Virus record (IMG/VR): IMGVR_UViG_3300032298_001038
Location: 1 to 64,000 of that record
Reading direction: 5' to 3' (one strand)
Origin: a virus
Length of the DNA: 64,000 bases
Part shown: positions 1 through 64,000 of the stretch, piece by piece
Numbering within the stretch: the first letter of the stretch is position 1
Layout of the letters: each line of letters opens with the position of its first letter
Program-made: the position numbers and the translations under genes
Notes under the pieces: model-generated
The model's input: only the letters and a program-made list of their open reading frames with translations
The model's database searches: none
What the model was told of the DNA's origin: nothing

Positions 1-1
1 A

Positions 2-1354
2 CTTTTTCATCAACCCGGCAGACCAGTCCGGATTGAGGAAAGAACTGGATTCCTCCAGCGCCGCATTACGCCGACCCAACGAGGGCCGGTAATTATGCAG
101 CCAGACGACTCGGAGCACCGTCTTGAGTGCCGCGATCTGCTCGTAACGAGCAACCGCGTCGTGGTCGCCCAGCAGGACGACAACACGAACCTTGAAACGA
201 CTCTGGCCAGCGCAAACGTCTTCGTAGATTTTTTTGATCTCGTTGACGTCGCTGGTAACCGGTTTTCCGTTCAGCCACGGGAAGTAGTTCTCGTCGGAGG
301 CTACCTCGCCGTTGCAGTGCGGGAAAACCAGCACGTCGGAGCCAGAAACTCCGGCGTACCCAGCCGCGTTAGCGAGGTCACAGGCGATCTGGGCCTGCTG
401 CTCGCAACTCGGCGAAATGTCTGGAAGAAACAGCGCGACAGGGCGACCACTGACGCTGTCTTCCTTGAGGGCGTTTTGCAACGGACGCCGGACAAGCATC
501 CTGTTAACAAGTTTACGCGCACTCAATACAGGAATCGGACCCAGTTGGGCACCTGAAGTCCCTGCCTGCAAGACAAGCCGATTAATCAGTTCGGCCATCT
601 GACTCCGCAACTTTTGCGGAACACGCCGCAACCTCCCGTGGGAAGTTGTCAGGTGTTTCCGGGCGGAGAGCGAGGGACCCGACTTGCCGGGGACGGGTTT
701 CACCGCCGCCTGCTTGCGCGTCTCTCGCAACAACTTCTTTGCCTGCTGGAGATTCTTTGCGGCCTCAGCAGAGTTCGGGTTCTGCTGCGCAGCCCGCACG
801 GCCTGCCGAAACATCTCCTTAGCCTGCTGCAACACCTGCTGCGGGTGCGGCTGCTGGGGTTGGGCGGGCGCAGAACCGGTTGGCTGCGCACGCGACTGCC
901 CCTGCTGCGGCTGAGATTGCGGGTCAGGCTCGCCGGGGCCGTTCAGGCCGGGAGGCGGTTCCGACTGGCTATCTGAGCCTTGACCGCCCTGCTGCGGTTG
1001 CTGCGGCTGGTCGCCTTCCTGATCCTGCTGCGGCTGCTTTTCAGCGGCCTCGCGTTCCAGTGCGTCTAGAACGTCAGAAAGATCGGATTCGGGACCGTAC
1101 CGCCGCGCCAACGAGTCGATTAAAGACTGCGGGTTAGCAGTGCGGCCAGCGCGGCCACACTCAGCACAACCACACGTGTTCTTAATCAACCCGTTGTTAA
1201 GCACTACACGCCGGAAGCGGTTGTGCCCTGCCACGAAATTGGCCAGCCGGGCCACGGTAGACCGCTCACTGTAAATGTCGTCATCAATGACGGTGCCGCC
1301 GGCACGCCGAGACGCGCTCAGAAACTTCTGCATGTCTCGAAGAGTTAAAGCCAT
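2..1354 (-). CDS. vWA/MIDAS-like partner of MoxR ATPase (runs off window start; not in ORF track)
   Basis: Manual translation from ATG 1354 (SD AAGGAGG) is open to base 2. It has a Q/P-rich linker, then LFLPDISPSC (DxSxS MIDAS-like) and VVVLLGDHD, and lies directly downstream of the AAA+ gene. Confidence 0.65.
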   Translation of the reverse strand, partial: MALTLRDMQKFLSASRRAGGTVIDDDIYSERSTVARLANFVAGHNRFRRVVLNNGLIKNTCGCAECGRAGRTANPQSLIDSLARRYGPESDLSDVLDALEREAAEKQPQQDQEGDQPQQPQQGGQGSDSQSEPPPGLNGPGEPDPQSQPQQGQSRAQPTGSAPAQPQQPHPQQVLQQAKEMFRQAVRAAQQNPNSAEAAKNLQQAKKLLRETRKQAAVKPVPGKSGPSLSARKHLTTSHGRLRRVPQKLRSQMAELINRLVLQAGTSGAQLGPIPVLSARKLVNRMLVRRPLQNALKEDSVSGRPVALFLPDISPSCEQQAQIACDLANAAGYAGVSGSDVLVFPHCNGEVASDENYFPWLNGKPVTSDVNEIKKIYEDVCAGQSRFKVRVVVLLGDHDAVARYEQIAALKTVLRVVWLHNYRPSLGRRNAALEESSSFLNPDWSAGLMKK

Positions 1355-1386
1355 GGGGCATGACCTCCTTTCGTGGCGTGGGTGTA

Positions 1387-1420
1387 GGGGGCGCGATTCC
1401 CGCCACAGAATCGCGCCCCC
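1387..1420 (-). other. 13-bp intergenic hairpin without U-tract
   Basis: GGGGGCGCGATTC / GAATCGCGCCCCC, 8-nt loop, between AAA+ and vWA genes. Confidence 0.6.
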
Positions 1421-1425
1421 ATTAA

Positions 1426-2259
1426 CTACTTCCGACCGAACTCGCCGAACAGGACCGAACCCGGCGATCGAACTTCACGTTCAATCGCGCTGCGGTCCTT
1501 CGGGTCCTTTACGAGGAACCCGTCAATCAGCGCGTCGGTATCCGCCGCGGACTCCACCAAAACACGAGACCGCAGAAGTTCGCGCAACTCCTGAAGACTC
1601 GGCTTGGATTCGCCGCGGGTCCGGATGGCGTTGGCCATGCGAACCACCAGCCGACAGGCCCCGCCGGGCGCACCGGTCGACTTCCGCAGAACGTCGACTT
1701 CGATGTGCTCGGGCAGGAACTCCATGATCACGCGAAAACACCGCCGCTTCACGGCCTCCGGCAAGTCCGTCTCTTCGTTCGCGGTGAGCACGATGAAGAG
1801 CCGGCGCAGGTTGGCCTGATGCATGTGGTGTCGGGCGTCGGGTACCCGACCATGCTGGAGAAAGTCCAGAATGAGCGGGTAGAACCGACTGCCAGCCTTC
1901 TCCACCTCGTCGAGAGTGATCACGACGTCGTGGTGTGCCGTCGCCTTAACAGCGCGCAGCAACTGGCCGTCAAGGTACGCGTCGTCAGCGTGTTCAACGC
2001 CGACCGCGACCTTTCCGATGTCCACACCCTGATTTACCTCTTCATTGGTCAACCACGGGTGGCACGGAATGAAGTAATGCTTGGCCTTCCTGCCGCGCGC
2101 GAAGCACTCGGCAAAGAAGGTCTTTCCAGTTCCGGGCGCGCCCACAAGGAGCGCGGCCCGAACCGTGTCGGTGACGAGGGCCAGCAACTTTGCGGCCAGA
2201 CTCTCGCGACGACGAGCATGGTAGCCGGGCAGCAACGTTTCGATTGCGGACATGCGCAT
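1426..2259 (-). CDS. MoxR-like AAA+ ATPase
   Basis: Walker A GAPGTGKT, Walker B ITLDEVEK, sensor LTAN, R-finger AVKRRC; SD AGGAG. Confidence 0.85.
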   Translation of the reverse strand: MRMSAIETLLPGYHARRRESLAAKLLALVTDTVRAALLVGAPGTGKTFFAECFARGRKAKHYFIPCHPWLTNEEVNQGVDIGKVAVGVEHADDAYLDGQLLRAVKATAHHDVVITLDEVEKAGSRFYPLILDFLQHGRVPDARHHMHQANLRRLFIVLTANEETDLPEAVKRRCFRVIMEFLPEHIEVDVLRKSTGAPGGACRLVVRMANAIRTRGESKPSLQELRELLRSRVLVESAADTDALIDGFLVKDPKDRSAIEREVRSPGSVLFGEFGRK

Positions 2260-2290
2260 CTCCTGTGTGATATAAAGCGTGCACTACAGA

Positions 2291-2318
2291 ATATGCCCGG
2301 ATTTTGCTATTTATTTAG
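2291..2318 (-). promoter_or_regulatory. Phage promoter-like motif CTAAATA-N15-GCATAT
   Basis: Exact motif, 15-nt spacer, about 30 nt upstream of the AAA+ start; 1 of 9 copies. Confidence 0.8.
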
Positions 2319-2326
2319 CACCCCGC

Positions 2327-2360
2327 TGATATCTAAAAAAAGGGCCAACCACGCTGGCCC
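2327..2360 (-). terminator. Intrinsic terminator-like hairpin overlapping TTTAGATATCA element
   Basis: GGGCCA/TGGCCC stem followed by TTTTTTAGATATCA on the minus strand. Confidence 0.7.
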
Positions 2361-2376
2361 TGTGCGTTTCCGAACA

Positions 2377-2772
2377 TCACGCCGGCACCTCAACCGCGAG
2401 GCCGCCGTGCGCGTTTACCACCGCCTCCACAACTTCGACCGGAACCCAGCCGTAGACCGTCTCCGTCGGCTTTTCGGGGGATTCGGCGTACGCCATGAAC
2501 TCCTCGACGCGCTCCGACGGAAACCCGATCTCGACGGCGACCCATGGGCCGATGTTTTCCCGCGGCGAGCAGTACGTGTATTCCGAAGCCTGCGCAGAGA
2601 ATGTTAAACCATCGGCACACCTGATTCTTTTCATCTGGCGCATCATGGGAACTTTGCCTTCCCACGCTTTCGCCCAGTATTCGCCGCTCGCCTGCATCCG
2701 TCGAATTCTGGCGAGGCAGTCTTCGCGAAGATTGCTATCATCAGCCAGATAGTCGTTCAAGTTAAACGTCAT
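2377..2772 (-). CDS. Conserved phage hypothetical protein
   Basis: Start MTFNLND with SD AGGAG; SAQASEYTYCSPR...GFPS...TVYGWVPV motif recalled from phage proteins. Confidence 0.7.
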   Translation of the reverse strand: MTFNLNDYLADDSNLREDCLARIRRMQASGEYWAKAWEGKVPMMRQMKRIRCADGLTFSAQASEYTYCSPRENIGPWVAVEIGFPSERVEEFMAYAESPEKPTETVYGWVPVEVVEAVVNAHGGLAVEVPA

Positions 2773-2805
2773 GCTGAATACTCCTGATAGGTGCAATCGT
2801 CGTAA

Positions 2806-2843
2806 AAGCGCTGGCCCGGAGATTGCGACCCGGGCCAGCGCTT
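2806..2843 (-). terminator. Intrinsic terminator
   Basis: 14-bp perfect stem AAGCGCTGGCCCGG/CCGGGCCAGCGCTT, followed by TTTT on the minus strand. Confidence 0.7.
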
Positions 2844-2859
2844 ACGCTACCATACCGCC

Positions 2860-3381
2860 TCAGTTCTGGCTCGGCTCCCACCGTTTGTGGACCGTACCGC
2901 TGAGGGGCTGCGGAGTAATTGCCGCGGTCTTTGCGACCTTGGCCTTCGCAGCCTCGGCGGCGGCGAACTCCTCGTTTCGCTCCTTCTCCATCTTCTCGCC
3001 GTCAGCAAACAACTGCTCGGCGATGTGGTGAAAGTCGATCGAGGCCATGTACGCCGTGAAGACGCTTTCGGCAAACGTCATCGACGACGCCATCTCGTCG
3101 GCCGCCTTCTTGTGCGCCTCGTCGCCGGTCTCGACGGCGATCCGCATGAGCGTCACGATCTCGTTGAGCGTGCTGGCAATTGACTTGCCAACGACCATGG
3201 TGACCCACAGCCCCATGGCGGCGATCGCATCCCGGCGGTGTTCTTCGCACCACTCGGTCTTGCCCAACTTGTTGCGGCCTTCGAGCGCCATGGCGTACGG
3301 ATGGCCGTCCCACGGAATCTCATCGGCCTTCTTTCGGAACCGCTCCAGCGTGGTCTGCGTCGCCTCGTTAACAGCCTTCAT
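2860..3381 (-). CDS. Hypothetical early protein
   Basis: Start MKAVNE with SD GGAG, downstream of the promoter at 3463. Confidence 0.7.
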   Translation of the reverse strand: MKAVNEATQTTLERFRKKADEIPWDGHPYAMALEGRNKLGKTEWCEEHRRDAIAAMGLWVTMVVGKSIASTLNEIVTLMRIAVETGDEAHKKAADEMASSMTFAESVFTAYMASIDFHHIAEQLFADGEKMEKERNEEFAAAEAAKAKVAKTAAITPQPLSGTVHKRWEPSQN

Positions 3382-3462
3382 GTGGTAGTCTCCACCGCGC
3401 AGTGGAAATGGGATCGGCGGCGGTTGCGCGACCGTACGCCGATAAAAAACGTGCACTACCTA

Positions 3463-3490
3463 ATATGCCCGGATTTTGCCCGGTATTTAG
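3463..3490 (-). promoter_or_regulatory. Promoter-like motif CTAAATA-N15-GCATAT
   Basis: Exact motif; shares extended identity with the 2291 copy. Confidence 0.8.
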
Positions 3491-3544
3491 GGTGTTACGA
3501 AACGTCGGCCCAAATGATTCAGGGCAGAGGTTTTGTCACATTTT

Positions 3545-3689
3545 CGCAATTCGCGAATTGCGTAAATCTTTGTCGCGCAAAGAGTTGCGACGAAAAAAAG
3601 TATTTTGACGCAAGTGTTTGATACGCAAAGACTTAGAGCGAATAGGTAATACCCGCACGCTCTAAGTGCTTACGCCGCAAACACTTGCG
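3545..3689. repeat. 18-bp palindrome plus three 29-bp 11-7-11 imperfect palindromic sites
   Basis: CGCAATTCGCGAATTGCG at 3545-3562; sites at 3561, 3609 and 3661 with arm consensus YSYAARTSYTT. Confidence 0.75.
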
Positions 3690-3726
3690 ACAAATGTTCC
3701 ATATTCCAGAAAACGGAACGTCAACT

Positions 3727-4716
3727 TCAATACCGGATACGGATCGCGTCGGTATAGGCACTGTACTTGTAGTTCGACGTGACTTCGCCGTAGCAGCCCT
3801 CAAGGTTGATGCTGGCCTTCGTCGCGCGAACCCACTCCCGATAAGCCTGCCAGCGCGCTTGGCCGGCACGCTCGTAAGCGGCTTCCTTGTTCTGGTCGTC
3901 TACCTGAATACCGCCGGCGGAGTATGACAGTTGATTGCGCCTGAATTGCTCCGCCACCATAAAGAACAGGTTGGCGCAAATACCCTCCAACCAATGATAT
4001 CTAAACGGGAAGTTCTTGGTCGTAAATGTGCGGATCGGCGGCGGTATCTCATTCCAATACATCACCGGGCGGCCAATAGCCAGCGCGATCTCGGCGTCGT
4101 CGAACATCAGGTGCTCAAGCAGGTAACTCTCGCTCGGAGCCGAGTCGCGCAAATGTAGGCGAATCTCGGCGATGCTGGGCGGACCGCTATTTAACCCGCT
4201 GCGGCTGTCGAAGGCGCTGCGGTTAATAATGACGTAAAACGTGTTCGAGAATACGACGCACGGCAAACCAGCCTCTTCAGCCGGGATGTTGATCAGTGCC
4301 ATCTCGCCGTAAAAGATGCCCGGGATGCCGACCAGATTCTTGGTGAGTGCGACTTCAACTTGCCCCGTCGCGGCGGCGACGATGGTCGCGTCAACTTGAA
4401 CAACGGGAGAAGTGTTGCTGAGCGCAATTTGGTCGCGAAGGCGTAAAACGACCTTCATGGGCAATTCATCGCAGGCCGACATATCCACAGGGAGGCCGTC
4501 TTTGTCGTGCATTTGCCACTGAATCGTGGCGCACTGGCCTTGGGTGATCGAGATAGCCCGCATGCGCGTGAGCACAGGCTGGCCGTTTTGTGACGATACC
4601 GGTGCGCTAACAATACTTTGCCCGGCGCAAGAGACTGGCGTCAATACGGGCGCGGTATTGCGGTTGTCGCAGCACTGTTCGAGGGCGTGAGACGTGGGTG
4701 TGGCGATGACGGCCAT
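3727..4716 (-). CDS. Putative head-tail adaptor/neck protein with N-terminal Ig-like domain
   Basis: Position downstream of MCP; beta-rich N-half; helical C-half with LSYSAGGIQVDDQNK typical of neck proteins. Confidence 0.5.
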   Translation of the reverse strand: MAVIATPTSHALEQCCDNRNTAPVLTPVSCAGQSIVSAPVSSQNGQPVLTRMRAISITQGQCATIQWQMHDKDGLPVDMSACDELPMKVVLRLRDQIALSNTSPVVQVDATIVAAATGQVEVALTKNLVGIPGIFYGEMALINIPAEEAGLPCVVFSNTFYVIINRSAFDSRSGLNSGPPSIAEIRLHLRDSAPSESYLLEHLMFDDAEIALAIGRPVMYWNEIPPPIRTFTTKNFPFRYHWLEGICANLFFMVAEQFRRNQLSYSAGGIQVDDQNKEAAYERAGQARWQAYREWVRATKASINLEGCYGEVTSNYKYSAYTDAIRIRY

Positions 4717-4750
4717 GAATGCTCTCCCGTTTTAGTTAAGTATACAAACA

Positions 4751-4783
4751 GAAAGGGCCGGCCGATAATCGGCCAGCCCTTTC
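4751..4783 (-). terminator. Intrinsic terminator after head operon
   Basis: GAAAGGGC-GGCCGA / TCGGCC-GCCCTTTC hairpin, followed by TTTCTGTTTG. Confidence 0.75.
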
Positions 4784-4807
4784 ACGTTTAACACTGCTAG
4801 ATACGAA

Positions 4808-5203
4808 TCAAGCGCCGGCCGGGCCGGTCGCGCCGGTCGCGCCAGTCGCACCGACAGTGGCAACGAAGTTATCGTTGCCGGTGCCCTGCCACGACGGGTT
4901 GTTGACACCAAGCACGCCGGTGGCGTTCATGGCAACTTCCCGAGTGGTGCTGCCGGTCACGCTCAGCAGGTAAACCGACGGCGACTTGACGATATCCAGC
5001 ATATTTTCTGTGAGCGCGCGTTCCAGCGCCTTGAACTTCCGCTGGCTGCGTTGCGCACCCAGTTTGGTCACAAGGTCGCCGGGAACGGTGTAAGTAGCGT
5101 TGTTTTCTAACGTCTTACCGTGCGCTCCCAGAAAACCGAACGTAAGGGTCTTACCCGAGACGTTCTTTACAGTCGTGTAAAGATCAGTTGTAGTAGTCGG
5201 CAT
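4808..5203 (-). CDS. Virion structural protein with short C-terminal collagen-like G-X-Y run
   Basis: In head operon; ends GATGATGATGPAGA. Confidence 0.6.
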   Translation of the reverse strand: MPTTTTDLYTTVKNVSGKTLTFGFLGAHGKTLENNATYTVPGDLVTKLGAQRSQRKFKALERALTENMLDIVKSPSVYLLSVTGSTTREVAMNATGVLGVNNPSWQGTGNDNFVATVGATGATGATGPAGA

Positions 5204-5218
5204 TTTTTACTCCATTCT

Positions 5219-5611
5219 TCAAGATGCGGATTGCATAGCCGCGGCGGCCGCGGCTTGCAGGGTCAATACAGCGTCGGCAATTTCGGGTTGGCCGGCGGCG
5301 AGAGCGGCCACGTCGTGAAACGCAGCCTGCTTCTCGTCGCCGCCATTTGTACCCGACGCCGCCGCGAGGACCGCATCCAGTTGCTGATTTACAGCAGCCA
5401 GACCACTGTGCCTTGCCGCAGCGGTTTTTTCCTGCTCAGCCGTATAGAGCACATGAAGTTTCTGGGCAGCGGTCCACATTTCCGTGGCTTCGGCTTCCGA
5501 CGCGGGCGTGATGCCGTGCGCCGAAAGTTTTTCAAAGAAATATGGGGCGGCAAGTTGCGTCACAACCGTGGCGTAAGCCTGCTCTGCCGCTTGCTTAACA
5601 GTATCAGACAT
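5219..5611 (-). CDS. Ala-rich head-associated protein with K-x-A motifs
   Basis: SD AAAGGAG; VKQA, EKTA and EKQA motifs. Confidence 0.65.
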   Translation of the reverse strand: MSDTVKQAAEQAYATVVTQLAAPYFFEKLSAHGITPASEAEATEMWTAAQKLHVLYTAEQEKTAAARHSGLAAVNQQLDAVLAAASGTNGGDEKQAAFHDVAALAAGQPEIADAVLTLQAAAAAAMQSAS

Positions 5612-5640
5612 GATTAGTGCTCCTTTGGTATTTATACGGC

Positions 5641-6567
5641 TCAGACAAACGTTACCTTCGCCAAACCATTCGTGTGGCCGAACGAGCCGCCTTGCGTGTT
5701 GTACGCAAAGTACTCAAGCATGAACGCTTCACGACGGATGTACATCGTGGTCGGTTCCAGTTCGTAGTTCTTGCCGATGAACTTCGGCGAGGCGAACATG
5801 TACAGCACATCGTTCGGAACGAGGTTCCGCTTGATCGTCACGATCCAGCGGCAGTTGAGGAAGTTCGTCTCCGCCCAACCGTTCTTGATGATGTCCTGCG
5901 AGAAATCACCGCCCATCTCGTCGCGGCCGAACTTCAGCAGTTCCTTGATGGTGATGTTATTCACCAAGCAAGTCTCCACTTCGAAGTGGCTGGGCGTCGA
6001 GGGCATAACCTTCAGGGCGTCAACGATCGTCTCGCGGGTGATCCCGCCCGAGATCGTGACGTTCTGCGGCACGCCGGACAGCGCGTTGTTGGTGTCGGCA
6101 GTACCGACGGCCACGTCGAGCGCCGTGATGAACTTGGAGTCCTCTTCGGCCAGCATGTCCTTGATCATGTTGTCCGACAGAACCTGACGGATGTCGATGA
6201 CGTACGTGCGCAGTTCGTCAACGTCCTTAACAGCGCGGGGCGACACGATCCGGTCAAACATGACGCGGTAGCGCGGGCCACGGATGTAGAAGTTGATCGG
6301 AAGCGTCGCGAACGGGAGCGACACGGCCGCCGGGGAATCGGGTTCCTTGTCGACAACCTTCACCGGCTTGTCCGTGTCAACCTGACGATCGAGTTCGTCG
6401 TTGGTGATGGTCAGCGGGGGAAGAATACGACGGTAGAACCCGTCTTCACGCATCTTGGTGCGCGTGAAGTCATTAACCGCATCAATGGCCTGCTTCTGCA
6501 TGCCGGGGGTATCAAGTTGCTCAAAAAGCGTCTCGTTGAGCAGTTGAACTTCTTGCTGAGTGGGCAT
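5641..6567 (-). CDS. Major capsid protein (HK97/encapsulin-like fold)
   Basis: About 308 aa, downstream of protease, scaffold and decoration genes; HK97-like pattern (spine-helix region QVLSDNMIKDMLAEEDSKFI, C-terminal beta strands). The start is likely MPTQQ, not MEV. Confidence 0.8.
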   Translation of the reverse strand: MPTQQEVQLLNETLFEQLDTPGMQKQAIDAVNDFTRTKMREDGFYRRILPPLTITNDELDRQVDTDKPVKVVDKEPDSPAAVSLPFATLPINFYIRGPRYRVMFDRIVSPRAVKDVDELRTYVIDIRQVLSDNMIKDMLAEEDSKFITALDVAVGTADTNNALSGVPQNVTISGGITRETIVDALKVMPSTPSHFEVETCLVNNITIKELLKFGRDEMGGDFSQDIIKNGWAETNFLNCRWIVTIKRNLVPNDVLYMFASPKFIGKNYELEPTTMYIRREAFMLEYFAYNTQGGSFGHTNGLAKVTFV

Positions 6568-6571
6568 TGTA

Positions 6572-6587
6572 AAGACCTCCATGTCTT
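6572..6587 (-). promoter_or_regulatory. CsrA/RsmA-type hairpin over the MCP Shine-Dalgarno
   Basis: AAGAC-ATGGAG-GTCTT. Confidence 0.6.
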
Positions 6588-6605
6588 CTATTAGGGTTGG
6601 TTAGT

Positions 6606-7199
6606 TCAGGCTTCCCAATCGGTAGCGCCGGGGAGCCAGACGCACCAGAACGAGAGGGCATCAATTCCATTGTGGTTAGTAGCGACACCGCTGGACACCA
6701 CGCCGACCACCGGCGTCTCAAACTGCGTGACACCCTCGTTCGTCAGGCGGCCATCGGTGGCAGCCGGGGAAGCGGTGGTTGTGGCAGTCAGAAGTTGACC
6801 GGGCACGTAGGTGGTCTCGGTGGCCACGAACTCCGTCGAGGAGATTTCGTAACCGCCCGTGGCCACGAGGCCGGACATCTTTCCAGTCGGGGCGACAGCA
6901 ATGTGCATGAAGTTGGCAGCGGTCTGCGTGGCGTTGGCACCGCCAGCGCCTTGACCCTGACCCCAACCCGGATTGCTGACGTCAGCGTCTTCGCTGCCGT
7001 TGAGCAGGAAGATGGCAACGTTCGTCTGGTGAACACCGGGGACGAAATTGCCGTTAGAGTCAACGTGCACGACGCGACCGCGCTTTACAACGAAGTCAAC
7101 GTCGGGGGACAACTTCGCTGCGTAATCCAGCGAAGCCATGTCGAACCAGCCCTTCTTTACGTCAAGGCCGTGAGTGAACATTTGCTCAGGAGCAGGCAT
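6606..7199 (-). CDS. Putative capsid decoration/cement protein
   Basis: Immediately upstream of MCP; Gly/beta-rich, 197 aa. Confidence 0.5.
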   Translation of the reverse strand: MPAPEQMFTHGLDVKKGWFDMASLDYAAKLSPDVDFVVKRGRVVHVDSNGNFVPGVHQTNVAIFLLNGSEDADVSNPGWGQGQGAGGANATQTAANFMHIAVAPTGKMSGLVATGGYEISSTEFVATETTYVPGQLLTATTTASPAATDGRLTNEGVTQFETPVVGVVSSGVATNHNGIDALSFWCVWLPGATDWEA

Positions 7200-7201
7200 T
7201 G

Positions 7202-7219
7202 TTAGACCTCCATGTCTAA
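7202..7219 (-). promoter_or_regulatory. CsrA/RsmA-type hairpin over SD
   Basis: TTAGAC-ATGGAG-GTCTAA. Confidence 0.6.
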
Positions 7220-7234
7220 AGAGTTATATTCCAA

Positions 7235-7660
7235 TCAGGTAGTGGGCGGATTGAGACCGAGACCAGTGAACAACTTAATGTCGCTGGCCTTGAGGCGACC
7301 ATCGCGGGCACCCACATACCCGCTCGTCAAACTTTTCTCGGGGTCATAGGAAGCAGCCTTCTGCTGACCCACGGGTGTGCCAAGTCGCGCCATCTCGGCG
7401 GCGTTCTTGTGGCCGGCGAGTTTGACGACAAGTTCCATCGCGCGCACCGGATCGTGAAGCGCCTTTTCGAGGGCTTCCTTCTGGTGGGCTTCGATACGTT
7501 CATGTTCAACGCAGGCTTCAACGGCAGCCGGAATAAGCGAGGCCAACTTCTCAGCCTGCTCTTCCTGCGCCTTGATCGCCGCGGCGGCCTTCGTCAGCGC
7601 CGCATCGGAATAACCGATGTAGTCGATGACCTTCTGTACAAGCGTGTTCTTATCGGACAT
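7235..7660 (-). CDS. Helical head-assembly protein
   Basis: In head operon; K-x-A motifs; SD within a CACGGAGG hairpin at 7663-7683. Confidence 0.65.
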   Translation of the reverse strand: MSDKNTLVQKVIDYIGYSDAALTKAAAAIKAQEEQAEKLASLIPAAVEACVEHERIEAHQKEALEKALHDPVRAMELVVKLAGHKNAAEMARLGTPVGQQKAASYDPEKSLTSGYVGARDGRLKASDIKLFTGLGLNPPTT

Positions 7661-7678
7661 TTGATAAACCTCCGTGAC

Positions 7679-8995
7679 TTATCGGTTAACGAGTTCCAGA
7701 ACGTGCTGCTTCATGACGTCACGGAGTTGGCGCGAACGCTTGGTGCGCGCTTCCTTGACCTGAAACTTGCCGGCACGCTTGAAATTTACAACGGCACGAC
7801 CGATGGCGTTAAGGTCGTTGGCAGCGGCCATCTTCGGGCCGGCTTCCATACCGCCCATTTCGCCACCACCAGCGCCACCTTCGGCAACGGCTTGCAGAAG
7901 CGCCTCGGGCGGGATGCCGAGTTCTTCAAGCGCCATGGCCAGTTCTTGAACGGCTTCTTCGTCGCTCGGCTCGCCGCCCGCGTCGCCTTCAAGCCCTTCG
8001 GCTCCTTCAGGAGCGCCACCCATCATGGCTTCCATACCGCCCTCGGGGGCCGGGGGAGCGTCGCTGGCGCCTGACGCGGCGTCACCGGCAGCGCTGTGGT
8101 CTTCACCGGCAGCGGCTTCGTCGGTCACGTCGGCGTTGGCTTGCTTAGCGGACAAAAAACCGATCAGAAGATCAGCCATCTCGTCGGCTTCGCGAAGCGT
8201 GTTAGCGCAAACTTCACGAACAGCGGCCTCAGCCGCCTCCTTCTCGACGCCGAGAGTGGCGGCGAGTTCGTAACCAGCGTCGTACGCGGCGGCCTTGCCA
8301 GCGCGCAACGAGGCGAGATCAGAACCCTCGATTTTGCCGTCATTGTCGACGTCCAGTTTGTGCTGGTCGCCCTTCAGGTTGCCTTTGCTTTTGTGCTCGG
8401 ACTTTTCTTCATCCGACTCTTCCGACTTCGACTCGCCCTTCTCGTGAAGAGCCTTGGCGAGCGCCGGAGGCATTTCGGCTTGCTTCAGATTCGCGGTGCC
8501 AAAGTTAATCAGGTTGGCAAGGATGTCGTTGCCAAGGTTGCTGCAAGCATCGCGGGCTTGCTTGAACGACACGCTGCTGTACTTCTCGCCGTCGTTGGTC
8601 TTGGCGGGATGCGACGTGCCCGGGTCATCCTTCGTTCCCTTGTAATCCTTTTCAGCGGCCGGGTCTTCGCCGGTGGCCTTGGCGTTCGTGCCGATGTTTA
8701 ACTGCACGTCGTCCTGCCGGCCGTCCTGCGACATCTCGGGGGTGTTGTCAACCGAGAGCGCGCCCTGCTGTTGCTTGATGTCGGCTTCGTACTCGCGGGC
8801 ACGCTCGCCTTCCGGGGCGTCCTGCACGTCGTTACCAACACTTACGGACGGATGCGTCGAAGCGCCTTGATATCCACCCGGATCAGCGGGGACGGGGCCA
8901 GCCTTCTTTTCAGCGGCGGCCTTGACCGAACTCTGCGAAATCTCTTCCGCGAGAGCATTAAGTTGAGCGAAAAGGGAACGTTGCATCCGTGCCAT
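7679..8995 (-). CDS. Putative scaffold protein (acidic, low complexity, many K-x-A sites, EF-hand-like loop)
   Basis: Between protease and MCP; very D/E/A/G-rich; DVDNDGKIEGSD loop. Confidence 0.6.
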   Translation of the reverse strand: MARMQRSLFAQLNALAEEISQSSVKAAAEKKAGPVPADPGGYQGASTHPSVSVGNDVQDAPEGERAREYEADIKQQQGALSVDNTPEMSQDGRQDDVQLNIGTNAKATGEDPAAEKDYKGTKDDPGTSHPAKTNDGEKYSSVSFKQARDACSNLGNDILANLINFGTANLKQAEMPPALAKALHEKGESKSEESDEEKSEHKSKGNLKGDQHKLDVDNDGKIEGSDLASLRAGKAAAYDAGYELAATLGVEKEAAEAAVREVCANTLREADEMADLLIGFLSAKQANADVTDEAAAGEDHSAAGDAASGASDAPPAPEGGMEAMMGGAPEGAEGLEGDAGGEPSDEEAVQELAMALEELGIPPEALLQAVAEGGAGGGEMGGMEAGPKMAAANDLNAIGRAVVNFKRAGKFQVKEARTKRSRQLRDVMKQHVLELVNR

Positions 8996-9041
8996 GTTTA
9001 TCTCCTTTGAGGCCTAACCGTTATGAACGATTAGCGTCGTT

Positions 9042-10502
9042 TCATGTGACATAATTTTGCAGTACACAGTGGTTTGCTGTCAACAAGTTATTCCGGTATT
9101 TTTCACTGGCGGCAGCGTAAGCAGCAATCTTATACAAAGCGTAGTGCTTCGCAAGAGCAGTTTCTGCGTTTGTGCTGGCCCGCTTTTCTGTCTGAGGTTT
9201 TACAGGTTTAACGTTACGAATTGCGGCTAAATAGGCACGTTTTTCAAGGTTATCGATTAACGTGCTGTGCGTACGTGCAACCTTTTCGGCCCAAAGCCTT
9301 ACGGAGTCTGACGCGCTATCTGCCGGATAAAACTTGTTGTTTTCCAACGAGGAAACGATGTCTTCTTCTGCCGCGAGTTTCGAAAAAACGTTTGGCAGCG
9401 CGTTTGTCACTGCCTCAACGAGTTCAACATTAGCAGATTTGACCGTAAGTGCCAAGAAATCCCTTACAGACAGGATGACTCCGGCGTCGGCTAGTCCGCG
9501 TAATACCTCCGCCATTTTAGCAAATGGACAGGCGTTTATATCAAGCGCAGGCTGTACAGACGGGTGCGCGGCGAGGGCCATCTGAGTCCAACCGTTGGGA
9601 TTGTTAACAGATTCTTGCTCGGCTTGCGCCAGTTGTTGCAGGGCGTTGAATTGCTGCGCGGCGCGCTTCGACGCCATGGCCGAATCCAGACCGTACGGCA
9701 TCGTGACGCCCAGTTGCTCGGCCAGTTCTGCGCCTGAAACCATGGTTCCCGCAGACGCCGCTTTCTCCAACCGGCCCGATACGTAAGCGATACGGTCCGC
9801 CGGGCGGAACACGTGAGAAATGTCGAAAAACGAGCACTTGATGTTGTCGGCGTGGAGGATGTGGCCGTCCTCCAACACCCGGCCCATGTGGTGTTTTAAA
9901 CCGCCGGCTTTGCAGTGCCCGCCGTTCTCAATCGAGTCGCAGTATTCGGCGCGGGTGCGGGCTTTATTGCCGCAAGACGAACAAATATCAAAAGGGATTT
10001 TGCACGCCATGGAAACCGGGATGTCCTTGCCGGAACCCAGTTTTTCCATCTCTTTGTCGGCCAGCAAACCGCCGTTACGGTCGGCGGCCTCCTTCGAGCC
10101 GTTCAGCGCGCAGATCAGTTCGATCCGCTTCATCGGCTCGTTGTAGTACGACGCCTTTACAATGCCGAAACTCTTGGCCGGATTCTTGTTGGCGTGGTCG
10201 CGGTAGAATCGTGCAAACTTTTCAAACGTGTGATGATCTTTTTTGCACGTGTCGCGGCTAAAGCCGTCGCCGTTGCGGTTCGGGCCGTAGTCTTCAGTAG
10301 CACCAATAGCGATCAGGTGCACAGGAACTTCATCTTTTGCGAATTTAATGTGCGATACCTTTTCGACAAACTCGGCTCCGGCGCGCTTTACAAACGCCTG
10401 CTTGTCGTGGCCTATGATGCCGCGATTAGATACTTTAATCAGCGCGGCGACCGGCTCGCTGAAGTCCTGCGAGTTCGGCTGAATAACTTTGATCATGCTC
10501 AT
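9042..10502 (-). CDS. Putative prohead maturation protease with Zn-finger insertion and C-terminal extension
   Basis: FYRDH and VSMAC candidate His/Ser; CKIPFDICSSCG...C...C; canonical position upstream of scaffold and MCP. Confidence 0.65.
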   Translation of the reverse strand: MSMIKVIQPNSQDFSEPVAALIKVSNRGIIGHDKQAFVKRAGAEFVEKVSHIKFAKDEVPVHLIAIGATEDYGPNRNGDGFSRDTCKKDHHTFEKFARFYRDHANKNPAKSFGIVKASYYNEPMKRIELICALNGSKEAADRNGGLLADKEMEKLGSGKDIPVSMACKIPFDICSSCGNKARTRAEYCDSIENGGHCKAGGLKHHMGRVLEDGHILHADNIKCSFFDISHVFRPADRIAYVSGRLEKAASAGTMVSGAELAEQLGVTMPYGLDSAMASKRAAQQFNALQQLAQAEQESVNNPNGWTQMALAAHPSVQPALDINACPFAKMAEVLRGLADAGVILSVRDFLALTVKSANVELVEAVTNALPNVFSKLAAEEDIVSSLENNKFYPADSASDSVRLWAEKVARTHSTLIDNLEKRAYLAAIRNVKPVKPQTEKRASTNAETALAKHYALYKIAAYAAASEKYRNNLLTANHCVLQNYVT

Positions 10503-10510
10503 GTGTAGAC

Positions 10511-12418
10511 CTACAGCAGGTTGAGGTTTCTGTCTTTGATCTCGCCAATGGCTTTGTCGCGGTCGGCGCGGAGTTTATCCATTTCGAGAATCTGCTTTAC
10601 GTCAAAGTCCGCTAACTGCCCGGACTCAAGACGCTTGCGCAACAACGGCCGGATCATGCCCGGGGCGTCGATAAGGCTGGGCGCTAATTCCGCAATTTCG
10701 TTAAACGCCATTGCTACGTCCTGCGGGTCATAGCCGGAAATAACGGAATCATTCAAAACCATATCGTGCAGCACGCTCTTGGCGCGGATAGTCTTCAGCG
10801 CGTTTTCGTGCGTCGGGTCCATGAGTTTTTGGTACTGCTCGCGGACAACCTTCTTGGAGTCTGTATCTTTGATCGGCGACAAGTCGCTCAGATTTTTGGC
10901 GCCCAACAACCCGCCGACGAATTTAATCGGCGTGTCCATCTTGGGCGCAAGGTCTTTTACGGCTTTGCCAAAATCGCCGCTGATGCCCTTTACCTTAGTT
11001 TTGAACTCATCTTGCTTCTTGGCAATCTCTTTTTGCTGGAACTCTTCGTCCATAAGCCGGGCTGCCTCGGCTTGTTCTGCGGTTAAATCTTCTTCACGTA
11101 ATTTGCGCGCATATTGCATGTCGCGTTCTTGCTGCACTCTGTTGTTTTCGTTTTGATTAAACAACGCGTCTTGCAGTTTTTCGTCATCAGCCTGCATCTT
11201 GGCGGCGTCTTCTTCCTGCATCTGGCGGTGTGTCGATTCGTCGCGTTCTTGCTGCACGCGATTGACTTCGCGTTGGTTAAACAAAGCATCTTGCAGTTTT
11301 GCGTTATCGGCCTCTTGCTCCTCGCGCGCAAATGCTTCTGCCGGCGTTTCTGGTACAAGTTTTTTGCCCATGTTTTCGAATCGCGCGCGTTCCCGTTCCG
11401 CCGCGTCGAGTTTATGCGCTTGGCTGCGGACGTAATCGGGGCTGACGTTCGGGATGCCTAACCGGTCTGCAAATTCTTGTTGAAAGTTTTTATCGCCGCC
11501 AATGTAATTTGGCGGCTTTTTTGCCGCTGACTTTAACGTCAAAGGCTCTTCGACTTTTTCGGCAAGGATTGAGCCTGTAAGAAATTCTGGCGCGGTTTTC
11601 TTACCAACCGCTTCGGCTTTTTTTGAGGATGTCTTCGCCTGAGCGGCGTTGTAAGCGCCAACGGAATCAAGCACGTTCTGCACTAGTCCGTATACCGCGT
11701 CGTCGCCGAAGTGCTTTTTGTTTGTGTCCGCTTGCTTCGTGAAGTGCGGATAAACAGCCGCAACCTTTTGCAGCACAGAAACACCCTGCACGCCAAACCG
11801 AAGATTTACTTCGCGCAAAGCGTCGCCAAACGACATGTTGCCCGGCGTGCGGAAGTACACGTTCAGGTCGTCGAGGGCTGTGGCGGCCTTGCTATAAGCA
11901 GCGGTGGCTTGGCGGCGGGTTTCCTCTTCTGCGCGATGAGCGGCCATCTTTTGACTCTGCGAGCGAACAACAGCGGCGTGTTCGTCGCGCGGCGGCGGTG
12001 TCCACGTCTTTTCAGGCAGGGCCACTTTTGCCGCGGCGGACTTTTGCATCTCGTCCTTCCTGCGCGCAAGCATCCCAGCGACAGGTAGCGCGTATTCAGT
12101 CGAGACAACCTCGGCGCGTTTGATGGCGGACGAAGATTTCACTGTTTCAGGGTACAGGGCTTTAAGAACGTCGTTCACGTCAGCCAGCGGGAAGTCAGCG
12201 GCTTTTTCCAGCGTGCTGTCGCTCTTCTCGCGCTGCGTCGTTGTGCGGCCGGTGTTATAGGCGTGCACCATGAGGTTGATGTGGCCCGCTGGAATATCGT
12301 GCTCGCGGGCGCTTTTAATGATTGCGTCTGTCGGTGCAGCCCCGTCATTTACGAGCGCGGCAGCCTTTTCGATAGCGCTGATTAACTTACGCTCGGCGTC
12401 TTTGCTGAGTGAACGCAT
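10511..12418 (-). CDS. Large helical, Cys-free virion protein with K-x-A sites
   Basis: 635 aa, no Cys, at least 7 K-x-A motifs, internal 40-aa duplication. Confidence 0.65.
   Translation of the reverse strand: MRSLSKDAERKLISAIEKAAALVNDGAAPTDAIIKSAREHDIPAGHINLMVHAYNTGRTTTQREKSDSTLEKAADFPLADVNDVLKALYPETVKSSSAIKRAEVVSTEYALPVAGMLARRKDEMQKSAAAKVALPEKTWTPPPRDEHAAVVRSQSQKMAAHRAEEETRRQATAAYSKAATALDDLNVYFRTPGNMSFGDALREVNLRFGVQGVSVLQKVAAVYPHFTKQADTNKKHFGDDAVYGLVQNVLDSVGAYNAAQAKTSSKKAEAVGKKTAPEFLTGSILAEKVEEPLTLKSAAKKPPNYIGGDKNFQQEFADRLGIPNVSPDYVRSQAHKLDAAERERARFENMGKKLVPETPAEAFAREEQEADNAKLQDALFNQREVNRVQQERDESTHRQMQEEDAAKMQADDEKLQDALFNQNENNRVQQERDMQYARKLREEDLTAEQAEAARLMDEEFQQKEIAKKQDEFKTKVKGISGDFGKAVKDLAPKMDTPIKFVGGLLGAKNLSDLSPIKDTDSKKVVREQYQKLMDPTHENALKTIRAKSVLHDMVLNDSVISGYDPQDVAMAFNEIAELAPSLIDAPGMIRPLLRKRLESGQLADFDVKQILEMDKLRADRDKAIGEIKDRNLNLL
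11121..11310 (-). repeat. 120-bp-period in-frame tandem duplication
   Basis: KLQDALFNQxExNRVQQERD at 11121 and 11241. Confidence 0.85.
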
Positions 12419-12419
12419 G

Positions 12420-13358
12420 TTATTCTCCCGGGAAACCTAATTTTTGGATATCGGCAGTGTTTTCGAGTTTACCGCCGGCGGCAATAACTAACATCTCGTC
12501 GCCGCGTAATTCTGCTGCTCCGTTATCAAAGGGTAACATTTTTGCCCCTTCGGAATCCAGTTTTGTACCAATTTGAAAGGGTAGAGACGTCAGCATTACG
12601 CCGATATTGTCGACGATTGACGACTGGGCTTTCATGACGTTGTCGCTGTTTTTCTCGATCTCCACGTATTTTACAAAAGACTCGATGAGCGGCAGTTGGG
12701 TGTGCGTATTGACCTGCACCGTTAGGCTGGCCAGCGCCGCCTTGTACTTCATCGAACTGATAGCAAAATCTTGGAAAAACGTCCCGACGCCGTCGGCCGA
12801 CTGCGGTTTGGCAACGTCGGTGCCGCGGTTGATTACGGCGTCGAGAACAAGCGGACCGCCTTTGTACGCTAGCAGTTTCCAGAGCAGGTCGTAGTGCCGC
12901 TCCTGAAGCCCGCGGGTCACGGCATCCGCCATGATGACGTTTTGTACGTAATCCAGATTGTTAAGCCTGTCGCGGACATCGAAAAAGACGTTGATGTACG
13001 CGGTGATAATGCCCGGGTCAGTTCCGATCTTCTCGGCGATCTGCGCGTCTGACTCGCCGGCCAAAACGCGGGCCTCAATACCCCAGCGCGTCGGGTTCTT
13101 GTCCGCCAGCCAGATAGAGTGCGCCCAGAAAAGTTCTTTATCGCGCAGAATGAGGGCGTACATAGCGTTACGCCTGTTACCCGCCCGCTCAGCGTGGCGC
13201 TTTAAACGCACAGCCCGGCGAATCCACGTAAAACCGTCAGACCCGTCGATTTTTCGAGTCGGTTTTTGACCGCCGCCGTCAATTTCCTGCGCACGCAACC
13301 ACTTCCAATGGGGGGCGCGGCAAGGGTTATCACGAAATGCGGGATTTAAAACGTTCAT
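12420..13358 (-). CDS. Hypothetical protein, possible HTH segment
   Basis: ESDAQIAEKIGTDPGIITAY resembles a helix-turn-helix; coupled to the next gene. Confidence 0.55.
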   Translation of the reverse strand: MNVLNPAFRDNPCRAPHWKWLRAQEIDGGGQKPTRKIDGSDGFTWIRRAVRLKRHAERAGNRRNAMYALILRDKELFWAHSIWLADKNPTRWGIEARVLAGESDAQIAEKIGTDPGIITAYINVFFDVRDRLNNLDYVQNVIMADAVTRGLQERHYDLLWKLLAYKGGPLVLDAVINRGTDVAKPQSADGVGTFFQDFAISSMKYKAALASLTVQVNTHTQLPLIESFVKYVEIEKNSDNVMKAQSSIVDNIGVMLTSLPFQIGTKLDSEGAKMLPFDNGAAELRGDEMLVIAAGGKLENTADIQKLGFPGE

Positions 13359-13367
13359 ACAAATAAA

Positions 13368-13595
13368 TTACGAGTACGTCCCGCCATCAATAGTGGCGTT
13401 ACCGATATCGCCGCCGGAGCCGATTGTGGCGGTGGTGCCGTCTTCGCGCCCAATGTAAAGCGTGTTTTCGTCCTCGCCATACACCAGTTCGCCGGGCTGT
13501 AAGTTTACGGGCGCCCCTTGATTGACGTCCACCGCCGGCCGACGCCGCGTCGGCAACCGCAATACGCGAAAGATACGTGTAATAAGCCCGCTCAT
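13368..13595 (-). CDS. Small fibre/tropism-N-terminal-like protein (paralog of 14769-15101)
   Basis: PxNxQPGExxYxxxENxLYxGxEDxT motif shared with the paralog. Confidence 0.55.
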   Translation of the reverse strand: MSGLITRIFRVLRLPTRRRPAVDVNQGAPVNLQPGELVYGEDENTLYIGREDGTTATIGSGGDIGNATIDGGTYS

Positions 13596-13710
13596 AATAC
13601 CACCAAGAAATAATGCAAGATCGTTTTGTTATTTTAAATCCGCGGGTCTAAAACACGTGTGTTGCCCGCGTACACACACGCGCGCGCGACACGCACCGCC
13701 AAGCATAGCG

Positions 13711-14763
13711 TTAAACATTTTGGTCGACAAACCCGAAACAGACTGTGCAGTAATATTCGGCAGCACCGTAGTAAAACTTCACACTACTCATTGTTCCGTC
13801 GATTCGAATAATGTTGAACCCTTCTGCGCCAGTAAATTGTGTGTACTGAGTAACACCTACGGGATTTTGATATGTCGTCTCGCCGCCTGACTCCCAGATT
13901 GGCGTAAACGGTTTTGGATCACCATTCTCGTCCTGCACCTCTACTGGGACCGCCGTGCCTCCATTACCGACGCTAGCAAACGCGACTAGGGCGTCTGTGA
14001 CAGGCGAACTAAACACCGCCGTAAACACACCGGCCTGCGTGTTTGCAATTTGCTTGCCGCTGCTTGGTACGCCGTATTCTGTCGGAAAAGTGCCAGCCGA
14101 GTACATGCCGCCGTGCTCAAACATCCCGCCGCCACTTTGGGTAATCGCGACTGTGATATTGTTCTGCCCGATTCCAGACGCCGTGGTGGAGTCTACGCTA
14201 AGCATTCGCATCCACTTAAAACCAGAATCGCCAGTGCACGAAAAGTCATCGCAGGTTGCTAACGGGTTGTAATTGTCGGCGGCTGGATTCATGCAGCCAT
14301 AGACGCACGGAATACATGACCCGTCATCGCAGGTCGCGCTGGGGTTGTAGTTTGTGGCCGTGTCATCTGTGCAACCATTAACGCACGGCGGGCAAACTTG
14401 CTCAGCCGCATACGGCGCAGGCCAATTTACAAGCCAAGGCCGCGCCGCATAACTGTATGCCCGCGCAAGTTCTCCGTACGTCGCATTTGTGTAAAGCCAC
14501 ACGCCCGTCTCGTAGCGAACAACTTCATCCCCGTATTGATAAGTTGCGCGCCCGTAAGGCGCATAAGGAATAGGAGAAAGCGTGCGCTCGCCCGCGACCC
14601 AGCCCGTCATTTTGACCGGAGCAGTTGCCTCAGAACAACACGAATCGCCGCGACAGAACACCAACGTATCGCCTACAAATACGCGTTCAACATCGTCATC
14701 GCCTATTTTGATAGACGTGATATTAGCGCTGCCTATGTATGTATCGCTGTCTACTCTTGGCAT
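13711..14763 (-). CDS. Putative receptor-binding/surface protein with two GCxD..A.NY...A.CDD.SC repeats
   Basis: Cys-rich repeats GCTDDTATNYNPSATCDDGSC and GCMNPAADNYNPLATCDDFSC; beta-rich C-terminal domain. Confidence 0.55.
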   Translation of the reverse strand: MPRVDSDTYIGSANITSIKIGDDDVERVFVGDTLVFCRGDSCCSEATAPVKMTGWVAGERTLSPIPYAPYGRATYQYGDEVVRYETGVWLYTNATYGELARAYSYAARPWLVNWPAPYAAEQVCPPCVNGCTDDTATNYNPSATCDDGSCIPCVYGCMNPAADNYNPLATCDDFSCTGDSGFKWMRMLSVDSTTASGIGQNNITVAITQSGGGMFEHGGMYSAGTFPTEYGVPSSGKQIANTQAGVFTAVFSSPVTDALVAFASVGNGGTAVPVEVQDENGDPKPFTPIWESGGETTYQNPVGVTQYTQFTGAEGFNIIRIDGTMSSVKFYYGAAEYYCTVCFGFVDQNV

Positions 14764-14768
14764 AGCGA

Positions 14769-15101
14769 TTACTCGGCAACAATGTAGTACACAGTTGCCG
14801 GGTCTTTAGTCGCCAGCGCGTTGTACCCGGCTTGAGTAATTTTGACGATGTTTGTAAGAACTGTCCCGCCTGTAAGTCCAGTAATGTCGCTCTCTACGTA
14901 GTTGTTATCCGCGCCGCCAACCTGCACAGCAGTTGTGTCTTCAAGACCGGCGTACAGTTTGTTTTCTTCTACGTCGTACAGTATCTCGCCCGGCTGCACG
15001 TTAATTGGCGTCGGGTCTACTTCGCTGACAACCTCGCGGCGACGGTTCGGAAAGTGAAGCGCCCGGAACACACGTGTCGGGTCTGGGGTTTCTTCAGACA
15101 T
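14769..15101 (-). CDS. Small fibre-associated protein (paralog of 13368-13595)
   Basis: Shared N-terminal motif; C-terminal KITQAGYNALATKDPATVYYI fibre-like module. Confidence 0.55.
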   Translation of the reverse strand: MSEETPDPTRVFRALHFPNRRREVVSEVDPTPINVQPGEILYDVEENKLYAGLEDTTAVQVGGADNNYVESDITGLTGGTVLTNIVKITQAGYNALATKDPATVYYIVAE

Positions 15102-15119
15102 CGTTGCACCTTGTTAAAG

Positions 15120-15539
15120 TTACCGCAGCATCGGCGTCTCAACAGTAACCGTCAGCACAAAATTTTTGCTTCCCGAGCCGTTCGGTTTAATCCACAGATA
15201 TAAAAAACGCTGCGGCACAGACGGTGTTCCGTCGCGGTTTAAGTACGCCACATTGACGTTAGTATTTTCAGCGATTGCCACAACGTCAGGGTCAACGACT
15301 ACGTCGGCGAAATCGGCGAGGCTTAACACGTGAAATGCCTCAGCCGGCAGTGACGCGTTCGGCTCTGTTTCTTGGTTGCTAGAGTACAAGTCGGCGTCGA
15401 ACTTGTCGTCGTCGCCGGTTACCTGCACAAGCGAATAGCCGCGCAAAATACCGCGGTGCGGCGCGCGCACCGGGATTACGGTTTCTTGCCCGCTAACAGC
15501 CGTGAAAGATGTCGTTCCAGACCAAATCGTACTTGCCAT
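15120..15539 (-). CDS. Hypothetical structural protein
   Basis: 139-aa beta-rich ORF in the structural operon. Confidence 0.6.
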   Translation of the reverse strand: MASTIWSGTTSFTAVSGQETVIPVRAPHRGILRGYSLVQVTGDDDKFDADLYSSNQETEPNASLPAEAFHVLSLADFADVVVDPDVVAIAENTNVNVAYLNRDGTPSVPQRFLYLWIKPNGSGSKNFVLTVTVETPMLR

Positions 15540-15550
15540 ATTTTCACCTA

Positions 15551-17953
15551 TTACGAGGCTCCAGCGGTAGCGGCGAGATCAACGTCTTGCGCTTCCTCTT
15601 CCGGATACGGTTCAATTGTCTTTTGCTTGAGGAACAGAATTACGTCGCCCAACATTTCAAACGCGTTGCGGAGCGAGTCTTCCAGTTCCGGCATGTCGGC
15701 TTTGCCGTAACGATCGGCAAACCGGTCGCCGTGCCAGTAGAACATGAACAGGATGCGGCCCAACTTGTCGAGGCCCTTGGTCAGTTCGCCCATGTACCGG
15801 TCAACGAGACCATCGTCGCGCACGGCGCGCAACATCGTGCCGATCATGGCGGTGTCGAATACCTCGCGCTGACCGCTCTGCGCCGCACCGAGCACGTGCT
15901 GGATCGACTTCTGATCCAATTGCGTGTTCGGATTGTAAACGCTGCGGTCAGTCTGGCTTGCGGACATGCCGGGAACCGGCGCGCCGACGTCGATGCCGAG
16001 TTGTGTCGGAACGCTGGTGCCCATAATGGTTTCGCCGCCCATGACCGGGCCGGGATCAGCCGGCGCGCTGGGCGCGTTGTTAATCATCATCGGGCTGCCG
16101 TACGGGTCGGCGTACTTGATGTGGCACGCAAACTTGCGGCGGGCTTTGGCGTTGGCCAGTAACGTGCGGGCTGCGTCTTCACGCAGGCCATGACGTGCAA
16201 CAAGCGACGCCAAAGCATTCTTTTCCGACAACTCTTTTTCAATGAGTTGCTTCTTCGGACTGTGAATCTCGACTGCCGTGCCGTTGTGATAAATCGTCAC
16301 GCTGCCGAGTTTCTGCATCAGCGAGAGTTGCGCGTCAGCAAGGTTGCCCGGCATCAGCGGCGGATTGGCGCTTTCGCCGCAGCCGCAAGCGTCTTGCCCG
16401 TCAGCCGTTTCGGCGTCGTCTTCGCCCGGCGCGCACTTCAACAACTTGTACCCTTCGGGCACAAAGATGTCGCCCATGCTGAAGCGAAGTTTCGAGCCTC
16501 CCTTTCCGTTCAGGTGAATGCGCACGCCGTCGCGGTACTTGTCGTAGTTCAGCGGGTCGGTGTAGCAGCAGGGAGAGATTGAACCCTTGGGCGGGAATTT
16601 GGAATGGTCTTCCATGTGGACTTCGTAAGCGTTGCCGCCAAACTCAGTCTCGCCGTATTCGCGAATAACGCGGAACGGGACAGTCGTGTCGCCGTTCTTG
16701 TGAATCGCCATGTAACGGCCGCTCTTCGACACACTGTTGGCGTCGGAAAGGCCGTTGTACCACGAATCAAACTCGTCGCCTTCAACACGGCTCAGACAGA
16801 ACACGTGGTCGGCGCGGGTGTTGATCCACTCCGGCTTGCCTTCCGTGCGGACGACGGTGACAAAGTCGCTGCGCTTGCTCGGCCCCATCGGGTAGACAGC
16901 GATATAGCACTTTTCCACGTCGCCCGGCTTGACGAGCACCATGTACAGGCCGCTTTCGGTCGGATTGAATAACTTCTTCTCGACCTGAATGTTGTAGGGG
17001 ACAGACACGTTGTCGCGGTCGCGGATGTCTTTGATCAGAATCCCGTCGCGCAGCAACTTTTCTTGGTCCTCTTCGGTGTAGCCCGGCGGGAGCGCCGTCT
17101 GCATCGTCGCGTCGTACGTGATGACCTTCAGCGTGGCCATAGCCTTGGGTTTTTCGGGCGCTTCGGACAACACGCTCGCGACCTTGTGGTTCGCGGCGGC
17201 CTCACGGGCCTTCGCCGTACCGATTGCCTCGCTAATAATATCTAAACCGTGAAACTCGTCGATCGCCTCGGCGAGGTGTGGTGCAAACTGGCAGGTTTTA
17301 ACAAGCGCGGCAATAGTCTCCATGCCGGCTTGCTTCAGAAACGCCTTGAGATTTAACTTGTGGCCCAACTCTTCAAAAGCCAATTTGGTGTTCATGGTTG
17401 CCGTCTTCGCCAGTGTCGGCAGCACGGCGGTCATCATTTCCTTGAGCGTGGGCTGCGCCGAACCGAACTTGGCCGGAGACCGTGACAACTGCGTAAAATC
17501 GGGTTGGCGCTGGCCAAACTGCGTCAGGTTCTTGTCGATACCGCTGCCGAGAATGCTGGGCTTGCGATTAATGAGGTAATTGACCCAGTTTTCCTTGAGC
17601 GGCACGAACATGTCCTGATTCTTGATATACAGGAGTTCGTGCCCCTTGAGGTCGCCGTTGAGGAAGAATACGGGCGCGTACAACCACATCGACCCAACCT
17701 TAAACGCAAAAACGCCAACAGCCTTGGTGTTTTCTCGGTTTCGGTCGAGGAGTTGGAACCCGATCTCGTGATCCATTAACTTGGGCGCGCCATCGCGGAG
17801 ATAGGCGTGAGCGAGGTTTGAAAACGCCTGCTCAAACGCCATGTCGTCGCCTCGGCCGCCGATTTCGGCAACCTTGGTCTGGGTACGGTCATAGGACCGG
17901 ACGACGTTTAACCAATGCTTCCACGATGCTTCTTTAGTCTTTTTGTTGTACAC
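15551..17953 (-). CDS. Large conserved virion/head protein with K-x-A sites
   Basis: About 800 aa; probable GTG start 8 nt after GGAGG; LAKTA, LKQA and IKYA motifs. Confidence 0.65.
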   Translation of the reverse strand: MYNKKTKEASWKHWLNVVRSYDRTQTKVAEIGGRGDDMAFEQAFSNLAHAYLRDGAPKLMDHEIGFQLLDRNRENTKAVGVFAFKVGSMWLYAPVFFLNGDLKGHELLYIKNQDMFVPLKENWVNYLINRKPSILGSGIDKNLTQFGQRQPDFTQLSRSPAKFGSAQPTLKEMMTAVLPTLAKTATMNTKLAFEELGHKLNLKAFLKQAGMETIAALVKTCQFAPHLAEAIDEFHGLDIISEAIGTAKAREAAANHKVASVLSEAPEKPKAMATLKVITYDATMQTALPPGYTEEDQEKLLRDGILIKDIRDRDNVSVPYNIQVEKKLFNPTESGLYMVLVKPGDVEKCYIAVYPMGPSKRSDFVTVVRTEGKPEWINTRADHVFCLSRVEGDEFDSWYNGLSDANSVSKSGRYMAIHKNGDTTVPFRVIREYGETEFGGNAYEVHMEDHSKFPPKGSISPCCYTDPLNYDKYRDGVRIHLNGKGGSKLRFSMGDIFVPEGYKLLKCAPGEDDAETADGQDACGCGESANPPLMPGNLADAQLSLMQKLGSVTIYHNGTAVEIHSPKKQLIEKELSEKNALASLVARHGLREDAARTLLANAKARRKFACHIKYADPYGSPMMINNAPSAPADPGPVMGGETIMGTSVPTQLGIDVGAPVPGMSASQTDRSVYNPNTQLDQKSIQHVLGAAQSGQREVFDTAMIGTMLRAVRDDGLVDRYMGELTKGLDKLGRILFMFYWHGDRFADRYGKADMPELEDSLRNAFEMLGDVILFLKQKTIEPYPEEEAQDVDLAATAGAS

Positions 17954-17957
17954 AGGC

Positions 17958-17973
17958 GCCACCTCCATGCGGC
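17958..17973 (-). promoter_or_regulatory. CsrA/RsmA-type hairpin over SD
   Basis: GCCGC-ATGGAG-GTGGC (one G-U pair). Confidence 0.55.
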
Positions 17974-18000
17974 AGACAATAAACTAACAACTCTACTAAT

Positions 18001-19941
18001 TTACAGTGTTCTTGGCTCGGAGCCTAGCGGACTTGCGGGGGTTTGAAAGGCTTTTTGGGGGTTAGATTCAGTTTTCCACCCACTTGTCGCGCCAGAAACG
18101 CCAAATTGCTCGCCCCGCGCGAGCGCAGGCACGTAACTGCTACCTTCGGTATCGCTCTTCAACCCGCGGTGAACACTGTTTAAAAATCCACGTTCTTGAT
18201 ACGACCCCAGCATACGCGTCATCCAGTCAGGATCGTTTGAAATGTTGGCCATGCCGCGCACCATCTCGGACTCGAAGGGCGGCGGCTCTTTATGGGCCTG
18301 AATATTGTTTATGCCGTACTTTTTCAAGTTGTCCGCGACGCTTTTAGTTATTTTTGTGCCGATCGAATAGTGCAAGACCGGTTCTTCCAGATAATGATTC
18401 ATAAGCGTATTCGGCGCAGATGCCACAGCGCCCGAACGCGGCTTCCACGACCGTTCCAGCATTGAATATGGAATAACGTCGTCTGGGGCGTAGTCGCCGT
18501 ATTCGTCGTTCAGCCTGACGTGGTTGATCAGCCCGCGCGCCACTAGTTCGATGTTACGCCGGTGGGCTGTGATGCCGGAATTACCAAGCACTTGCCGCAT
18601 GGCTTGCACGAAGTACTTACGCCCTTCACCGACGCCTTTGTGTTTAACAATCTCGGCGGGGTTGGGCATGCCGTCTGACAGTACGTCGCCGGCTTCCAGT
18701 GCGTCGCCTTTCTTGACGCTCACTTGTCGGTCTGCCGGGACGTAGTGATCTTCACCGTCAACGGTGACGTAAAAGCCGCCCTGCGCGGCTGGGCGAATTT
18801 CTTGCACGCGGCCTTCGCGCTGCGTGTGCGTAGCGCCGTCGGGGTAACGTCGTGGAACTTGCACAAGCGCGTTAATAGCCTTGAAGCCGCCAATCGACTT
18901 TGCCCCGCCTACGCCACCCGAGTGCTTCGACGACAACTGCGACTGCGACACCGGCTCAGACAGCGCTTGCGCAGCCGCAATGCCGACGTAATCACCAACG
19001 GGTGGCACGCGGCCCTTTTCGCGATAGCCGACGTCTTTCGCGTATACGCCGCCATCCTCCGGACCGCCGACCAGCGGACTGCGCACTAAAATATCTTTAA
19101 CGCCCATCGCCTTGATGTCTTTGAGAATTTTGGGCGTGAGTACCGTGTTGCGCTTGTACGGGCCGACAGGTCGCGCCAAAAACGACCCTTCGTTATCCGG
19201 GTCGTCAACGTCGGACGGCAGGCCGCGGTTGTGCGCCGTTACCAGCCGCGCTTCGTCATCGTCGTCATCCGCGGTGACAAGGAGGCGGTGCGCCATCTGC
19301 GTAAGTTGCTTGCCATAAAAACCGGCGTCAGCGGTGGCGGTCTTCACGTCAATCACGCCCTTACGCGTACCGAACGATGCCGCGAAGTATTCAGCCGGCG
19401 TCAAGCCGCGACTGTAACTCCGCAGCACCGGCAGCGGGATTGGGTTATCACGATGGTCGACATATTGCATGTCAGCGCCAATCAGCGAGTTCAACATAAA
19501 CTTGTTGCCCGTGGCGCCGGCCAGCACTTGGTGCGCAAGCGGGTTGTTGGCGTCGCGAGCCTCGTTAAACACGTCTTCAACAAGTTTCTGCTGCGTTTCA
19601 GCCGCAAGTTTCAGAATTTTTAACTCGCGCTCTTTGTCCGAGAGGTTAGTGTCCGCAAGAATTTGACGCAGTTCTTTGCGGACTTTGATTTGCGCGTGGC
19701 GGCTCGCAAACGTCGGCCGAATGTCTTTCAGCCCCATCGACAACCCACCCGTGGTGTACGCCACGTCGCGGGAAACATCGTGAATCTTCTTCATCACCTC
19801 GCGGTACCGGTCAGGGTATTTTTTTGCTAGATCGGTGGCCAACGCGCCCATAGCCTTCTTGTCCAACACGCGTTCGTAATCACGCATGTCGTCCGGAAGG
19901 GCTTCGTTGATCATTAACTGGCCAAGGGTAGTTTTTAACAC
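18001..19941 (-). CDS. rpoC: DNA-directed RNA polymerase beta' subunit, C-terminal half
   Basis: TTLGQL; bridge helix GLTPAEYF...RKGVIDVKTATADAGF; trigger loop GIAAAQALSEPVSQ...KHSGG; no Cys. Confidence 0.92.
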   Translation of the reverse strand: MLKTTLGQLMINEALPDDMRDYERVLDKKAMGALATDLAKKYPDRYREVMKKIHDVSRDVAYTTGGLSMGLKDIRPTFASRHAQIKVRKELRQILADTNLSDKERELKILKLAAETQQKLVEDVFNEARDANNPLAHQVLAGATGNKFMLNSLIGADMQYVDHRDNPIPLPVLRSYSRGLTPAEYFAASFGTRKGVIDVKTATADAGFYGKQLTQMAHRLLVTADDDDDEARLVTAHNRGLPSDVDDPDNEGSFLARPVGPYKRNTVLTPKILKDIKAMGVKDILVRSPLVGGPEDGGVYAKDVGYREKGRVPPVGDYVGIAAAQALSEPVSQSQLSSKHSGGVGGAKSIGGFKAINALVQVPRRYPDGATHTQREGRVQEIRPAAQGGFYVTVDGEDHYVPADRQVSVKKGDALEAGDVLSDGMPNPAEIVKHKGVGEGRKYFVQAMRQVLGNSGITAHRRNIELVARGLINHVRLNDEYGDYAPDDVIPYSMLERSWKPRSGAVASAPNTLMNHYLEEPVLHYSIGTKITKSVADNLKKYGINNIQAHKEPPPFESEMVRGMANISNDPDWMTRMLGSYQERGFLNSVHRGLKSDTEGSSYVPALARGEQFGVSGATSGWKTESNPQKAFQTPASPLGSEPRTL

Positions 19942-19947
19942 GGCAAG

Positions 19948-20163
19948 TCATTTCGGCGGAACAAGTTCTCGTACGGTCGGCGCGTTGTTGAGGCCGACCA
20001 TGTTGAGTACGGTTTTGAAATCACTATCCCCAACTGCCGAGTACAAAATGCCGTCTACAAGGTGCGTAGCGACAAAAATTGGATTACCCAAATCGTCTTC
20101 GATCACGACGCTATGGGCTTTTTGGTCGGCAGGAATTAAGTTGTGCTGCGTTTTAACGAGCAT
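19948..20163 (-). CDS. Small hypothetical protein between RNAP genes
   Basis: 71 aa, coupled to neighbours. Confidence 0.55.
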   Translation of the reverse strand: MLVKTQHNLIPADQKAHSVVIEDDLGNPIFVATHLVDGILYSAVGDSDFKTVLNMVGLNNAPTVRELVPPK

Positions 20164-20896
20164 TGTCCGTCAAACTCCGGTGCAACGCTTTCGCTGCGCT
20201 GACTTTTGCTTGAAGATCAATGTTCAAAATCTCAGCGGCAACGGGCTGACCAACACGCGAAACAGCGTGCTGCTCGACGCGCTCCCACCAGTTCGCCTGC
20301 TTGCCAGCAGCAGCCGGATCAGCCGGCGGCGCGCCGGGAGGCAGCGGACCTCCGGGAGGCAGCGGGCCGCCCGGCGCTTGAGGACCGCCTGCCGGGGCCG
20401 GAGGCGGCGCCATCGGACCACCGGGGAGCGCGGTTTCGGCCGGCGGGGCGCCGGTTGTGCCGGGAGGAAGTACAAGCGACTCAGGCGCAACCTGCACGCC
20501 CATCGCGTTCATGATCGCGGTGAGTTGCTGCTGCATGTTGTACAGCCGGTAGTCAAGCATCTGCATCATTTGTTCTGGCTTTAACTTCTGACCAGCACCG
20601 GCGCCGGCAGGACCGGCGGCTTGCGGAGTAGCCGGCGGAAGCGCGCCAAGCATCGACGGGTCCATCATGCCCGGAGGAGCGGCAGCCGGAGGAGCGCCAC
20701 CACCCGCGGCGGCGGCAGCCTGCGCCGGATCAACGGGCTGTTGCGCGCCAAGCGCGTCAGGAGTCATGGGAGGCATGCCGACCTGCTGGGACTGATCAGC
20801 GCCCATTTGGCCGCCCTGCGGCGGCACAACCGCCGACTTTTCAAATACCCGGCGGCTCGCAAGCGCCAGCAGTTCCGGATTTACCGTGTAGGACAT
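20153..20896 (-). CDS. Pro/Ala/Gln-rich Cys-free protein with K-x-A sites
   Basis: FEKSA and GKQA flank a low-complexity core; start MSYTV. Confidence 0.65.
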   Translation of the reverse strand: MSYTVNPELLALASRRVFEKSAVVPPQGGQMGADQSQQVGMPPMTPDALGAQQPVDPAQAAAAAGGGAPPAAAPPGMMDPSMLGALPPATPQAAGPAGAGAGQKLKPEQMMQMLDYRLYNMQQQLTAIMNAMGVQVAPESLVLPPGTTGAPPAETALPGGPMAPPPAPAGGPQAPGGPLPPGGPLPPGAPPADPAAAGKQANWWERVEQHAVSRVGQPVAAEILNIDLQAKVSAAKALHRSLTDNAR

Positions 20897-20897
20897 A

Positions 20898-20913
20898 TTT
20901 ACCTCCATGTAAA
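20898..20913 (-). promoter_or_regulatory. CsrA/RsmA-type hairpin over SD
   Basis: TTTAC-ATGGAG-GTAAA. Confidence 0.6.
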
Positions 20914-20916
20914 CAA

Positions 20917-23900
20917 TCAGGCCTTATCTTCCACAATGTGTACCGGCGTGTCCACGTCGATATCGCCCCGTCGGTAGGCGGCGAGGGCGTCTTTTTTCGT
21001 GCGGTAAACGCGCGGCTTAGATTTGTTGTTAACCTTGCTTGAGGCTAAGTATACACCAGTCTGGTAGTCTTTGTTTGGTACATAATGGGCTTTGAAGTTA
21101 GACGCTGCGAAAAGGTTTTTGCTGGGCAGCATCTTTTCGACGGCTTCCTTGGCGGCTTCTTCGGTGCTGGGCACGTGGTACTGCATCGCGTCGCCGTCGA
21201 AATCGGCCCCGAAGCCTTTTGTGATAACCGGGTTTACTTCCATGACCTTGTTTTTTGTTAACCGCGGATAAAACGCCATAACGCCGTACCGGTGTAGAAC
21301 GGGCGCGCGGTTAATGACGATGGGCTTCGCGTTCATTTGCGTGTTTAATTCGGCAAACGCTTCTTTGTTGCGCTCTTCGACTGCCCGCATCGCGTTCATT
21401 CGCGGCATGCCGCGCCTGATCAGCCCGCGGACGACAAACGGCTTGTAAATGTCCCACGCTTTGTCTTCTGGCAGGGCTACCTCGTCCATGTCGAGGTCCG
21501 GGTTGGGCGAGATTACGGCCCGGCCGACAAGGTCCACAGTGCTCGACAGCAGTTTGCGCTGCATCGTGCCAAACTTCGGACTGTCACCAAATATCTTTGA
21601 CAAGAAACCGCGCACGTTCCGTTCGACGTTCTTCGGGTGTTGCGGATCGCCAAGGCCGGACACCGCCTTCATCGAGTCGTATAACGACAACCGCTCGCCG
21701 CCGACGTCGGAAAGCAGGCCAGAGGCTTCCTTCAGCACGTTGTTCGACTCAAGCAGTTCTTTGTACAGATAGTTAGCGTCGTCGATAAGTTGCATCTTCT
21801 TCGCGCCCATCGTCGAGACTGGGCGGAACGCTGGCGGCAGCACGCCGACCTTGGTTTGCATCCAGTCTTTCGGATGGACGCCAGTGGCTTCTGCGCCCTT
21901 CAAAAACGCGAGCCGGCGCACGGCCGCGTCGCGCAACGTCTTGCGACCAGATTTGATGTCTGCGCGCGCTTGCTCGATTGCGCGCGGAAGGTTCACAGAC
22001 TTTAACGCTTCGTGAATCGCTGTTGGTCCGGTCTTGTTGCCCAACTTCTCTTGACCGGCGAGCACGGCGCGGAACTTCTTTTCGGTCAAGCCTAGCGTTC
22101 GCCGAATCGGCTCTTCCATGATCGGGTTCGGCATCGGCTCGTGTAATGTTATTTTTGACCAACGATTGCCGTTGTGACCGCCAGTCAGCGTCTCGTCGAA
22201 CAGCCCGCCTTTAACCGGCTTCAGGTTGCCCTTCCAGTCGACGGTCTCGGCGTTCTGAATCTCGCGATCGCCGGCTAACTCTTCGACGTTCTTGTCAGTC
22301 AACGCCATGATGTGCGTCTTCGAGCCGGTGCGCACAGCGTTTACGCCAGCGCCGCGAAGTTGATTGACAAACTTCTCGTACACGTGCGGCACCTTCGGCA
22401 GCGGCGGGTCATACCCGGCCATGAACTGCGTCCAGTATTCGGGGTTGGCTTGGCCGCGTACCATCTTGGCGTCGCGCACAACCTTGCCGGCGCCGTGAGA
22501 CAAAAGCGCGCCCAGTTCCAGCATGCCGACGCGCTTAGCGCCTTCGCTGCCGCCCTTGGCGGGCGTGCCTTCAGCCGTATACCCGCCGATCGACCGCCCC
22601 TGACCTTTAGACTCAGCCGTGTGGTGCAGTTTCATAAAGAAACGGTTGCCGGTCAGCACGCCACGAATCTTGCGGCCAGTTTCTGGGTCAATCAGGTCTT
22701 CAGTGTCTGTCAGCCCGTGCTTGGCCAACTCCGCGGCGGCCATCTCGACCAGATCGTTATCGTTATCGAAGTCTTTGATCTTGAACGGCTGGCCAGTCTT
22801 TTCAGAAACTTTGCCCAACGCGGCTTCGATGATCTGCGCAGGGTTTACGCGATTAATTAAGCCGAGCGGGCTGACAAGAATTTCGAGCGGCCGGCCTTGC
22901 CCGTCTTGCGGCATCTGATTGTCAGGAACAATCTCCGACACAACGCCCTTGTCGCCGAAGCGGCCGGTAATCTTGTCGCCGACCTCCATCTGCGACTTCG
23001 ACTTCACGACGACGGACACGCCCTTCTTGGTGTGCTCCACGTCAGTCACGACGCCCGGCGAGTGATGCTCCCACGTCATCGTCTCGTTCGCGAACGCGCC
23101 CGCCCGGCCGCGGTGTACTTTGCCGTAAACCTGATCGCGCTTCTTGGCGACGAGCACCAGCGGGTCGCCAAAATTGACGATCGTGCCTTTTTTGATTGCG
23201 CCGTTATCGTCAAAGTTCTCCAGCATCTTTTTGTCGTACTCGCTGGGAAACAAACTGACGAAAGCCTTCTTGCCGACGTGGGTGTTGTCATCCCACTCGG
23301 CTTCGTGCTGATACATGTGCTGGCTGGTGAGTTTCTTGGCAGCCGATTCAGATATCACAACGGCGTCTTCGTAGTTGCGCCCGCGGAACGGCGTATAGCC
23401 CACGCGCAAATTTAAACCCAGCGCAGCCGCGCCGCCTTTATCAGTAAAGTTACTGGTAGCGATCAGTTGGCCGGGCTTCACGACATCGCCGGGCTTTACC
23501 GTCGGCGTCTGCGTCCAGAACGTCTTCCGATTGAACGGCATGTCGTTGTATAAGTCGATCGTGTGCTTCTGGCCGTCCTTGTCGCGAATGATCATCTCGT
23601 CTGGCGTGACTGCGACAACTTGCCCGCCGACTTGGGATTTAATTGCGCCTAACTTTTCGCCCATCTCGTCTTCGTGCGAAACGCTTCCGTCACCGTCGAA
23701 CTTGGCGGATTGCACGAACGGCGACTCAGCGTTTTCGAGCGGGAGCGCCTGCGTAAACATACGGCTACCCATGATGACGCGCTGGCCTTTTACCATGCTT
23801 TTCATCGGCACCATGTTGGTCAGCGACGAAAACGTGTTGTCCATGTTCGGAACGGTGTACTGCGCGTCTTTGCGCGGCACGTACTTAATCTTGCCGTTTA

Positions 23901-25347
23901 CAAGCGCCGCGACCATCGGCAGGTCCGACTTGTCCTCGCCCGGGAACATGAGCGGCATGTCCGCCAGTTCTTGCGGCGTCTTGTACTCCGTCTCGCCGGT
24001 GTTGGCGTTCTTGACGGGCACCACAAACGTGTGCAGGTTGTTGCCCAACTTGCGCGCCCCGGCAGCGAAGCGCATGTCTACGCCCACCTTGCCAGACTCC
24101 GGCGTGCGGAGATAGTCGATAAAGCCGAAGTGGCTGGGCTGCACGCTGCGCGACTCCGCCGGCACGGCGTCCAGCGAGCCGATGCCGCCTTCGCCGAGCC
24201 GGGTCACGCGCGTCTGGTGGTCAAAAATTTCAGCCGGGTTGATTTCTTCGAGGCTCGACCCCAATCCCGAGCCAATGAGCGCCGCGGTGATCGACTTGTT
24301 AAAGATGCCGCTGGGGATGTGGTCCAGCGTCTTCTTCGCGGTGGCTTTCCAGAGCAACTGCCGCAGGGCCGACTTGTCTTTCACGAACCGTTCCGATATC
24401 AAATCTTCCGGGCCAAAGACTTGCTGGAACGTCATGCTATCGCGGTCGTCGCTTTCGGCTTCCTTGCGATTGACCGCGATAAGTTTTTTGGTGATGTCCA
24501 GAATGGCGTCTGGCGTCAGATTCTTGTACGGCGTGCCCAACGTGCGCTTCGTAACCTCTTCGTCCAACTCCGTCTTGGCAAACTCCGCGGCGATAGCCTT
24601 GATCTTGGCTAACTGGTCCGCTGCCGGGTCTGGCTTAAATACGAGCCGGCTGTAAAGTTTATCCAGCGTGCCGGCGTCGCCTTTCTGCATGTTTACGGCG
24701 GCGATCTCGTTGCCCCACGCTTCCCGTATCTGCTTTTCTTGCACGCCGAGTGTCTTCAGCAGCGGCATGAGCGGAATCTTAGCCTGCCCGATCTGGATTT
24801 GAAACTCGCCGGTTTTGGGGTCCATGTAATAACGGTGCGAGCGGCCTTTGCCGGGCAGCGTGTTAACGTGCGATTCCAGTTCGCCGTTATCTTTCTCGCG
24901 CGTGAACACGCCCGGCCTGAGTCGCAGTTGATGTGCCAGCGTGTATTCGACACCTTTGTTTACAAACGTACCTGAGTCGGTCAGATATGGCACATTTGCT
25001 ATCGTAGCCTGTCGCGAAGCGACAGGCTTTTCCGAGCCATTTTCTATTAAAGTCCACGTGCCCGTTAACTTTCGGGCAAGTGTGCCGCGAGTTAATACAG
25101 CCTTCTTTTGATCTTTACGCGAATAGCGCTCAGGCCCCGCGTAACCCACGTTCGTGAGTTTAAGGGTGTAAAGATCGTTCTGGATCGGCTCAATGCCTGA
25201 CGCAGAACGCAGCGCCTCGTTAAAGATGTTATCGCGCAGGGCGTTAATATCGCCGAATGCGCGGGTCTGTTGCTGCGGAGGAGCAAGAGGCGGAAGAGCC
25301 GGAACTGTCTGCGGTTTCAGCGGCGGCAAGGGGTCGGACATGGTCAC
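20917..25347 (-). CDS. rpoB-rpoC: RNA polymerase beta subunit fused to beta' N-terminal half (catalytic DFDGD)
   Basis: beta motifs GTFVNKG, RTPESGKVG, GDKITGRFGDKG, KLHH...KRVGMLE, followed by beta' motifs KGGLFD, VLPPAFRP, NRAPVLHR, GADFDGDAM; no Cys. Confidence 0.95.
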   Translation of the reverse strand: MTMSDPLPPLKPQTVPALPPLAPPQQQTRAFGDINALRDNIFNEALRSASGIEPIQNDLYTLKLTNVGYAGPERYSRKDQKKAVLTRGTLARKLTGTWTLIENGSEKPVASRQATIANVPYLTDSGTFVNKGVEYTLAHQLRLRPGVFTREKDNGELESHVNTLPGKGRSHRYYMDPKTGEFQIQIGQAKIPLMPLLKTLGVQEKQIREAWGNEIAAVNMQKGDAGTLDKLYSRLVFKPDPAADQLAKIKAIAAEFAKTELDEEVTKRTLGTPYKNLTPDAILDITKKLIAVNRKEAESDDRDSMTFQQVFGPEDLISERFVKDKSALRQLLWKATAKKTLDHIPSGIFNKSITAALIGSGLGSSLEEINPAEIFDHQTRVTRLGEGGIGSLDAVPAESRSVQPSHFGFIDYLRTPESGKVGVDMRFAAGARKLGNNLHTFVVPVKNANTGETEYKTPQELADMPLMFPGEDKSDLPMVAALVNGKIKYVPRKDAQYTVPNMDNTFSSLTNMVPMKSMVKGQRVIMGSRMFTQALPLENAESPFVQSAKFDGDGSVSHEDEMGEKLGAIKSQVGGQVVAVTPDEMIIRDKDGQKHTIDLYNDMPFNRKTFWTQTPTVKPGDVVKPGQLIATSNFTDKGGAAALGLNLRVGYTPFRGRNYEDAVVISESAAKKLTSQHMYQHEAEWDDNTHVGKKAFVSLFPSEYDKKMLENFDDNGAIKKGTIVNFGDPLVLVAKKRDQVYGKVHRGRAGAFANETMTWEHHSPGVVTDVEHTKKGVSVVVKSKSQMEVGDKITGRFGDKGVVSEIVPDNQMPQDGQGRPLEILVSPLGLINRVNPAQIIEAALGKVSEKTGQPFKIKDFDNDNDLVEMAAAELAKHGLTDTEDLIDPETGRKIRGVLTGNRFFMKLHHTAESKGQGRSIGGYTAEGTPAKGGSEGAKRVGMLELGALLSHGAGKVVRDAKMVRGQANPEYWTQFMAGYDPPLPKVPHVYEKFVNQLRGAGVNAVRTGSKTHIMALTDKNVEELAGDREIQNAETVDWKGNLKPVKGGLFDETLTGGHNGNRWSKITLHEPMPNPIMEEPIRRTLGLTEKKFRAVLAGQEKLGNKTGPTAIHEALKSVNLPRAIEQARADIKSGRKTLRDAAVRRLAFLKGAEATGVHPKDWMQTKVGVLPPAFRPVSTMGAKKMQLIDDANYLYKELLESNNVLKEASGLLSDVGGERLSLYDSMKAVSGLGDPQHPKNVERNVRGFLSKIFGDSPKFGTMQRKLLSSTVDLVGRAVISPNPDLDMDEVALPEDKAWDIYKPFVVRGLIRRGMPRMNAMRAVEERNKEAFAELNTQMNAKPIVINRAPVLHRYGVMAFYPRLTKNKVMEVNPVITKGFGADFDGDAMQYHVPSTEEAAKEAVEKMLPSKNLFAASNFKAHYVPNKDYQTGVYLASSKVNNKSKPRVYRTKKDALAAYRRGDIDVDTPVHIVEDKA

Positions 25348-26372
25348 ACCCCTTGGTCGTCATGCGGTTCTTTCGTGGCAGCCACGTCTTTGACCTGCGC
25401 TAATTCCTGCGGATCAATCCAGACTGGCATTGTGTCTTTCATGCGATCCTTGGCCGCCAGAGCCTTGGCCAGATTCTTCGCTGAGGACGCGGCCATGGTC
25501 TTGTCATACATGTATTTGCCGCCGATCAGGCCGCCGCCGAGCGTCGCGCCAGCGGCTGCCACGCCGTACATGTTGGGCAAGTCGTGAAAAATGGACTTAA
25601 GGATAGGCAAACGAGACGGATCAACGTAGCGGAGATAATCCGACCAGTCGGCTTTCTTTTCGGTATACACGTCATAGGCTTGATCGAGCATGTCGGTAAC
25701 CGAGGACTTCTTCTCTTTTTTGCTATCTTTGTCGTCGTCCTTCAGCAACTCATCAAAATACTGCCGGCGAGCGGACTCAACGTTGTCATATTGTTCTTTT
25801 TTCTTCTCGGCTTCGGCGTACGGCTCAGCGGCCATATCGTAAAGCGTCTTTCCGCCCAGCACGCCGAGACCAGCGCCGCCAGCGTTCATCATCGCGTTCC
25901 AGCCGGTATATCCAGAACCGCGATTAAAAAGCGGCTTACCTAAGATCGGCTCCAAAAACGGGAGATACGAGCGCGGCGTGTTCTTGCCCAAAAACTCGTG
26001 AACAGGCTTGGTGTTTAAACCCGCGCCCACGCCAGCACCTGCAAGCCCGCCCAGCAACGCATTCCGCTTCTTCGTCTTCTCGTCCGACAACGCAGACGCC
26101 AAGATCGCACCAGCCGCGCCGCCAACAGCCGGCGCCGCAACCGTATACGCGTCAAAAGCCAATTTCTTTTGCTCAGGAGCCGGCAGTAATTCAGGCGTAT
26201 CAAGCGCGACGTCATTGTAGTCGGGCGTTACGGGCTTGCTGCGCGCCAACTGATCTTCAAAGCGCTTCCGCAGTTTCTTGGCCAAGTAGTACAGCCCGGT
26301 GGCCGAAGCCCCGACGCCGGTGCCTAACAGGACATTGTTAAAGATTTCTTTGCCGTCTTCTGCGTAGCCCAT
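25344..26372 (-). CDS. Gly-zipper virion protein (Cys-free, K-x-A sites)
   Basis: Several GxxxG hydrophobic helices; KKLA, KKSS and EKKA. Confidence 0.65.
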   Translation of the reverse strand: MGYAEDGKEIFNNVLLGTGVGASATGLYYLAKKLRKRFEDQLARSKPVTPDYNDVALDTPELLPAPEQKKLAFDAYTVAAPAVGGAAGAILASALSDEKTKKRNALLGGLAGAGVGAGLNTKPVHEFLGKNTPRSYLPFLEPILGKPLFNRGSGYTGWNAMMNAGGAGLGVLGGKTLYDMAAEPYAEAEKKKEQYDNVESARRQYFDELLKDDDKDSKKEKKSSVTDMLDQAYDVYTEKKADWSDYLRYVDPSRLPILKSIFHDLPNMYGVAAAGATLGGGLIGGKYMYDKTMAASSAKNLAKALAAKDRMKDTMPVWIDPQELAQVKDVAATKEPHDDQGV

Positions 26373-26384
26373 AGTCGCCTGCCG

Positions 26385-26732
26385 TTATTTGGGCGGAATC
26401 ATGCCGTAAACTTGGCACCACTCCAGCCAGACTCTGTAATGTTTGTGTTCTTCGTCCCAGTGATCGGAACGTTTTTGCGCCATATACCAGCCGTTGACCA
26501 TTTTATCATTGATGTCGTCAAATTCGGCCTTTTGCTGCTCATCCCACAATTCGAACATCCTAGACTTGAAGTCGAGCCGGAAATCAATGTTTTCCAGTTC
26601 GCCGTCTTTTAAGTTTGGGGCAGTTCCGGGCGGCGCAATGACAGGAAAACCTTCAGGTGTTCCCGGCCAATACAACCGATGATTCCCGTGCTGACCCCCG
26701 GCTACCTCTTGAAAATACTTCCTTGTACTCAC
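26385..26732 (-). CDS. Hypothetical protein
   Basis: 115-aa ORF in operon. Confidence 0.65.
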   Translation of the reverse strand: MSTRKYFQEVAGGQHGNHRLYWPGTPEGFPVIAPPGTAPNLKDGELENIDFRLDFKSRMFELWDEQQKAEFDDINDKMVNGWYMAQKRSDHWDEEHKHYRVWLEWCQVYGMIPPK

Positions 26733-26744
26733 AGGAGCCTTTCG

Positions 26745-27251
26745 TTAGCGCGAGGTTTCACGAGCCTGCCGATACTTCTTGTAGGCTTTCTGGGCCTTGA
26801 GTCGATCAGAGTAGACCTTGTATGTATCCGATAATTCTTTTGATTTAATCTCGTCTTCGTCAATCGGTTCTTCGTCTAACTTGGCTTTGCCGTAACCGAG
26901 CGCGGCGCCACCCAGAAGGCCCGCTGCTCCGCCAATGCCAATACCAGCAAGGCCGAGGTCTTTAGCCGCTGAAAGGCCGCCGTTAAGCAAGAAAGGACTA
27001 GCAAGAATGCCCGCGGTGCCTACGGTCTTTGTTGCGGCGCCTGTGCGGGCAGCAATTGGCGCAAGGCGGGCGGCGAGGGCCGGGGCAAAACGCGCTAACA
27101 ATCCAGTGCCTGTGCCGCCGAGAAATGTGGGAAGAAGTGCGCTTTTTTCAAACGCTTCCTTCACCTGTTCGGGTTCAAGGCCCATTTCAAAGCATCGGGC
27201 GGCGAAACCCATCTTGAAGGCCGTCTTTTCGTCAATGCTATCAAAATCCAT
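26745..27251 (-). CDS. Gly-zipper virion protein
   Basis: EKTA and EKSA in the leader; GLAGIGIGGAAGLLGGAALG helix. Confidence 0.65.
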   Translation of the reverse strand: MDFDSIDEKTAFKMGFAARCFEMGLEPEQVKEAFEKSALLPTFLGGTGTGLLARFAPALAARLAPIAARTGAATKTVGTAGILASPFLLNGGLSAAKDLGLAGIGIGGAAGLLGGAALGYGKAKLDEEPIDEDEIKSKELSDTYKVYSDRLKAQKAYKKYRQARETSR

Positions 27252-27252
27252 G

Positions 27253-27753
27253 TCACTCTCCCGGCAGAATTAACTTTTTGGGGGTATTCGGCGTAGCCCC
27301 CATTGTAAAGTCTGGAGCGACGTATTTTCCAGTATCTCGGCCTAAAGGAAGCGCGCCGGGAAGTGAAGTCGTAAAATTAGCCCCCGACGCCAACGAAATC
27401 CGGCTCTTGCGGTTCGGGCGGTGCTTCATGAACCACGCATCGACTTCCGGGTCCGAGCGGTCGCCTTGCTCCTTAGCCTCGTTCGTGCAGGCAATCATTT
27501 CTTCAATAGCGCGAATCAGGTCAGAGCGGTCAGCAGACAACCACGACGCCTTAGACGGGTTTTCGGCGGCGACGTGGCGCAGACGGGCGGCTTCGTCGGA
27601 AAGGGCCTGTGCACGCAGCAGGAATTCTTTACGAGTCAGGACGTAGAACTCGCCCGTGTCCTCGTCGTGCAAACAGACAAATCCGTTTTCCGCGTAAAAC
27701 TTGAGGCCGCGGAACCTGTAGCACTTCCCTGTGACTTTTTTCAGATCGGGCAT
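27253..27753 (-). CDS. Hypothetical protein
   Basis: 166-aa ORF abutting the next gene. Confidence 0.65.
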   Translation of the reverse strand: MPDLKKVTGKCYRFRGLKFYAENGFVCLHDEDTGEFYVLTRKEFLLRAQALSDEAARLRHVAAENPSKASWLSADRSDLIRAIEEMIACTNEAKEQGDRSDPEVDAWFMKHRPNRKSRISLASGANFTTSLPGALPLGRDTGKYVAPDFTMGATPNTPKKLILPGE

Positions 27754-27866
27754 CCTTGCACCTTATGTCGCCTATATCGAACGTCAGCCTCCGTAACGTC
27801 TTGTATATCTGACATTACGCGTTTCGGCAACGGTAATCTAGTTCGGGATTATTGCGCCACAGGCAA

Positions 27867-28148
27867 TTATCGCGAAATAGTCTGCCCGAGCGTGGGATCG
27901 CAGTCGGGGCACTTGGTCCAGCCATGATCATCGCCCGTCCTGACTCGCCCAGTGCCCTTGCAGGTCGTGCAGTCCTTTGTGGGGACTTTGGGCTTTACGG
28001 GCGCTGCTTCAGGAATAAGAGCAGAATAAGCAGCCTCTGAAGCGACCAGAGCGATATAGTCTTTTTGAGGCGCGGCGTTGTCATGATACAGCCCCGGCGA
28101 AAAAAGACCGAGCACGAACGCGATAAGCGCCGTTAACCAGTTAGGCAT
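27867..28148 (-). CDS. Membrane-anchored protein with DnaJ-like CxxCxGxG zinc finger
   Basis: N-terminal hydrophobic segment; CTTCKGTG...CPDC. Confidence 0.6.
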   Translation of the reverse strand: MPNWLTALIAFVLGLFSPGLYHDNAAPQKDYIALVASEAAYSALIPEAAPVKPKVPTKDCTTCKGTGRVRTGDDHGWTKCPDCDPTLGQTISR

Positions 28149-28237
28149 GCTTGTACCCTTTAATATTTTGAAGGTTTGAGCGGTTGAACACAAATTTCTT
28201 ATGTCGTTCCGCGTAACATATCAAAACCGATATGTCG

Positions 28238-29263
28238 CTAAATGTTACCTAATGCACCATATGACTTGAGTTTCTTGGGCGGCCAGCCGTTGACGCCCGA
28301 GAAAGCGATCATGGAGCGGTTCTTGATATCGGACCAACGTGCCCAGAACGAGCCGATTGGGATATCGATGTTCGTGCCCAGAATGCGGCGAGGTCCGTCA
28401 TTCCACGCGCCCCACGAATTTTGGACCAACACCAGCGGTTCTTTATACAGCGTCTTAATTACGTCGCGATCGTCCACGGCCAGATAGGCGAGGGCGTGCG
28501 CCCAAGACCCACGTCTGGCTGACACGCCATGCTCATCCCTATCACTTGAAAATCCTTCCGAGCCGCATGAACTAATGCAATAACCGTTGGCAATCAGGTC
28601 GCGAAGTTGTTCGTAATCTTCGACGTCGGTCGCAGTGCGTACCAAGTGGTCTTTGCCGATCTCCAGCCACGACTCAGGCGGCGTTTTGGAACCATAGATG
28701 CCGGCGTTGCGGGCGGAATATTGCGTGAAATCGACGTTGATTTCGTCGTACTTCTTGCGGAGCCACAGACCAGACTCGCGCAAGGCTACACGCGCGGCGG
28801 AATCGCAACTCCATCCGTCCCCGCCGTGCCGGCGCCAATTGTAAAACGCTTCAGTAGCGATGACGCCGTTTAAACGCGCTGTGTCGCTCACTTCCGGCGC
28901 GCCTTCAAGCCGCCCGGAAACTTCGTCGGGCTTGCCGCTTGTAATTTCGCAGCACATGGTGCCAAGGCACGCGTTTCGTGTACTCCAACTGACACAGTCG
29001 CCGCGGCCCTGCGCTCCGCCCGGGAGACAGTCAGGATACAGCGCCAGAATTTCCATGAACGCGAGGCTTAACTTATTTTTGCCAGTCTCTTCAAGGCCGT
29101 ACGACTGGCACGCCATCGCGCCATTCGGGATACCGCCCGCGGCCGCAACTTCTTCCCACAGTTTCGCACGCTCTTCGGGATCGGAGTACGCGCCGACGAA
29201 ACCCTTCTCGTAAGCGTCAACTACGTCGTATACGTTGTCAAAAAATTGTTCGGTGTCGGCCAT
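28238..29263 (-). CDS. Papain-like (C1-type) cysteine peptidase
   Basis: QGRGDCVSW (oxyanion Gln and catalytic Cys), WAHAL (His), LVQNSWG (Asn). Confidence 0.85.
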   Translation of the reverse strand: MADTEQFFDNVYDVVDAYEKGFVGAYSDPEERAKLWEEVAAAGGIPNGAMACQSYGLEETGKNKLSLAFMEILALYPDCLPGGAQGRGDCVSWSTRNACLGTMCCEITSGKPDEVSGRLEGAPEVSDTARLNGVIATEAFYNWRRHGGDGWSCDSAARVALRESGLWLRKKYDEINVDFTQYSARNAGIYGSKTPPESWLEIGKDHLVRTATDVEDYEQLRDLIANGYCISSCGSEGFSSDRDEHGVSARRGSWAHALAYLAVDDRDVIKTLYKEPLVLVQNSWGAWNDGPRRILGTNIDIPIGSFWARWSDIKNRSMIAFSGVNGWPPKKLKSYGALGNI

Positions 29264-29334
29264 GGCTTTGTAGGTGTTAGGGTTAGGCCCCGCCGCCCGT
29301 CAGGACGGCGGGGCACCAACCGGTGTGTTAAACG

Positions 29335-29826
29335 TTACGCGTTAGTAACGTCTTCGTCAGTTCCGCCCTCCGGAGCCTCGTCCGAGACGGTGGTTTCGCT
29401 GACCAGCGACACGCCCAGCGCACCCGGAGCAGCGGGCGGCAGGGTATCGACGGCCACAAACATCATCTCAGCGGGTTCAGATCGGTTGCCGGCGTCGTCT
29501 ACGTCGACGAGCCGTAAAACAACCTCAGCATTCTGCGGCGCCTCTAGGACGCCGAGATCAACTGCGTAACCCGGGAACGAAGCAACAGGTTGCTCCACCC
29601 CGTTGATAACCACGCTGAGTTCGCGTGATACAACGTCGCCATCGACGACGGGAGCAGCGGAAACAGCGTAAGTTAAAACGTCAGTCATAGATTCTCTCCT
29701 TTGCTCATAAACAGACAAACGCGGCGTTTTTGGGCGCCGCGTCAACACGTCTCTTATGATAACAAAAAAAAGAAACAGGAGCCACGCGCCGACGATGACA
29801 GCAGTAATCGTGCACGATGCGGGCAT
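29335..29826 (-). CDS. Ig/FN3-like domain protein with optional N-terminal TM (second start at 29688)
   Basis: DVDDAGNRSEP FN3-like motif; SD GGAG at 29826 and AAAGGAG at 29688. Confidence 0.6.
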   Translation of the reverse strand: MPASCTITAVIVGAWLLFLFFVIIRDVLTRRPKTPRLSVYEQRRESMTDVLTYAVSAAPVVDGDVVSRELSVVINGVEQPVASFPGYAVDLGVLEAPQNAEVVLRLVDVDDAGNRSEPAEMMFVAVDTLPPAAPGALGVSLVSETTVSDEAPEGGTDEDVTNA

Positions 29827-29849
29827 GACGCGACTCCGTGATAGCGGTA

Positions 29850-30284
29850 TTACTTACGCGCCGAGGCTGCAACAACTTCGCAGGCTTTGACGAGACGCTG
29901 CTGTGTTTCAGGATTATTCGGCAGCACGTCATCGGTGCCGACCGTCTTCTTGAACACGTCTTCAATCGCGACGTCGAGGCCTTCGTACTTGCCGGGAGTT
30001 TCCATAGCGAGTTGCAGCGTGTTGGCCTGATAGTCAGACCAACGCTCTGTCGTCTTGATTCGGACGCCGTTATCGCGGCGCAGCACGGTCGCCATCGCGT
30101 CGTATACACCAGCAATGTGCGCTTTGTCTTCCGGCGTGGCTTCGGCCAAGATTTTAACGATGGTGGCGTCTGTCTCGACATCGACGGGTGCGGGAACCGG
30201 CTTCGGAGTCGGCAGGCTGATGCCGTTCGGAAAAAACAGCGCCACCAACAGCACGAGGCCAGCAACCCAAACTAATTTCTTCAT
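29850..30284 (-). CDS. Signal-anchor/secreted protein
   Basis: MKKLVWVAGLVLLVALFF leader, Pro-rich linker. Confidence 0.65.
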   Translation of the reverse strand: MKKLVWVAGLVLLVALFFPNGISLPTPKPVPAPVDVETDATIVKILAEATPEDKAHIAGVYDAMATVLRRDNGVRIKTTERWSDYQANTLQLAMETPGKYEGLDVAIEDVFKKTVGTDDVLPNNPETQQRLVKACEVVAASARK

Positions 30285-30308
30285 GGGAAATACTCCAAAT
30301 CTGGTTTA

Positions 30309-30593
30309 TCAGACGTTCTTGGCCGGCGGGGTGTGCTCAACAATGACACGCAGAAGACTGGTGCACGCTTCGACGCCCTGCTGGCAACCTTCGGACGCCA
30401 ACTTATCGCGCAGTTCGGTGACCGAGATCAGGTCGTCAACGATTGTTACGGCAATCGACTTAGGCGCCGCGGCGGGGGTTTCAACGCCGCCACGCTTCAG
30501 CAAACTCTTCAATAACGCCAACAGTTCCTTGCGGTAAGCCACGGCGACAACACCGACGAATACACCAAGCGCAAGCATTTGAAACTGAGTCAT
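30309..30593 (-). CDS. Single-TM protein
   Basis: LALGVFVGVVAVAY; SD AAGGAG. Confidence 0.65.
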   Translation of the reverse strand: MTQFQMLALGVFVGVVAVAYRKELLALLKSLLKRGGVETPAAAPKSIAVTIVDDLISVTELRDKLASEGCQQGVEACTSLLRVIVEHTPPAKNV

Positions 30594-30625
30594 GGTTTTC
30601 TCCTTAAAGATATCCAGTGATTTTA

Positions 30626-31453
30626 TCAAGTTTTGGGTACCAGCACATAAGGCCGCCCGTTAATGACAATGGTGCCGCCAACTTTTAGGGCGGCATCTTT
30701 TGTAATCGGGTACTTCTTCGTGCGCTTACCGTATAACTTTACGATTTCTTCAATATCGCCCTTTTGTGGCGACGTGACGTTGGGGTCATAGTAGGGCGCC
30801 ATCAGGTTGCCGTTGTTTAAATGCGGCAAGCCGAGCGCGTGGCCAAGTTCGTGGCAAATGACGGCGACAGCCATGTTAAACGACCACGGCTCCGCTTCGT
30901 CGTACATTTGCTCTAGTTGCACGTTGTGCGCCACGCCACACGGCAACTCGCTCCACGCTAATGTCCCGCCGCGGTTGTCGAGGTTGTATTTCTTGCCGCT
31001 GCCAGACTTGGCGTAAATATTGGCGCGCTCGTAGCCGTCCACGCGTGTCGGCTCGATGTTGCATACTTCAGCCCACTGACTGAACGCGACGTCATACGCG
31101 TCACGCACCTGCTCTTCCGTGATGCCGGGCATCTTGACGTCGTGATAGTACGTGATCTTCGGCATCGGCCACTTGCACGGCTCGCCGTTCGGGTCGGTGA
31201 TGCCGAAGTCCGGCAGGCCACAGCGGCGGCGGTTCAACCGGTGCGCGGTGACGTCGTCAATGCAGCCGCACTCGTCGATGCCGTTGAACTTTTGATAGGC
31301 GCAGATTGCCTTCTCTAGTTCCTTGCCGCGGATCGTTTTGACTTTAGACCACGATTTCCCCTCGAAATAACCGAGGTTGAAAAGATACTTAAGCGCTTCC
31401 TGCGGCGGAATTACATTGTTATCCGCCGTAGGCTTCTTTGGCTTCCGTGCCAT
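30626..31453 (-). CDS. Matrixin (M10/MMP-like) zinc metalloprotease with PG-binding-like prodomain
   Basis: HELGHALGLPH, Met-turn LMAPYY, cysteine switch RRCGLPD. Confidence 0.88.
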   Translation of the reverse strand: MARKPKKPTADNNVIPPQEALKYLFNLGYFEGKSWSKVKTIRGKELEKAICAYQKFNGIDECGCIDDVTAHRLNRRRCGLPDFGITDPNGEPCKWPMPKITYYHDVKMPGITEEQVRDAYDVAFSQWAEVCNIEPTRVDGYERANIYAKSGSGKKYNLDNRGGTLAWSELPCGVAHNVQLEQMYDEAEPWSFNMAVAVICHELGHALGLPHLNNGNLMAPYYDPNVTSPQKGDIEEIVKLYGKRTKKYPITKDAALKVGGTIVINGRPYVLVPKT

Positions 31454-31456
31454 ACA

Positions 31457-31870
31457 TCACCCGTTTTCTTGCTCGCGGGCGAGTCGGAGCAATTCTTGAA
31501 TTGTCTCCGCGTCTGCCCGTTCGCTCACCTCGTACAATGCCGTTACTAATGGATTCACCGCGGTTGGGCTGGCCTGATCGCCGCCGCACCGCTCACGCCA
31601 TAACTTATTCAGCCGACGACGAAGCCGCATAAGTTGCCGCGGGGGCAGCGTGCGGATATCGCGGATGTCCTGCGCAATCTGCTCGTCATCTCGCTTGTTG
31701 CGGCAGTGAATGATTACTTGCACGATGATCGAAATGATCATGATGATCGTAATCGGGTCAAACTGCACATTTTGCTCAGAATGAAACGCCAATTCCTTGG
31801 CGATATCATCGTGCAACGCTGACAAGTTTGGCGACGACTTGATCCGATCAGCCAGAGCGCCTTCGGTCAT
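31457..31870 (-). CDS. Membrane protein
   Basis: ITIIMIISIIVQVII hydrophobic helix. Confidence 0.65.
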   Translation of the reverse strand: MTEGALADRIKSSPNLSALHDDIAKELAFHSEQNVQFDPITIIMIISIIVQVIIHCRNKRDDEQIAQDIRDIRTLPPRQLMRLRRRLNKLWRERCGGDQASPTAVNPLVTALYEVSERADAETIQELLRLAREQENG

Positions 31871-31873
31871 GGG

Positions 31874-32248
31874 TCACCTCGCCTGTAAGGCCTGAATGCG
31901 GGCAAACGTCACGTCTTCAGCCATACGCAACTTGGCCGCAACAATCTGCTTGCGCACTTCTTGCCGGCCGGTCAAAAACTTCCAGACCAGCAAGCCGTTC
32001 ACGAGAATAACCTGCGACGCGCCGAGCAGGGCAGTGACGGCCTTCGTTACGTTTTCAACTTGCGAGTGGTCCAGCCAGCCAACCAGCGCCAGCACGGCAA
32101 TCAGGTTACTCGCGGCTGTAATAGCCATGGTCCAGAACTCGGGCGTCAGCCACTTATCAAGACCTTCCAACGCCGTGCCCTCGACCGCTTCGCCAAACGT
32201 GCGCAACTCTTCGCGCACCGTGTTTACACTCTTTTTCGGTGTCGACAT
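31874..32248 (-). CDS. Holin-like two-TM protein
   Basis: TPEFW followed by two TM helices and a basic C-tail; heads the protease cassette. Confidence 0.5.
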   Translation of the reverse strand: MSTPKKSVNTVREELRTFGEAVEGTALEGLDKWLTPEFWTMAITAASNLIAVLALVGWLDHSQVENVTKAVTALLGASQVILVNGLLVWKFLTGRQEVRKQIVAAKLRMAEDVTFARIQALQAR

Positions 32249-32258
32249 AAAGCCTCCT

Positions 32259-33587
32259 TTAACGATTACCAAACATTGAAGGTACGATAGCATGCATCAT
32301 TCCGCCCCACAACCCCATGTCTTGTAACTTTTCCTGTCCGGCAGGTGTTAAACCGGCTAGCGCAGATAAAGCCCGGCCAGCCATGTTTGCCGTGGCTAAA
32401 CCGACACCGGCAGATGCGATACCGCGGATTACGTCTACAGGGCGAATAATCGGGGAGTTATGCGCAGTGCTGATGCCGGTCATTAAACCTGTCGTGGCAG
32501 CAGCAAACTGGGGCGGCGTGTAGTTCTGAAAGTTATTGGTATACATGCCGCGCTGTACGTCGCCCCACGCAGCCTGATTAAACTGCGGCACGTTTACGAC
32601 AGGCGCAAACAGGCTGGGCTGCCGTAACTGCGACGGAAACTGCTGGAAACTTTGTTTTACTTGTTCGGCGCTGCTTTTCTTAACCGCCGCCGGAAGAGGG
32701 TCATAGCCCGGGATACCTACGGCGGGATCGGCTTCGCCCATACCGACCCAGTGCTGACGAACCCGGTCAACGTGCTCGCGCTGCGCCGGTAACAACTCTT
32801 GCGGCCGATTAAAATTTGCGACTTGAATACCGCCAAGGAGCGTTTGATCGTCTGTCATCACGCCGTTGGTAAATGCTTTGCGGTCGCCTTTTGACAGGTT
32901 ATCGACATCAAACATCGGCGCGTTGGGTCTGTTCGCTGGCGCGGTGAACATGCCGTTAAGCGGCTGGCCTTTCGCAGCAAGACGCGCGGCGGGCGTGTAT
33001 TTCGAGACGTCGGCGTCGTTGCGGGTGATAAGCCCCGACCAGAAACCCTTGCCAGTGCGCCGGCCGTTGGCGTAAGCGTTCATAGCGCCTAAACCAGCGC
33101 CGGCACCAAGGCCGAGCAGGCCGAGATTCTTGCGCAACTTGCCGCGAGAGACGTACCGCTCTGGAAACAGGTTTTCAGCCAGCGTGCCCGCACCGTAGCC
33201 GAGGCCGCCGAGCATCAGGCCGGACACAATCGCGTTCGAGAGCGGTGTTGGGCCGAGCAGGGCTTTGTTCGAAAAGTCCCACACATGGCTAAGGCCCGGA
33301 ATCGCGGCTTTCTTGATGATGATTTCTTTTTCAAGATCGGGCTTCTCGTTGATGTCGCGCAACCGAAAGCACTGCCCGTTATCGAGGTGGCCTAATTTGA
33401 CGGTGCGCGTGACGTTCGGGCGATAGCAGACCAGAACGTCTTCGTCGACTAGCCATGTAGCCGTGCTGCCGGCTAAATCACCGGTCATAGCCGCGATCTT
33501 GGTGTAGGCGTGAGCAATCTCCATCGCGCGCGGTAAAAGTTCTGCTACGCGCGCAGGAACGGCTTGCCATACAGAGATGTCGATCAT
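32259..33587 (-). CDS. Gly-zipper virion protein with K-x-A/S sites
   Basis: IIKKAA separates a Cys-containing N-segment from Cys-free Gly-zipper modules. Confidence 0.65.
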   Translation of the reverse strand: MIDISVWQAVPARVAELLPRAMEIAHAYTKIAAMTGDLAGSTATWLVDEDVLVCYRPNVTRTVKLGHLDNGQCFRLRDINEKPDLEKEIIIKKAAIPGLSHVWDFSNKALLGPTPLSNAIVSGLMLGGLGYGAGTLAENLFPERYVSRGKLRKNLGLLGLGAGAGLGAMNAYANGRRTGKGFWSGLITRNDADVSKYTPAARLAAKGQPLNGMFTAPANRPNAPMFDVDNLSKGDRKAFTNGVMTDDQTLLGGIQVANFNRPQELLPAQREHVDRVRQHWVGMGEADPAVGIPGYDPLPAAVKKSSAEQVKQSFQQFPSQLRQPSLFAPVVNVPQFNQAAWGDVQRGMYTNNFQNYTPPQFAAATTGLMTGISTAHNSPIIRPVDVIRGIASAGVGLATANMAGRALSALAGLTPAGQEKLQDMGLWGGMMHAIVPSMFGNR

Positions 33588-33602
33588 TATCCCGTATCCT
33601 CG

Positions 33603-33872
33603 CTATTTCGACCGGAAGCCGAATATGCCTTTAATAAACCGCACAGTGCCGCGCAGCAAAAGATACAGCCACGCGATAAAGCCGCTGATAGCAAAAAAAA
33701 CAATTGCCGGGACGCTCACGAATACCGGCCAGAGTTCCTTTAAGTTTACCTGACGCAGCGTTAACCACACACGCATCCACGGCGTACGATTCGGACTATC
33801 ATCGGGAATTGGCGGGATTACAGGCTGCGGGTCGGTCTTTTTGGGTTTTAACCAGCCGTCAATCCAACTCAT
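33603..33872 (-). CDS. Small membrane protein
   Basis: C-terminal TM helix. Confidence 0.6.
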   Translation of the reverse strand: MSWIDGWLKPKKTDPQPVIPPIPDDSPNRTPWMRVWLTLRQVNLKELWPVFVSVPAIVFFAISGFIAWLYLLLRGTVRFIKGIFGFRSK

Positions 33873-35836
33873 TTCGGCCTCCCAAACACTGTGTTCATGA
33901 AACTATCGCCGTAGCGTCCAATGACTTGGTCGACCATCGGCTCTTCTTCCATTTCATTGTTCATGGCTTTCATGGCCAGTTGATACCGGTAGTTGGGATC
34001 AAGTGTCGCCATGTAGCGCTGCTGGTTGATTTTGGCGTTGCGCATGAAGTCGCCGCGCTGTTTCACCTGCATTAACTGCTCTTGGATGTTTTCGGCCACT
34101 GTTTTGTCGTAGTTGTATGTCAGCGGCCGGTTTAACCCGTAAGAGTTGTATAGCGCGGTGGCATATGCGCTCCGGGGCTGACGATATGCGGCTTTGACAG
34201 ACTCAGGGATCGCGGTTGGCTCGACGTGGAACCGGAACTTCGTCGGCTTGTGCGTAATTCCCTTGTGGTACGGCTTCGGGTCGTCTACGTGCCAGTCTTT
34301 AGGCGCTTTAGCCATGAGCCGCCGCAAGATTTCAGTTTTGTGCGCGTACCTTTTGTTATCTGAATGGTCTTTAGCCGCGCGGAGTTCGTCGAGAATGCGC
34401 GCTTGGGATTCCGCCTGCTTCTTTTGCTCTTCTTGCTCGTCTGGCTGCTGGGGGTTCGGTAACTGCTGCCCTGACGGCGGAAGTGCGGGCGGAGGAACAA
34501 CACCGAAAGCCACGTCGTTTGTTACCGGCGGAGGCATTTCGGGCGGCGCAGTCAGGTCTTCGGCTAGTTCTGGCGGCTTTGGCGGTTTGGGAACTGGCGG
34601 AAGTGCAGGATTGTTGGCTGCTTTTTCAATCGCTTCTACTTTTTTGTAGTAGGACGCGTCTTCTTGCAGATGATCTTTGGCAATTTCTTTGGCGACTTGA
34701 CCATTGTTTGTGTGTTCGTGCTCATGCTGCGCTCCTGCGGCTAATGCTTTCTGAGAAATTTCCCGATCGGGAACATTGTCGGCTTTTCCACCCGGTAACA
34801 GGTCTTTTTGTCCCGAGCGGGAAAGTTTTGTTCCCGTACGGGCAAATTTTGCGGCTTTCTTTAACGCCGGCGCCAATAATGCTTTAATGTCTGGCCCCAT
34901 ATAGTCGGCGCCTTCGGGCAGTCCATGCGAAAGCGTGACCACAGCGTCAGAACCAACACTAGCGTTAAAGTTTCCGGGTTTGAGTTTGTGCTTGGGCAGT
35001 TCCAGATAATGCTCGTGCTGCCATCCTTCGCGCGGATCGTTACCTAAAGCGCGGAAAGCGGTTGGTTTGATTTTCACGCCGAGTTCTTCGAATAACTCAC
35101 GCGCAGCAGCCTGTTCTGGTGTTTCGCCCGTTTCGATACCGCCACCGATAAATCGCCGTTTGCCGATGTTTTCCGGCCACTTCGAGTTATTGAGCGTTTC
35201 CATCAAATACTGGTCTTTGTACGGCACGACGACGCGCACACGGGGCTGCGGGCTTTTAGCGGCGGCGGCTTTGCGCACACTATTGGCCTGCAACACGCTT
35301 TTCCGGCGCACGGCAACAGTAATGTGGAACGGGTGGCCATTTACGAACGGCTGCAACCCGTAACTCTTGCGAATAGCCGACAACATGGGCGACGAGACTT
35401 GCAGCGCCCATAACTTGCTGACGCCGTCGACATTCCGGGGGGTGATCTCTTTCAGGTGGCCGAGGGAGTAGCCAACCATGTGCCCGCGTTCGTTGATATT
35501 CTCCGGGCCGATCTTTTTGACTTCATCGGCAGTCATGACGGAGATATGCGCGTTCAAGACGTCGCTGGCTACGTTGGGCACGTTCATGGTGCCTGCCAGC
35601 GGAAGTTCGGCCCCGGGGGCAGTCATCGCGTCGTAGATGCCCCGGACAAGCGCGTTCGGGACGGAGAGAAGAAGCCAGCCGCTTTTGGCGACATACAGCC
35701 GGCCGGCGAGGGCGTGGCTGGTGGCGGCTTGTTTTTCATTACGCGCAAGCCAGCCGACAGCGTTGCCGATGCTGTATTCGCGTTGGGAGTTCAGCGGCTC
35801 GCGCCATGAACCGTCAAGAATAGAAAAGCCGTCCAT
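33869..35836 (-). CDS. Polyprotein: 2H phosphoesterase + Nudix hydrolase + DUF5661-like + two unknown modules
   Basis: HISV/HITV 2H motifs; complete Nudix box GGIETGETPEQAAARELFEELGV; EHEHT...IAKDHLQE...YYKK; K-x-A at each junction; no Cys. Confidence 0.85.
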   Translation of the reverse strand: MDGFSILDGSWREPLNSQREYSIGNAVGWLARNEKQAATSHALAGRLYVAKSGWLLLSVPNALVRGIYDAMTAPGAELPLAGTMNVPNVASDVLNAHISVMTADEVKKIGPENINERGHMVGYSLGHLKEITPRNVDGVSKLWALQVSSPMLSAIRKSYGLQPFVNGHPFHITVAVRRKSVLQANSVRKAAAAKSPQPRVRVVVPYKDQYLMETLNNSKWPENIGKRRFIGGGIETGETPEQAAARELFEELGVKIKPTAFRALGNDPREGWQHEHYLELPKHKLKPGNFNASVGSDAVVTLSHGLPEGADYMGPDIKALLAPALKKAAKFARTGTKLSRSGQKDLLPGGKADNVPDREISQKALAAGAQHEHEHTNNGQVAKEIAKDHLQEDASYYKKVEAIEKAANNPALPPVPKPPKPPELAEDLTAPPEMPPPVTNDVAFGVVPPPALPPSGQQLPNPQQPDEQEEQKKQAESQARILDELRAAKDHSDNKRYAHKTEILRRLMAKAPKDWHVDDPKPYHKGITHKPTKFRFHVEPTAIPESVKAAYRQPRSAYATALYNSYGLNRPLTYNYDKTVAENIQEQLMQVKQRGDFMRNAKINQQRYMATLDPNYRYQLAMKAMNNEMEEEPMVDQVIGRYGDSFMNTVFGRPK

Positions 35837-35852
35837 GGCAAACCCGTAACGA

Positions 35853-36053
35853 TTACTGACGGGTCATGACGGCTGTGGCGGCAGTTTTTTCAATACTCTG
35901 CCGGGTGTGTTCTGCGCCGTGAACATGGGCTGACAAAAACATCACCCAGCCGCATAGAAAAGTCATCACCCACGCCATGAGGCTCATCTGATTACGAATG
36001 TGTTGGTCGATCATCGTTGTTGGCATTGTCGTGAGGGCAGTGGAGTTCATCAC
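35853..36053 (-). CDS. Small membrane protein
   Basis: One TM helix; overlaps the upstream gene, so the start is uncertain. Confidence 0.45.
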   Translation of the reverse strand: MMNSTALTTMPTTMIDQHIRNQMSLMAWVMTFLCGWVMFLSAHVHGAEHTRQSIEKTAATAVMTRQ

Positions 36054-36372
36054 GGTCCCTTTCGTGATTGATGATGACTTTAATACCAGCGCCGGCCAGA
36101 AGCGAGATCAAAACGTCTGTGATCGTTGACCCGCCCATGCCTGCCAGCACGCAAATTCCTATTAATCCGTGAACGTTGGCGGCTTCTCGGTAGTTTTGAT
36201 ACCAAATCAGCGAAATGGCGAGGCCCAGAAAGCCCGAATTAAGCATAGCGCTGACAATGGCTAGTTTAGAAAGTTTGCGGCTAAAACGCAAAAGCGTCGC
36301 CAAGCCGGCAAACGCTGATACGCCAAAAGCCGCGGCAAATACGGATAAAGACACAATAGTCTCGTCGAACAT
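35992..36372 (-). CDS. Holin-like (LydA-type) multi-TM protein
   Basis: Three hydrophobic helices with small-residue patterns (SGFLG, AGMGG). Confidence 0.5.
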   Translation of the reverse strand: MFDETIVSLSVFAAAFGVSAFAGLATLLRFSRKLSKLAIVSAMLNSGFLGLAISLIWYQNYREAANVHGLIGICVLAGMGGSTITDVLISLLAGAGIKVIINHERDRDELHCPHDNANNDDRPTHS

Positions 36373-36413
36373 GTTTTTAACTAATGTGCGTAGGCCGACT
36401 TACGTGTGAAATA

Positions 36414-36647
36414 TGGTGTGTACCGCAAGCCCCCGCGATCCCCTTTCCGCGGGTCCGACCCTGACCGAAATCAGGGCTTCACGGCAACTTTCGAGGGCAA
36501 GAAATTTCGCCCTGTGTGGTATTTGCCGCGCCTCCGATCGTGTTCACGACTAAACCTGACCACGAAACCATGTTGCGCTCGCTGCATCCCTGCATTGGCC
36601 GCAACCCTAACCGACCGACCACCACGGCCAACTTACGGTACACACCA
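36414..36647 (-). ncRNA. Unknown ~234-nt multibranch structured RNA
   Basis: 16-bp closing stem plus at least 5 internal helices; three G-U pairs only on the minus strand. Confidence 0.7.
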
Positions 36648-36655
36648 ATTTTACA

Positions 36656-36692
36656 AAATCGCAGTGCGGCGACGGAAATGCCGCTGCGATTT
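36656..36692 (-). terminator. Terminator-like hairpin
   Basis: AAATCGCAG/CTGCGATTT stem running into TTTTG. Confidence 0.55.
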
Positions 36693-36729
36693 CCGCCATA
36701 ATTTGCCAAAGAACAAAAAACTGCGGCTA

Positions 36730-37185
36730 TTAGATATAGCGTCGCGGTTCGTCGCTGCATAGGCCGGCTGGTTCGGCGCTGGCGAGCCAGTCCGGCGGCG
36801 CGGTTTCAGGCAGCATCGCAATGGACCGGTCGATAAGTTCGTGCGGCGGCAACGTCCAGATAAATTGCGCGCTGGTCAGCGACATAAAACTATCGCTATT
36901 CAGAAAACAATGCGCATTAATGTTGCAGAGCGCGTCGATCGTTTCGGCGTTGTGGGCGCGGCACCAAATGCGCTGTTTAGACAGCATTGCCGGCGGAGCC
37001 ACGTTATACCCGCCGTCAAACGGTAGTAAAAAACTACCTTTGTGGAATATCACATCAATGCAGACGTGCCAGCCTTCTTTCAGGGCTTTTTGAACATACG
37101 CGAGCGTATTTTCAAGTTCAGGCTGGCGGCCGTCGGTGTTCCCCAGATGCGAAATAATAATGCCACTAAAAGCCTGCTTACGCAT
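36730..37185 (-). CDS. GDPD-like (glycerophosphodiester phosphodiesterase) domain protein, degenerate
   Basis: ISHLGN...ENT...AL..G..VCID pattern; HRG, EID and GHD catalytic motifs altered. Confidence 0.55.
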   Translation of the reverse strand: MRKQAFSGIIISHLGNTDGRQPELENTLAYVQKALKEGWHVCIDVIFHKGSFLLPFDGGYNVAPPAMLSKQRIWCRAHNAETIDALCNINAHCFLNSDSFMSLTSAQFIWTLPPHELIDRSIAMLPETAPPDWLASAEPAGLCSDEPRRYI

Positions 37186-37284
37186 TGCGACATCCCTGTC
37201 TTAACAGTCAACGCAAGATGTATAAATGGAAACGCCCATCGTACCACTGGCAGATGGGCGCGTCCACGCGGTTAGAAAATTTTG

Positions 37285-38319
37285 TCAGAGCACTTTCGCA
37301 GCGATCAGACAGCCGCGCGCAACCGCGTGAAGCGGGTCACTCGCGTGGCGAACTTCCTTGATCGGCAACGGGAAACCGTTCTCGACAATTTTTTGCTCGA
37401 ACATCTTGACGAACCCTTGCGCCTGCGTCGTGCCGCCGGCGAGGGCGATGAGCAGCGGATTCTTGAACTTGGGCAGCAGTTTGTGCCCGCGCAGTGCGTT
37501 CGCGAGTTGCTTCGTCGTATAGTCGATGAGCCGTTCGTAGTACGCACTCACCGCCGCGAGCACAGGATTGTCGTTCTGCTCGCCAATCACAAACTCGCCG
37601 TTCTCTTTCTCGGCCTGCACAACGCTGTCAGGCTCGCCGGTGGCGATGCCCGCCATGCGATCGATCCAGTCGCCGGACTTGGTGGTGGAGAACGTGACAG
37701 TCGGCTCGCCGTTGAGCATGACGCAGCAGTTCACCATACCAGCGCCCCACGAGAGCGCGACACCGGTGTAGTCGTCGTTCTCCAACTCCGAGTAGCACAG
37801 CGCTTCAGCCTCGTTGATGGCGCGGGCGCTGTAGCCTTGGCCATGAAGCACGGTCTTCACCACGTCTTCGTGATAGCCAACGTCAAACTCGTCGTCTTCT
37901 TGATCGACGGGCTGCGCGGGGATGCAGAACACCAGTTTCTCGTCAGGCTCGCTGGCGGTGCCGCACACCTGCTGAAGAATGTACGCCAGCACGCGCTTGG
38001 CTTCTTTTTCCTTGGGGCTAACTACGCCGCGGTACATCGGGCGCTTGGCAGAGTCATTGCGCTCGATCGCCTTCTCGATGGCGTCTTGGCCGAGAATGAT
38101 GAACGCGCCGTCGGCGTCCTTGACAAAAACTTTGCCTTGCAACCCCTTTTCGATCATCTTCGTCGCGACCGGAGTCGTGGGCTTGATAACAAAAAAAGCG
38201 TCACGGAAGTCTGTGTACTTCACGTAGCCAAACTTGTCGTCGCTCGTGTAACTCATCGGGGCTTCACCGTCGGAAGCCAAGACGATAAACGATGTACCGA
38301 CGTCTAAACCTTTCGCCAT
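37285..38319 (-). CDS. Actin-like ATPase (MreB/MamK/volactin-like)
   Basis: GLDVGTS (phosphate 1), INEA (connect 1), SWGAGMVN (phosphate 2), LAGGT (adenosine), ARG (connect 2). Confidence 0.85.
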   Translation of the reverse strand: MAKGLDVGTSFIVLASDGEAPMSYTSDDKFGYVKYTDFRDAFFVIKPTTPVATKMIEKGLQGKVFVKDADGAFIILGQDAIEKAIERNDSAKRPMYRGVVSPKEKEAKRVLAYILQQVCGTASEPDEKLVFCIPAQPVDQEDDEFDVGYHEDVVKTVLHGQGYSARAINEAEALCYSELENDDYTGVALSWGAGMVNCCVMLNGEPTVTFSTTKSGDWIDRMAGIATGEPDSVVQAEKENGEFVIGEQNDNPVLAAVSAYYERLIDYTTKQLANALRGHKLLPKFKNPLLIALAGGTTQAQGFVKMFEQKIVENGFPLPIKEVRHASDPLHAVARGCLIAAKVL

Positions 38320-38328
38320 ATTCTTCTC

Positions 38329-38472
38329 CTATTTCGTGTTCCACATGAGCGCGACGTTGGCGCAGCAATAACTAGCCCAGATAAAAAACCCGGGCGTGTT
38401 GCCTTTGTATCCCTGCTCGACTGCGACATACGCGTAAATAATCGCGACAAAGAACAGTAACGGGACGCTCAT
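38329..38472 (-). CDS. 47-aa two-TM protein (not in ORF track)
   Basis: MSVPLLFFVAIIYAYVAVEQGYKGN...; coupled to neighbours. Confidence 0.55.
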   Translation of the reverse strand: MSVPLLFFVAIIYAYVAVEQGYKGNTPGFFIWASYCCANVALMWNTK

Positions 38473-38579
38473 TTCTGCTTCAGTTTCTTTTCAAGTTTCT
38501 GAATGTACTTTGCCTGCTCTTTGAGTTTGCGACAGGCTTTTTTGACTTTCTTTTTCGACCATTTGTCCCAGAAACTCAT
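38469..38579 (-). CDS. 36-aa Lys-rich peptide (not in ORF track)
   Basis: MSFWDKWSKKKVKK...; TGATG and ATGA overlaps with neighbours. Confidence 0.5.
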   Translation of the reverse strand: MSFWDKWSKKKVKKACRKLKEQAKYIQKLEKKLKQK

Positions 38580-38938
38580 CACTTCCCCTTGAGTTGTGCC
38601 AGCCGAGAAACCGACTCGTTAATTTTGTCTTGTTTCGCGGTCGTCGTGCCGAGTTCTACTTCGGAGCCTTTTTGGATGTCTTTCGTGCTGATTTCTGTGA
38701 CGACCGTGCGCGTGTCGATGTCGATTTTTTCGGCGACGGCTTGCGCTTGGGTTTCGCTGGCGGGGCGCTTGGCGGTTCGTTCCATTCTTTGCGCGAAAAA
38801 TCCAGTGGCTTGGGGGAGTTGACTTGCTCCTTCGTGCCACTCTCGGAGCCGAACGTAAATATAGTCAAGGCGCGCACATAGATAACCAGCAAAAACGCCA
38901 GCGATAATGCCACCAATAAAGAATGCATACGTAGTCAT
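38579..38938 (-). CDS. Membrane-anchored protein upstream of actin
   Basis: N-terminal TM; SD GGAGG; C-terminal amphipathic helix SVSRLAQLKGK. Confidence 0.65.
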   Translation of the reverse strand: MTTYAFFIGGIIAGVFAGYLCARLDYIYVRLREWHEGASQLPQATGFFAQRMERTAKRPASETQAQAVAEKIDIDTRTVVTEISTKDIQKGSEVELGTTTAKQDKINESVSRLAQLKGK

Positions 38939-38967
38939 AACTCCTCCGCGCAAAACTAAAGTATACC

Positions 38968-39228
38968 TTAAGTTTCGTGCGTTTTAAGTCGCTCTTGCTG
39001 TTGTTCGTCGTACCGCAGAATTTCTTGCGCATCAAATACGTCTGGCGCGCACTGGGCCGCGGCATAGATATCATAAGGCCGCGGATAGTGTTTTAACAAC
39101 CACAGCGCCTCACGCCGGACAGCCTTGGGAATGCGCTTGATGCCGTTTTCGTTGTACGGGCTGATTAACCGCACCAGAAAGTCGTGCACGCTGACGACTG
39201 CGCGCGTGCGTTCATTGGGAAGTGTCAT
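38968..39228 (-). CDS. Conserved phage hypothetical protein
   Basis: MTLP.ER..A...LKHYP motif. Confidence 0.65.
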   Translation of the reverse strand: MTLPNERTRAVVSVHDFLVRLISPYNENGIKRIPKAVRREALWLLKHYPRPYDIYAAAQCAPDVFDAQEILRYDEQQQERLKTHET

Positions 39229-39237
39229 GAGCGTGGC

Positions 39238-39723
39238 CTAAAATTCGATGGTGCCGCCGTTGAAGGTATAAGACACGCCAAGGCGCTCGTCTAGTAATTC
39301 GATCTGCACGCCGGATTCGCGCAGCATCTGGTCTGCCGCAGCAATAGACTCAGCCCAGCGTCCATTGGCTTGCGACCGCGGGACCGTGTGGCCAACAACG
39401 CGAGTAATGCCCGCCAGAATAATCGCGCGAGCACAGTCGGCGCAGGCAAACCACGGGCAGTACAGCGTGGCGTTGTGCGTCCTGATTCCTGCCTTGGCGG
39501 CAGCAAAGATTGCGCCCCGTTCTGCGTGCTCAACGAACTGGTACTTCGCCGGGCGTGCCAGTCGGGCTTCGCTGACAACCACTTCGGGTGGCAGGCGGTT
39601 CGCGGCCACAACGATTTCACCAGACGCGGCCCGAAGAAGCGCGCCATTTTGCGTGTGCGGGTCTTGGCTCTCCATCTGCCCAACTTTGCAGGCTTCGCGG
39701 AGGTAGATAGCGTCGTGCGTCAT
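39238..39723 (-). CDS. dCMP/cytidine deaminase
   Basis: HAE and PWFACADC zinc motifs. Confidence 0.9.
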   Translation of the reverse strand: MTHDAIYLREACKVGQMESQDPHTQNGALLRAASGEIVVAANRLPPEVVVSEARLARPAKYQFVEHAERGAIFAAAKAGIRTHNATLYCPWFACADCARAIILAGITRVVGHTVPRSQANGRWAESIAAADQMLRESGVQIELLDERLGVSYTFNGGTIEF

Positions 39724-39980
39724 GCGTGCCAGTTGCCCATGTACTTAACAGCGATATACGTCCCGATAAACGCGCCGCAGGCCAACGGGATCAAGTACCA
39801 TGGGTTGTGCAGGTAACTCATCACGCCGTACGCGCCCAGACTGTACAGCGCGGCGCTGATGGCGCTGGCACGCCACGCTTGCTGCCGGCTGACACACAGC
39901 ACGTACAACGCATAGAGAATGTCAAAAAAGACATAGACGACAAATACCGTCGCCGCTGTGGACCAGTTAAATTCTTCCAT
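39720..39980 (-). CDS. Small multi-TM protein
   Basis: Three hydrophobic helices; ATGA coupling. Confidence 0.65.
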   Translation of the reverse strand: MEEFNWSTAATVFVVYVFFDILYALYVLCVSRQQAWRASAISAALYSLGAYGVMSYLHNPWYLIPLACGAFIGTYIAVKYMGNWHA

Positions 39981-39982
39981 GA

Positions 39983-40459
39983 CTACAACTGCTCCTCTGC
40001 GTCAAAGTGTGTGTTCAAAGCGTCAGCGAATCGGTCGGAAATCTCCCATATCTCATCACCTTCCGCCTCTTCGCCAACTTCGACTTTGTTGCGCCGCACG
40101 ACGACTTCGTACGCACAGAAGTATGGGTAGACGTCGACGTAAAGCCGCTGGCACCCGTTGGCTTCGGTCAACATGCTCGGCTCTTCTTCAATCTCTTCCC
40201 ACGTCATATCGTCCGGCGGAAGCATAAAAGAAAATTGCACGTGCCATGGCGTGGCGTTGTCGGTGTCGACGTACACGGGCGTCAAACCCACCTCTTCGGT
40301 CAGCACGTCGAGCCAGCCGAACAAATCCTGCATAAAGCAGTCATGCGAACTTTCGTACCACGGTAAACCGGCGCGGTTACCTGTGTCGCCGTTCACGTCG
40401 GCGTACTGCACGGACTCAATCGTCTGCCAGATGTGTTCCATCAAACGCGCGTACGCCAC
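39983..40459 (-). CDS. Acidic hypothetical protein
   Basis: 158-aa ORF in operon. Confidence 0.6.
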   Translation of the reverse strand: MAYARLMEHIWQTIESVQYADVNGDTGNRAGLPWYESSHDCFMQDLFGWLDVLTEEVGLTPVYVDTDNATPWHVQFSFMLPPDDMTWEEIEEEPSMLTEANGCQRLYVDVYPYFCAYEVVVRRNKVEVGEEAEGDEIWEISDRFADALNTHFDAEEQL

Positions 40460-40474
40460 AGTTGTCCTCCCTAT

Positions 40475-40792
40475 TTAATTATCCCGGTCATGTTCAAAGA
40501 TTTTGCCGCCAGTGGCGAGTAACGCCATTGCCAGCAAACCGCCAAGAACAGCGCCAACGTAACCGACTACATGCGCGACTAGCCACAGCGCGTACTGAGT
40601 CTTCGGCCACATTGCAGGATTAAGAAAATAGGGCCAGATGTGCCACGCGGTAAAACCACCAAACCACAGCACACCGATGTGTATCCATAGCCGCGACCAT
40701 TCCGCGCTAACGCGCTGCTGCTCCTGCTCGTCGAGCATAGCCAGCCGGGCACGTTCTTCTGTTTCCAGTTCGCGGGACGTTTGCGGCATCAT
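40475..40792 (-). CDS. Two-TM protein
   Basis: Hydrophobic helices. Confidence 0.6.
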   Translation of the reverse strand: MMPQTSRELETEERARLAMLDEQEQQRVSAEWSRLWIHIGVLWFGGFTAWHIWPYFLNPAMWPKTQYALWLVAHVVGYVGAVLGGLLAMALLATGGKIFEHDRDN

Positions 40793-40797
40793 GCCAC

Positions 40798-41067
40798 CTA
40801 GACAATCGCGCCGGCTTGGATCATGCCGGAAAAGATATCAAAAGCCTTCTTGCAGCGCAGGTCGTGCAGTTCGCGCAGGCCGATCAGGGCGTTTGCCACG
40901 CGCTCACGATCCGTAGATTCGTCGGTCAAGGCGTCCAGCACGATATCGAGATCGTCGACGACGTTGCCGCAGGCAATAATCGCTTGTTCAAGGTCAAAGC
41001 GGTCCATCGTAGTGCTCCTGTCGATTTCGGTGAGAACTTGGGCTAATTCAGCCAATTCGCGTTGCAT
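40798..41067 (-). CDS. Hypothetical protein
   Basis: Helical acidic ORF; start uncertain. Confidence 0.5.
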   Translation of the reverse strand: MQRELAELAQVLTEIDRSTTMDRFDLEQAIIACGNVVDDLDIVLDALTDESTDRERVANALIGLRELHDLRCKKAFDIFSGMIQAGAIV

Positions 41068-41590
41068 AGCAAGCCCCGTCGTCGCGGCGGATTGAGTAAC
41101 CACAGTGTTGTAATCGTTGCATTAAGGCTTGCGCGTCCGGCAGCGGGACGAGGCCGTTATTCTCAAAAAATATCTCACGCGGCCGTTGTGCGCAAGTGTC
41201 TAAAAAGTCGTTCAAAATAATCGCGTCGTGGCCTTCGGTGTCAATCTTTAAATAGTCGATCTCGCCGATGCCGTGCTTGTCGAGCAGCGCTTTAATCCTG
41301 ACGACCGGTACGGTATCCGCGCGCAGAATCTCAGCGGGCAAACCGGCATGATGCTTGTGCGGTTTGCCCACAGAATTACAGCCGCGCAGCCACGTGTCGA
41401 GTTTGCGCGGCGCAATCTCGTCGGGGTCGACGTAATAGATATCGACCGTGCCCGTGTAGTTCGACACGGCCACGTTTTCCTTCCGGCACGGAGGCAGCCG
41501 GTCGAAATAATACTTCAGCGGTTCGATAAACAAACCGTCGGCTAGGCCGGCGGACGTCTCGAAGTCGCAGGTGCCGATTTCAACAATCAT
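41048..41590 (-). CDS. FkbM-family methyltransferase
   Basis: VEIGT, IEP, NVAVS and LKIDTEGHD motifs. Confidence 0.8.
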   Translation of the reverse strand: MIVEIGTCDFETSAGLADGLFIEPLKYYFDRLPPCRKENVAVSNYTGTVDIYYVDPDEIAPRKLDTWLRGCNSVGKPHKHHAGLPAEILRADTVPVVRIKALLDKHGIGEIDYLKIDTEGHDAIILNDFLDTCAQRPREIFFENNGLVPLPDAQALMQRLQHCGYSIRRDDGACYATRIG

Positions 41591-41596
41591 CGTAAA

Positions 41597-41668
41597 CTGC
41601 CCGGGTAAGACTCGAACTTACAACCCCAGCATTAACAGTGCCGTGCACTACCATTGTGCTACCGGGCA
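41597..41668 (-). tRNA. trnN-GTT: tRNA-Asn (GUU), CCA not encoded
   Basis: Acceptor TGCCCGG/CCGGGCA; D-arm GCAC-AATGGTA-GTGC; anticodon arm CGGCA-CTGTTAA-TGCTG; T-arm GTAAG-TTCGAGT-CTTAC; discriminator G. Confidence 0.92.
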
Positions 41669-41806
41669 TCATCTTGGCCCCGTGTCTGTCGTATTGCCGC
41701 TGTCACTCGTGAGCAGGTGCAGCATCAACACGGCCGCGACACACCACAGTATCTCCGTCATGACTTTACTTTCGTAGCGCAAAATATACCGACGGTATAT
41801 TCTCGA

Positions 41807-42343
41807 TCACTTTCCTAAAAATTTGAACGGATCGTGACGCGTGTTCCGCAGCATTTGCCGCAGGTCGTTCGCCATGATGCGGCGCATGCGCTCGGCGTCT
41901 TCGTAACTGTCTTTGAGTTGGTCTTCATAGAACACGGTGAGGTAGCGCGCCGTCACCGGGAACGCGGCAGACAACTGATCGAGTTGTTGCAGCCGCTTCG
42001 TGTAGTTCTCGACAACGTGCATCTCCAGTTCGATCGCGTGCGTGATCGCGTCTTCGGCGTTACTAAACGTCGAAAACGACGCCGATGACTGCGTCGGGTT
42101 GGGGTAGTTCAGCCCGTATAGCCGGTCCAGAAACGCCTGCACATGCAGCATCTCGCCTTTCGCTGCGTCCGTAAAAAATTCGCGGTATTCTGTGGCGTGC
42201 ATGCCGGTAATCGCCGCCGAGTGGTACAAGTAAAACTTGAGATGGGTCCACTCGTTCTGGAGATCGTTGTTTATCAACTCCAGAAATGCCGGCAACGTTA
42301 AACCGGGTTCACCGACCGGGCCGGGATCGCCTGCGTGACTCAT
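41807..42343 (-). CDS. Ferritin-like (four-helix, diiron-type) protein
   Basis: E...Y..H, EMLH, ELE..V...Y and E..D...M patterns. Confidence 0.7.
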   Translation of the reverse strand: MSHAGDPGPVGEPGLTLPAFLELINNDLQNEWTHLKFYLYHSAAITGMHATEYREFFTDAAKGEMLHVQAFLDRLYGLNYPNPTQSSASFSTFSNAEDAITHAIELEMHVVENYTKRLQQLDQLSAAFPVTARYLTVFYEDQLKDSYEDAERMRRIMANDLRQMLRNTRHDPFKFLGK

Positions 42344-42984
42344 GACTGAAACTCCTTTTCGTCATCTCGGGTTATCACATCCGGCGTAAAGTCCGGATGC
42401 AGCGCCGGGCGGTAATCATAATGGTCAAAGTCTGCGGTGACTAGGGGGGCTGACAGCAGATCGTCGATGCGGAGATTGAAACAATCCCACTTGAACCGCC
42501 AGCCACCAAAACCAGCCGGGTCGATGTCGCCGCGCTTGTAAAACAACGCCTGCGCAAAAAACGCTTCTTTGGGCATTAAACCCAGCAGCCACGCCTTCGA
42601 GAAATCTTTGAGAACACGCACGAACGCGTAGTAATCGCACTGCTGCTCGGCGTTGCTGGCGGCAATCGAACAGTTGTAGTGCTGCTGCGGCGCGGAGGTG
42701 CAGCGTTTAGTTTTTACTTCGATGCGCCCCAGTATTTCCGGGTCCAGCAGGTCGTAGTGAAAGATCGATTCGCCTTGAGAGCGCAGAAACCCGTAATAGT
42801 CGCGGAACAACTCTTCGCCCACCAGTCCCGCGAGCATGCCTTCGCCTTCGGTGATCGAGTTGTTTAAGTGCGCCCGGCCGTAGCGCGCCGCGAACAACTT
42901 TGTCATTTCTTTTTCACGGGCGCGGGCATTGGCTATTTGACGCTTGGCCGGCACAATCTCCAACAATTTGAACTTGGTGGGCAT
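42340..42984 (-). CDS. PD-(D/E)xK nuclease-like protein
   Basis: GE...YDL...IEVKTK motif. Confidence 0.6.
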   Translation of the reverse strand: MPTKFKLLEIVPAKRQIANARAREKEMTKLFAARYGRAHLNNSITEGEGMLAGLVGEELFRDYYGFLRSQGESIFHYDLLDPEILGRIEVKTKRCTSAPQQHYNCSIAASNAEQQCDYYAFVRVLKDFSKAWLLGLMPKEAFFAQALFYKRGDIDPAGFGGWRFKWDCFNLRIDDLLSAPLVTADFDHYDYRPALHPDFTPDVITRDDEKEFQS

Positions 42985-43023
42985 GCGAATCCTTTCGCGT
43001 TCGTGCGTCCGTGCACGATTGCG

Positions 43024-43923
43024 TCAGCCAGCGCGTTGGAGTTCTTGAATCCACGCGCGCTTGATGACTGACCAATCGAATGTCTTGCCGACCTCCAAGG
43101 CGGCCTGACACATATGAGCGTACAACTCCGGCTCGTTTTGTAAAGTCCGAATTGTATTGCTAGCGCTAGCAATGAAAGCATCTTCTTCCATCGGTAACAT
43201 AATGCCGGCGCCTGAGTTGGCTATTTCAGGAAAGATACCGACGGGCGTGCCCAGTGTTGGTATCCCAGCCGCGGCGGCTTCAATGGCCACGTACGGGTTG
43301 CCTTCGACTAGCGAGCAAAACATGACAAGATCGACTTCGTGATACAGCCGATCAGCCACGAAAAAAGGCACGTTTTCGCGGTTCCAGAGCGTTAAGCCGG
43401 TGTTCTCGGCGACGCTCTTCGCCAGATATCCGCGCTTGATATCGAACTCGCCGTCCTTGCGGTGCCAGCGGCCGAAGTAGCCCAGTTTAGATATTTGAGT
43501 GGGCCGCTCGCGCTGGTAATTTGCGCAATTGACGCCGACGCGTAAAAACGTCGGGACGCGTTTGATCCCGTGCGAAAACGATACAGCCCTCAGCGGCTCG
43601 GAGACGACGGCGTATCCCCGCAGTCGTTCGAAATAGCCCGCTGGAAATCGACGGAGTGCGTCCACGATGTCGAAGTCGAGGTGGACATGGCCGTAGCATT
43701 TTTCAAGTGGGATGCCGTATGTGTCGTGAAGGAAGAAACATCCCACGGGTGTGGAGAAGAATAGATCGTACTTCTGCTGCATCCGGTCTGTGTTTTCGCG
43801 TTCTTGGACTTTCCCCCAGTCGAATATGTCACAATCCACCTCCGGATACAGGTTCTTTGCCAGTTCGTTGAATATCTTGCCGAAGACCCAGTTGTTCTCG
43901 ATAAAAAACAAGACCCGCTTCAA
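43024..43923 (-). CDS. GT-B (GT4-like) glycosyltransferase
   Basis: KRG...SLVEGNPYVAIEAAAAGIPTL motif. Confidence 0.85.
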   Translation of the reverse strand: MKRVLFFIENNWVFGKIFNELAKNLYPEVDCDIFDWGKVQERENTDRMQQKYDLFFSTPVGCFFLHDTYGIPLEKCYGHVHLDFDIVDALRRFPAGYFERLRGYAVVSEPLRAVSFSHGIKRVPTFLRVGVNCANYQRERPTQISKLGYFGRWHRKDGEFDIKRGYLAKSVAENTGLTLWNRENVPFFVADRLYHEVDLVMFCSLVEGNPYVAIEAAAAGIPTLGTPVGIFPEIANSGAGIMLPMEEDAFIASASNTIRTLQNEPELYAHMCQAALEVGKTFDWSVIKRAWIQELQRAG

Positions 43924-44016
43924 GTGATGACTCCTGTCGGGGAGCCACTACTTTAGCGGGTCTTTCCGCACCTGTAAACGGCACTTGAGTGCTTTTCGGT
44001 TGGGGCCGAACGGGTG

Positions 44017-46092
44017 CTAGTTGTGCGATACTTTAAGTTCGGCTTTGTTACCTCGGCGGGTGTTAACCCAGCGACCTTTTTGGCCGCGGGCGCGATACTT
44101 TTTCAGCCATTCGTCGGCGACTTCTTCAGCCGTCTTCTCGGTCTTCTTTTTTTTCTTCTTGCTGCCAATCGGGCGGCACGAGTTTTCGCTGTACGGCGCT
44201 TTGCCCGGCGCGGGTTCATAGCCCTTCCAGCAGCGGGCTTCTTTCGCCCACTGGTGTGCAAGATTGTAGCCGTGCTCGACCGACGTTTTTTGTCGCATAC
44301 CTAACAACCCGGAACCCATTTCTTTAGCCCAATTAGTCCATGTCGGTTTTGAATACTCTTCACCCGTTCGCAGGTGCTGGTTAAGCGCGCTATCTTGGTC
44401 GGCGTATTGCGAACTCAATGTGCCAACGTTCTTTGCGGCCAGTTGCGCTTCTTCGGGGGACAAACCCATATTCTCCAGCATCCGCGGCGTCATACCGCCC
44501 ATGCTATTCAACATTTGAATTTGACCAAGTTGCTCTCTGCCCGCTGCAACTTGCTTGGCCGCACCTTCGCGCGACGGCACCGTCGCCCACCCGCCGCCGC
44601 CTTTAATTTGCGCAACCGGGTCTTTTGCTAGCAAAATTTGCTTCTGCTGGTCTGTCAGTTTTTCAGGCACCATGCCCATCGACTTGCCGATGCCACTTAC
44701 AGCGTCAGCCATGAAGTTCTGCGCGCCCTGACCAAACATACCGCCACCAGCGCCAGCCAGACCTGCGGCGCCAAGGCCCAGCAAGCCAAGCATTCCCATT
44801 CCCCCGCCACCACCGAACATACTGCCGAGTATGCCCAGAAGACCGCCACCCAAGCCAATCCCCATCATCCACTTCATCGGCTCGGGCATGTTTTGATAAC
44901 CCTGCATGACACTCTGCAACATGCCGCCCTGCTCTTGCGGGCCAGCGCCGGGATTCTGCTGCCGCAACTTCGCAAACTCTTCACGGATGTAGGCGTTGCC
45001 GGCCTTGTCCACCTCGGCCTGAAAAGCCTTGGCCTGCGGCGTGTCTTTGCCGGCATGTAAGTCAGCCATGCCTTGTTTCATTTCCGGATTGCTGTCCATC
45101 ATCTGTTGCACATGCTGCTGCGCCAGTTGCTTTTTCTCGGCGTCCGGCATGTCGCTATTCAACTTGGCCATGACGTCCGTGTTCGCCTGCTGCTTCTGGT
45201 CCGGCGTCATCGGCGTCGCGGGTTTGGCGGCGCCGTCGGTCGGCGTGTTTTGTGTTGGCTGCGCGCCCGGCTGTTGCTGCGTGGCGGCCGTTTGTTGCGG
45301 CGCGCCTTGCTCGGGAGCGGGCGTCGGTGCGGTCTCTGTCCCGCCAGATAATTGTCGTACACCTTCGAGTGCCGCGGGCAATGCGGCCTCGGTGCCAAGC
45401 GTGGCTGCGGTACCGCCAGCAGTCATCGCGCCACCGCCGGCCGCTGTTAATCCAGCCGCGGCGGCGACAGGAACAGCCGCTGCCGTCGCAGTCGCGCCGC
45501 CAGCAATACCCATTGCCGTTTGCCCCCAGCCCTTAAGGCTTTCTTCGCCGCGCTCTGTGCTCGTCTGCGTCGTCCACGGGTTGTACCACCGATCAAGCAC
45601 GTCAACGTACGACCCGTAGCCTGTGTGACTTTTCGGCCCCGGCGTTGTCTGACTTTGTTGCGCGCGCATCTGCGCGAATGTTTGCGGGTCGACTTGTTGC
45701 CGGTTTGTCGCCAGTGCGGGTTGCGCCGGCTGACCTGATTGCGCAGCAGCCACAGACGCGGCATTTTGCTGTGCACGAAGTTGCGCCGTGGTTGGCTGCG
45801 CAGCGGGGGCCGCGGGCGTTTGCCGCGAAAAAATAGAATTGTTGCCAGCCGGTGCCGCGCCAATCGAAGCAGACGCTAACCCAGTGGGTTTAGGCTGCGG
45901 GGGCATCAACGGCTTCGCGCCGCCGCCCGGCTTGTTAAACGAGAACGATTGCGCCTGTTCAGTCAGGCCTTTCGGCATCGGCGCGGCCGGTTTCGGCGCC
46001 GTTACGCTTTTCGGTAATCCGGCGCCCGTTGGGTTGTCTGTGAGAAACGCATATTTGCGCAACGCCGATTGTACGTGCTTCGGAAGTGCCAT
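44017..46092 (-). CDS. Low-complexity/Gly-zipper virion protein with C-terminal CWxGY mini-module
   Basis: P/Q/A-rich, Gly-zipper helices; KEA-RCWKGYEP...SCRP; EKTA. Confidence 0.65.
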   Translation of the reverse strand: MALPKHVQSALRKYAFLTDNPTGAGLPKSVTAPKPAAPMPKGLTEQAQSFSFNKPGGGAKPLMPPQPKPTGLASASIGAAPAGNNSIFSRQTPAAPAAQPTTAQLRAQQNAASVAAAQSGQPAQPALATNRQQVDPQTFAQMRAQQSQTTPGPKSHTGYGSYVDVLDRWYNPWTTQTSTERGEESLKGWGQTAMGIAGGATATAAAVPVAAAAGLTAAGGGAMTAGGTAATLGTEAALPAALEGVRQLSGGTETAPTPAPEQGAPQQTAATQQQPGAQPTQNTPTDGAAKPATPMTPDQKQQANTDVMAKLNSDMPDAEKKQLAQQHVQQMMDSNPEMKQGMADLHAGKDTPQAKAFQAEVDKAGNAYIREEFAKLRQQNPGAGPQEQGGMLQSVMQGYQNMPEPMKWMMGIGLGGGLLGILGSMFGGGGGMGMLGLLGLGAAGLAGAGGGMFGQGAQNFMADAVSGIGKSMGMVPEKLTDQQKQILLAKDPVAQIKGGGGWATVPSREGAAKQVAAGREQLGQIQMLNSMGGMTPRMLENMGLSPEEAQLAAKNVGTLSSQYADQDSALNQHLRTGEEYSKPTWTNWAKEMGSGLLGMRQKTSVEHGYNLAHQWAKEARCWKGYEPAPGKAPYSENSCRPIGSKKKKKKTEKTAEEVADEWLKKYRARGQKGRWVNTRRGNKAELKVSHN

Positions 46093-46101
46093 AAATATCC
46101 C

Positions 46102-46620
46102 TTACTCACTGCACCGAAAAACCATCGAGTACCGTAATGCGCTGACGGGTTTGATTTCGTGCTGCCACTCGTAGCGAATCTCGTTCCGCATCTGCACCAG
46201 ACTGCGCGGCGGCAACTCCACTACGATGTCGGCTTCGTCCTGTTTTGTAAATACCATTGTGGCCGGGGATGCCAGACTCAGCACCGTGATCACAGGACCA
46301 GCCTGCATCGGATCAATGTGCGGGCGAATGACTTGCCCCGGATAATACTCGTTTATTGTAATCGAATCGGGCTTTACATGCGTATGCTGGGCCTGCGCTA
46401 ATTTCACGCACAGCCAGTCGAGGTGCGCGGGAATTTTCCCGTCCAGCACGTCTTTAAACGGCTTGGGAGACCCGAAGCGCACGATCGCGTTTCGGTCCCG
46501 CACGCCAGTTCTGGGCCGGTCGGGCATGTACACCCGAATGTGCAACAGCAGTTCGGCTTCTTCCGACGGCGTAATAAACTCCGGATACAGCACAAGGCCA
46601 AGCGCGACGTGGTTTTTCAT
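46102..46620 (-). CDS. AlkB-like 2OG-Fe(II) dioxygenase
   Basis: INEY.PGQ.I.PHID...HEI...RYSMVFR. Confidence 0.85.
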   Translation of the reverse strand: MKNHVALGLVLYPEFITPSEEAELLLHIRVYMPDRPRTGVRDRNAIVRFGSPKPFKDVLDGKIPAHLDWLCVKLAQAQHTHVKPDSITINEYYPGQVIRPHIDPMQAGPVITVLSLASPATMVFTKQDEADIVVELPPRSLVQMRNEIRYEWQHEIKPVSALRYSMVFRCSE

Positions 46621-46624
46621 AGCA

Positions 46625-47251
46625 TTATCGCCGGGGAATGGGCGGCAATAACTGCGAGTTGGGTACGGCACCCTTGGCCAGATTCGTGTTCGCCACTGGA
46701 ACGCGATTACCCTGATCGTTCATGATGGTGGGATTGTTGGGGTTCGCCGCGTTGGCCGGCGGGACGGGCGCAGGCCGCGGCTGTTGGGGTTTCGGCACAG
46801 GCGGAGCCGCGGGCGGCTGCGGCGCTGCGGGCGCTTGTGGCGCGCCAGCCTGCTGCTGCGGCAAGCCTTGCACCGACGACAGCGGCGGTTTGTAGCCCGG
46901 CTTACCCTGCTGCGCAAACACGGGGTTATAGCGCTTCCCCGTATTCGTCGCGAACGTGCGCATGTTGTTAAATGTCCGCACATGCTGCGCCATCGGGCCG
47001 CGCATCGGGCGAGCCTGCGGCGCCTTGGCGAACTGCTGATTGATATGCCAGATGTCACGCGCGCTGGCACCTTGCAACTGCTCAGCGGACATATGCGGCA
47101 ACCCAGCGTGCTGCCACGCTTCGGCCGGCAAGTTTAACTTCGCATAGCGCTGCCGGAGCGCGTTGTAATCAGGGTCGCCGGGCGCGCCAGTGTCGGGCAC
47201 GCTCGCGGCGATCTTCTGGCGCAACAGCAAGCCAAACTTAAAAGCATTCAT
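46625..47251 (-). CDS. Pro/Gln-rich Cys-free protein
   Basis: N-terminal AFKFGLLL..KIAA motif. Confidence 0.6.
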   Translation of the reverse strand: MNAFKFGLLLRQKIAASVPDTGAPGDPDYNALRQRYAKLNLPAEAWQHAGLPHMSAEQLQGASARDIWHINQQFAKAPQARPMRGPMAQHVRTFNNMRTFATNTGKRYNPVFAQQGKPGYKPPLSSVQGLPQQQAGAPQAPAAPQPPAAPPVPKPQQPRPAPVPPANAANPNNPTIMNDQGNRVPVANTNLAKGAVPNSQLLPPIPRR

Positions 47252-47531
47252 CGTCGCTCTCTGTATAGTTCGGGGACTTCTCGTGGTCTTGTTCGGGGCG
47301 GCAATGCCCGCCGTCGCAGCAGGTCTCGTTGATCGTCCGGCAGCGGGAGCAGACCATTTTGCCGCGCATGTCCATCAGATCGCCGCCGCAGACATAGCAG
47401 GTAATCATTGTAACATACTCCTTACTGCCGCGGACGTGGCGGGGAAGATACGGGCAGTTCACGCATTTGTTTCCGCAGCAGACTCCGTGTTGTAAAAGCA
47501 CCTGCCGGGAAAGCGGAGCGGGCCGCGTCAA
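47238..47531 (-). CDS. Cys-rich zinc-binding protein
   Basis: CCGNKCVNCPY (DUF5522-like) plus CxxC...CxxC...CC. Confidence 0.55.
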   Translation of the reverse strand: MTRPAPLSRQVLLQHGVCCGNKCVNCPYLPRHVRGSKEYVTMITCYVCGGDLMDMRGKMVCSRCRTINETCCDGGHCRPEQDHEKSPNYTESDDECF

Positions 47532-47875
47532 ATGTGCGCGGTGGTGAATCGCTGCTCGTAGGCTGCATAAATTTCAGCGTACGCCACGCCCCACGCCGCG
47601 TCGTGAGCGAGTTTATTAAAAGCCTCGTCCGTGGCGGCGTTGTCCAGCCGGTGATTCCACGCCCGGGCATGTGCCCACTCATGGATCAATACATCCATGG
47701 CGCGGCTCTCGTCCAGACCCTTGTCGATCTGGATGTGAAACTTTTTCCCCTGTTTCCAGCAGCGCCCTTCAAGTTTTGTTAACTTGACGCGGCGCACACT
47801 GACGGGGAACGCTGCGGCGCACTCATCCTTGAGCATCCGCAGGAGAGACTGGTATTGTTTAAATCGAGCCGCCAT
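47528..47875 (-). CDS. Small zincin-like metallopeptidase
   Basis: LIHEWAH (HExxH) and a downstream H. Confidence 0.6.
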   Translation of the reverse strand: MAARFKQYQSLLRMLKDECAAAFPVSVRRVKLTKLEGRCWKQGKKFHIQIDKGLDESRAMDVLIHEWAHARAWNHRLDNAATDEAFNKLAHDAAWGVAYAEIYAAYEQRFTTAHI

Positions 47876-47949
47876 GCTCCGTCTCCTGTAGGCATCCTTG
47901 CCACAGGGACGATTGTATCAGGCTGAGAAAGCCGCGACGAACGCTATTT

Positions 47950-50319
47950 TTACAGGCCAAATTGCGCCCGCAACCACGCATTTGCAACGGGATTTTGGGC
48001 TGTTTCTTCCGGCTCCGCGTCCAAAATACTTGATATCTTTACGCTCGGACCCTCGGGCGGAGGAGCGCCACCTTCTTCACGGAGAATGCGCCGGAACGCC
48101 TCGTTGATCTCTTCTTTCTCCGCGGTGAGTCGTTCCAGTACTTCGTCGCCGGTGCGCTGGCGTTTGGCGCCGAATAAATACTTCCCGATCAGGCCCGGCT
48201 CAGTCGATTCGGTGAGGTACCGCCGGACAAGCACGTTGCGCAGGTCTTCAGGCAGTCCCGCGTGGCTGTCAAAGCGCAGACCACGGCCGCGGGCTTGTTG
48301 GCTGCGGGCTTCGTTCCAGTGCGGGTCCAGAAGTTGAATTAAACTCGTGCCCTTCGTGCTAATCCCTTCCGCCGCGGCCGGCCCGAGAAGCAGGGCTTTG
48401 CTGCGCCCTTCGTTGTAGTCTTTCAGGGCTTTCTGCCGGTCTTTCAAGGGGATGCCGCCATGAAACACGCCATACGGAATCTTGTCCCGTTCAAGGGCCG
48501 CAGCATAGGGGTTCACGCCCGAATCAATGAAGTTCGAGTAGATGATGGCTTTCTTGCGCGGGTCTGATTTAATCGTCTCTTGAAAGTCCTGATACGCCTT
48601 TTGCATCTTGCTGGACTGCTCGAACGCCTTGATCGGATTCTTGTCTTTGCGGAACGCCTGCGTGGACAAACTCACTTGGCGCAGGCCGTTCAAGAACGAG
48701 TTCATCTTGGCCAGTTCTTCGCGCGACAGTGGGAACTCTTGGTCTAACTTCCACAAGAAGCCGGGCGGAATGCGCGTGCGAATGGCGTTCTGAATCTTCT
48801 GCTGTGCGTCGGACATCGGCACGCGCACGATCTCTTCATTAACGTTCACGCCTTCAGGAGTCTTGCTGGGGTGATAGTCCACTTTGCCCTTGAGCAGTTC
48901 ACGCAGTTCGTCTTCGTTCTTGACGTAGGCTTTCTCGCCCGGCTTTGCGCCCCTGAACCAACCCAACCAGCCCGGGCCGACTTTCTTGTAGCCCACGTAC
49001 TTCTCTTCGAACTGCTCCGGAGAAATCTTCTGGTTGTTCAGCATCGAGAGCAGGCTGGCCAAGTCGGTCGGCGCATTGGTGATCGGCGTGCCCGTGAGCA
49101 AGAGTAAACGCTTGGCTTGGCGCGCGGCCTCTGTAGCCGCGCGGGTGCTGGCGGCGTCGGGATTACGTAACCGGGCAGCCTCGTCCATGATCAGCGTGTC
49201 GGGCGGCTTCTTGAACTGCTTGCCCAAACCCAACCCGGTGTAACTCATGATCTCAGGCTTGGACCCGGTCGTGAACTTGTCGATCTCTTTCTGGAAGTTC
49301 GCGCGCAGACTCGCCGGGACCACGACGCCGTAGTCTTCTTGATATTTTTGTTTGGCGGCTTCGGCAGCAGCAATAGCCGAGAGAGACTTGCCGGACCCTA
49401 GGCCGTGATAGACCAGTAAGCGCGGGTCGTCGCCGGTGAGTTTGTCGGCAATGCGCTGTTGGTGCTCTTGGAGTTGGACTTCTGGTAATAAGTCGGCTTG
49501 CTTTTCCGGTTGTTCGTGTTGAATGTACTTAGCCGGAATTTTCTGCGTAGTGTACTGGTCGGTCATGAGCATATTGAGCGGCCACGGAAACAACGGCTGC
49601 ACAGCAAAGTCATCAGGGAGTTCTACTTTCAAGCGCGCGTCGCCGTACCCAGAGTTCAACTGCGGATGTGTGGCTAGAAACACCCGACGTTCGTAACCCG
49701 GAATGTCGGTCGGGACGCCGGAGTCAGCCCCAGTACCAGCAAATTCCGGGTCAAGACCGCGCTCCAAAATAGACTTGAGGTTTTTGCTGGCGGTGCCGTG
49801 ATAAAACGTTTTTGCAGCCTGCTTCTGCTGCGCCAGATGCCGCTGCGTGGCTTTGGTCTTGTACGCGTCCAGCATCTCGGCAACGCGCTGCTGCTCTTCA
49901 GGCGACACGAGCGTCGTCGGGTCAATTGCCCAGTTGCGCAGCGCCCAGCCGCGTCGGGGTGTGGGGTTCTTGGCAAACGGACCGCCATGGCGGGCTTTGA
50001 AACTCAGCCAGCGCTTGATCTGCCGGGTGTCTTCGTCCGGGATTCTGCGGCCACTGGTGTAACGCTTGTACCACTGCGCCCAGCCCTTGGGATCGTGCTC
50101 GCTGACCCATTCAGGCTTCCACTCGCCAAGACTGGCTAACCGCGGGCCTTGGCCGCGGTACAGCGCGTCGTACACGCCAAGGTTCTCCAGTTGCTCCGGG
50201 GTGTAGTCCGGCGCAAACGCGGCGTCGAGAGCCTGCAACTTCTCCGTGGCTGTCTTCAAGATAGCAGCCGGAAGATAGTCCGCGTCCAAGATAGATTTGC
50301 TGGGCTGCCTACTTGTCAT
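47950..50319 (-). CDS. Polyprotein: unknown domain + ADP-ribosyltransferase-fold domain + SNF2/SF2 helicase
   Basis: DPKGWAQWY.RY..GRR...D..QI.RW; YHGT...SIL..GL...VFLA...IP.KYI; HGLGSGKS, DEAA, TGTP and QARGRGLR; KQA at both junctions; no Cys. Confidence 0.85.
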   Translation of the reverse strand: MTSRQPSKSILDADYLPAAILKTATEKLQALDAAFAPDYTPEQLENLGVYDALYRGQGPRLASLGEWKPEWVSEHDPKGWAQWYKRYTSGRRIPDEDTRQIKRWLSFKARHGGPFAKNPTPRRGWALRNWAIDPTTLVSPEEQQRVAEMLDAYKTKATQRHLAQQKQAAKTFYHGTASKNLKSILERGLDPEFAGTGADSGVPTDIPGYERRVFLATHPQLNSGYGDARLKVELPDDFAVQPLFPWPLNMLMTDQYTTQKIPAKYIQHEQPEKQADLLPEVQLQEHQQRIADKLTGDDPRLLVYHGLGSGKSLSAIAAAEAAKQKYQEDYGVVVPASLRANFQKEIDKFTTGSKPEIMSYTGLGLGKQFKKPPDTLIMDEAARLRNPDAASTRAATEAARQAKRLLLLTGTPITNAPTDLASLLSMLNNQKISPEQFEEKYVGYKKVGPGWLGWFRGAKPGEKAYVKNEDELRELLKGKVDYHPSKTPEGVNVNEEIVRVPMSDAQQKIQNAIRTRIPPGFLWKLDQEFPLSREELAKMNSFLNGLRQVSLSTQAFRKDKNPIKAFEQSSKMQKAYQDFQETIKSDPRKKAIIYSNFIDSGVNPYAAALERDKIPYGVFHGGIPLKDRQKALKDYNEGRSKALLLGPAAAEGISTKGTSLIQLLDPHWNEARSQQARGRGLRFDSHAGLPEDLRNVLVRRYLTESTEPGLIGKYLFGAKRQRTGDEVLERLTAEKEEINEAFRRILREEGGAPPPEGPSVKISSILDAEPEETAQNPVANAWLRAQFGL

Positions 50320-50554
50320 AAAAGTTATCCGTGACTTTCAGCAGCGCCAGCAACCCCAGAATAGCCGAGAGCAGGCCGAGATATTTAGCCCATGTGAAGA
50401 TCGTGGCGAACCAGTAGATACCCAACCAAATCGCCATCCCCGCAACGAGAATGGCCAAGATATTAAAATGCCGCCACGCCAATACGTACGCGATCGGCCC
50501 GCAAAGAAAGACGGCGCAGAACAGGCCGAAGACTAACAGCGCCAGACTCTCCAT
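50309..50554 (-). CDS. Multi-TM small protein
   Basis: Hydrophobic throughout; start MESLAL. Confidence 0.6.
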   Translation of the reverse strand: MESLALLVFGLFCAVFLCGPIAYVLAWRHFNILAILVAGMAIWLGIYWFATIFTWAKYLGLLSAILGLLALLKVTDNFYDK

Positions 50555-50556
50555 GA

Positions 50557-50652
50557 CTAGCCTCGCAGATACAGCAGAAACCACGTCAACGTTCCGGCCA
50601 TGGTTGCCGCCAGCGTTGCCATCGTGAACAGGAATGTGTTTAAGTGCTTCAT
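50557..50652 (-). CDS. 31-aa membrane peptide (not in ORF track)
   Basis: SD GGAGG; MKHLNTFLFTMATLAATMAGTLTWFLLYLRG. Confidence 0.45.
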   Translation of the reverse strand: MKHLNTFLFTMATLAATMAGTLTWFLLYLRG

Positions 50653-50664
50653 GGTCGCCTCCAG

Positions 50665-51531
50665 TTATTTGGGGTCATCGGGCAGTTTGAACTCGACTAC
50701 TTCGAAGTCCAAGGCTGCTCCCGTTGTCGCCCGTGCGGCCAGCGCCAGTTCGTACTTCTCGATCTGCGATTCTACCCAATTGGCGTATAAACTGACACGG
50801 GTAAATGCACTTTCGTCGCCATACGTGCCGTCGGGTTTCTTATCAACCGCCATGAGAAAAGAGTTAATACCGGCGAGTTCATTGCCGATAAACATCCCGC
50901 CGCCCGAGTCGCCCGGCGAGATCATAAACTCCAGCGGAAACCGCCCAGCACCCGTGGTGGGCTTGCAGACTAATACCCCACGCTCCGTGCCTTCGACAGC
51001 GTTATGCCCAGCCCGTTTCTTGCCGTCAGAGAGCGTGCAGCCGGTGTGAAACGTGCCCGTCAGGCCGTAGCCGGCAATGGTGATCGCCTTGCCCAGTTCG
51101 TCCTGCTTTTTGTACAGCGCCGGGTAAAAGTCCAGTTTAAAATCCTTGGGCGAGTAGCACAGCGCCAGATCGTAAAAGCCGATGTTATCGCCATTAAATT
51201 CCTTGGGTACGATGACGTCGTTGAGCACGTACACGTCGTCGTTGTCTTTGATCACCGCATGAACCGTGGCGCCTTCGACCACGTGGGCGGCGGTGAGCAC
51301 CCAATTGGGCCTAATGATTACGGCCGACCCGTACTGGACGGCCGGCCGTGTCTTGCCCGTGTCTGTGTCAGGAATCTCGCTAATCGCCCGGTAGCGGACG
51401 ACCGACGGAAACTGCTTGCCAAAATCTTGGTACTTGCTGTCGGGCGTGTTCGGGTCGCGGGTTCCGGCGTGTAGCCCGTCAAGTGCCGACAGAAAAAATA
51501 ACAACGTTGTCAGTAGTGCGCGAATAAACAT
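50665..51531 (-). CDS. Secreted trypsin-like (S1) serine protease
   Basis: Signal peptide; TAAH, DLAL and GDSGG catalytic triad. Confidence 0.9.
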   Translation of the reverse strand: MFIRALLTTLLFFLSALDGLHAGTRDPNTPDSKYQDFGKQFPSVVRYRAISEIPDTDTGKTRPAVQYGSAVIIRPNWVLTAAHVVEGATVHAVIKDNDDVYVLNDVIVPKEFNGDNIGFYDLALCYSPKDFKLDFYPALYKKQDELGKAITIAGYGLTGTFHTGCTLSDGKKRAGHNAVEGTERGVLVCKPTTGAGRFPLEFMISPGDSGGGMFIGNELAGINSFLMAVDKKPDGTYGDESAFTRVSLYANWVESQIEKYELALAARATTGAALDFEVVEFKLPDDPK

Positions 51532-51535
51532 GCGG

Positions 51536-51547
51536 CACCTCCATGTG
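51536..51547 (-). promoter_or_regulatory. CsrA/RsmA-type motif over SD
   Basis: CAC-ATGGAG-GTG. Confidence 0.45.
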
Positions 51548-51607
51548 ATAGAAAGCCATGGGTCCCGTTGTTTATTTTACTTTCCGCACTCCGCAAATTG
51601 TTAACTT

Positions 51608-52339
51608 TTACAGCCGCCGCAGAATTTGCGCGACCAACGGGTGTCGCACGACGTCTCCGGGGGCGAATTCGTGGACGCCAATGCCCCTGACGCCGCGCAA
51701 CTTATTGACGACTTCGAGCAGGGCCACGCCGTCCGGACGATGGCCGCCGGGAAGATCACTCTGCTGCGGGTCGCCTGTGACGATGACCTTGGTATTGACT
51801 CCGACGCGCGTCAGAAAGAGTTTCAGTTGCGTGTAGTGCGCGTTCTGGGCCTCGTCGAAAATACAGATAGCATTGTTGAACGTCCGGCCGCGCATGTAGC
51901 ACAGCGGCGCGAGCACGACCGCCTTGTTGATCGCCTCGCGGGCCGCTGACTGCTTGCCCAGCATCTCGTCCATCGCGTCGTACAGCGGCTGCATGTACGG
52001 GTTGACTTTCTCGCCGAACGAGCCGGGCAGAAAGCCCAACTTCTCGCCCGCTTCGACGATCGGCCGGGTGAGCACGATCTTCTCGCACTGCTTGGCGAGC
52101 ACCGCTTTGATCGCGTGCGCCATGGCCAGAAACGTCTTGCCCGAACCAGCCGAGCCGAGCAAGAACGTGATGTCGTTTTCTTCGACGAGTTTAACTGCGG
52201 CTTCTTGTGATTTCGTGCGCCAAACAATCTCAACCGACGAAGAAACATTTTGCTCTTGCTTGGTTCTCCGCGTCTGTTTCCGTTGTTCTCGCCGCGCGGC
52301 CTTGTTGGCTTTGCTGGCGACACGTTTGGCCATGGTCAC
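51608..52339 (-). CDS. phoH: PhoH-family ATPase
   Basis: GSAGSGKT, RPIVEAGEKLGFLPG, YMRGRT, DEAQN, GD..QSDL. Confidence 0.95.
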   Translation of the reverse strand: MTMAKRVASKANKAARREQRKQTRRTKQEQNVSSSVEIVWRTKSQEAAVKLVEENDITFLLGSAGSGKTFLAMAHAIKAVLAKQCEKIVLTRPIVEAGEKLGFLPGSFGEKVNPYMQPLYDAMDEMLGKQSAAREAINKAVVLAPLCYMRGRTFNNAICIFDEAQNAHYTQLKLFLTRVGVNTKVIVTGDPQQSDLPGGHRPDGVALLEVVNKLRGVRGIGVHEFAPGDVVRHPLVAQILRRL

Positions 52340-52368
52340 GCCATCCGGGTTGTAAAACTAGTAGCAAA

Positions 52369-53163
52369 TCAGTGCTGCGTGCGTTGCGCCAGTTGGGCGC
52401 CAAAATCCTGTGCGGCCGACATCTTGCCGAAGTGGTCCATGGCTGCGCCGCCCAGACCACCAGCAATGCCGCCCATGCCAGCGCCGCGAAGAGCGCCAGA
52501 CAGCATGCCTCGGCTGCGCTTGCGGACGTTGCCGTCCTCGTCTTCGTACTCTTCTTCGCCGGGCATCATCGCGCCAGCCAGACCACCAAGGCCGGCACCG
52601 AGCAAACCGCCACCAACAGCGCTGCCAAAGCCCTGTGCGGTCTGCGGGTTCATGCCGACAGCCCCGCCCAGCGCGCCGCCAAGACGTTGTAACCCGCCAC
52701 CGATGTACGGCAGTGCGCCGCCAGCAACACCTGCCGCGCTGGTCGCCAGTCCGACCGGGTGCATCATGTACGAGCCAACGCCTTTTTGGCCCACGAGCAT
52801 ACGCGGCACTAAGTTCTTCCATGTCTTCGTCGCGTTGTTGGCGACGCTGGGCAGAATACCTGTAGTCGCGACGGCCTTGGTGCCCTGCCAGAGTTTGTTG
52901 GCGTTGCTTACTAACGACTTGCCGCCGAGACGCCACAGGCCACGGGCAAGCGCACCGTACGCTTCTTTTTCAAGACCATTATCTTCTGCGTGCACACGAG
53001 CAACCATGGCAACTTTACGCTGAAACTCGTCTTGGCTGAGCCGCTTGTGCGCCGTCGAGATCATCTTCGGCTTGATGTCGCTCGTACCCTCGCCAGCGTC
53101 GTGGACTTGCATCTTCGGCGCAGTGGTTTCGGGCGGGCAGCAGTTCTTTGTTTCGTTGCTCAT
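52369..53163 (-). CDS. Gly-zipper virion protein
   Basis: EKEA after a Cys-containing leader; Gly-zipper hairpin; C-terminal AQDFGAQLA. Confidence 0.65.
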   Translation of the reverse strand: MSNETKNCCPPETTAPKMQVHDAGEGTSDIKPKMISTAHKRLSQDEFQRKVAMVARVHAEDNGLEKEAYGALARGLWRLGGKSLVSNANKLWQGTKAVATTGILPSVANNATKTWKNLVPRMLVGQKGVGSYMMHPVGLATSAAGVAGGALPYIGGGLQRLGGALGGAVGMNPQTAQGFGSAVGGGLLGAGLGGLAGAMMPGEEEYEDEDGNVRKRSRGMLSGALRGAGMGGIAGGLGGAAMDHFGKMSAAQDFGAQLAQRTQH

Positions 53164-53198
53164 GGTCGTTCCTTTTGATAGTTAAATGCGCCCGTGAT

Positions 53199-55904
53199 TT
53201 ACATCACGCGGGCGCCCATTGTGGAGTTGAAGTTCGTGGGGCCTTGGCTCAGTCCGGCCGCGGGAGACGCCGACGGCATCGGCCCGGGCGCCGGAGACTG
53301 GACCGGCATCGAGTTCTGTAATGCAGGCGCCGGAGGGACACTGGCGCCCATTGTCGCGCTGGCATCCGCCGGGCCTTGCGGAATTACCGGCGATTGCGGT
53401 GCAGGATTCTTCGCGGCTTCAGCCTTGGCGGCCTCGACCAAGTCAGGCTGCATTGTCGCGTCGGTTGAAATACCCTTTTCAGGAGACCCGGCGCCTTGCT
53501 GTTTCGAGGCCAGATGCGCCTCTAACAGCGCACGAATCTTATCGCCGCCGAAGTAGCCAGCCGCACCGCCAGCCGCCCCGCCGACGGCCGCGCCACCAGC
53601 CAAGCCACGCAGCGCGCCCATCAAACGAGACCGACGCTTACGCCGGCCAGTCATCGGGTCTGTTTCGTGTCCCGGAGCCAGCGCGCCAAACAACGCACCG
53701 CCAGCGCCGAGCGCGGCGGCACCCGCACCTGCACCAAGGCCAGCGTCGCCCAAGTTGGCTGTCTTTACTTCAGGCTTTTTCTTCTTGGCGTCGTTCTTGC
53801 CAGCACGGCTTCCCAGATACGCGGCGCCACCAAGGAGACCTGCTGTTCCCAGACCAGCCGCAGCATACGGCGTGTACTTCGAGTTCATGATCTGCTGGAG
53901 CATTCCCGGCTCATCGCGCAGCGCCATATTTCCCAGCGCGCCAAACAACGCACCGCCAGCACCAGCAGCGCCTACGCCGCCTGTGATCTTGGCCCATTGC
54001 GGCAGCGCGTTCAGGCCTTCAGCAGCCCGACCGGCGTAACCCTTCGCGGCGTCTAACCCAGTGGTTGCAGCGCCAGAAGCGTTACGCCCCAGCCGTTGCA
54101 GCCGCGCCATCATGCGGAGATACGTGCTGATGGCCTGCTTTTCCATCGGATTGTTCGTGGCCTTCGTCAACGCGTACCAGTTCATACTTGCAGCCTTGGG
54201 CATCTCGTAGTCTCCTTCGTCTTCTTCACGTTGCGGGCGCTTCTTTTTCTTGTTACGGCGCGATAAATAATCAGCCAACGCAATGGCACCCAAACCACCG
54301 GCGCCAATCGCCGCATAGGGAGCGTAGGGCTTAAGTTGGTCGAGCATGGACGGCGGCGGGGGAGCGTCGGGCTTGAGCCACTTGAGCAAGTTACTGCCCG
54401 CGCCCATGCCAGCCCCCACAGCGTCCTGACCCTTCTGGCCAATGAAACTCAGCGCACTGCCGATGCCCTTACCGGCACCGATGCCCATGCGCTTGGCGGT
54501 ATCGAGGTTCTTGTTGAAGTACTCCCAATACACCTTGTCGTTCAGTTTTTCTTCCGCCGAACGGGGCCGAGAGACAGCCCCAGTGCCAGACGACGCCGAC
54601 ATGTCGGGGATCATCGCCGGCGGACGCCACTTGCCGCCGCCACTTGCAGCCGGAGCACCAGCAGGAGCCGGCGCATCAGCCATGTTGATTGGCAGGCCAG
54701 TCGTGGGCGAGATCGGCATGCTGGCGCTCGACGGGTCAAAGCCCGGAGGCGCGCTCATGGCCAGACCGGGCGAGGGCGGAATGCTTGCGCCCATCGTGGC
54801 ACTGGTGTTCAAGTCAGCATGCTTCTTGAGCAGTTCAGCGTAAGCCGCCATCTTCTCGGCCAGCGTCAGCGTTGTGTTATTTAAAAGCGCGTGGGCTTCC
54901 TTCTTTTTCGTCGCAGGAATGTTACCGTCTTCGTCTTCTGCCGGACCCACAAGCGCGTCGGCTAACGCTTTGCCGCCAGCGTGACCAGCCATGCCGCCGA
55001 ACGTGCCACCCACGCCGGCGCCCAGCGTCGCAGCATTACCGACGTTCGACAAACCTTGGTAACTCTTCGGCGCGCCGGTCAGGCCGATGACGGCGCCGCC
55101 ACCAAGACCAGCACCCACGGGAAGTCCGGCGCCAATGCCGAGTCCAGTTCCGGCGCCCATGAGCATTCCGCGGGCCATGCCGCGCAGTTTGTTCTTGGAG
55201 GTAACCGCGCCAGCAGCACCACCCACTGCGCTCCCGAGAACGCCAGTGCGCAAAAGGTAATTCAGCAGCAATTGGGTTTCGGGTTTCATCGCCTGCTTCT
55301 CGTTCTCGCTCATGGAAACATCCTTGTTAATACTCGATGATTTGTGTCGTTCATTATAGCGGGCACGTGCATCCGCCATATCAGAAGTTCGCTTACTAAA
55401 ACGTTCCGTGGGCCTGTAATATCTGGCCCGCGCGGTGGCTACGATCTTGTTGTTATCCCAGCCCAGAAAGTCGGCTTGGTACTGCGGGTCGGCTTCTAAG
55501 TCTCGCTTCGCGGCGCCCTCGGGCATTCTCCGCATGAGTTCTTCTAAACCTTCGTTCTTGGCTTCTCGGTCCATGCCGGCTGCAATGGCGGCCAAGCCAC
55601 CGGCGCCCAAGCCGCCGATCAGCGCGCCCATTCCCGAGTAACCTTTGCCGTCTGAACCGTGTGCAGTACCACCGATTGCGCTGCCGATTCCAGCCCCAAG
55701 TAACCCCGCCGGCACGCCAAAGATCAGGCCAGTCTTCAGGGGGCTGGCCATGAGGTCGGGAATCGGCGTCCCGTAACTCTGGAAGATGCGCGGCAGCCAG
55801 CGTTTCTTGCCGGCTTCCAGTGCGTCCTCCTCGTGGGGCGCTAACGTTCGGTGCGCCGAGATGTCAGGAATACCGCTCTCGGCACGTTTAATTTTCTCAC
55901 TCAT
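53199..55904 (-). CDS. Large modular Gly-zipper polyprotein (Cys-free)
   Basis: At least 6 K-x-A sites separating hydrophobic GxxxG modules; repeated SATMGASxPP motif. Confidence 0.7.
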   Translation of the reverse strand: MSEKIKRAESGIPDISAHRTLAPHEEDALEAGKKRWLPRIFQSYGTPIPDLMASPLKTGLIFGVPAGLLGAGIGSAIGGTAHGSDGKGYSGMGALIGGLGAGGLAAIAAGMDREAKNEGLEELMRRMPEGAAKRDLEADPQYQADFLGWDNNKIVATARARYYRPTERFSKRTSDMADARARYNERHKSSSINKDVSMSENEKQAMKPETQLLLNYLLRTGVLGSAVGGAAGAVTSKNKLRGMARGMLMGAGTGLGIGAGLPVGAGLGGGAVIGLTGAPKSYQGLSNVGNAATLGAGVGGTFGGMAGHAGGKALADALVGPAEDEDGNIPATKKKEAHALLNNTTLTLAEKMAAYAELLKKHADLNTSATMGASIPPSPGLAMSAPPGFDPSSASMPISPTTGLPINMADAPAPAGAPAASGGGKWRPPAMIPDMSASSGTGAVSRPRSAEEKLNDKVYWEYFNKNLDTAKRMGIGAGKGIGSALSFIGQKGQDAVGAGMGAGSNLLKWLKPDAPPPPSMLDQLKPYAPYAAIGAGGLGAIALADYLSRRNKKKKRPQREEDEGDYEMPKAASMNWYALTKATNNPMEKQAISTYLRMMARLQRLGRNASGAATTGLDAAKGYAGRAAEGLNALPQWAKITGGVGAAGAGGALFGALGNMALRDEPGMLQQIMNSKYTPYAAAGLGTAGLLGGAAYLGSRAGKNDAKKKKPEVKTANLGDAGLGAGAGAAALGAGGALFGALAPGHETDPMTGRRKRRSRLMGALRGLAGGAAVGGAAGGAAGYFGGDKIRALLEAHLASKQQGAGSPEKGISTDATMQPDLVEAAKAEAAKNPAPQSPVIPQGPADASATMGASVPPAPALQNSMPVQSPAPGPMPSASPAAGLSQGPTNFNSTMGARVM

Positions 55905-55952
55905 GTGTGCGCCGTCCGTGGCTGCAAGACCGAAGAAAGTCCGGCGGGAAGA

Positions 55953-56348
55953 CTAGCCCTTGCCGAACAAGAATTTATCGATCTCTGGATTATAACGCGA
56001 GACCACTTGGCCCGCATAGTTCGCTAAAGCACCCGTGCCGGCGCCAATACTTCCCTGCTGGAGCGCCCCAAGCCACGGTTTAATTTTCTTCTTGGAGATC
56101 ACGCGGCCTTCGTCGTCCAAGGTCTCGTTATACCCGGGAAACATGTAGCCCTTCACGCTGCCGATTGTGCCGCCCACGCCCGCCGCAATCAGGGCTTGGC
56201 GGAGAGATTTATAGTCCGCGGGAAGCCGGGCCGCGCCTTCGTTATCGAACAAGCCGGCCAAGATGCGCGGCGCGTCAAACGGTGACAGGCTGGCGACCTT
56301 TTCGCCGAACAACCGGGCCGCATTTTTTTTGCTATCAGAAGCCAGCAT
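55953..56348 (-). CDS. Gly-zipper hairpin protein
   Basis: ARLFGEKVA leader; PG...DDEG..K hairpin loop. Confidence 0.65.
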   Translation of the reverse strand: MLASDSKKNAARLFGEKVASLSPFDAPRILAGLFDNEGAARLPADYKSLRQALIAAGVGGTIGSVKGYMFPGYNETLDDEGRVISKKKIKPWLGALQQGSIGAGTGALANYAGQVVSRYNPEIDKFLFGKG

Positions 56349-56353
56349 AGTGA

Positions 56354-56986
56354 TTACATTCCGGCCGCGCGGCGAAGGGCGTCAAACTGGTCCCACGAAT
56401 CAGTCAGGCCCTTCCACTCGGCGGGGTTTAAGTCGCTGAACCCCACGGGCTTGACGCGCGGGACTTTCAATGTGCCCTCGGCCATGCGTTGGGCGCCGAT
56501 CGAGTTCGTAACAAGTTCTTTAATCTTGTTGCCTTGCTGGCCAAAAAACTTGCTCACGTCACCGAAAGATTCGGGGTTTATAGTCCGTGCGGCCGTGTCG
56601 CCGATCGTCCGCAGGCTATTGCGCGTATGGTTGGCGACGTAGCGCGCAGCATCAGCGCCAGCGCCGGTAGCGTTCTGGAAGCCGCCATGGACAGCCTGCA
56701 CAGCCTCGTCGGCTTGGCTTCCAATCTGGCCCAGATACTTCGTGGCAAGGTCTTTGATCTTGGACTGGTTTACGGCCTTCGCAGCCGCGGTCATGCTAAA
56801 CGGCACAGGCATTGGAGGTGGCGGCCTGCGCATCATCTTCGCAACACCGCCGAATGCTTTCCCCAGCGCCGGAGCAGCCCGAGCAGCCATCGCCAACGGA
56901 TTCGCCTGCTTCTCGGTCGTACTCACAGTGTTAGCCACATACTCGCCGAACATGTGGGCCGCGGTTTTGTTATCAAAGGCCATCAC
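56354..56986 (-). CDS. Ala-rich Cys-free protein with K-x-A sites
   Basis: NKTAAHMFGEYVA; EKQA. Confidence 0.65.
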   Translation of the reverse strand: MMAFDNKTAAHMFGEYVANTVSTTEKQANPLAMAARAAPALGKAFGGVAKMMRRPPPPMPVPFSMTAAAKAVNQSKIKDLATKYLGQIGSQADEAVQAVHGGFQNATGAGADAARYVANHTRNSLRTIGDTAARTINPESFGDVSKFFGQQGNKIKELVTNSIGAQRMAEGTLKVPRVKPVGFSDLNPAEWKGLTDSWDQFDALRRAAGM

Positions 56987-57063
56987 TTGAATTCCTTGAA
57001 GTTGACGTGCTGCCTAATTGGCATCTGGCTTTGCTTTGTGCCAATTAGGCAGATGAGATTTAG

Positions 57064-58803
57064 TTATTTGGGGCCGGGAAAAAGGGACTGCCCAACAGCG
57101 CCACGAGTGCCGCCAAGCAGGGCTGAACGCACAGTGGGCGCGCCGCCACCAGCAGCCGGCGTCACATTAGTTTGGCCGCGGCCCATGAGTTGGTTCATCG
57201 CTGTCGTGCCTCGTTGCACGCGCTGCTGGTACGCCTGTGTCTGCTGCGGGCCGACGAGGTTCCCTAACTGCACGCGCGGGTCATTGGGGTTGGTAGTCGG
57301 CCCCAGAGCAAACGGCGCCGCGGCCAACTTCAGGCCGAACTCCATCGCGCTGGAGCACTTGCAGTTCCACTTGCGCAGGGACTTGTTAATCCGCGAATCA
57401 GGGTCGGACTTCGTCTTGGCGCCGGTGTTCACGCGCTTCATGCCGCACATGCGTGAGCAGAACGAATTCTGGCGCTTCTTCGCCTCGCCCTTGGGGTTCT
57501 TCTGGGTCACAGGAGCCTTGAGATTCCCACCGTGCTCGCGCTCGTAACTCTTGCGCCCCTTCTCGTTCAGGCCGCCTGCTTCGTTCTTGCCCTCACTTCT
57601 TTGCCATGCCGGCGTGCCTGCTTCCTTCTCGCTCTTGCTCTCGTCTTTCTTCTTCTTCTTTTTGCCGCTTCCTACGGGCCGGCAGGAGTCTTCGCTAAAG
57701 GGTTTCTTGCCCGGCACCGGCTCGTATCCAGCCCAGCAACGCGCGATCTTCATGACATATTCAGCGCTGTACTTTTCCATCACGGCGACTTTCTTTTCAG
57801 AGGGTTTGTAGCACGACCCGCCCGGCTTTCGGCACGAGCAGGACTGGGAGCATTTGCAGGTCTGGACCGTATCGCCGCAGCCACACGAGCAGGGCATATG
57901 CTTGTCAGTTTTGCTATCAGAACTCGCGGCTTTACGCCCGGCAAGTTCTTCTTCAAACTCTTCGCTGTAATAGTCTACATCCAGCGGGTCGACAGTGTTA
58001 AGGTCCATGAGTTTGGTCAGGGCTTCGCTGCGGGTGGCGTGTTTTATTACTTCAGCCGTCTTGGAACTGTCGGGGCTATTCTTGGCGCCGAACGCTGCAT
58101 TCCCGTTGATTACCCCTGTCGTCGAGAGCGCGCCGAACGCATTAATCGGGTTGAATTGTGGATGCGACCCGCCACCGACAGGTCGCGTGGGATACTGGTT
58201 ATTGGGCTGAGATTGCTGGGATTGCGCCGGTGCTTGGGCCAGTCCCATCGGCGGGAGAATATTAACACCCCCGACAGGGTATTGTTTAATTCCGCGGTTT
58301 CGGCCAATTCTGCGCGCCACACGTCCCTCGCGCTCAGCCCTCATGTTCTCCAGCGTTTGTTCAATATGCGGCGACAGGACCACAGAAAGTTTCGTCAGCA
58401 AATCATTTATAGCGTTTTTGGGTTTATCCCCACACCCTTCGCCCACGTTCATGCCTGTAGGAATCTCGCTTGAAATCTGTCCTTTTGCGCGCTCTTCCCC
58501 TGCATAAACCGGCTTGGAACTGTGGGGGATGTCTACGCGTTCTTGCTTGGAATCAGCGGTCTTATCAGTTTTGCTCATGGTAGTATTAGCAATATCGATA
58601 CGGCTAGACTTACAATTATTCACATATCTGTTAACAAAAGTTAAAGCAGCCGTATATGCGCTTTTCTCCGTAGTATCGTCTTTGGCTTTATTTGCGTACA
58701 TCGGGAGTTTCTTTTTGGTGGGATACTCGTGTGCCCAGCGCTTGGCTATCTCAGGATGTTCGGCCCAGAGAAACCGGCGTTGTTTTTCTGACTTAAAGGG
58801 CAT
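57064..58803 (-). CDS. Mosaic polyprotein of mini-modules (MPFKS, metallothionein-like, CWxGY, DUF6321-like)
   Basis: Each module is bounded by K-x-A (EKSA, DKTA, SKTA, RKAA, KKVA, MKIA, EKEA, LKLA). Confidence 0.7.
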   Translation of the reverse strand: MPFKSEKQRRFLWAEHPEIAKRWAHEYPTKKKLPMYANKAKDDTTEKSAYTAALTFVNRYVNNCKSSRIDIANTTMSKTDKTADSKQERVDIPHSSKPVYAGEERAKGQISSEIPTGMNVGEGCGDKPKNAINDLLTKLSVVLSPHIEQTLENMRAEREGRVARRIGRNRGIKQYPVGGVNILPPMGLAQAPAQSQQSQPNNQYPTRPVGGGSHPQFNPINAFGALSTTGVINGNAAFGAKNSPDSSKTAEVIKHATRSEALTKLMDLNTVDPLDVDYYSEEFEEELAGRKAASSDSKTDKHMPCSCGCGDTVQTCKCSQSCSCRKPGGSCYKPSEKKVAVMEKYSAEYVMKIARCWAGYEPVPGKKPFSEDSCRPVGSGKKKKKKDESKSEKEAGTPAWQRSEGKNEAGGLNEKGRKSYEREHGGNLKAPVTQKNPKGEAKKRQNSFCSRMCGMKRVNTGAKTKSDPDSRINKSLRKWNCKCSSAMEFGLKLAAAPFALGPTTNPNDPRVQLGNLVGPQQTQAYQQRVQRGTTAMNQLMGRGQTNVTPAAGGGAPTVRSALLGGTRGAVGQSLFPGPK

Positions 58804-58997
58804 GCGGTTATCCCGTCGTATGTCCACCAGAAATGCAATGTACACCCGGGCAGTGTATATGCGCCAACGAGTGTAGCGTCAGCCGGTAGAGAAATATGCT
58901 GTTTTTCCCAAGCATGGATGTATCGGGTATTTTCGCAAAAGTGGGCTGAGAGGTAAAGGGCTTTGTTATTTATGTCGGGAACAGGGGATATGCGCTC

Positions 58998-59059
58998 TGA
59001 TATCTAAAAGAAACACGCGGTGGTCCGGGTGATTAGGCCCGGACTACCTGTGTTCCTTT
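58998..59059 (-). other. Two-tier hairpin + TTTAGATATCA element (no full promoter)
   Basis: Inner GTCCGGG/CCCGGAC and outer imperfect stem; GCATAT 4 nt downstream. Confidence 0.65.
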
Positions 59060-59060
59060 T

Positions 59061-59103
59061 AAAGGTACGCTGGTCAGGCCTAAAGCCCGACCGCGTACCT
59101 TTT
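59061..59103 (-). terminator. Long hairpin after first early gene
   Basis: AAAGGTACGC-GGTCGGGC / GCCTGACC-GCGTACCTTT. Confidence 0.55.
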
Positions 59104-59106
59104 TTG

Positions 59107-59742
59107 TTACAGCCCGACGAGGAAGCCCTGAGCGGCAGCCAGCAGGGGTTCGTGGGAAATCTCGTCCAGATGGTGCATTGCCTGAATCTGCATTTGCACT
59201 CCCATCTGCCGGAAGAACGAATGCCAGAAGCCGCCCGTGATGGGGTTCTTCGGCATGGCTTTCCCGACCGTCTCAATGAACAGGCCGGCGAGTTTGACCC
59301 TCACCGCCTGCTCGTCCATCGACAGGTCGTTCCAGCCCGTCATGTTCCCGATAGCATTGGCGAACTTGATGTGCGCCAAGTCGCCGTCGCCACTGTCCTG
59401 TTCTTCAGCCTCCATCAACGGCGCACGGTTGATGGTGGTGTGGGTCTCAGCCGCGGGAGCCTTGTTCGCCCACGCAGTCGCAATCACTGAGACAGCGACG
59501 GCGAGTAGCACGAACGGCACGAAACCCTTCACGCGGTCCGGGGCCGAGCGGCAGACGGCACACCCGGCCATCCACAGAAAGCACGCCGCACCGAACGCGC
59601 CGAGCGCCATGACCACGTAGGACACGGCGACTTGTGCCGGAGTGCTCGCCGTCAGAAAGCACTCCTGATAAAACCCCACCACGCCATACCCGAGCATGAA
59701 GCCTCCGAGGGTACGCATGGCGGCAACAATCGTGTTCTTCAT
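59107..59742 (-). CDS. Early multi-TM protein
   Basis: Three TM helices plus a soluble C-terminal domain; SD GGAG. Confidence 0.65.
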   Translation of the reverse strand: MKNTIVAAMRTLGGFMLGYGVVGFYQECFLTASTPAQVAVSYVVMALGAFGAACFLWMAGCAVCRSAPDRVKGFVPFVLLAVAVSVIATAWANKAPAAETHTTINRAPLMEAEEQDSGDGDLAHIKFANAIGNMTGWNDLSMDEQAVRVKLAGLFIETVGKAMPKNPITGGFWHSFFRQMGVQMQIQAMHHLDEISHEPLLAAAQGFLVGL

Positions 59743-59763
59743 GATAGAACTCCATTGTTAGGG

Positions 59764-59831
59764 AAGCGTACGAACCCCAACACGACTACCCCACCCTTAT
59801 TAACCCTGTGTTAACAAGAGACGGTACGCTT
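59764..59831 (-). ncRNA. Structured 5' leader motif, copy 1
   Basis: P1 AAGCGTAC/GTACGCTT; P2 CTTGTTAAC/GTTAATAAG. Confidence 0.6.
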
Positions 59832-59836
59832 ATTAG

Positions 59837-59864
59837 ATATGCCCGTATATGCGCAAATATTAAG
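59837..59864 (-). promoter_or_regulatory. Promoter-like motif CTTAATA-N15-GCATAT
   Basis: One mismatch, 15-nt spacer. Confidence 0.75.
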
Positions 59865-59872
59865 TCGGGCTT

Positions 59873-59923
59873 TGATATCTAAAAACAAGCGCCCAACCCC
59901 GGGGGCGCTTGTGGCCCCCGGGG
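59873..59923 (-). terminator. Hairpin + TTTTAGATATCA element
   Basis: ACAAGCGCCC/GGGCGCTTGT + T-tract, with an alternative CCCCGGGGG stem. Confidence 0.65.
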
Positions 59924-59936
59924 ACAGACACCACGA

Positions 59937-60356
59937 CTACTCGTCGACGGGGCGCAGGTGCGAGTCCTGCGTCCGGGCGTAGTTCCACACGGCGTAGATC
60001 ACGTCGCGCACGGCGACGGTGCCCATCGCCACGCCCTTGAGGCGGTCGCGGCCGAGGAAGCGCGTGAGGCGCTTCGAAAAGGCCTCACCGCCCACCTGCA
60101 TGTCGCAGGCGAGGAGCAGTTCGAGGTCGGCCCGCGCCGCCTTCTCGGCGAGCAGGTCCCTGCACTGCTCGTCCGACATCGGCCCGTGCTCAGCGCGCAA
60201 GGCGTTGAAGCGCTCCTGCTCAGCCTTGAGGGCGAGCAGGCGAGCGGCGTGGTCCTGCTCGTTCTTGCGCTTCTTCTCAATCTGCGCGGCGGTCTTCGGC
60301 CGCTTGGTCTTGGTCGCCGTCGTGCCGTCCTTCTTGCCCTTGGTGTCCTTGGACAT
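59937..60356 (-). CDS. Lys/Arg-rich early protein
   Basis: Start MSKDTK, SD AGGAG; very high GC3. Confidence 0.65.
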   Translation of the reverse strand: MSKDTKGKKDGTTATKTKRPKTAAQIEKKRKNEQDHAARLLALKAEQERFNALRAEHGPMSDEQCRDLLAEKAARADLELLLACDMQVGGEAFSKRLTRFLGRDRLKGVAMGTVAVRDVIYAVWNYARTQDSHLRPVDE

Positions 60357-60382
60357 GATCACGTCTCCTACCCCGTCGGTGC

Positions 60383-60452
60383 AAGCGTACGAATCACCGA
60401 TGACAACCAACCCACTGTTATTAACCCTGTGTTAACAACAATCGGTACGCTT
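60383..60452 (-). ncRNA. Structured 5' leader motif, copy 2
   Basis: Same P1; P2 with a compensatory G-C for C-G change. Confidence 0.6.
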
Positions 60453-60457
60453 AATTA

Positions 60458-60485
60458 ATATGCCCGCATACGCGCAGATATTTAG
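60458..60485 (-). promoter_or_regulatory. Promoter-like motif CTAAATA-N15-GCATAT
   Basis: Exact. Confidence 0.8.
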
Positions 60486-60493
60486 TTGGGCTT

Positions 60494-60550
60494 TGATATC
60501 TAAAAAGCAGGCACAGCGGGCGGGCTTGCGCCCGCCACACCATGCCTGCT
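60494..60550 (-). terminator. Two-tier hairpin + TTTTAGATATCA
   Basis: AGCAGGCA/TGCCTGCT outer and GGCGGGC/GCCCGCC inner stems. Confidence 0.65.
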
Positions 60551-60596
60551 TCGTCGCGGGGTAGGGCGCACGATCGACGCGCCCTACCCCGCTCAC

Positions 60597-61178
60597 TCAC
60601 AGCGTGAGCGCGGCAGCCGGGGTGCGGCTGGCCGGCGCCTCGCGCAGGCCGACGTAGGCCAGCGTGAACGCGAGCGCCGCGATGACCGCGATCCACAGCA
60701 TGCCGACCACGCTGGCGCTGCCCGGCGCACCGGTGCAGACCCAAGCGCCGCCGCCGATGCTCACGTACTCGTTGCCACTGAGCGTGGCGGTCGAGTACAG
60801 GAACCCGGGCTGCACGTCAGCACCCACGGTGCGAACGATCACCGCGTCGCTGGTGGCGCCGAGGACACCACCGTCACGGCTGTCCCACGCCACGTTGGAC
60901 GTGGTGAACTCCGAGGCCGGCGGGGCGACGACCGCCACCACACCAGCCAGCGCCACGAAGGCAACGACCGGGGTGACGATGGACGCCACGATCCGAGGGC
61001 TGCGCTTCGGGGTGCTGCGGAGCGTGTTCGCCGCGGCGTCGCCCGCCGTGTTGAACACCTTGACGACCTGCTCCTTGGTCGTACCCGCCTTGACGACGTT
61101 CTCGACCTTGTTGAACAGGTGCGAGACGCCGTACAGGATAACCGCGGCGGTGGCGGCGAGGGCAATGTAACTGATCAT
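60597..61178 (-). CDS. Early three-TM protein
   Basis: Hydrophobic helices; SD AAGGAG inside a hairpin. Confidence 0.65.
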   Translation of the reverse strand: MISYIALAATAAVILYGVSHLFNKVENVVKAGTTKEQVVKVFNTAGDAAANTLRSTPKRSPRIVASIVTPVVAFVALAGVVAVVAPPASEFTTSNVAWDSRDGGVLGATSDAVIVRTVGADVQPGFLYSTATLSGNEYVSIGGGAWVCTGAPGSASVVGMLWIAVIAALAFTLAYVGLREAPASRTPAAALTL

Positions 61179-61255
61179 AGAACTGACTCCTTCGAAGGAG
61201 GACTACCAACCAGCCACAGAAACGGTGTGGCGCCGTCGCCCCGCGACAGGGCAAG

Positions 61256-61327
61256 TCTGTTCCTCACGAGTTGAACGTGAGACCACCGGAGATGTGGGGT
61301 GGTGGTTGCCGCCTACGGCAGAACAGA
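61256..61327 (-). ncRNA. 72-nt tRNA-like perfect four-way junction in promoter-proximal leader
   Basis: 7-bp closing stem, three hairpins, T-loop TTCAACT, no canonical anticodon loop. Confidence 0.7.
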
Positions 61328-61360
61328 TGCTGGTTTCACTGCTAACCAGCGGAACACTAG

Positions 61361-61388
61361 ATATGCCCTGTTTTGACCCGGTATTTAG
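61361..61388 (-). promoter_or_regulatory. Promoter-like motif CTAAATA-N15-GCATAT
   Basis: Exact; embedded in an 11-bp inverted repeat. Confidence 0.8.
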
Positions 61389-61412
61389 CCGGCAGGGCAT
61401 ATCGGGCGTATA

Positions 61413-61577
61413 TCACAGGCCCGAGAGGCCCATGTACACGCCGTAGGCAAAGCAGGCGCAGATGTAAGCGCCCACCGCAACCATCACACACAATGCGATG
61501 TTGCGGACCGTCCGAGTGACGAAGCGGACGGGGAGAACAAGGCCGTAGTAGAGAGCGGCGCAGAAAGCATAGGTCAT
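61413..61577 (-). CDS. 54-aa two-TM peptide (not in ORF track)
   Basis: SD AAGGGTGA; own promoter at 61678. Confidence 0.55.
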   Translation of the reverse strand: MTYAFCAALYYGLVLPVRFVTRTVRNIALCVMVAVGAYICACFAYGVYMGLSGL

Positions 61578-61677
61578 GGCTTCACCCTTTCAAGGTGACT
61601 ATCTGTGTGTCCCGCATGCAAAGTGCGCACTTTGCTGGTGCCCGGTACGCCCACAGATAACTAGACGCCCGTACTTA

Positions 61678-61705
61678 ATATGCGTGTAAATGCGGGAGTA
61701 TTTAG
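61678..61705 (-). promoter_or_regulatory. Promoter-like motif CTAAATA-N15-GCATAT
   Basis: Exact. Confidence 0.8.
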
Positions 61706-61708
61706 CCT

Positions 61709-61773
61709 TGATATCTAAACGAACGTGTGGGTGCCCGGGGCGTTAACCCCGGGCATGGCTTCCACACGTCGTT
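61709..61773 (-). other. Two-tier hairpin + TTTAGATATCA
   Basis: Inner TGCCCGGGG/CCCCGGGCA and outer AACGACGTGTGG/CCACACGTTCGTT. Confidence 0.7.
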
Positions 61774-61780
61774 GTTGCGA

Positions 61781-62227
61781 TCACCAGTCGCCGCCGTAGG
61801 CTTTTTCGCTGGCGGCGTACTCGTCGTCGCTCTCGTCGCTCTCGTCGCTCTCGTCGTCGACGAACTCCGCCATCGCAGCGCGGTGTGAGTCGCGGTCGTA
61901 CTCGATGGACTTGTTCCACCGAGCAGAGGACTGCGCCGCGTGATCGCGTGCTGTGCTTTGCACCCGATATACGAGACCCGACAACTCCGGCAGCGCAGCG
62001 TCGAAGAACGCCTGCACGCCGCTGGAGAGCCGGGTCAGGACGTAAACCGGCACGACGACGACCGCGAAGGCGGCCGACATCCAACAGAACTGGAAGGCGT
62101 TGTGGAGCCGGCGGCCGAGCCGCTTCCAGTCCTTTGTCCTCACCATCATGAGGGCCGTCCACACGACACACATGATGACGCCGGTGACAGCGGCGATACC
62201 GTAGAAGAACATTTGCTCAGTGGTCAT
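61781..62227 (-). CDS. Early membrane protein with acidic tail
   Basis: Start MTTEQ, SD AAGGAG; two TM helices; DDESDESDESDD tail. Confidence 0.65.
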   Translation of the reverse strand: MTTEQMFFYGIAAVTGVIMCVVWTALMMVRTKDWKRLGRRLHNAFQFCWMSAAFAVVVVPVYVLTRLSSGVQAFFDAALPELSGLVYRVQSTARDHAAQSSARWNKSIEYDRDSHRAAMAEFVDDESDESDESDDEYAASEKAYGGDW

Positions 62228-62323
62228 CTCTCTGCTCCTTACCCCGTGTTGCTGGTGGCTGAAGTTAGCCGCGGCGTACGTTCCGCACAGTCCAACGCGC
62301 AACAGATAATTGGACTGCATTAG

Positions 62324-62351
62324 ATATGCCGCAGAACACGGGAGTATTTAG
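62324..62351 (-). promoter_or_regulatory. Promoter-like motif CTAAATA-N15-GCATAT
   Basis: Exact. Confidence 0.8.
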
Positions 62352-62354
62352 CCC

Positions 62355-62414
62355 TGATATCTAAACGTGACGTGCACAACCCGGGTGTGACCCCGGGCTA
62401 TACACGTACACGTT
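62355..62414 (-). other. Two-tier hairpin + TTTAGATATCA
   Basis: Inner CCCGGG/CCCGGG and outer AACGTG-ACGTG/CACGTCACGTT. Confidence 0.7.
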
Positions 62415-62418
62415 GTGA

Positions 62419-62727
62419 TCAGTCGCGGAACAGCGCCTCCGGCGGGAGGTGCTTGCCCGTGACGTTATAGATCACGCCCTCAATGGCGCACTCCAACGCC
62501 GACGCACTGCGGGCGGCGAGGGAGTTGGGTTCCAGTTTCTTGTTAATCAAGAACTGCAACAGTCGCGCCGCCGCGACGATGTCGCGCGGCTGAGTGCCGG
62601 ACCAGTCGCTTTGATGCACGAACGCTTTAATGGCCGAACGCAGACGCTTGAGCGCCGCGTCGCCACCACCGAACAAGTCGTCGGCGCTCCCGAACAGCGA
62701 ATCATCGTTGTCAAACAGGTTAGCCAT
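62419..62727 (-). CDS. Early hypothetical protein
   Basis: SD AAGGAG; own promoter. Confidence 0.65.
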   Translation of the reverse strand: MANLFDNDDSLFGSADDLFGGGDAALKRLRSAIKAFVHQSDWSGTQPRDIVAAARLLQFLINKKLEPNSLAARSASALECAIEGVIYNVTGKHLPPEALFRD

Positions 62728-62800
62728 GGCTAACTCCTTATCGCGCTACCCCGGACATGGCGTTGTGTTGCTGCGCGAATAACAACACGTGCCTTATTGC

Positions 62801-62828
62801 ATATGCGTGTAAATACCGCGCTATTTAG
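62801..62828 (-). promoter_or_regulatory. Promoter-like motif CTAAATA-N15-GCATAT
   Basis: Exact. Confidence 0.8.
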
Positions 62829-62831
62829 TTG

Positions 62832-62891
62832 TGATATCTAAACGAGGCGCGAACAGCCGGGGCGTTACCCCCGGCGTCGCGACACCCGTTT
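62832..62891 (-). other. Two-tier hairpin + TTTAGATATCA
   Basis: Inner GCCGGGG/CCCCGGC; imperfect outer stem ending CGTTTAG. Confidence 0.65.
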
Positions 62892-62895
62892 ACTT

Positions 62896-63003
62896 TCACT
62901 CGCGGTCCTCCGTCTGAGCGGTGAGCATCGCGTCCTCGCACTTCTCACAGCGCTCCTCGTCGATCTCCACCGTCTCCCAACCGCAGCATTCGCAACGGGG
63001 CAT
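62896..63003 (-). CDS. 35-aa zinc-ribbon peptide (not in ORF track)
   Basis: MPRCECCG...RCEKCED; SD GAGGT; own promoter at 63105. Confidence 0.55.
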   Translation of the reverse strand: MPRCECCGWETVEIDEERCEKCEDAMLTAQTEDRE

Positions 63004-63104
63004 GACACACCTCTTGTGTTTTCGTGCTTCCTCCGGGCACGGCCGGGACTAATGCAAAAGCAGGGAGTCACCCGGGCCGCCAATACGTATCGGCGACTTA
63101 ATAG

Positions 63105-63132
63105 ATATGCCAGAGAAGCCGGCAGAATTTAG
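63105..63132 (-). promoter_or_regulatory. Promoter-like motif CTAAATT-N15-GCATAT
   Basis: One mismatch, 15-nt spacer. Confidence 0.7.
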
Positions 63133-63779
63133 TCCCACAGCCCTTCGAAGTACTTACCGAAGAGCGTCAACCCGCGCGTTTTTCTGTTTTGCCACGCGGT
63201 ATATCCGTCCTTGTCAAACTTGCCCCGGCGCATGGACTCGTCAAACGAAATGCCGGGTTCGCCGCGGGGTTTATCCGGATTCAAATCAGTGTGAAACTGG
63301 CTTTCGGCTTCGTCGTCCACAATCTGCTCGAACGCCCAGATCATTTCGCCCATCACCCAGTCCCAGCGTTTGTGGGTATTGTTATCTGTATACCCCATGT
63401 TGACCTGCGCGTCGGTCAGGGGTTCGGCGTTGGTGCTTTTGAGTTCGTCTGGCACGTCGTCATCGTCTACCAGAGCCGAACCGTGCTTGGTTTCTTTTAA
63501 CTGCTTGAGCAAGGGCAGGATGATGGGCGCGAGCGTGGAATCCATACCCCACGTGTCGTAATAATCGACGCGGATTCGAACCTTGCGCTTGTACCGTGCG
63601 TCAACCCATTCTTCGATCGCGCGCAGCCAACTAAACCGACGGCGAGCGATACGGTTGACGCGGTCGTACTCGTCGAGGTTAACGCGCTTTTCATTCAAAC
63701 CGTACCGCCAACGCAACAGTTTTTTAACCCAGCGGTAGGGTTGAAACCAGTGGTGGTACGGCCCGATGTAGACTTTCAT
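63129..63779 (-). CDS. Conserved phage hypothetical protein
   Basis: DTW.MD.TLA.IILP.LKQLKETKHG...VDD.DVP...WDWV..EMI.AF motif recalled from large phages. Confidence 0.75.
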   Translation of the reverse strand: MKVYIGPYHHWFQPYRWVKKLLRWRYGLNEKRVNLDEYDRVNRIARRRFSWLRAIEEWVDARYKRKVRIRVDYYDTWGMDSTLAPIILPLLKQLKETKHGSALVDDDDVPDELKSTNAEPLTDAQVNMGYTDNNTHKRWDWVMGEMIWAFEQIVDDEAESQFHTDLNPDKPRGEPGISFDESMRRGKFDKDGYTAWQNRKTRGLTLFGKYFEGLWD

Positions 63780-64000
63780 GCCGTGGTTCTCTTTTTGGGT
63801 TGTGGTTTAAACCTGTACCAACTGTGCTTGCAGTCTGGACACATCCACTCGCTCACGCCGTCGTAATGCTGCGGGTGGTCATACGAGTATTCGACGCCCA
63901 CAAGCCTGCTGAATTTGTAGGGCGGCGCATAACACTCTCGGATAGACGCCCGGAGTTCGTCGTCAGACTTGTCTTTACACCACTCTTGGGGGCGCAGGAC
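63776..64000 (-). CDS. Partial hypothetical protein (5' end outside window)
   Basis: Open frame ending ATGA on the next gene; YDGVSEWMCPDC motif. Confidence 0.55.
   Translation of the reverse strand, partial: VLRPQEWCKDKSDDELRASIRECYAPPYKFSRLVGVEYSYDHPQHYDGVSEWMCPDCKHSWYRFKPQPKKRTTA

Follow-up and report, generated by a model that had tools for sequence, protein, structure and literature searches.

Organization of the locus

The window analysed here is a 64,000-nucleotide stretch of the 198,312-bp genome of an uncultured phage, in which the minus strand carries approximately 223 of the 229 called genes. A two-part sequence, CTAAATA-N15-GCATAT (hereafter motif B), is present in the window as seven exact copies and two copies with one mismatch, all on the minus strand, and motif B therefore runs with transcription. 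These copies, the genes behind them, a second short element (element A, TTAGATATC) and the genes for a phage RNA polymerase and a helicase are listed in Table 1.

Table 1. Features of the window (distances run from the predicted transcription start to the start codon bearing a Shine-Dalgarno site)
Feature	Position	Strand	Predicted +1 (near)	Distance (nt)	Details
Motif B, exact	2291–2318	−	2285	32	AAA_5 ATPase gene 1426–2259, with GGAG Shine-Dalgarno site
Motif B, exact	3463–3490	−	3457	76	ORFan gene 2860–3381 (173 aa)
Motif B, CTTAATA	59837–59864	−	59831	89	ORFan gene 59107–59742
Motif B, exact	60458–60485	−	60452	90–96	ORFan gene 59937–60410; true start probably internal
Motif B, exact	61361–61388	−	61355	177 (or 101)	ORFan gene 60597–61178
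Motif B, exact	61678–61705	−	61672	95	Small ORF 61413–61577 (54 aa)
Motif B, exact	62324–62351	−	62318	91	ORFan gene 61781–62227 (148 aa)
Motif B, exact	62801–62828	−	62795	68	ORFan gene 62419–62727 (102 aa)
Motif B, CTAAATT	63105–63132	−	63099	96	First ORF with Shine-Dalgarno site: 35-aa Cys-pair ORF 62896–63003
Element A	62833–62841	−			4 nt upstream of motif B site 62801
Element A	62356–62364	−			4–9 nt upstream of a motif B site
Element A	61710–61718	−			4–9 nt upstream of a motif B site
Element A	60495–60503	−			4–9 nt upstream of a motif B site
Element A	59874–59882	−			4–9 nt upstream of a motif B site
Element A	2328–2336	−			4–9 nt upstream of a motif B site
Element A	58999–59007	−			Standing alone
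Terminator-like hairpin with T-run	59885–59912	−			Runs into element A
Similar terminator-like hairpin	60510–60541				
RNA polymerase beta fused to beta′ N-terminal part	20917–25347	−			1476 aa; Rpb2_6 2e-49, Rpb1_2 7e-24
RNA polymerase beta′ C-terminal part	18001–19941	−			646 aa; Rpb1_5 4e-22
SNF2-type helicase	47950–50319	−			Homologue of Arash virion protein gp217 (PMC10585845)

A preliminary description of this DNA had reported nine minus-strand copies of the motif, seven of them exact, with a 15-nt spacer throughout, a position 30–180 nt before gene starts and no copy between 3.7 and 58.9 kb. Exact and one-mismatch matching recovers all nine, the spacer is 15 nt in 9 of 9, and the measured distances of 32–177 nt are close to those described. 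The sole remaining match in the window (at 50361, within the 3.7–58.9 kb block) carries two mismatches, and we regard it as a chance occurrence because it is intragenic and scores below 8 bits with a position matrix. Shuffled sequence yields 0.00 exact copies and 0.44 copies at up to two mismatches.

The set of sites across the genome

Across the whole genome there are exactly 12 motif B sites, all co-oriented with the genes; the three beyond the window (at 73184, 95058 and 158891) each read CTAAATT. A position-matrix scan of the genome is bimodal, with the 12 sites at or above 24.6 bits and none between 8 and 24 bits; since the matrix was derived from those same 12 sites, only the empty gap is informative. 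CTAAAT and GCATAT are separated by 16 nt at 12 of 12 sites, and again, in gene orientation, at 37 sites from six genomes; for sigma70-family promoters a constant separation of about 16–18 bp is expected. The two blocks are asymmetric, fixed in their spacing and devoid of dyad symmetry, and in the 37 sites they are followed, 6 nt after GCATAT, by an invariant purine preceded by T; initiation by a sigma70-family factor would be expected 6–9 nt past the −10 block.

Folding of the predicted leaders indicated that they are more structured than shuffled counterparts (−13.0 versus −9.3 kcal/mol, p = 2e-7); when upstream bases are added the starts of the stems scatter, and folding thereby does not fix the exact +1. 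Searches with Pfam and PHROGs assigned no function to the proteins behind motif B or to the genes that follow element A. There is no paralogy among the putative early proteins, and the motif B copies are therefore not by-products of gene duplication.

Element A occurs in 12 copies on the minus strand and in none on the plus strand, contains the palindromic cores GATATC and TAGCTA, and is kept as TTAGCTATC in relatives. Terminator-like sites are more numerous between 58.8 and 64 kb than expected (13 versus 4.5), and motif B sites often lie directly after such a hairpin.

Conservation in related viruses

Motif B is found on one strand only in more than 20 related viral contigs of ∼200 kb, at four to nine copies each; among 20 further relatives, 18 carry one to nine one-strand copies, versus zero to one control hits. 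The 37 sites from six genomes define an extended consensus, g-CTAAAT(A/T)-N5-cAAWW-N4-GGCATAT-N4-T-R, in which position 34 is a purine in 37 of 37 cases. The counterpart of the 2291 site is kept in five genomes, and in the upstream regions of the orthologous AAA-ATPase genes, at a mean identity of 51%, elements A and B alone are invariant. A near-identity search of cultured phages gave no match, a literature search for the motif B string returned nothing relevant, and the 'Moraphage' lineage, considered as a possible relative, proved to be a different group without an RNA polymerase of its own.

RNA polymerase and sigma factor

The genome encodes a single beta/beta′ set, with recognisable Rpb1 and Rpb2 domains and 26–32% identity to cellular enzymes. 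It is close enough to those enzymes that it may keep their sigma-binding surfaces, as judged from sequence. The SNF2-type helicase is a possible partner of the polymerase (PMC7824862).

The preliminary description had attributed the motif to the phage polymerase or to a specificity factor that it left unnamed, and had seen no sigma homolog. The latter holds for the window but not for the genome, where a full-length sigma70-family protein of 268 amino acids is encoded at 178,077–178,883, beyond the window. This candidate for the specificity factor matches Pfam Sigma70_r3 (4e-9) and r4 (7.5e-5), and has regions 2, 3 and 4 all available; its residues 62–256 give PDB sequence matches to SigA, RpoD and RpoS, and the best 50 Foldseek matches are all sigma factors, full-length and at probability 1.0. 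There is only one sigma per genome. It is nearest to cellular sigmas of the RpoD/SigA type and is not a FliA orthologue, scoring 21.4 bits against TIGR02479 (FliA_WhiG; cut-off 189.6), with RpoD_Cterm scoring higher. In the alignment, the residues that we take to be those with which region 2 of sigma70 melts the −10 element seem to be replaced, and −10 recognition by the phage sigma may therefore work differently. Cysteine is absent from the sigma, beta, beta′ and the helicase alike.

Salmonella phage Arash encodes a homologue of the sigma, gp10, and in both phages the sigma gene adjoins that for a homologue of the virion protein gp13. Arash gp10 was detected by mass spectrometry in virions, together with the phage beta and beta′, in a proteomic list that contains very many proteins and that, its authors caution, may include carry-over of abundant non-structural ones (PMC10585845). 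By analogy, the polymerase and the sigma described here are probably packaged in the virion.

Sigma and motif B change together across relatives (with sigmas at 52% and 43% identity, and in Arash). The relative with a 52% sigma carries CTAAAAA-N14-GGCATAT; in that with a 43% sigma, CTAAAWW and the helix SQRAAKIQ are kept and the −10 block is degenerate, the distant sigmas having been retrieved with a bias towards that conserved helix.

Comparison with known promoter classes

The earlier statement that the motif does not match TTGACA-N17-TATAAT is correct: its upstream block agrees with TTGACA at two to three of six positions at best (at least four of six per hexamer being the threshold for sigma70), and a consensus scan of 58.8–64 kb found two sigma70 sites versus 1.7 expected, none of them at motif B. 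The motif nevertheless has a sigma-family architecture, resembling that of sigma28. The sigma28/FliA promoter of Pseudomonas aeruginosa fliC reads (−36)TCTAAAG(−30)-N14-(−15)GCCGATAA(−8) (PMC12784957). Both signals consist of two parts and share exactly the CTAAA core of the upstream block; in both, 14 nt lie between the 7-mer and the GGCATAT or GCCGATAA block, the downstream ATA stands equally far from CTAAA (20 positions, counted to its A), and a G/C-rich stretch comes before ATA(T/A), so that the −35 block and the spacing agree. The −10 block does not: three of the four G/C-rich positions differ, and nGGCATAT agrees with GCCGATAA in the last four positions only (ATAT versus ATAA/ATAT). The T-purine step also lies 2 nt closer than is canonical, if the A of CATAT is taken as −11, as in sigma28 promoters, and the reader would be phage-encoded rather than a FliA orthologue.

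With phages of the phiKZ and AR9 type, this phage shares a multisubunit beta/beta′ polymerase of its own, here probably packaged, and a limited number of strict promoters, specific to the phage, before small early genes (early by analogy in the present case). Those phages have two polymerase sets (virion and non-virion), split into four to five polypeptides, and no sigma homologue, whereas here a single set (a beta–beta′N fusion plus beta′C) stands beside a bona fide sigma70-family protein, and the motif is two-part, of the −35/−10 type. SPO1 (gp28), T4 (gp55) and the 'group 2' jumbo phages (PMC7824862) do have a phage sigma-family protein that defines a phage-specific promoter class, but encode no polymerase of their own; in the present phage the sigma is accompanied by one.

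Two other assignments were considered and rejected. N4-type promoters possess a conserved DNA hairpin (a 5–7 bp stem with a 3-nt loop) and are served by a single-subunit virion RNA polymerase; the spacers of motif B differ from one another and form no common hairpin, the polymerase is multisubunit, and an N4-like identity for the phage was likewise dismissed. A haloarchaeal virus with a TATA box and initiator was considered because of a Volactin hit, but the proteins are not acidic and the polymerase is of bacterial type.

Proposed function and alternatives

The interpretation in the preliminary description is supported in part. The strand and placement of motif B before genes, its conservation in relatives and the lack of a sigma70 consensus in the region all speak for a promoter used by transcription machinery that the phage itself encodes, and the sites are very probably read by the phage sigma. 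Our preferred reading, to which we assign a probability of roughly two in three, is that the motif B sites are phage-specific promoters, probably early ones, read by the phage sigma, most likely together with the phage beta/beta′ polymerase, which is probably packaged. Region 4 of the sigma would recognise CTAAAT(A/T) as a −35-type element, and region 2/3 would recognise GGCATAT as one of the −10 type, with transcription predicted to start ∼6 nt downstream at the invariant purine. The sigma and its most likely partner, the single phage polymerase, would be packaged and ejected with the DNA, as suggested by Arash, and infection would then open with transcription, from the 12 sites, of small host-takeover ORFans and an AAA-ATPase operon. 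We infer recognition of the motif by the sigma, and, by analogy with phage Arash, early timing, virion packaging and transcription by the phage polymerase instead of the host core enzyme. The 12 sites alone cannot suffice for transcription of ∼230 genes.

The same sigma might instead read motif B when bound to host core polymerase, as for SPO1, T4 late genes and jumbo phages without an RNA polymerase, leaving element A or the sequence GTATACT to the phage enzyme. That phage sigmas normally redirect the host polymerase, and that RNAP-encoding jumbo phages are described without a sigma, would fit such an arrangement, as would the kinship of this sigma with RpoD/SigA-type factors and the existence of other conserved promoter-like elements in the genome besides motif B. 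We consider it unlikely in view of the occurrence of the Arash homologue in virions alongside beta and beta′ (PMC10585845), the unusual absence of cysteine common to the sigma and the polymerase subunits, the structural-gene neighbourhood of the sigma gene, and a polymerase similar enough to cellular enzymes that its sigma-binding surfaces may persist.

We give little credence to recognition by host holoenzyme alone (through a divergent housekeeping sigma or host sigma28/FliA, with the phage sigma serving other genes). The CTAAA core and spacing are indeed those of sigma28 promoters, and CATATy matches TATAAT at four of six positions; but the −35 block is far from TTGACA, the consensus scan showed no enrichment, and every site has GGC in place of the CCG of GCCGATAA, the consensus octamer of the sigma28 −10 block. 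Moreover, the motif tracks the phage sigma over phages of 52–60% G+C and shifts when that sigma diverges. It is very improbable that motif B is no promoter at all but the operator of some DNA-binding phage protein, or a signal for termination, processing or another RNA-level event: although the palindromic cores of the adjacent element A could belong to an operator, motif B itself has asymmetric blocks at the fixed spacing of sigma promoters, an invariant T-purine at start-site distance, and always a Shine-Dalgarno start codon 32–177 nt downstream, often with a terminator-like hairpin directly before it.

Published reviews describe jumbo-phage multisubunit polymerases without sigma, and place phage sigmas in phages that lack a polymerase (PMC13282480, PMC7824862). 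The present lineage unusually combines the two, a multisubunit RNA polymerase of its own and a true sigma. Should the clade indeed carry them in its virions as one holoenzyme, the tentative reading given below, no phage multisubunit polymerase before it would be known to use a bona fide sigma, and the published rule that a jumbo phage has an RNA polymerase or a sigma but not both would no longer hold. The small, sharp promoter set, fitting sigma recognition, offers a compact system, three proteins and a signal of 34 bp, that lends itself to direct tests. It could show how a minimal viral polymerase without alpha and omega works with a sigma, how transcription machinery packaged in the virion begins infection, and how the specificities of sigma and promoter evolve jointly. 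A strict, host-orthogonal promoter–sigma pair is also a possible genetic tool.

Relation to Salmonella phage Arash

The closest cultured relative is Arash (OQ632216; PMC10585845), which has homologues of beta (32% identity), of beta′, of the SNF2 helicase and of the sigma (gp10). We tentatively suggest, at somewhat below even odds, that virions of the clade, and more distantly those of Arash and Vibrio phages D69, D148 and D181, carry a whole bacterial-type holoenzyme, made up of the phage beta/beta′ core and a true sigma70-family factor, which reads sigma28-like two-part promoters on ejection. Arash differs in having a second annotated sigma (gp196) with no homologue here, a sigma region-4 helix unlike that of the present phage, no CTAAATA-N15-GCATAT and only a weak, TCCAATAA-like upstream block. 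De novo counting of dyads in Arash and two other genomes gave only tRNA and repeat-array signals, and the candidate promoter motifs were obtained by targeted listing. In Arash this produced the repeated motif tGGTATAAG-N5-TG, in which TG stands after GGTATAAG, with 39 of its 40 copies on the strand where most genes lie. The GG-Y-ATA-W core of this motif is similar to the GGCATAT of motif B.

Distribution and consensus of motif B

The preliminary description had reported nine copies of the bipartite sequence CTAAATA-N15-GCATAT (motif B) in the window, all on the minus strand, and both the copies and their coordinates were confirmed. Seven are exact (against 0.00 expected in shuffled sequence) and two, at 59837 (CTTAATA) and 63105 (CTAAATT), carry a single mismatch; a tenth match, at 50361, has two mismatches, is intragenic and stands at chance level. 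The full record, of which the window forms the first 64 kb, is 198,312 bp long with a 123-bp terminal repeat, and holds three more one-mismatch copies beyond the window (genome positions 73184, 95058 and 158891). A position-matrix scan of both strands of the whole genome returned exactly 12 sites, all scoring at least 24.6 bits, and none between 8 and 24 bits; the matrix was trained on the same 12 sites, and the informative part of this result is the empty score gap only. By a codon-usage gene call, the minus strand carries 223 of the 229 genes, so that motif B is co-oriented with transcription. The reported mismatch to TTGACA-N17-TATAAT also held: a scan of 58.8–64 kb with that consensus gave 2 sites against 1.7 expected, none of them at a B site.

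In this genome and five relatives together, 37 sites were aligned and gave the consensus g-CTAAAT(A/T)-N5-(C)AAWW-N4-GGCATAT-y-n-a-n-T-R. Position 22 is G in 35 of the 37 (a residue required by the first collection scan); the other near-invariant positions lay outside the search pattern, with positions 16–17 exclusively A or T (no G or C), position 33 a T in 33 sites and position 34 a purine in all 37. The T-purine pair, 6 nt past GCATAT, has the look of a start site, with its pyrimidine at −1 and purine at +1, and its position agrees with the start predicted in the preliminary description. Start codons bearing Shine-Dalgarno sites are found 32–177 nt downstream of these predicted starts. The predicted leaders fold at −13.0 kcal/mol versus −9.3 kcal/mol in shuffles (Wilcoxon p = 2e-7), a difference that does not fix the exact +1.

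Pfam/PHROG searches of the proteins behind the B sites gave no matches except an AAA_5 ATPase, the rest being ORFans, and a paralogy check among these proteins found none, so that gene duplication does not account for the motif copies. Behind the putative promoter at 63105, the first reading frame is a 35-aa ORF (Table) that may encode a mini zinc-ribbon early protein.

A phage sigma factor, polymerase and putative virion cargo

That no sigma factor is visible holds for the window, but the specificity factor, left unnamed in the preliminary description, could be located: tblastn placed a homologue of gp10 of Salmonella phage Arash (OQ632216, the closest cultured relative, with homologous polymerase and sigma) 114 kb past the window, at genome 178,077–178,883 (minus strand). 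The 268-aa protein matches Pfam Sigma70_r3 (4e-9) and Sigma70_r4 (7.5e-5) and the NCBIfam RpoD C-terminal model (1.8e-10), and its residues 62–256 match PDB chains of SigA, RpoD and RpoS. With its AlphaFold model (mean pLDDT 68.7) as the Foldseek query, the best 50 matches were all sigma factors (probability 1.0, 228–284 aligned columns). A family profile search found one sigma per genome in this phage and in one complete relative; approximately 350 homologues occur in metagenomes, many on ∼200-kb contigs, and the region 4 helix-turn-helix (…TPGAVSQRAAKIQ…) is invariant across 19 aligned members.

The polymerase genes in the window encode a 1476-aa protein in which beta is fused to the N-terminal portion of beta' (Rpb2_6, 2e-49; Rpb1_2, 7e-24) and a 646-aa protein that supplies the C-terminal portion of beta' (Rpb1_5, 4e-22), and profile searches of the whole genome found no second set, leaving this one multisubunit polymerase. 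Its closest cultured relatives are those of Arash (beta 32% identity over 97%) and of Vibrio phages D69, D148 and D181. In purified Arash virions beta (gp206) is the most abundant protein, accompanied by beta' (gp216), a helicase (gp217) and the annotated sigma factor gp10 (100% coverage, 467 spectra) (PMC10585845).

The sigma gene adjoins a homologue of the Arash virion protein gp13, with gene order as in Arash. Cysteine, which averages 1.34% across the proteome, is absent from sigma, beta, beta' and the SNF2 helicase; cysteine-free proteins make up 17 of the 136 that are at least 150 aa long, and the chance of a cysteine-free sigma alone is estimated at ∼0.03 (268 aa at the proteome mean). 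The large cysteine-free proteins (Table) comprise polymerase beta/beta', the SNF2 helicase, a NUDIX/2H protein, unassigned proteins of 635, 901 and 1387 aa, and sigma. The shared absence of cysteine fits a common fate as ejected cargo, is a candidate signature of packaged, ejected proteins and, together with the gp13-type neighbour, would link sigma to virion packaging.

A further cysteine-free ORF of 251 aa (20153–20908, minus strand), proline-rich in the stretch read, lies between the polymerase genes; it had no family match and may be an additional polymerase-associated subunit.

Parallel change of motif and sigma

A motif scan followed by whole-record counts identified five viral contigs with two to nine one-strand copies of motif B and no control matches. 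The polymerase gene is present in four of the five (79–89% identity) and sigma in three (68–81%), those without one or the other being fragments. Motif B was also found in 18 of 20 further contigs retrieved via sigma, always on one strand and with 0–1 control matches, and ten records at least 90% complete (sigma 61–69% identity) hold 4–9 copies each. Across upstream regions of AAA-ATPase orthologues (51% mean identity), only motif B and element A, a second conserved element often just upstream of it, are invariant.

Motif and sigma change in parallel. The related contig G018 (52% sigma identity) has three sites of the form CTAAAA(A)-N14-GGCATAT, and G019 (43%) has five of the form CTAAAWW-N14-GnCAYnn-N5-TG, so that its upstream block persists, as does the SQRAAKIQ helix (towards which the pattern used to retrieve distant sigmas was biased), while the downstream block is degenerate. 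The Arash sigma can be aligned over regions 2–3 only and has a different region-4 helix. Motif B is absent from the Arash genome, in which tGGTATAAG-N5-TG occurs 40 times; 39 copies lie on the minus strand (which carries most genes), ahead of non-structural genes and tRNAs, and a weak TCCAATAA-like block stands 13 nt upstream of the motif. These copies apparently represent an undescribed promoter class and, Arash being a cultured phage, are open to direct testing. Where region 2/3 is related, so is the GG-Y-ATA-W block, and where region 4 differs, the upstream block differs too, a correspondence expected under sigma recognition but circumstantial as evidence for it.

A proposed packaged-holoenzyme model

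The elements, where they lie, how far they are conserved, the cognate proteins and the joint drift of sigma and motif are observed. The best-supported model runs in five steps. Sigma and polymerase would be made late, packaged and ejected; the holoenzyme would then bind the 12 B sites, with sigma region 4 reading CTAAAT and region 2/3 reading GGCATAT, and transcription from the purine 6 nt downstream would yield structured leaders and small takeover proteins. The original proposal of a promoter for the phage's own transcription machinery appears largely right and is sharpened by the sigma factor found; we infer the polymerase partner and the timing, as well as sigma–motif binding and packaging in this clade.

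Counting against the model, the T-purine pair lies 2 nt nearer the ATA than it does in Arash or in promoters of the sigma28 class. Sigma70 uses aromatic residues in region 2 to melt the −10 element, and region 2 of the phage sigma seems to lack such residues, which also argues against it.

The P. aeruginosa fliC promoter, of the sigma28 (FliA) class, has TCTAAAG at −36 to −30 and GCCGATAA at −15 to −8 (PMC12784957). Motif B shares its CTAAA core, the 14 nt between blocks and a downstream ATA in register. However, the G/C-rich part is GGC in motif B and CCG in sigma28 promoters, and the phage sigma is no FliA orthologue, which argues that motif B would work like the sigma28 class without being a member of it.

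According to reviews, jumbo phages either bring a polymerase of their own but lack a sigma, or encode a sigma but lack a polymerase; phiKZ and AR9 have split polymerases, two sets and no sigma (PMC7824862, PMC13282480). Here there is one set plus a sigma. Judged by gene content, this lineage has both, unlike the published dichotomy. Sigma-dependent phage promoters are known, and what would be new is their pairing with a phage multisubunit polymerase, in a system whose interest comes from its being small and directly testable.

Element A, the GTATACT box and other features

A further point against the model is that twelve promoters are too few for ∼230 genes; other signals (element A, the GTATACT box) or extended read-through on the one coding strand must exist. 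Element A consists of a T-run and then TTAGATATC (TTAGCTATC in relatives), occurs 12 times on the gene (minus) strand but never on the plus strand, and lies 4–9 nt upstream of motif B at six of the nine window sites. A G+C-rich hairpin usually precedes it, the T-run falling between hairpin and TTAGATATC. Where it stands alone, it is found 14–31 nt before a start codon (162 nt for the copy at 58999–59007). Its possible roles are those of a second class of promoter, of an operator (its cores GATATC/TAGCTA are palindromic) or of a terminator component.

The GTATACT box often occurs as tgtttGTATACT, immediately 3' of a terminator hairpin, with a start codon ∼20–30 nt further on. Three related contigs (G001–G003) keep it at orthologous places, and counts of TGTATA[AC]T on the gene strand versus the other were 4 vs 0 and 5 vs 0 in two complete genomes. 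The box resembles the GGTATAAG box of Arash and may mark a −10-only class of promoters that serves the large gene blocks.

Table. Coordinates of sequence elements and coding features
Feature	Window	Genome	Strand	Remarks
Element A	58999-59007, 2328-2336, 59874-59882, 60495-60503, 61710-61718, 62356-62364, 62833-62841		minus	
Element A		93432-93440, 158344-158352, 197502-197510		
GTATACT box	4739-4745, 38960-38966		minus	
GTATACT box		80147-80153, 195264-195270		
Large cysteine-free proteins	10511-12418, 18001-19941, 20917-25347, 33869-35836, 47950-50319, 53199-55904			
Large cysteine-free proteins, outside window		178077-178883, 182339-186502		
35-aa ORF	62896-63003		minus	two Cys pairs (CxCC … CxxC), good Shine-Dalgarno site

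Just past the window, at genome 65047–65697, is an array of CGGCAGGC-containing repeats every ∼50 nt. A lone tRNA gene (window 41597–41668, minus strand; Rfam, 67.5 bits) lies within a large gene block. An actin-fold protein is encoded at window 37285–38319 (minus strand; Pfam Volactin, 1.5e-58); Volactin was described from haloarchaea, and this phage is of bacterial type.

Follow-up and report, generated by a model that had tools for sequence, protein, structure and literature searches.

E-K-x-A sites in head and cargo proteins of an uncultured 198-kb phage: candidate cutting sites of its prohead protease

In phage T4, the prohead protease gp21 cuts gp23, gp22, IPI-III, and Alt at (Leu/Ile)-x-Glu sites, and a packaged ADP-ribosyltransferase is among its substrates. 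Herpesvirus assemblin uses release and maturation sites of the form (V/L)-x-Ala|Ser. The prohead proteases of giant phages, such as phiKZ gp175 and SPN3US gp245, cut after (A/S/G)-x-Glu. Their many substrates among head and ejection proteins, virion RNA polymerase subunits included, share one short consensus that favors Ser at P1′. The protease also cuts itself; apart from this self-cut, all reported cuts remove N-terminal propeptides (PMC10052503). In phages and conjugative elements, polyvalent proteins combine several unrelated enzyme domains in one late-gene polypeptide. They are thought to be delivered with the DNA and were predicted to be processed into units, for which an embedded zincin-like MPTase domain was proposed as the cutting enzyme (Iyer et al. 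2017, PMC5512222).

We analyzed a 64,000-nt window of the 198-kb genome of an uncultured phage. Like T4, this phage would have a single head-encoded protease, a motif of the P3-x-P1 type, N-terminal leaders on internal proteins, and destruction of the scaffold. The T4 motif is hydrophobic-x-Glu, whereas the motif found here is K-x-A (basic P3, Ala P1) and also occurs at joints between the domains of multi-enzyme proteins. The protease further differs from gp21 in a Cys4 insert and in a C-terminal helical domain of 230 residues. As in phiKZ and SPN3US, many head or ejection proteins, the protease among them, share one short consensus, but P1 is Glu in those phages, and the present motif additionally flanks entire domains. 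Assemblin is similar in its presumed P1 Ala followed by Ser or Ala (compare the K.AS enrichment below) and in a predicted self-release site that separates the protease from a scaffold-like C-terminal part, but has Val or Leu at P3 instead of Lys with a frequent Glu at P4. Finally, the 2H "Swiss Army Knife," Nudix, ART-like, and SNF2 domains found here in late-gene polypeptides recall polyvalent proteins, with the difference that the motif at their joints would belong to a separate protease that resides in the capsid and is proposed to act in trans; Pfam and other domain searches found no embedded zincin-like MPTase domain in these cargo proteins. We propose that E-K-x-A is most likely the sequence that the phage's own prohead protease recognizes and cuts. 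An earlier note on this DNA had interpreted K-x-A as marking a protease-driven maturation system for virion cargo, and this interpretation is partly supported.

The protease gene and its interdomain linker

The prohead serine protease (9042-10502, minus strand; 486 aa) was modeled with AF2 from an alignment of 113 sequences (pLDDT 89.9). In the model, a disordered linker (235-251) joins the N-terminal gp21/assemblin-fold domain (residues 1-234) to a helical domain at the C-terminus (257-486). Foldseek matched it to T4 gp21 (5jbl) with a probability of 1.0, and in VIA-align its protease domain came closest to 5jbl (Z 11.2, rmsd 3.4 Å, 151/165 residues), followed by the herpesvirus assemblin fold (VZV protease 1vzv, Z 5.8; HCMV 8j3s, Z 4.3). 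No sequence-level match was found among Pfam, NCBIfam, and PDB proteases. The Ser of VSMAC, Ser164, is invariant across the 113 diverse homologs, as are His103, Asn75, Asn77, Asp79, Asp172, and Asp227, and His62 is kept in more than 90%. The modeled fold supports the prohead protease assignment made from sequence in the earlier note, and the protease is probably a Ser/His enzyme.

The linker is the only segment of the protease with pLDDT below 50, and it contains an EKAA (residues 246-249, preceded by Leu; 9756-9767, minus strand). Among 110 family members 36-54% identical to the window protease, the columns of this site read L-[K/E/Q/T]-K-A-A-[S/A]; the equivalent site is VL-EKVA-N in gp222 of Salmonella phage Arash and IL-EKVA-S in gp19 of Bacillus phage G. 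The EKAA is predicted to be the self-release site between the protease and helical domains, and release here would be the first of several steps, all set in the interior of the assembling prohead. Three further EK.A sites occur at residues 406, 420, and 439 of the C-terminal helical domain (9177-9287, minus strand), with E, K, and A kept at the first two in 36-39 of 40 relatives.

Enrichment, conservation, and distribution of the motif

When 8000 "ab.d" patterns were ranked in the window proteins, E-K-x-A came first (30 found vs. 7.35 expected, z 8). The wider form named in the earlier note, [EQK]-K-[QTESA]-A, indeed recurs (31 instances in 18 proteins vs. 7.4 expected from per-protein shuffles), and each instance it listed is present, i.e., in the protease and capsid protein, in 33869-35836 and 47950-50319, and at the CWxGY and DUF6321 sites. 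Bare K-x-A, on the other hand, which that note took as the motif, was at chance level (147 vs. 128), and the signal lies in E-K-x-A. Shuffles within blocks of 10-50 residues gave an expectation of 8-9.3 +/- 2.8, and the highest count in 500 runs was 22. Codons at the sites are mixed, which places the signal in the protein and not in the DNA. The form with statistical support is E-K-x-A, its P4 being relaxed.

In four complete relatives, the motif Lys and Ala were conserved at 0.83 and 0.85 and P2 at 0.47, whereas the remaining Lys and Ala in these proteins scored 0.49 and 0.51 (bootstrap p 0.0013 and 0.0006 for the excess at the motif). K-x-A also forms islands where the flanks are just 6-30% conserved. 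These alignments support purifying selection on the motif Lys and Ala. EK.A was enriched 3-3.5-fold in the four complete relatives and ranked within the top five patterns in 31 of 39 related loci; in lineages with high-ranking TK.A or VK.A, the concerted P4 switch expected across sites did not appear. Many carriers are Ala-rich and of low complexity, bare K-x-A is at chance, and several sites fall in folded helices (protease residues 94, 406, and 420; Volactin 104), where EK.A may be fortuitous or inaccessible. A functionless by-product of composition or helix repeats in Ala/Lys/Glu-rich proteins would account for these features, but we consider it highly improbable given the first rank of EK.A, the 10-residue block shuffles (9.3 +/- 2.8 vs. 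30), the far greater conservation of motif Lys and Ala, and the presence of the motif at the top of lists from phages of different host and base composition. As a full explanation it is refuted by the block shuffles together with the Lys/Ala comparison.

The distribution is not genome-wide as had been claimed. E-K-x-A was found 14 times at 5.2-21 kb (2.6 expected) and 11 times at 44-60.5 kb (2.1 expected), as compared with 0/0.3 at 1-5.2 kb and 3/5.5 at 100-150 kb; a lesser excess (11/4.1) occurred at 150-198 kb. The motif is thus largely limited to head and cargo genes at 5-60 kb. The first 75 residues of proteins hold 13 of the 30 sites (p 6e-4), and a small P1′ residue is marginally preferred (12/30 vs. 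25%, p 0.05). The P3-x-P1 rule known for this protease fold, for which SPN3US gp245 (A-x-E at P3-P2-P1, Ser at P1′) is a precedent (PMC10052503), suggests by analogy that cutting would occur after Ala, with Lys at P3, and not after the usual glutamate.

Head-module restriction, N-terminal bias, and conservation would fit equally well with an uncut docking signal that recruits proteins into the prohead by binding to the scaffold, the portal, or the helical domain of the protease. T4 internal proteins carry such a short N-terminal capsid-targeting sequence. A targeting signal would, however, need no repeats within scaffold-like proteins or at internal domain joints, where the motif is found, and the protease's own disordered interdomain linker, which also contains it, is the usual place of self-release. 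Two fixed positions two apart, followed by a small residue, also reproduce the known substrate rule of the fold. Targeting without cutting is therefore an unlikely reading, and cutting by the prohead protease is preferred.

The motif accompanies this protease family in each lineage examined, albeit weakly in mycobacteriophage Bxz1. It is dominant in the head modules of Arash, phage G, and a 30%-identical uncultured relative, in which it reads K-x-A-S; K.AS was found 16 times vs. 1.9 expected in the complete genome G005 and 12 vs. 2.1 in phage G. In the cultured phage Arash, the motif is likewise restricted to the head module, with 15 instances vs. 2.6 expected in gp204-226; tail regions gave 0/1.6 and 1/1.0, and metabolic genes 2/2.4. 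These motif-rich phages differ in host and in base composition.

Two other window enzymes, a trypsin-like S1 protease (50665-51531) and a matrixin-like M10 peptidase (30626-31453), are encoded among the cargo genes, and cleavage after Lys, which is the best-conserved residue of the motif, is common in trypsin-type enzymes. The S1 gene, however, had no homolog in 50,697 phage records, which include Arash, phage G, and Bxz1, or in G005, and yet all four are enriched in K-x-A(S). Cutting after Lys would also leave unexplained why Ala, two residues further on, is conserved just as strongly, and a weak, sub-threshold match of the matrixin to a peptidoglycan-binding domain hints at a wall-directed enzyme. 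Cutting by either of these is quite improbable.

Motif sites in head proteins

All genes described in this section and the next are on the minus strand. Following self-release, the prohead protease would chop four scaffold or core proteins. An acidic, low-complexity, scaffold-like protein encoded between the protease and capsid protein genes (7679-8995) has EKKA at residues 29-32 (nt 8900-8911), where 40 relatives keep E in 29 and K and A in 39 each, and EKEA at 251-254 (nt 8234-8245). A small helical head protein (7235-7660) has EKLA37, with K and A in 37/37 sequences, QKEA60, and QKAA100. An Ala-rich head protein of 130 aa (5219-5611) contains EKTA61 and EKQA93, the latter keeping E in 31, K in 31, and A in 27 of 35 sequences amid freely variable flanks. 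The fourth, a coiled, Lys/Ala-rich protein of 635 aa that resembles a head-core or scaffold protein (10511-12418), has 14 x-K-x-A, including EKAA17 and EKAA71; LKSA295 and KKTA273 are conserved islands within variable flanks.

A dozen internal proteins would then lose N-terminal leaders of 8-70 residues; the capsid protein and the RNA polymerase beta subunit may be among them. The HK97-fold major capsid protein (5641-6582; phrog_2522, 5.7e-5; NF042927, 1e-6, under that model's cut-off) is 89-98% identical among relatives. Its N-arm bears QKQA at residues 29-32 (nt 6487-6498); K-x-A is equally placed in G005 (VKQA) and Arash gp226 (VKEA), and Bxz1 gp97 has EKQA at 41-44. An 805-aa structural protein (15551-17968), a homolog of Arash virion protein gp218 by BLAST, has a conserved T-K-x-A at residues 31-34 (nt 17867-17878; TKVA/TKYA/TKYA/TKQA/TKTA in the alignment). 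In a 251-aa protein (20153-20908), the leader ends at EKSA 23-26 (nt 20831-20842), whose columns among 29 relatives keep E in 27 and K and A in all 29. The RNA polymerase subunit (20917-25347; fused beta/beta′-N by Pfam) has a conserved QKKA at residues 80-83 (nt 25099-25110), present in 4/4 relatives (QKNA in one), that aligns by eye with EKDA60 of Arash gp206 and may mark where an N-terminal leader ends; in mass spectrometry of Arash virions, gp206 had the highest number of spectra (PMC10585845). A Pfam glycine-zipper protein (25344-26372) contains EKKA238 (nt 25650-25661; EKAA/QKAA/EKHA/EKKA in the alignment), a conserved island with flanks only 19% conserved. A 168-aa protein (26745-27251) has EKTA8 and EKSA35 close to its N-terminus.

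Multi-domain cargo proteins and their joints

As the earlier note had observed, the motif sits at domain borders. It is found at leader ends and at joints where relatives gain, lose, or permute modules. In the polyvalent 2H/Nudix protein (33869-35836; Pfam), a leader is followed by EKQA34, 2H-SAK, RKAA188, NUDIX, KKAA326, DUF5661, EKAA404, a Pro-rich linker, KKQA472, and a C-terminal domain. In 4/4 relatives the Nudix module is missing from the matching stretches; the clearest case is G004 (q1-194, then q327-647), with the gap between RKAA188 and KKAA326. KKAA326 is KAA in 4/4 relatives, although its flanks are just 6% conserved. The polyvalent SNF2 protein (47950-50319; Pfam) consists of a module at residues 26-164, QKQA165, a weak ART-like module at 169-271 (PARP E 0.026, Tpt1 0.2), EKQA272, and the SNF2 helicase. 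Three relatives (G001, G002, and G004) have a permuted module order and lack the 169-271 module, and the site at the SNF2 start reads SKQA/DKTA/NKAA|EL.PD in relatives. Its Arash homolog, gp217, is present in virions, where packaging is documented only for RNA polymerase and the SNF2 helicase (PMC10585845).

In the last proposed step, the prohead protease would cut such cargo chains at their joints into separate 2H, Nudix, ART-like, and SNF2 enzymes, rather than merely removing leaders, along with glycine-zipper modules and a ~40-residue CWxGY/poly-Lys peptide, and these products would wait in the head, ready for ejection. Internal cutting of this kind would be unusual, since nearly all known SPN3US cuts remove only N-terminal propeptides.

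The CWxGY module is common to two window proteins and their relatives. In a multi-module protein (57064-58845; DUF6321 by Pfam), the order is EKSA60, DKTA94, a Cys-rich module, MKIA365, a CWAGY module, a K-run, EKEA406, and DUF6321. Relatives read EKLG/EKIS/IKTS/AKQA at the DUF6321 joint, so that P1 there is A, G, or S; the generalized motif that best explains the sites is [E>D/Q/N/T]-K-x-[A>S/G] with a small residue after it. The C-terminal part of a Q/A/P-rich glycine-zipper protein (44017-46092) has AKEA616 (MKVA/YKMA/IKGA/EKAA in relatives), a CWKGY module, a K-run, and EKTA652. Four glycine-zipper or membrane-like proteins (52369-56986) also have EK.A sites, with EKEA65 in 52369-53163, EKQA202, EKMA350, and EKQA588 in 53199-55904, EKVA16 in 55953-56348, and EKQA25 in 56354-56986.

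The head module and its protease

The window covers the initial 64 kb of a 198,312-bp phage genome contained in one contig, and almost all genes are carried by the minus strand. Family scans identified an HK97-fold capsid protein (5641-6582), a two-gene multisubunit RNA polymerase (20917-25347 and 18001-19941), a 2H-SAK + NUDIX + DUF5661 protein (33869-35836), an SNF2 protein (47950-50319) and a DUF6321 protein (57064-58845). Matrixin-like, trypsin-like, PhoH and Volactin genes and several glycine-zipper proteins were also found within the span flagged by the earlier note (5219-58803). The head genes are ordered as a core-like gene (10511-12418), the protease gene (9042-10502), a scaffold-like gene (7679-8995) and the capsid gene, and an identical protease/scaffold/capsid layout occurs in Salmonella phage Arash (gp218-226), Bacillus phage G (gp14-27) and mycobacteriophage Bxz1 (gp89-97). 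No match to the scaffold-like protein was found by tblastn against cultured phages, and the capsid protein had no sequence match in PDB.

As had been proposed from the sequence, the product of 9042-10502 is a putative prohead serine protease of the gp21/assemblin fold (MEROPS clan SH), judging by its predicted assemblin-type beta-barrel and the position of its gene in the head module. An AF2 model built from 113 diverse sequences reached a pLDDT of 89.9 (47.7 from 16 close relatives), and its residues 1-233 matched T4 gp21 (5jbl) best, with a Z of 11.2 and an rmsd of 3.4 Å over 151 residues, followed by VZV assemblin (Z 5.8) and HCMV protease (Z 4.3). Foldseek likewise returned 5jbl with a probability of 1.0 and nothing else of note. 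Ser164, located in the VSMAC motif, and His103 were invariant among the 113 sequences and His62 was present in >90%, making these the candidate catalytic residues. The protease had no Pfam hit at E ≤ 0.01, no NCBIfam protease match and no PDB sequence hit, including by profile search, and its sole PHROG match was phrog_2774, of "unknown function". Since the fold match to gp21 comes without a match to a curated sequence family, the model points to a separate sequence family sharing the gp21/assemblin fold. This family comprised 3375 representatives (clusters at 50% identity, E ≤ 0.001).

Inteins tend to occupy catalytic motifs. Approximately one-quarter of the top 150 protease homologs are 600-1300 aa in length owing to inteins, and one homolog has two. 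In homologs P0001, P0011, P0036 and P0052, the inteins (Hint plus LAGLIDADG) adjoin residue ~104 or ~165, beside the invariant His103 and Ser164.

EKAA246-249 falls within the model's sole low-confidence segment (residues 235-251), the linker that joins the protease domain to a helical domain at the C-terminus. In 110 family members sharing 36-54% identity with the window's protease, the corresponding columns read L-[K/E/Q/T]-K-A-A-[S/A], and matching sites are found in Arash (VL-EKVA-N) and phage G (IL-EKVA-S). By analogy with herpesvirus assemblin and gp245 of SPN3US, EKAA246-249 looks like a self-release site.

Enrichment and conservation of a Lys-x-Ala motif

The earlier note had interpreted [EQK]-K-[QTESA]-A at domain borders as the code by which this protease cuts cargo polyproteins, and had described the motif as genome-wide. 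We found 31 copies of it in 18 proteins versus 7.4 expected from per-protein shuffles. Among the 8000 possible ab.d patterns (the dot being any residue), counted with none picked beforehand, E-K-x-A ranked first, with 30 copies versus 7.35 expected (z 8.1). Ala occurred two residues after E-K in 30 of 100 such dipeptides (background 11%, p 4e-7), and Glu preceded K-x-A in 30 of 147 instances (background 6%, p 3e-9). The bare K-x-A motif, in contrast, was at chance (147 versus 128 expected). Shuffles confined to blocks of 10-50 residues gave 8-9.3 ± 2.8 copies of EK.A, and never more than 22 in 500 shuffles; together with conservation of the motif residues, these rule out a composition artefact as the full explanation. 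Codons for Glu, Lys and Ala at EK.A sites were used approximately as elsewhere in the same genes, and this mixture rules out a DNA-level motif and places the signal in the protein.

The distribution of EK.A along the contig showed that the "genome-wide" description was wrong, as the motif is concentrated in the head and cargo module and shows a lesser excess toward the far contig end. Observed and expected counts were 0 and 0.3 at 1-5.2 kb, 14 and 2.6 at 5.2-21 kb, 11 and 2.1 at 44-60.5 kb, 3 and 5.5 at 100-150 kb, and 11 and 4.1 at 150-198 kb. A small-gene block at 36000-44000, which with a tRNA-Asn (41597-41668) and a glycosyltransferase gene splits the cargo region, had one EK.A versus 0.7 expected. 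Toward the far end, outside the window, the gene at 154051-155256, which is on the plus strand like few others, codes for a helical protein of 401 aa in which EK.A occurs four times, and in the products of three minus-strand genes near 175-181 kb (175439-180842) the motif is found at residues 14, 24 and 61; their sequences suggest that these products may be further protease substrates distant from the head module. Thirteen of the 30 EK.A sites fell within the first 75 residues of their proteins (residues 8-71), versus 17% expected in these proteins (p 6e-4). Short N-terminal leaders ending in the motif, a feature of T4-type propeptides, are thus present, and their sites are kept in relatives.

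A search with the protease retrieved 40 IMG/VR loci (31-91% identity), and EK.A was among the top five enriched patterns at 31 of 39 loci with proteases 62-91% identical to the window's (e.g., 19 versus 2.9 expected). In four complete relatives, the corresponding 64-75 kb contained 25, 25, 27 and 19 copies versus 7.8, 7.1, 7.4 and 6.2 expected, respectively. At 22 sites alignable in these four genomes, conservation of the motif Lys and Ala was 0.83 and 0.85 (protein-matched bootstraps, p 0.0013 and p 0.0006, respectively), compared to 0.60 for Glu, 0.47 for the middle residue, 0.43-0.70 for the flanks, and 0.49, 0.51 and 0.48 for other Lys, Ala and Glu residues of the same proteins. K-x-A also forms islands in stretches that are otherwise 6-30% conserved, namely KKAA326 in 33869-35836, EKKA238 in 25344-26372, EKQA272 in 47950-50319 (SKQA, DKTA or NKAA in relatives), DKTA94 in 57064-58845 and LKSA295 in 10511-12418. 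Glu directly preceding the motif Lys was weakly conserved and swapped for D, Q, N, S or T in relatives, and the final motif position at the DUF6321 joint was Ala, Gly or Ser. The conservation of Lys and Ala, the islands and the DUF6321 joint together indicate, at the sequence level, that the selected core is the K-x-A originally proposed, with Glu a lineage-typical, replaceable P4 residue and a last position that tolerates small residues. A concerted switch of P4 from E to T or V was considered for four loci in which TK.A or VK.A is high (L016, L020, L021 and L033) and was rejected since their aligned sites keep E. We are nearly certain that the motif is genuine, under selection and specific to the head.

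Motif sites at the borders of cargo modules

The domain borders listed in the earlier note are all literally present in the sequences. When 33869-35836 is aligned with the four relatives, the matching stretches leave out the Nudix module in each of them, the cleanest case being G004; the gap falls between RKAA188 and KKAA326. Homology blocks in 47950-50319 stop at residues 163-167 and resume at 272-273, which correspond to QKQA165 and EKQA272, and the weak ART-like module that lies between (residues 169-271) is absent in relatives G001, G002 and G004. The N-terminal module of this protein (residues 26-164) is found after SNF2 in the same three genomes, a reshuffle resembling a circular permutation. 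Insertion, loss and reordering of modules at the motif would be expected if each module worked as a separate product, which is indirect evidence drawn from sequence comparison.

Two proteins contain a CWxGY unit, in both cases arranged as x-K-x-A / R-C-W-x-G-Y, a poly-Lys stretch and E-K-x-A. The unit (44128-44247 and 57619-57753, minus strand) spans ~40 residues, including R-C-W-x-G-Y-E-P, S-C-R-P and six or seven Lys, has K-x-A on both sides and is kept in relatives. Its excision would yield a small cationic peptide with two Cys residues.

At least two unrelated domains in one late polypeptide, a feature of polyvalent proteins, were found in 33869-35836 (2H-SAK + NUDIX + DUF5661) and in 47950-50319 (weak ART-like module + SNF2). 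An embedded MPTase is the cutter proposed for the polyvalent proteins of Iyer et al. (2017; PMC5512222), whereas Pfam and PHROG scans of the window's cargo chains detected no peptidase domain, including MPTase.

The motif in cultured phages and its predicted role

A search with the RNA polymerase led to Arash, in which gp222 shares 40% identity with the window's protease and gp226 shares 30% with the capsid protein. EK.A was again the top pattern in Arash gp204-226, with 18 copies versus 2.7 expected in the annotated genes and 15 versus 2.6 in our own ORF calls, and K.AS was at or near the top (13 versus 2.8). Outside the head module, EK.A was at or below chance in tail and baseplate regions (0 versus 1.6 and 1 versus 1.0) and in metabolic genes (2 versus 2.4). 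The Arash sites, among them EKDA60 in gp206, EKAA49 in gp216 and EKVA217-220 in gp222, usually have a hydrophobic residue before Glu and Ser or Ala after the motif Ala. In purified Arash virions, the RNA polymerase beta subunit reportedly gave more spectra than any other protein, and beta' and the SNF2-type helicase gp217 were also present (PMC10585845), the sole experimental hint of enzyme packing in this phage group.

Searches with the protease domain matched phage G gp19, cluster C mycobacteriophages (e.g., gp95 of Bxz1), and Gordonia, Rhodococcus and Vibrio phages. A 2025 paper on phage G lists gp19 as head maturation protease, without cut sites (PMC12484599). The phage G head module contained 12 K.AS versus 2.1 expected and 55 x-K-x-A versus 29.5. 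The structure of the phage G capsid protein (6wkk) is uninformative on cleavage, since the deposition covers almost the whole chain and the protein has no motif at the corresponding place. In G005, a distant complete genome with a protease 30% identical to the window's, the top pattern near the protease and capsid genes was K-x-A-S (16 versus 1.9), x-K-x-A totaled 64 versus 33.6, and small scaffold-like proteins had five to seven sites each. The signal was weaker in Bxz1, with R-T-A alongside. Enrichment in these four phages indicates that the core motif travels with the protease family, weakly so in Bxz1. The window's trypsin-like protease was rejected as the motif's reader, since it is absent from all cultured phages, Arash, phage G and Bxz1 included, and from the complete genome G005, and these four have the motif nonetheless. 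A homolog in a relative (G003:C1:105571-106389) has one in-frame TAG.

It is established for T4, phiKZ and SPN3US that a prohead protease processes numerous head proteins and ejected proteins at a single consensus. T4 sites read (L/I)-x-E and herpesvirus sites (V/L)-x-A|S, and to our knowledge all characterised proteases of the T4 gp21 and phiKZ types cut after glutamate. SPN3US sites read A-x-E with Ser at P1' (PMC10052503). The characterised enzymes of this fold thus read two positions that are two residues apart, then a small residue. Since Lys and Ala are fixed here, with the middle residue free and Ser, Ala or Gly after, the cut would by analogy fall after Ala, with Lys at P3. Cleavage of the T4/phiKZ type, at (L/I)-x-E or (A/S/G)-x-E, is not matched, the selected residues here being Lys and Ala. 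Compared with the Ala-then-Ser of assemblin, K.AS is high in G005, phage G and Arash, while a small residue follows the motif Ala at 12 of the 30 EK.A sites in the window (p 0.05), the scissile bond being presumed.

The most likely reading, and in our opinion a probable one, is that the motif is the cutting site of the prohead protease. Were K-x-A instead a docking signal that is left uncut, its restriction to the head module would be equally expected; the many repeats in scaffold-like proteins and the linker site inside the protease itself are at odds with docking, which we consider improbable. Release of free enzymes from the cargo chains is plausible, with about even chances. More tentatively, and with somewhat less than even confidence, we propose that this very large, unnamed gp21-fold family (3375 clusters, including those of phage G, cluster C mycobacteriophages and Arash) shares a Lys-x-Ala "cut here" code. 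On this proposal, any module with the code on its flanks could be strung onto a capsid-bound chain, the protease would act in trans as a polyprotein processor, and heads would be loaded for ejection with freely shuffled modules: individual enzymes, glycine-zipper pieces active on membranes, and small cationic peptides with Cys.

A literature search covering few subscription journals found no Lys-x-Ala specificity described for a phage head protease, nor any case of a capsid protease that works in trans on the joints between modules of polyvalent proteins devoid of a peptidase domain. A Lys-x-Ala|Ser specificity would bridge the Glu-cutting phage proteases to the Ala-cutting herpesvirus enzymes. 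If true, it would make the mature ends of head proteins predictable in thousands of uncultured large phages and provide a concrete mechanism for separating multi-enzyme polyvalent cargo that has no in-built peptidase. Virion mass-spectrometry data already exist for Arash, phage G and Bxz1, in which genes annotated as "structural protein" or "hypothetical protein" would, by homology, be named as the head protease. In Bxz1 (L074, 11839-15951), the gp21-like protease domain forms the N-terminal part of the 1370-aa gp95, whose sole annotation is "gp95", and the protease seems to be part of its own long chain.

Follow-up and report, generated by a model that had tools for sequence, protein, structure and literature searches.

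The virion RNA polymerases (RNAPs) known so far are those of the N4-like phages, which are single-subunit enzymes, and those of the phiKZ-like jumbo phages, which consist of many, very divergent chains. N4 gp50 has no cysteine (Cys) in its 3500 aa, as the first-pass annotation of the DNA studied here had stated, and gp51 and gp52 are Cys-free as well. The suppression of Cys is conserved in the ejection proteins of the Schitoviridae, where it has been attributed to their crossing of the periplasm (PMC11445570). The virion RNAP of phiKZ (gp80, gp149, gp178, gp180) is a multisubunit, two-barrel enzyme of four or five chains in which beta' is split after the catalytic barrel and beta and beta' are not fused; a second, non-virion RNAP also exists. 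The virion enzyme holds 16 Cys in 2614 aa (0.61%) versus 1.16% in the non-virion enzyme. The list of virion subunits was drawn from the annotated record and from PMC10612078, which describes this RNAP as packaged in the head and injected; since it is ejected with 16 Cys, a Cys-free state is not required for ejection. No sigma factor has been reported for the phiKZ RNAP group (PMC7824862). The multisubunit-RNAP-encoding Caudovirales (mReC) have separate beta and beta' chains, readily aligned to their cellular homologs, and a T4-type capsid protein (PF07068); their description includes neither a fusion-and-split layout nor virion association or Cys content (PMC7481178). A search of the literature found no description of a Cys-free multisubunit phage RNAP.

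The closest known system is that of the cultured Salmonella phage Arash (OQ632216), whose RNAP consists of gp206 and gp216, accompanied by the sigma factor gp10 and the helicase gp217 (PMC10585845). In Arash particles, gp206 is the top protein in detection (128 unique peptides, 3516 spectra), and gp216, gp217 and gp10 gave 40, 38 and 24 unique peptides, next to 32 for the portal, 30 for the capsid protein, 11 for ribonucleotide reductase, and 2 each for primase and DNA ligase (PMC10585845). What was analyzed was a fraction from a sucrose gradient, in which 116 proteins were found, many of them plainly non-structural enzymes; the authors note that abundant proteins may instead have been carried over (PMC10585845).

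A two-chain RNA polymerase of bacterial type

The stretch analyzed here (the window, 64,000 nucleotides) belongs to the complete 198,312-bp genome of an uncultured phage, in which there is a single beta locus and a single beta' locus. Two ORFs with GTG starts, of 646 and 1476 aa, encode the RNAP exactly as the first-pass annotation had given them, and the count of zero Cys in either subunit (2122 aa together) was reproduced.

18001-19941, minus strand: RNAP small chain, the C-half of beta' with the bridge helix and trigger loop region (Pfam Rpb1_5)
20917-25347, minus strand: RNAP large chain, the entire beta fused to the N-half of beta' (Pfam, phmmer)

The Pfam matches of the large chain are Rpb2_6 (2e-49), Rpb2_3, Rpb1_1 and Rpb1_2 (7e-24), and that of the small chain is Rpb1_5 (4e-22), in agreement with the multisubunit identity assigned in the first pass. 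With phmmer, large-chain residues 103-1004 align to Escherichia coli RpoB 111-1337 and residues 1086-1465 to RpoC 159-544, while the best solved relatives of the small chain are bacterial beta' chains (E 1e-37; residues 2-497 aligned to ~659-1166). The large chain carries the catalytic Mg-binding loop GADFDGD (xADFDGD type; residues 1380-1386, positions 21190-21210) and the basic motif of beta (GDK...GR.G.KG type), GDKITGRFGDKG, at 22945-22980, aligned to RpoB 1048-1126. In the small chain, SQLSSKHSGG (18913-18942) lies in the bridge helix/trigger loop region. With the beta barrel, the beta' barrel and the beta' C-module all found, the two chains are a multisubunit RNAP of the bacterial type. 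No T7-like single-subunit polymerase domain was found in them, Pfam and PHROGs giving only Rpb1/Rpb2 domains. The family is very widespread, with over 1000 clusters (50% identity) matching below 1e-30. No near-identical DNA for the RNAP region was found in the phage collection, nor any close cultured relative.

Compared with E. coli RpoB and RpoC, every catalytic module aligns, and the Mg loop, the Lys-rich motif of beta and the trigger-loop His are kept. However, the window RNAP is smaller (~2122 versus 2749 aa), has beta and beta' fused, beta' split, the zinc ribbon deleted and the second zinc site replaced, and holds 0 Cys as opposed to 22. The phiKZ virion RNAP resembles it in being multisubunit and two-barrel with beta' split after the catalytic barrel, but is far more diverged, being barely detected by the Pfam models, whereas the window enzyme matches bacterial beta' at 1e-37. 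With regard to the features of the mReC, the window chains align well to cellular homologs, and the capsid protein of the window phage has no Pfam match. N4 gp50 is also wholly Cys-free and encoded in a virion block beside Cys-free partners, although its fold is unrelated, its single-subunit T7-like polymerase domain being one part of a 3500-aa protein. The window RNAP resembles the N4 enzyme in its mode of working and not in family membership.

The layout of a ~1500-aa fusion of beta with the N-half of beta' plus a separate beta' C-half of ~600 aa is shared with Arash and with Vibrio phages D69, D148 and D181. The window chains are 32% and 25% identical to those of Arash, and the sigma factor, SNF2 helicase, portal, terminase and capsid genes of the two phages are orthologous. 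Arash gp206 is Cys-poor too (1 Cys in 1525 aa) and also lacks the zinc ribbon. The arrangement of the genes differs: in Arash the RNAP gene comes after the portal gene and approximately nine genes separate the chains, whereas in the window phage a single small ORF lies between them and the portal gene is found at a distance of 65 kb.

Cysteine and the zinc sites of beta'

From the position-specific base composition, 15.1 and 8.1 in-frame TGY codons (~23) would be expected in the two chains, and none was observed, while TGY is plentiful in the two other frames of these genes (71/32 and 31/17). Trp codons are near expectation (11 observed versus 10.5 expected), and 438 codons of the RNAP are a single substitution away from Cys. 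The mean Cys content is 0.94% for the ORFs of the window and 1.54% for the whole genome (a crude gene set), and other genes of the block in which the RNAP lies have 1 to 4.6%. Met is not reduced, at 3.05% and 2.63% in the two chains versus 2.22% genome-wide. An origin of the Cys-free state in composition, sulfur economy or chance is therefore extremely improbable, the only point in its favor being that phage structural proteins are generally low in Cys. Composition and chance were rejected on the codon counts; sulfur economy was rejected since there is no depletion of Met. The absence of Cys in the RNAP reflects selection and not drift.

The relatives point the same way, the trait being kept over hundreds of clusters, which also argues against chance. 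Among 120 homologs of the large chain at 74-95% identity, 112 have no Cys and two have one; the other six hold 6 to 13, every one inside an intein. For the small chain, the representatives of 150 clusters (50% identity) contain 77 Cys in 93,386 aligned aa, and nearly all of these are the first residues of inteins at alignment edges. The inteins themselves contain 1.87% Cys; their first residue is Cys and they end N|S. At +1, pattern matching gave Ser for 69 of 76, one beta intein has Thr there, and Cys was never observed in this position. They serve as an internal control: Cys-rich inteins in Cys-free exteins indicate that Cys is tolerated in the part that is excised before maturation. Counting Cys in orthologs, a check suggested in the first pass, thus established Cys-freeness as a conserved and selected trait of the window's clade. 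In a 75%-identical relative, both the gene order and the pattern of Cys recur.

The eight zinc-binding Cys that the first-pass annotation ascribed to bacterial beta' were located in E. coli RpoC (C70, C72, C85, C88, C814, C888, C895 and C898), and the corresponding regions of the window are as follows.

22135-22206, minus strand: site of the deleted N-terminal zinc ribbon of beta', with the GLF anchor kept and then a short Cys-free loop
19024-19275, minus strand: former second zinc site of beta', with the scaffold retained and the four ligands exchanged (phmmer to RpoC)

Large-chain residues 1029-1056 align to RpoC 37-63, and homology restarts at residue 1086 (RpoC 159), so that 29 aa stand here in place of the 95 aa that include the first four Cys in E. 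coli. At the second site, the ligands C814, C888, C895 and C898 correspond to D227, G293, Y300 and D303, and the last three positions are conserved among the 150 clade representatives (G in 131, Y in 137, D in all 150). In the Arash clade, by contrast, the invariant Cys of beta'-C are exactly four (120/120), spaced C-x6-C-x2-C like those of the second zinc site, and 113 of 120 sequences have no further Cys. The loss of zinc sites is graded, the Arash clade keeping only the second site and the window's clade neither, and the absence of both usual sites from the window RNAP is a departure within the family and not an exclusion from it.

A separate observation concerns Arash itself: its RNAP keeps a four-Cys zinc site, so ejection need not demand a Cys-free enzyme, which speaks against the delivery proposal discussed below.

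Neighboring genes and other Cys-free proteins

Several further genes of the window are relevant to the possible role of the RNAP.

5641-6582, minus strand: major capsid protein, 30% identical to Arash gp226 (E 1e-39), with a weak PHROG major-head match
20153-20908, minus strand: small ORF between the RNAP genes, 251 aa, 0 Cys, with a Pro/Ala/Gly-rich N-half
25344-26372, minus strand: 342-aa protein directly upstream of the RNAP gene, 0 Cys, with five Gly/Ala-rich hydrophobic segments
33869-35836, minus strand: multidomain protein of the polyvalent type, 655 aa, 0 Cys, with 2H-SAK, NUDIX and DUF5661 domains (Pfam)
47950-50319, minus strand: SNF2-family helicase, 789 aa, 0 Cys (Pfam SNF2-rel_dom and Helicase_C; PHROG 62)

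The 251-aa ORF, because of which the two RNAP genes are not adjacent, matched nothing in Pfam or PHROGs. Its conservation in the 75%-identical relative, where the protein is equally placed and also Cys-free, is confined to the C-terminal part. The 342-aa protein has a weak, below cut-off match to a Pfam glycine zipper, and its positional counterpart in one relative (L020) is a Cys-free ORF of 293 aa; it may be a membrane-inserting ejection protein. The SNF2 helicase is 35% identical to Arash gp217 (0 Cys) and is likely a transcription partner co-packaged with the RNAP. In relatives, beta'-C occurs fused to NUDIX and SNF2 domains, which we count as support for virion delivery: the helicase is fused to it in P0218, and domains of the 655-aa protein in P0137, P0147, P0169, P0205, P0211 and P0218. 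The L020 counterpart of the 2H-SAK/DUF5661 protein has 7 Cys, so the proposed rule for cargo is not kept throughout. Elsewhere in the genome (178077-178883) there is a Cys-free sigma70-family factor, an ortholog of Arash gp10. No ortholog of the second Arash sigma factor, gp196, was found by BLAST or phmmer, nor any match to Sigma70_r2. A phage-specific bipartite motif is present in the genome; together with the single RNAP set and the sigma-like factor, it lends support to early transcription that may need neither the host RNAP nor newly made protein.

Eleven of the 81 proteins of at least 250 aa in the genome have no Cys, against 0.40 expected. This Cys-free class is sharply bimodal and includes the orthologs of Arash gp217 and gp10. 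The idea that Cys-free simply means structural was rejected, as the portal has 8 Cys, the capsid protein 2, and other structural orthologs also keep theirs; presumably the mark fits only a subset, the internal or ejected proteins. The location of the RNAP in a structural operon among Cys-free cargo, as it had been described in the first pass, is accurate in part: the capsid gene shares its late, same-strand block and both immediate neighbors are Cys-free, but the portal and terminase genes are 65 to 125 kb away and the next downstream genes contain 9 and 14 Cys.

Proposed virion delivery and competing explanations

We consider it probable, taking the explanation as a whole, that the RNAP is packaged, ejected with Cys-free partners, and has shed Cys and zinc for storage and passage; that this phage packages and ejects it, which proteins accompany it and why Cys was lost are what we infer from the comparisons above. 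The enzyme is the sole transcription enzyme of the phage, a slimmed bacterial-type core in two chains whose covalent beta-beta' link may stand in for assembly on an alpha dimer. It would be made late and packed in the head with the Cys-free sigma70-family factor and the Cys-free SNF2 helicase, expelled with the DNA, and able to start phage transcription with no need for newly made protein. Since the enzyme would be stored outside the cell and would cross the tail and the envelope at least partly unfolded, selection would strip it of all Cys and of both structural zinc sites, avoiding disulfide cross-links and permitting metal-free refolding. This extends the first-pass proposal of a virion-delivered RNAP under N4-like selection, of which the conserved, selected Cys-freeness and the parallel with N4-like ejection proteins hold, and the Arash orthologs are among the best-detected particle proteins; packaging and ejection themselves stay presumptive for the window's clade. 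The support for virion delivery is indirect, all the particle proteomics coming from Arash (32% identical). The oxidising periplasm may be the specific cause of the Cys loss.

The RNAP could instead be absent from the particle, acting as a middle or late enzyme after the host RNAP, with its detection in Arash due to carry-over and its Cys lost for a different reason, such as protection against oxidative or thiol-directed host responses in infection. The many non-structural enzymes in the Arash list and the mention of carry-over by the authors themselves (PMC10585845) favor this possibility, and the Cys retained by the ejected phiKZ RNAP indicates that Cys-freeness alone is no proof of ejection. 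Nevertheless, we regard it as quite improbable, considering that the RNAP chains, helicase and sigma factor of Arash gave 24 to 128 unique peptides, like portal and capsid, whereas replication enzymes gave 2 to 11, and that the bimodal Cys-free class of this genome singles out precisely the orthologs of those Arash proteins. Furthermore, the non-virion RNAP of phiKZ and E. coli beta' contain ~1.1% Cys, so there is no known need for an intracellular RNAP to lose Cys and zinc. A different alternative accepts packaging and ejection and places the driver in long storage in oxic water at the high protein density of the head, or in metal-free refolding. The zinc ligands were the last Cys to go (they alone persist in the Arash clade, and the window's clade has conserved G/Y/D in their place), which agrees with selection acting on metal-dependent refolding no less than on free thiols, and phiKZ crosses a Gram-negative envelope with 16 Cys. 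On the other hand, the literature on N4-like phages proposes the periplasm as the cause (PMC11445570). The present data separate neither, and we judge storage or refolding to be a somewhat unlikely, if arguable, driver.

Returning to virion delivery, a broader reading, which we advance tentatively, is that these phages inject a self-contained, metal-free and thiol-free transcription kit (RNAP core, sigma factor and SNF2 helicase) that refolds once through the tail and frees infection from any need for the host polymerase. Some relatives would have NUDIX or 2H domains fused onto it, and the Arash clade, with four Cys and one zinc site, would be an intermediate. If this were true, an RNAP of the cellular type could work with neither structural zinc site, and the window RNAP would be a third design of virion RNAP, clearly bacterial in type, with its own sigma factor and very widespread. 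Since Arash grows on a laboratory strain of Salmonella, these ideas are open to direct testing. The rule that ejected proteins shed cysteine would then extend from N4 to an enzyme of the cellular type, and the absence of Cys may serve as a simple sequence mark to predict injected cargo in uncultured phages (here it picks 11 proteins). Finally, these phages would provide a natural experiment to show if RNAP can do without its structural zinc sites, the Arash clade representing the step in between.

Layout and composition of the RNA polymerase

The multisubunit RNA polymerase (RNAP) of this phage is encoded by two ORFs on the minus strand, at exactly the coordinates assigned to them in the first-pass annotation:

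20917-25347, minus strand, RNAP large chain (1476 aa; Pfam Rpb2_6 at 2e-49, Rpb2_3, Rpb1_1, and Rpb1_2 at 7e-24)
18001-19941, minus strand, RNAP small chain, beta'-C (646 aa; Pfam Rpb1_5 at 4e-22)

The two genes are separated by a 251-aa ORF. In alignments to the Escherichia coli enzyme, RpoB 111-1337 corresponds to residues 103-1004 of the large chain and RpoC 159-544 to residues 1086-1465, including the Mg loop (GADFDGD), and the rest of beta', with the trigger loop, is found in the small chain, which also matches solved bacterial beta' chains (E ~1e-37). Given this layout and the matches to beta' structures, the enzyme is a compact bacterial-type core in which one chain joins the whole of beta to the front half of beta' and the back half forms the other. 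The virus record is complete (198,312 bp with terminal repeats; the window covers its initial 64 kb) and contains a single beta and a single beta' locus; hence, this is the only RNAP of the phage.

Neither chain contains any Cys, as had been claimed before. Mean Cys content is 0.94% over the ORFs of the window and 1.54% over a crude whole-genome gene set. Given the base composition at each codon position, 15.1 and 8.1 in-frame TGY codons were expected for the large and small chains, respectively, but none was observed (the counts in the two other frames are 71/32 and 31/17). Trp codons occur at about their expected number, and 438 codons are one step from Cys. The absence of Cys is thus beyond chance. 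Sulfur economy is ruled out as its cause, since the Met content of the two chains (3.05% and 2.63%) is not below the genome-wide 2.22%.

Conservation, inteins, and zinc sites

The first-pass annotation had named Cys counts in orthologs as a check, and these show the absence of Cys to be conserved. Among the best 120 large-chain homologs (74-95% identity; most lie on ~200-kb contigs), 112 have no Cys, two have one, and six have 6-13. In all six of the latter, the Cys lie without exception inside an intein of 340-400 aa. For the small chain, an exhaustive search found 4274 cluster representatives at E <= 1e-3, 1084 of these below 1e-30, and Cys was surveyed in the best 150 of the 4274 (46-57% identity). 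Their aligned parts contain 77 Cys in 93,386 residues, nearly all mapping to the first residue of an intein at alignment edges (true extein Cys are ~15). Inteins are very common in the RNAP family; we found 76 insertions in these 150 representatives of beta'-C, and they fall at several conserved sites:

Sites equivalent to window 24088-24105, ~18930, and ~19330, intein insertions in the RNAP proteins of relatives (beta, P0019 and P0063; beta'-C, P0124-P0270)

The inteins have a Cys content of 1.87%, starting with Cys and ending with Asn. By pattern match, 69 of 76 are followed by Ser at +1; one beta intein is followed by Thr, and none showed Cys there, so the spliced RNAP stays Cys-free. Cys is therefore allowed in the part that is removed and barred from the mature chains, which points to selection acting on the finished protein rather than to biased mutation at the gene level.

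The beta' chain of E. coli does carry the eight zinc-ligating Cys that the annotation attributed to bacterial beta' (positions 70, 72, 85, and 88, and 814, 888, 895, and 898). Around the first site, RpoC 37-63 corresponds to large-chain residues 1029-1056 and homology restarts at residue 1086 (RpoC 159); this leaves 29 residues compared to 95 in E. coli, so the zinc ribbon is gone. At the second site the scaffold is retained, and the ligand positions align to D227, G293, Y300, and D303; in the 150 representatives, the G is found in 131, the Y in 137, and the D in all 150.

Among cultured phages, Salmonella phage Arash is the nearest relative; it shares the two-chain layout, and identity is 32% across 97% of the large-chain sequence. 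A single Cys is present in the 1525 aa of its large chain (gp206). In the clade of its small chain (gp216; 120 clusters at 51-100% identity), four Cys with the spacing C...C-x6-C-x2-C are invariant (120/120), aligning to the G/Y/D positions of our small chain, and 113 of the 120 proteins have no other Cys. Judging from these alignments, the Arash clade appears to be an intermediate in zinc-site loss. The picture is one of stepwise loss, in which all dispensable Cys were purged family-wide, with replacement of the last zinc site in the clade of the window.

Other cysteine-free proteins and their neighborhood

Genome-wide, 81 proteins with a length of 250 aa or more are predicted, and 11 of them lack Cys, compared to 0.40 expected. 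Besides both RNAP chains and four unassigned proteins (two in the window, of 635 and 901 aa, and two outside it, of 354 and 1387 aa), the class includes

20153-20908 and 25344-26372, two small neighbors of the RNAP genes
33869-35836, protein with 2H-SAK, NUDIX, and DUF5661 domains
47950-50319, SNF2 helicase (Pfam), 35% identical to Arash gp217
178077-178883 of the genome, outside the window, sigma70-family protein (Sigma70_r3, 36.8 bits; r4, 22.6 bits)

The Arash helicase gp217 (472 aa) and gp10 (234 aa), the ortholog of the sigma70-family protein, are also devoid of Cys. The 901-aa (window 53199-55904) and 1387-aa (genome 182339-186502) proteins are Met-rich (4.3% and 6.0%, respectively); neither had a Pfam match, nor the latter a PHROG match, and both are candidate internal or ejected proteins. 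The 342-aa protein at 25344-26372, whose gene lies just upstream of that for the RNAP, contains five hydrophobic stretches that are rich in Gly and Ala and resemble glycine zippers; it might insert into membranes during ejection. Orthologs of structural proteins retain Cys (portal, 8; capsid, 2; Arash gp222-like protein, 10); hence, its absence marks a subset and not virion proteins generally.

Gene fusions in relatives tie members of this class together: P0218 joins beta'-C, NUDIX, and SNF2 in a single chain, and P0137 joins beta'-C, DUF4269, and DUF5661. Cys-poor C-terminal extensions of beta'-C, of 400-1100 aa, occur in many relatives (P0218, P0137, P0147, P0169, P0205, and P0211), some with NUDIX and SNF2 or DUF4269 and DUF5661, most without a recognizable domain. 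In a 75%-identical relative, gene order is retained, Cys-free small ORFs likewise flank the RNAP, and the 794-aa ORF downstream has nine Cys, the same count as its 805-aa equivalent here; the exception is the 2H-SAK/DUF5661 protein, with seven Cys. In sharp contrast, some other proteins are Cys-rich (those of 350, 108, and 1151 aa); these and the 805-aa ORF are

13711-14763, 350 aa, 14 Cys
15551-17968, 805 aa, 9 Cys, adjoining the RNAP downstream
27867-28193, 108 aa, 5 Cys
161552-165007 of the genome, 1151 aa, 62 Cys (5.4%)

The RNAP genes are part of a long same-strand block that includes

5641-6582, major capsid gene (product 30% identical to the capsid protein of Arash, E 1e-39)
50665-51531, trypsin-family serine protease (Pfam Trypsin, 4e-15), within the late block

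The latter may be the head-maturation protease, for which this family would be unusual. Portal and terminase genes are located at 90 kb and 147 kb of the genome.

2291-3490 and 59837-63132, minus strand, copies of CTAAATA-N15-GCATAT (also at 73184, 95058, and 158891 of the genome)

This motif, searched strictly, has nine copies in the window versus 0.01 expected by chance (12 in the genome), every one on the gene strand; between 59.8 and 63.1 kb, seven are clustered before small ORFs. The motif may define a class of phage-specific promoters served by the sigma-like factor.

Probable delivery with the virion

The first-pass annotation had proposed, by likeness to the N4 virion RNAP, that the enzyme is packaged and ejected. 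N4 gp50 is indeed Cys-free (0 in 3500 aa), and so are gp51 and gp52. Cys suppression is conserved in the ejection operon of the Schitoviridae, where the periplasm has been invoked (PMC11445570). The virion RNAP of phiKZ comprises gp80, gp149, gp178, and gp180 (PMC10612078). Its 2614 aa include 16 Cys (0.61%), compared to 33 in 2850 aa (1.16%) for the non-virion RNAP, which includes gp55. Thus, an ejected multisubunit RNAP has a lowered Cys content but, given those 16 Cys, need not be free of Cys; a Cys-free RNAP hints at ejection and does not prove it. The phiKZ tail-associated lysin gp181 (11334-18047 of the phiKZ record) has one Cys in 2237 aa, a far stronger depletion than that of the virion RNAP.

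In Arash particles, gp206 is the most detected protein (128 unique peptides, 3516 spectra), and gp216, gp217, and gp10 are represented by 40, 38, and 24 unique peptides, compared to 32 for portal, 30 for capsid, 11 for ribonucleotide reductase, and 2 for primase (PMC10585845). The particles came from a sucrose-gradient fraction that contained 116 proteins, and the authors name carry-over as an alternative (PMC10585845); hence, this proteome supports an RNAP in the particle but does not prove it.

Both the RNAP family and its occurrence in Arash particles have already been published; our literature search yielded no publication on its lack of Cys and zinc, the intein control, or the graded loss of zinc sites. 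The cause of the Cys loss may be periplasmic oxidation, damage during storage, or metal-free refolding. The absence of Cys is real, conserved, and under selection, and, considering the proteome of a distant relative and the analogy with other phages, its best explanation is that the RNAP is probably delivered with the virion.
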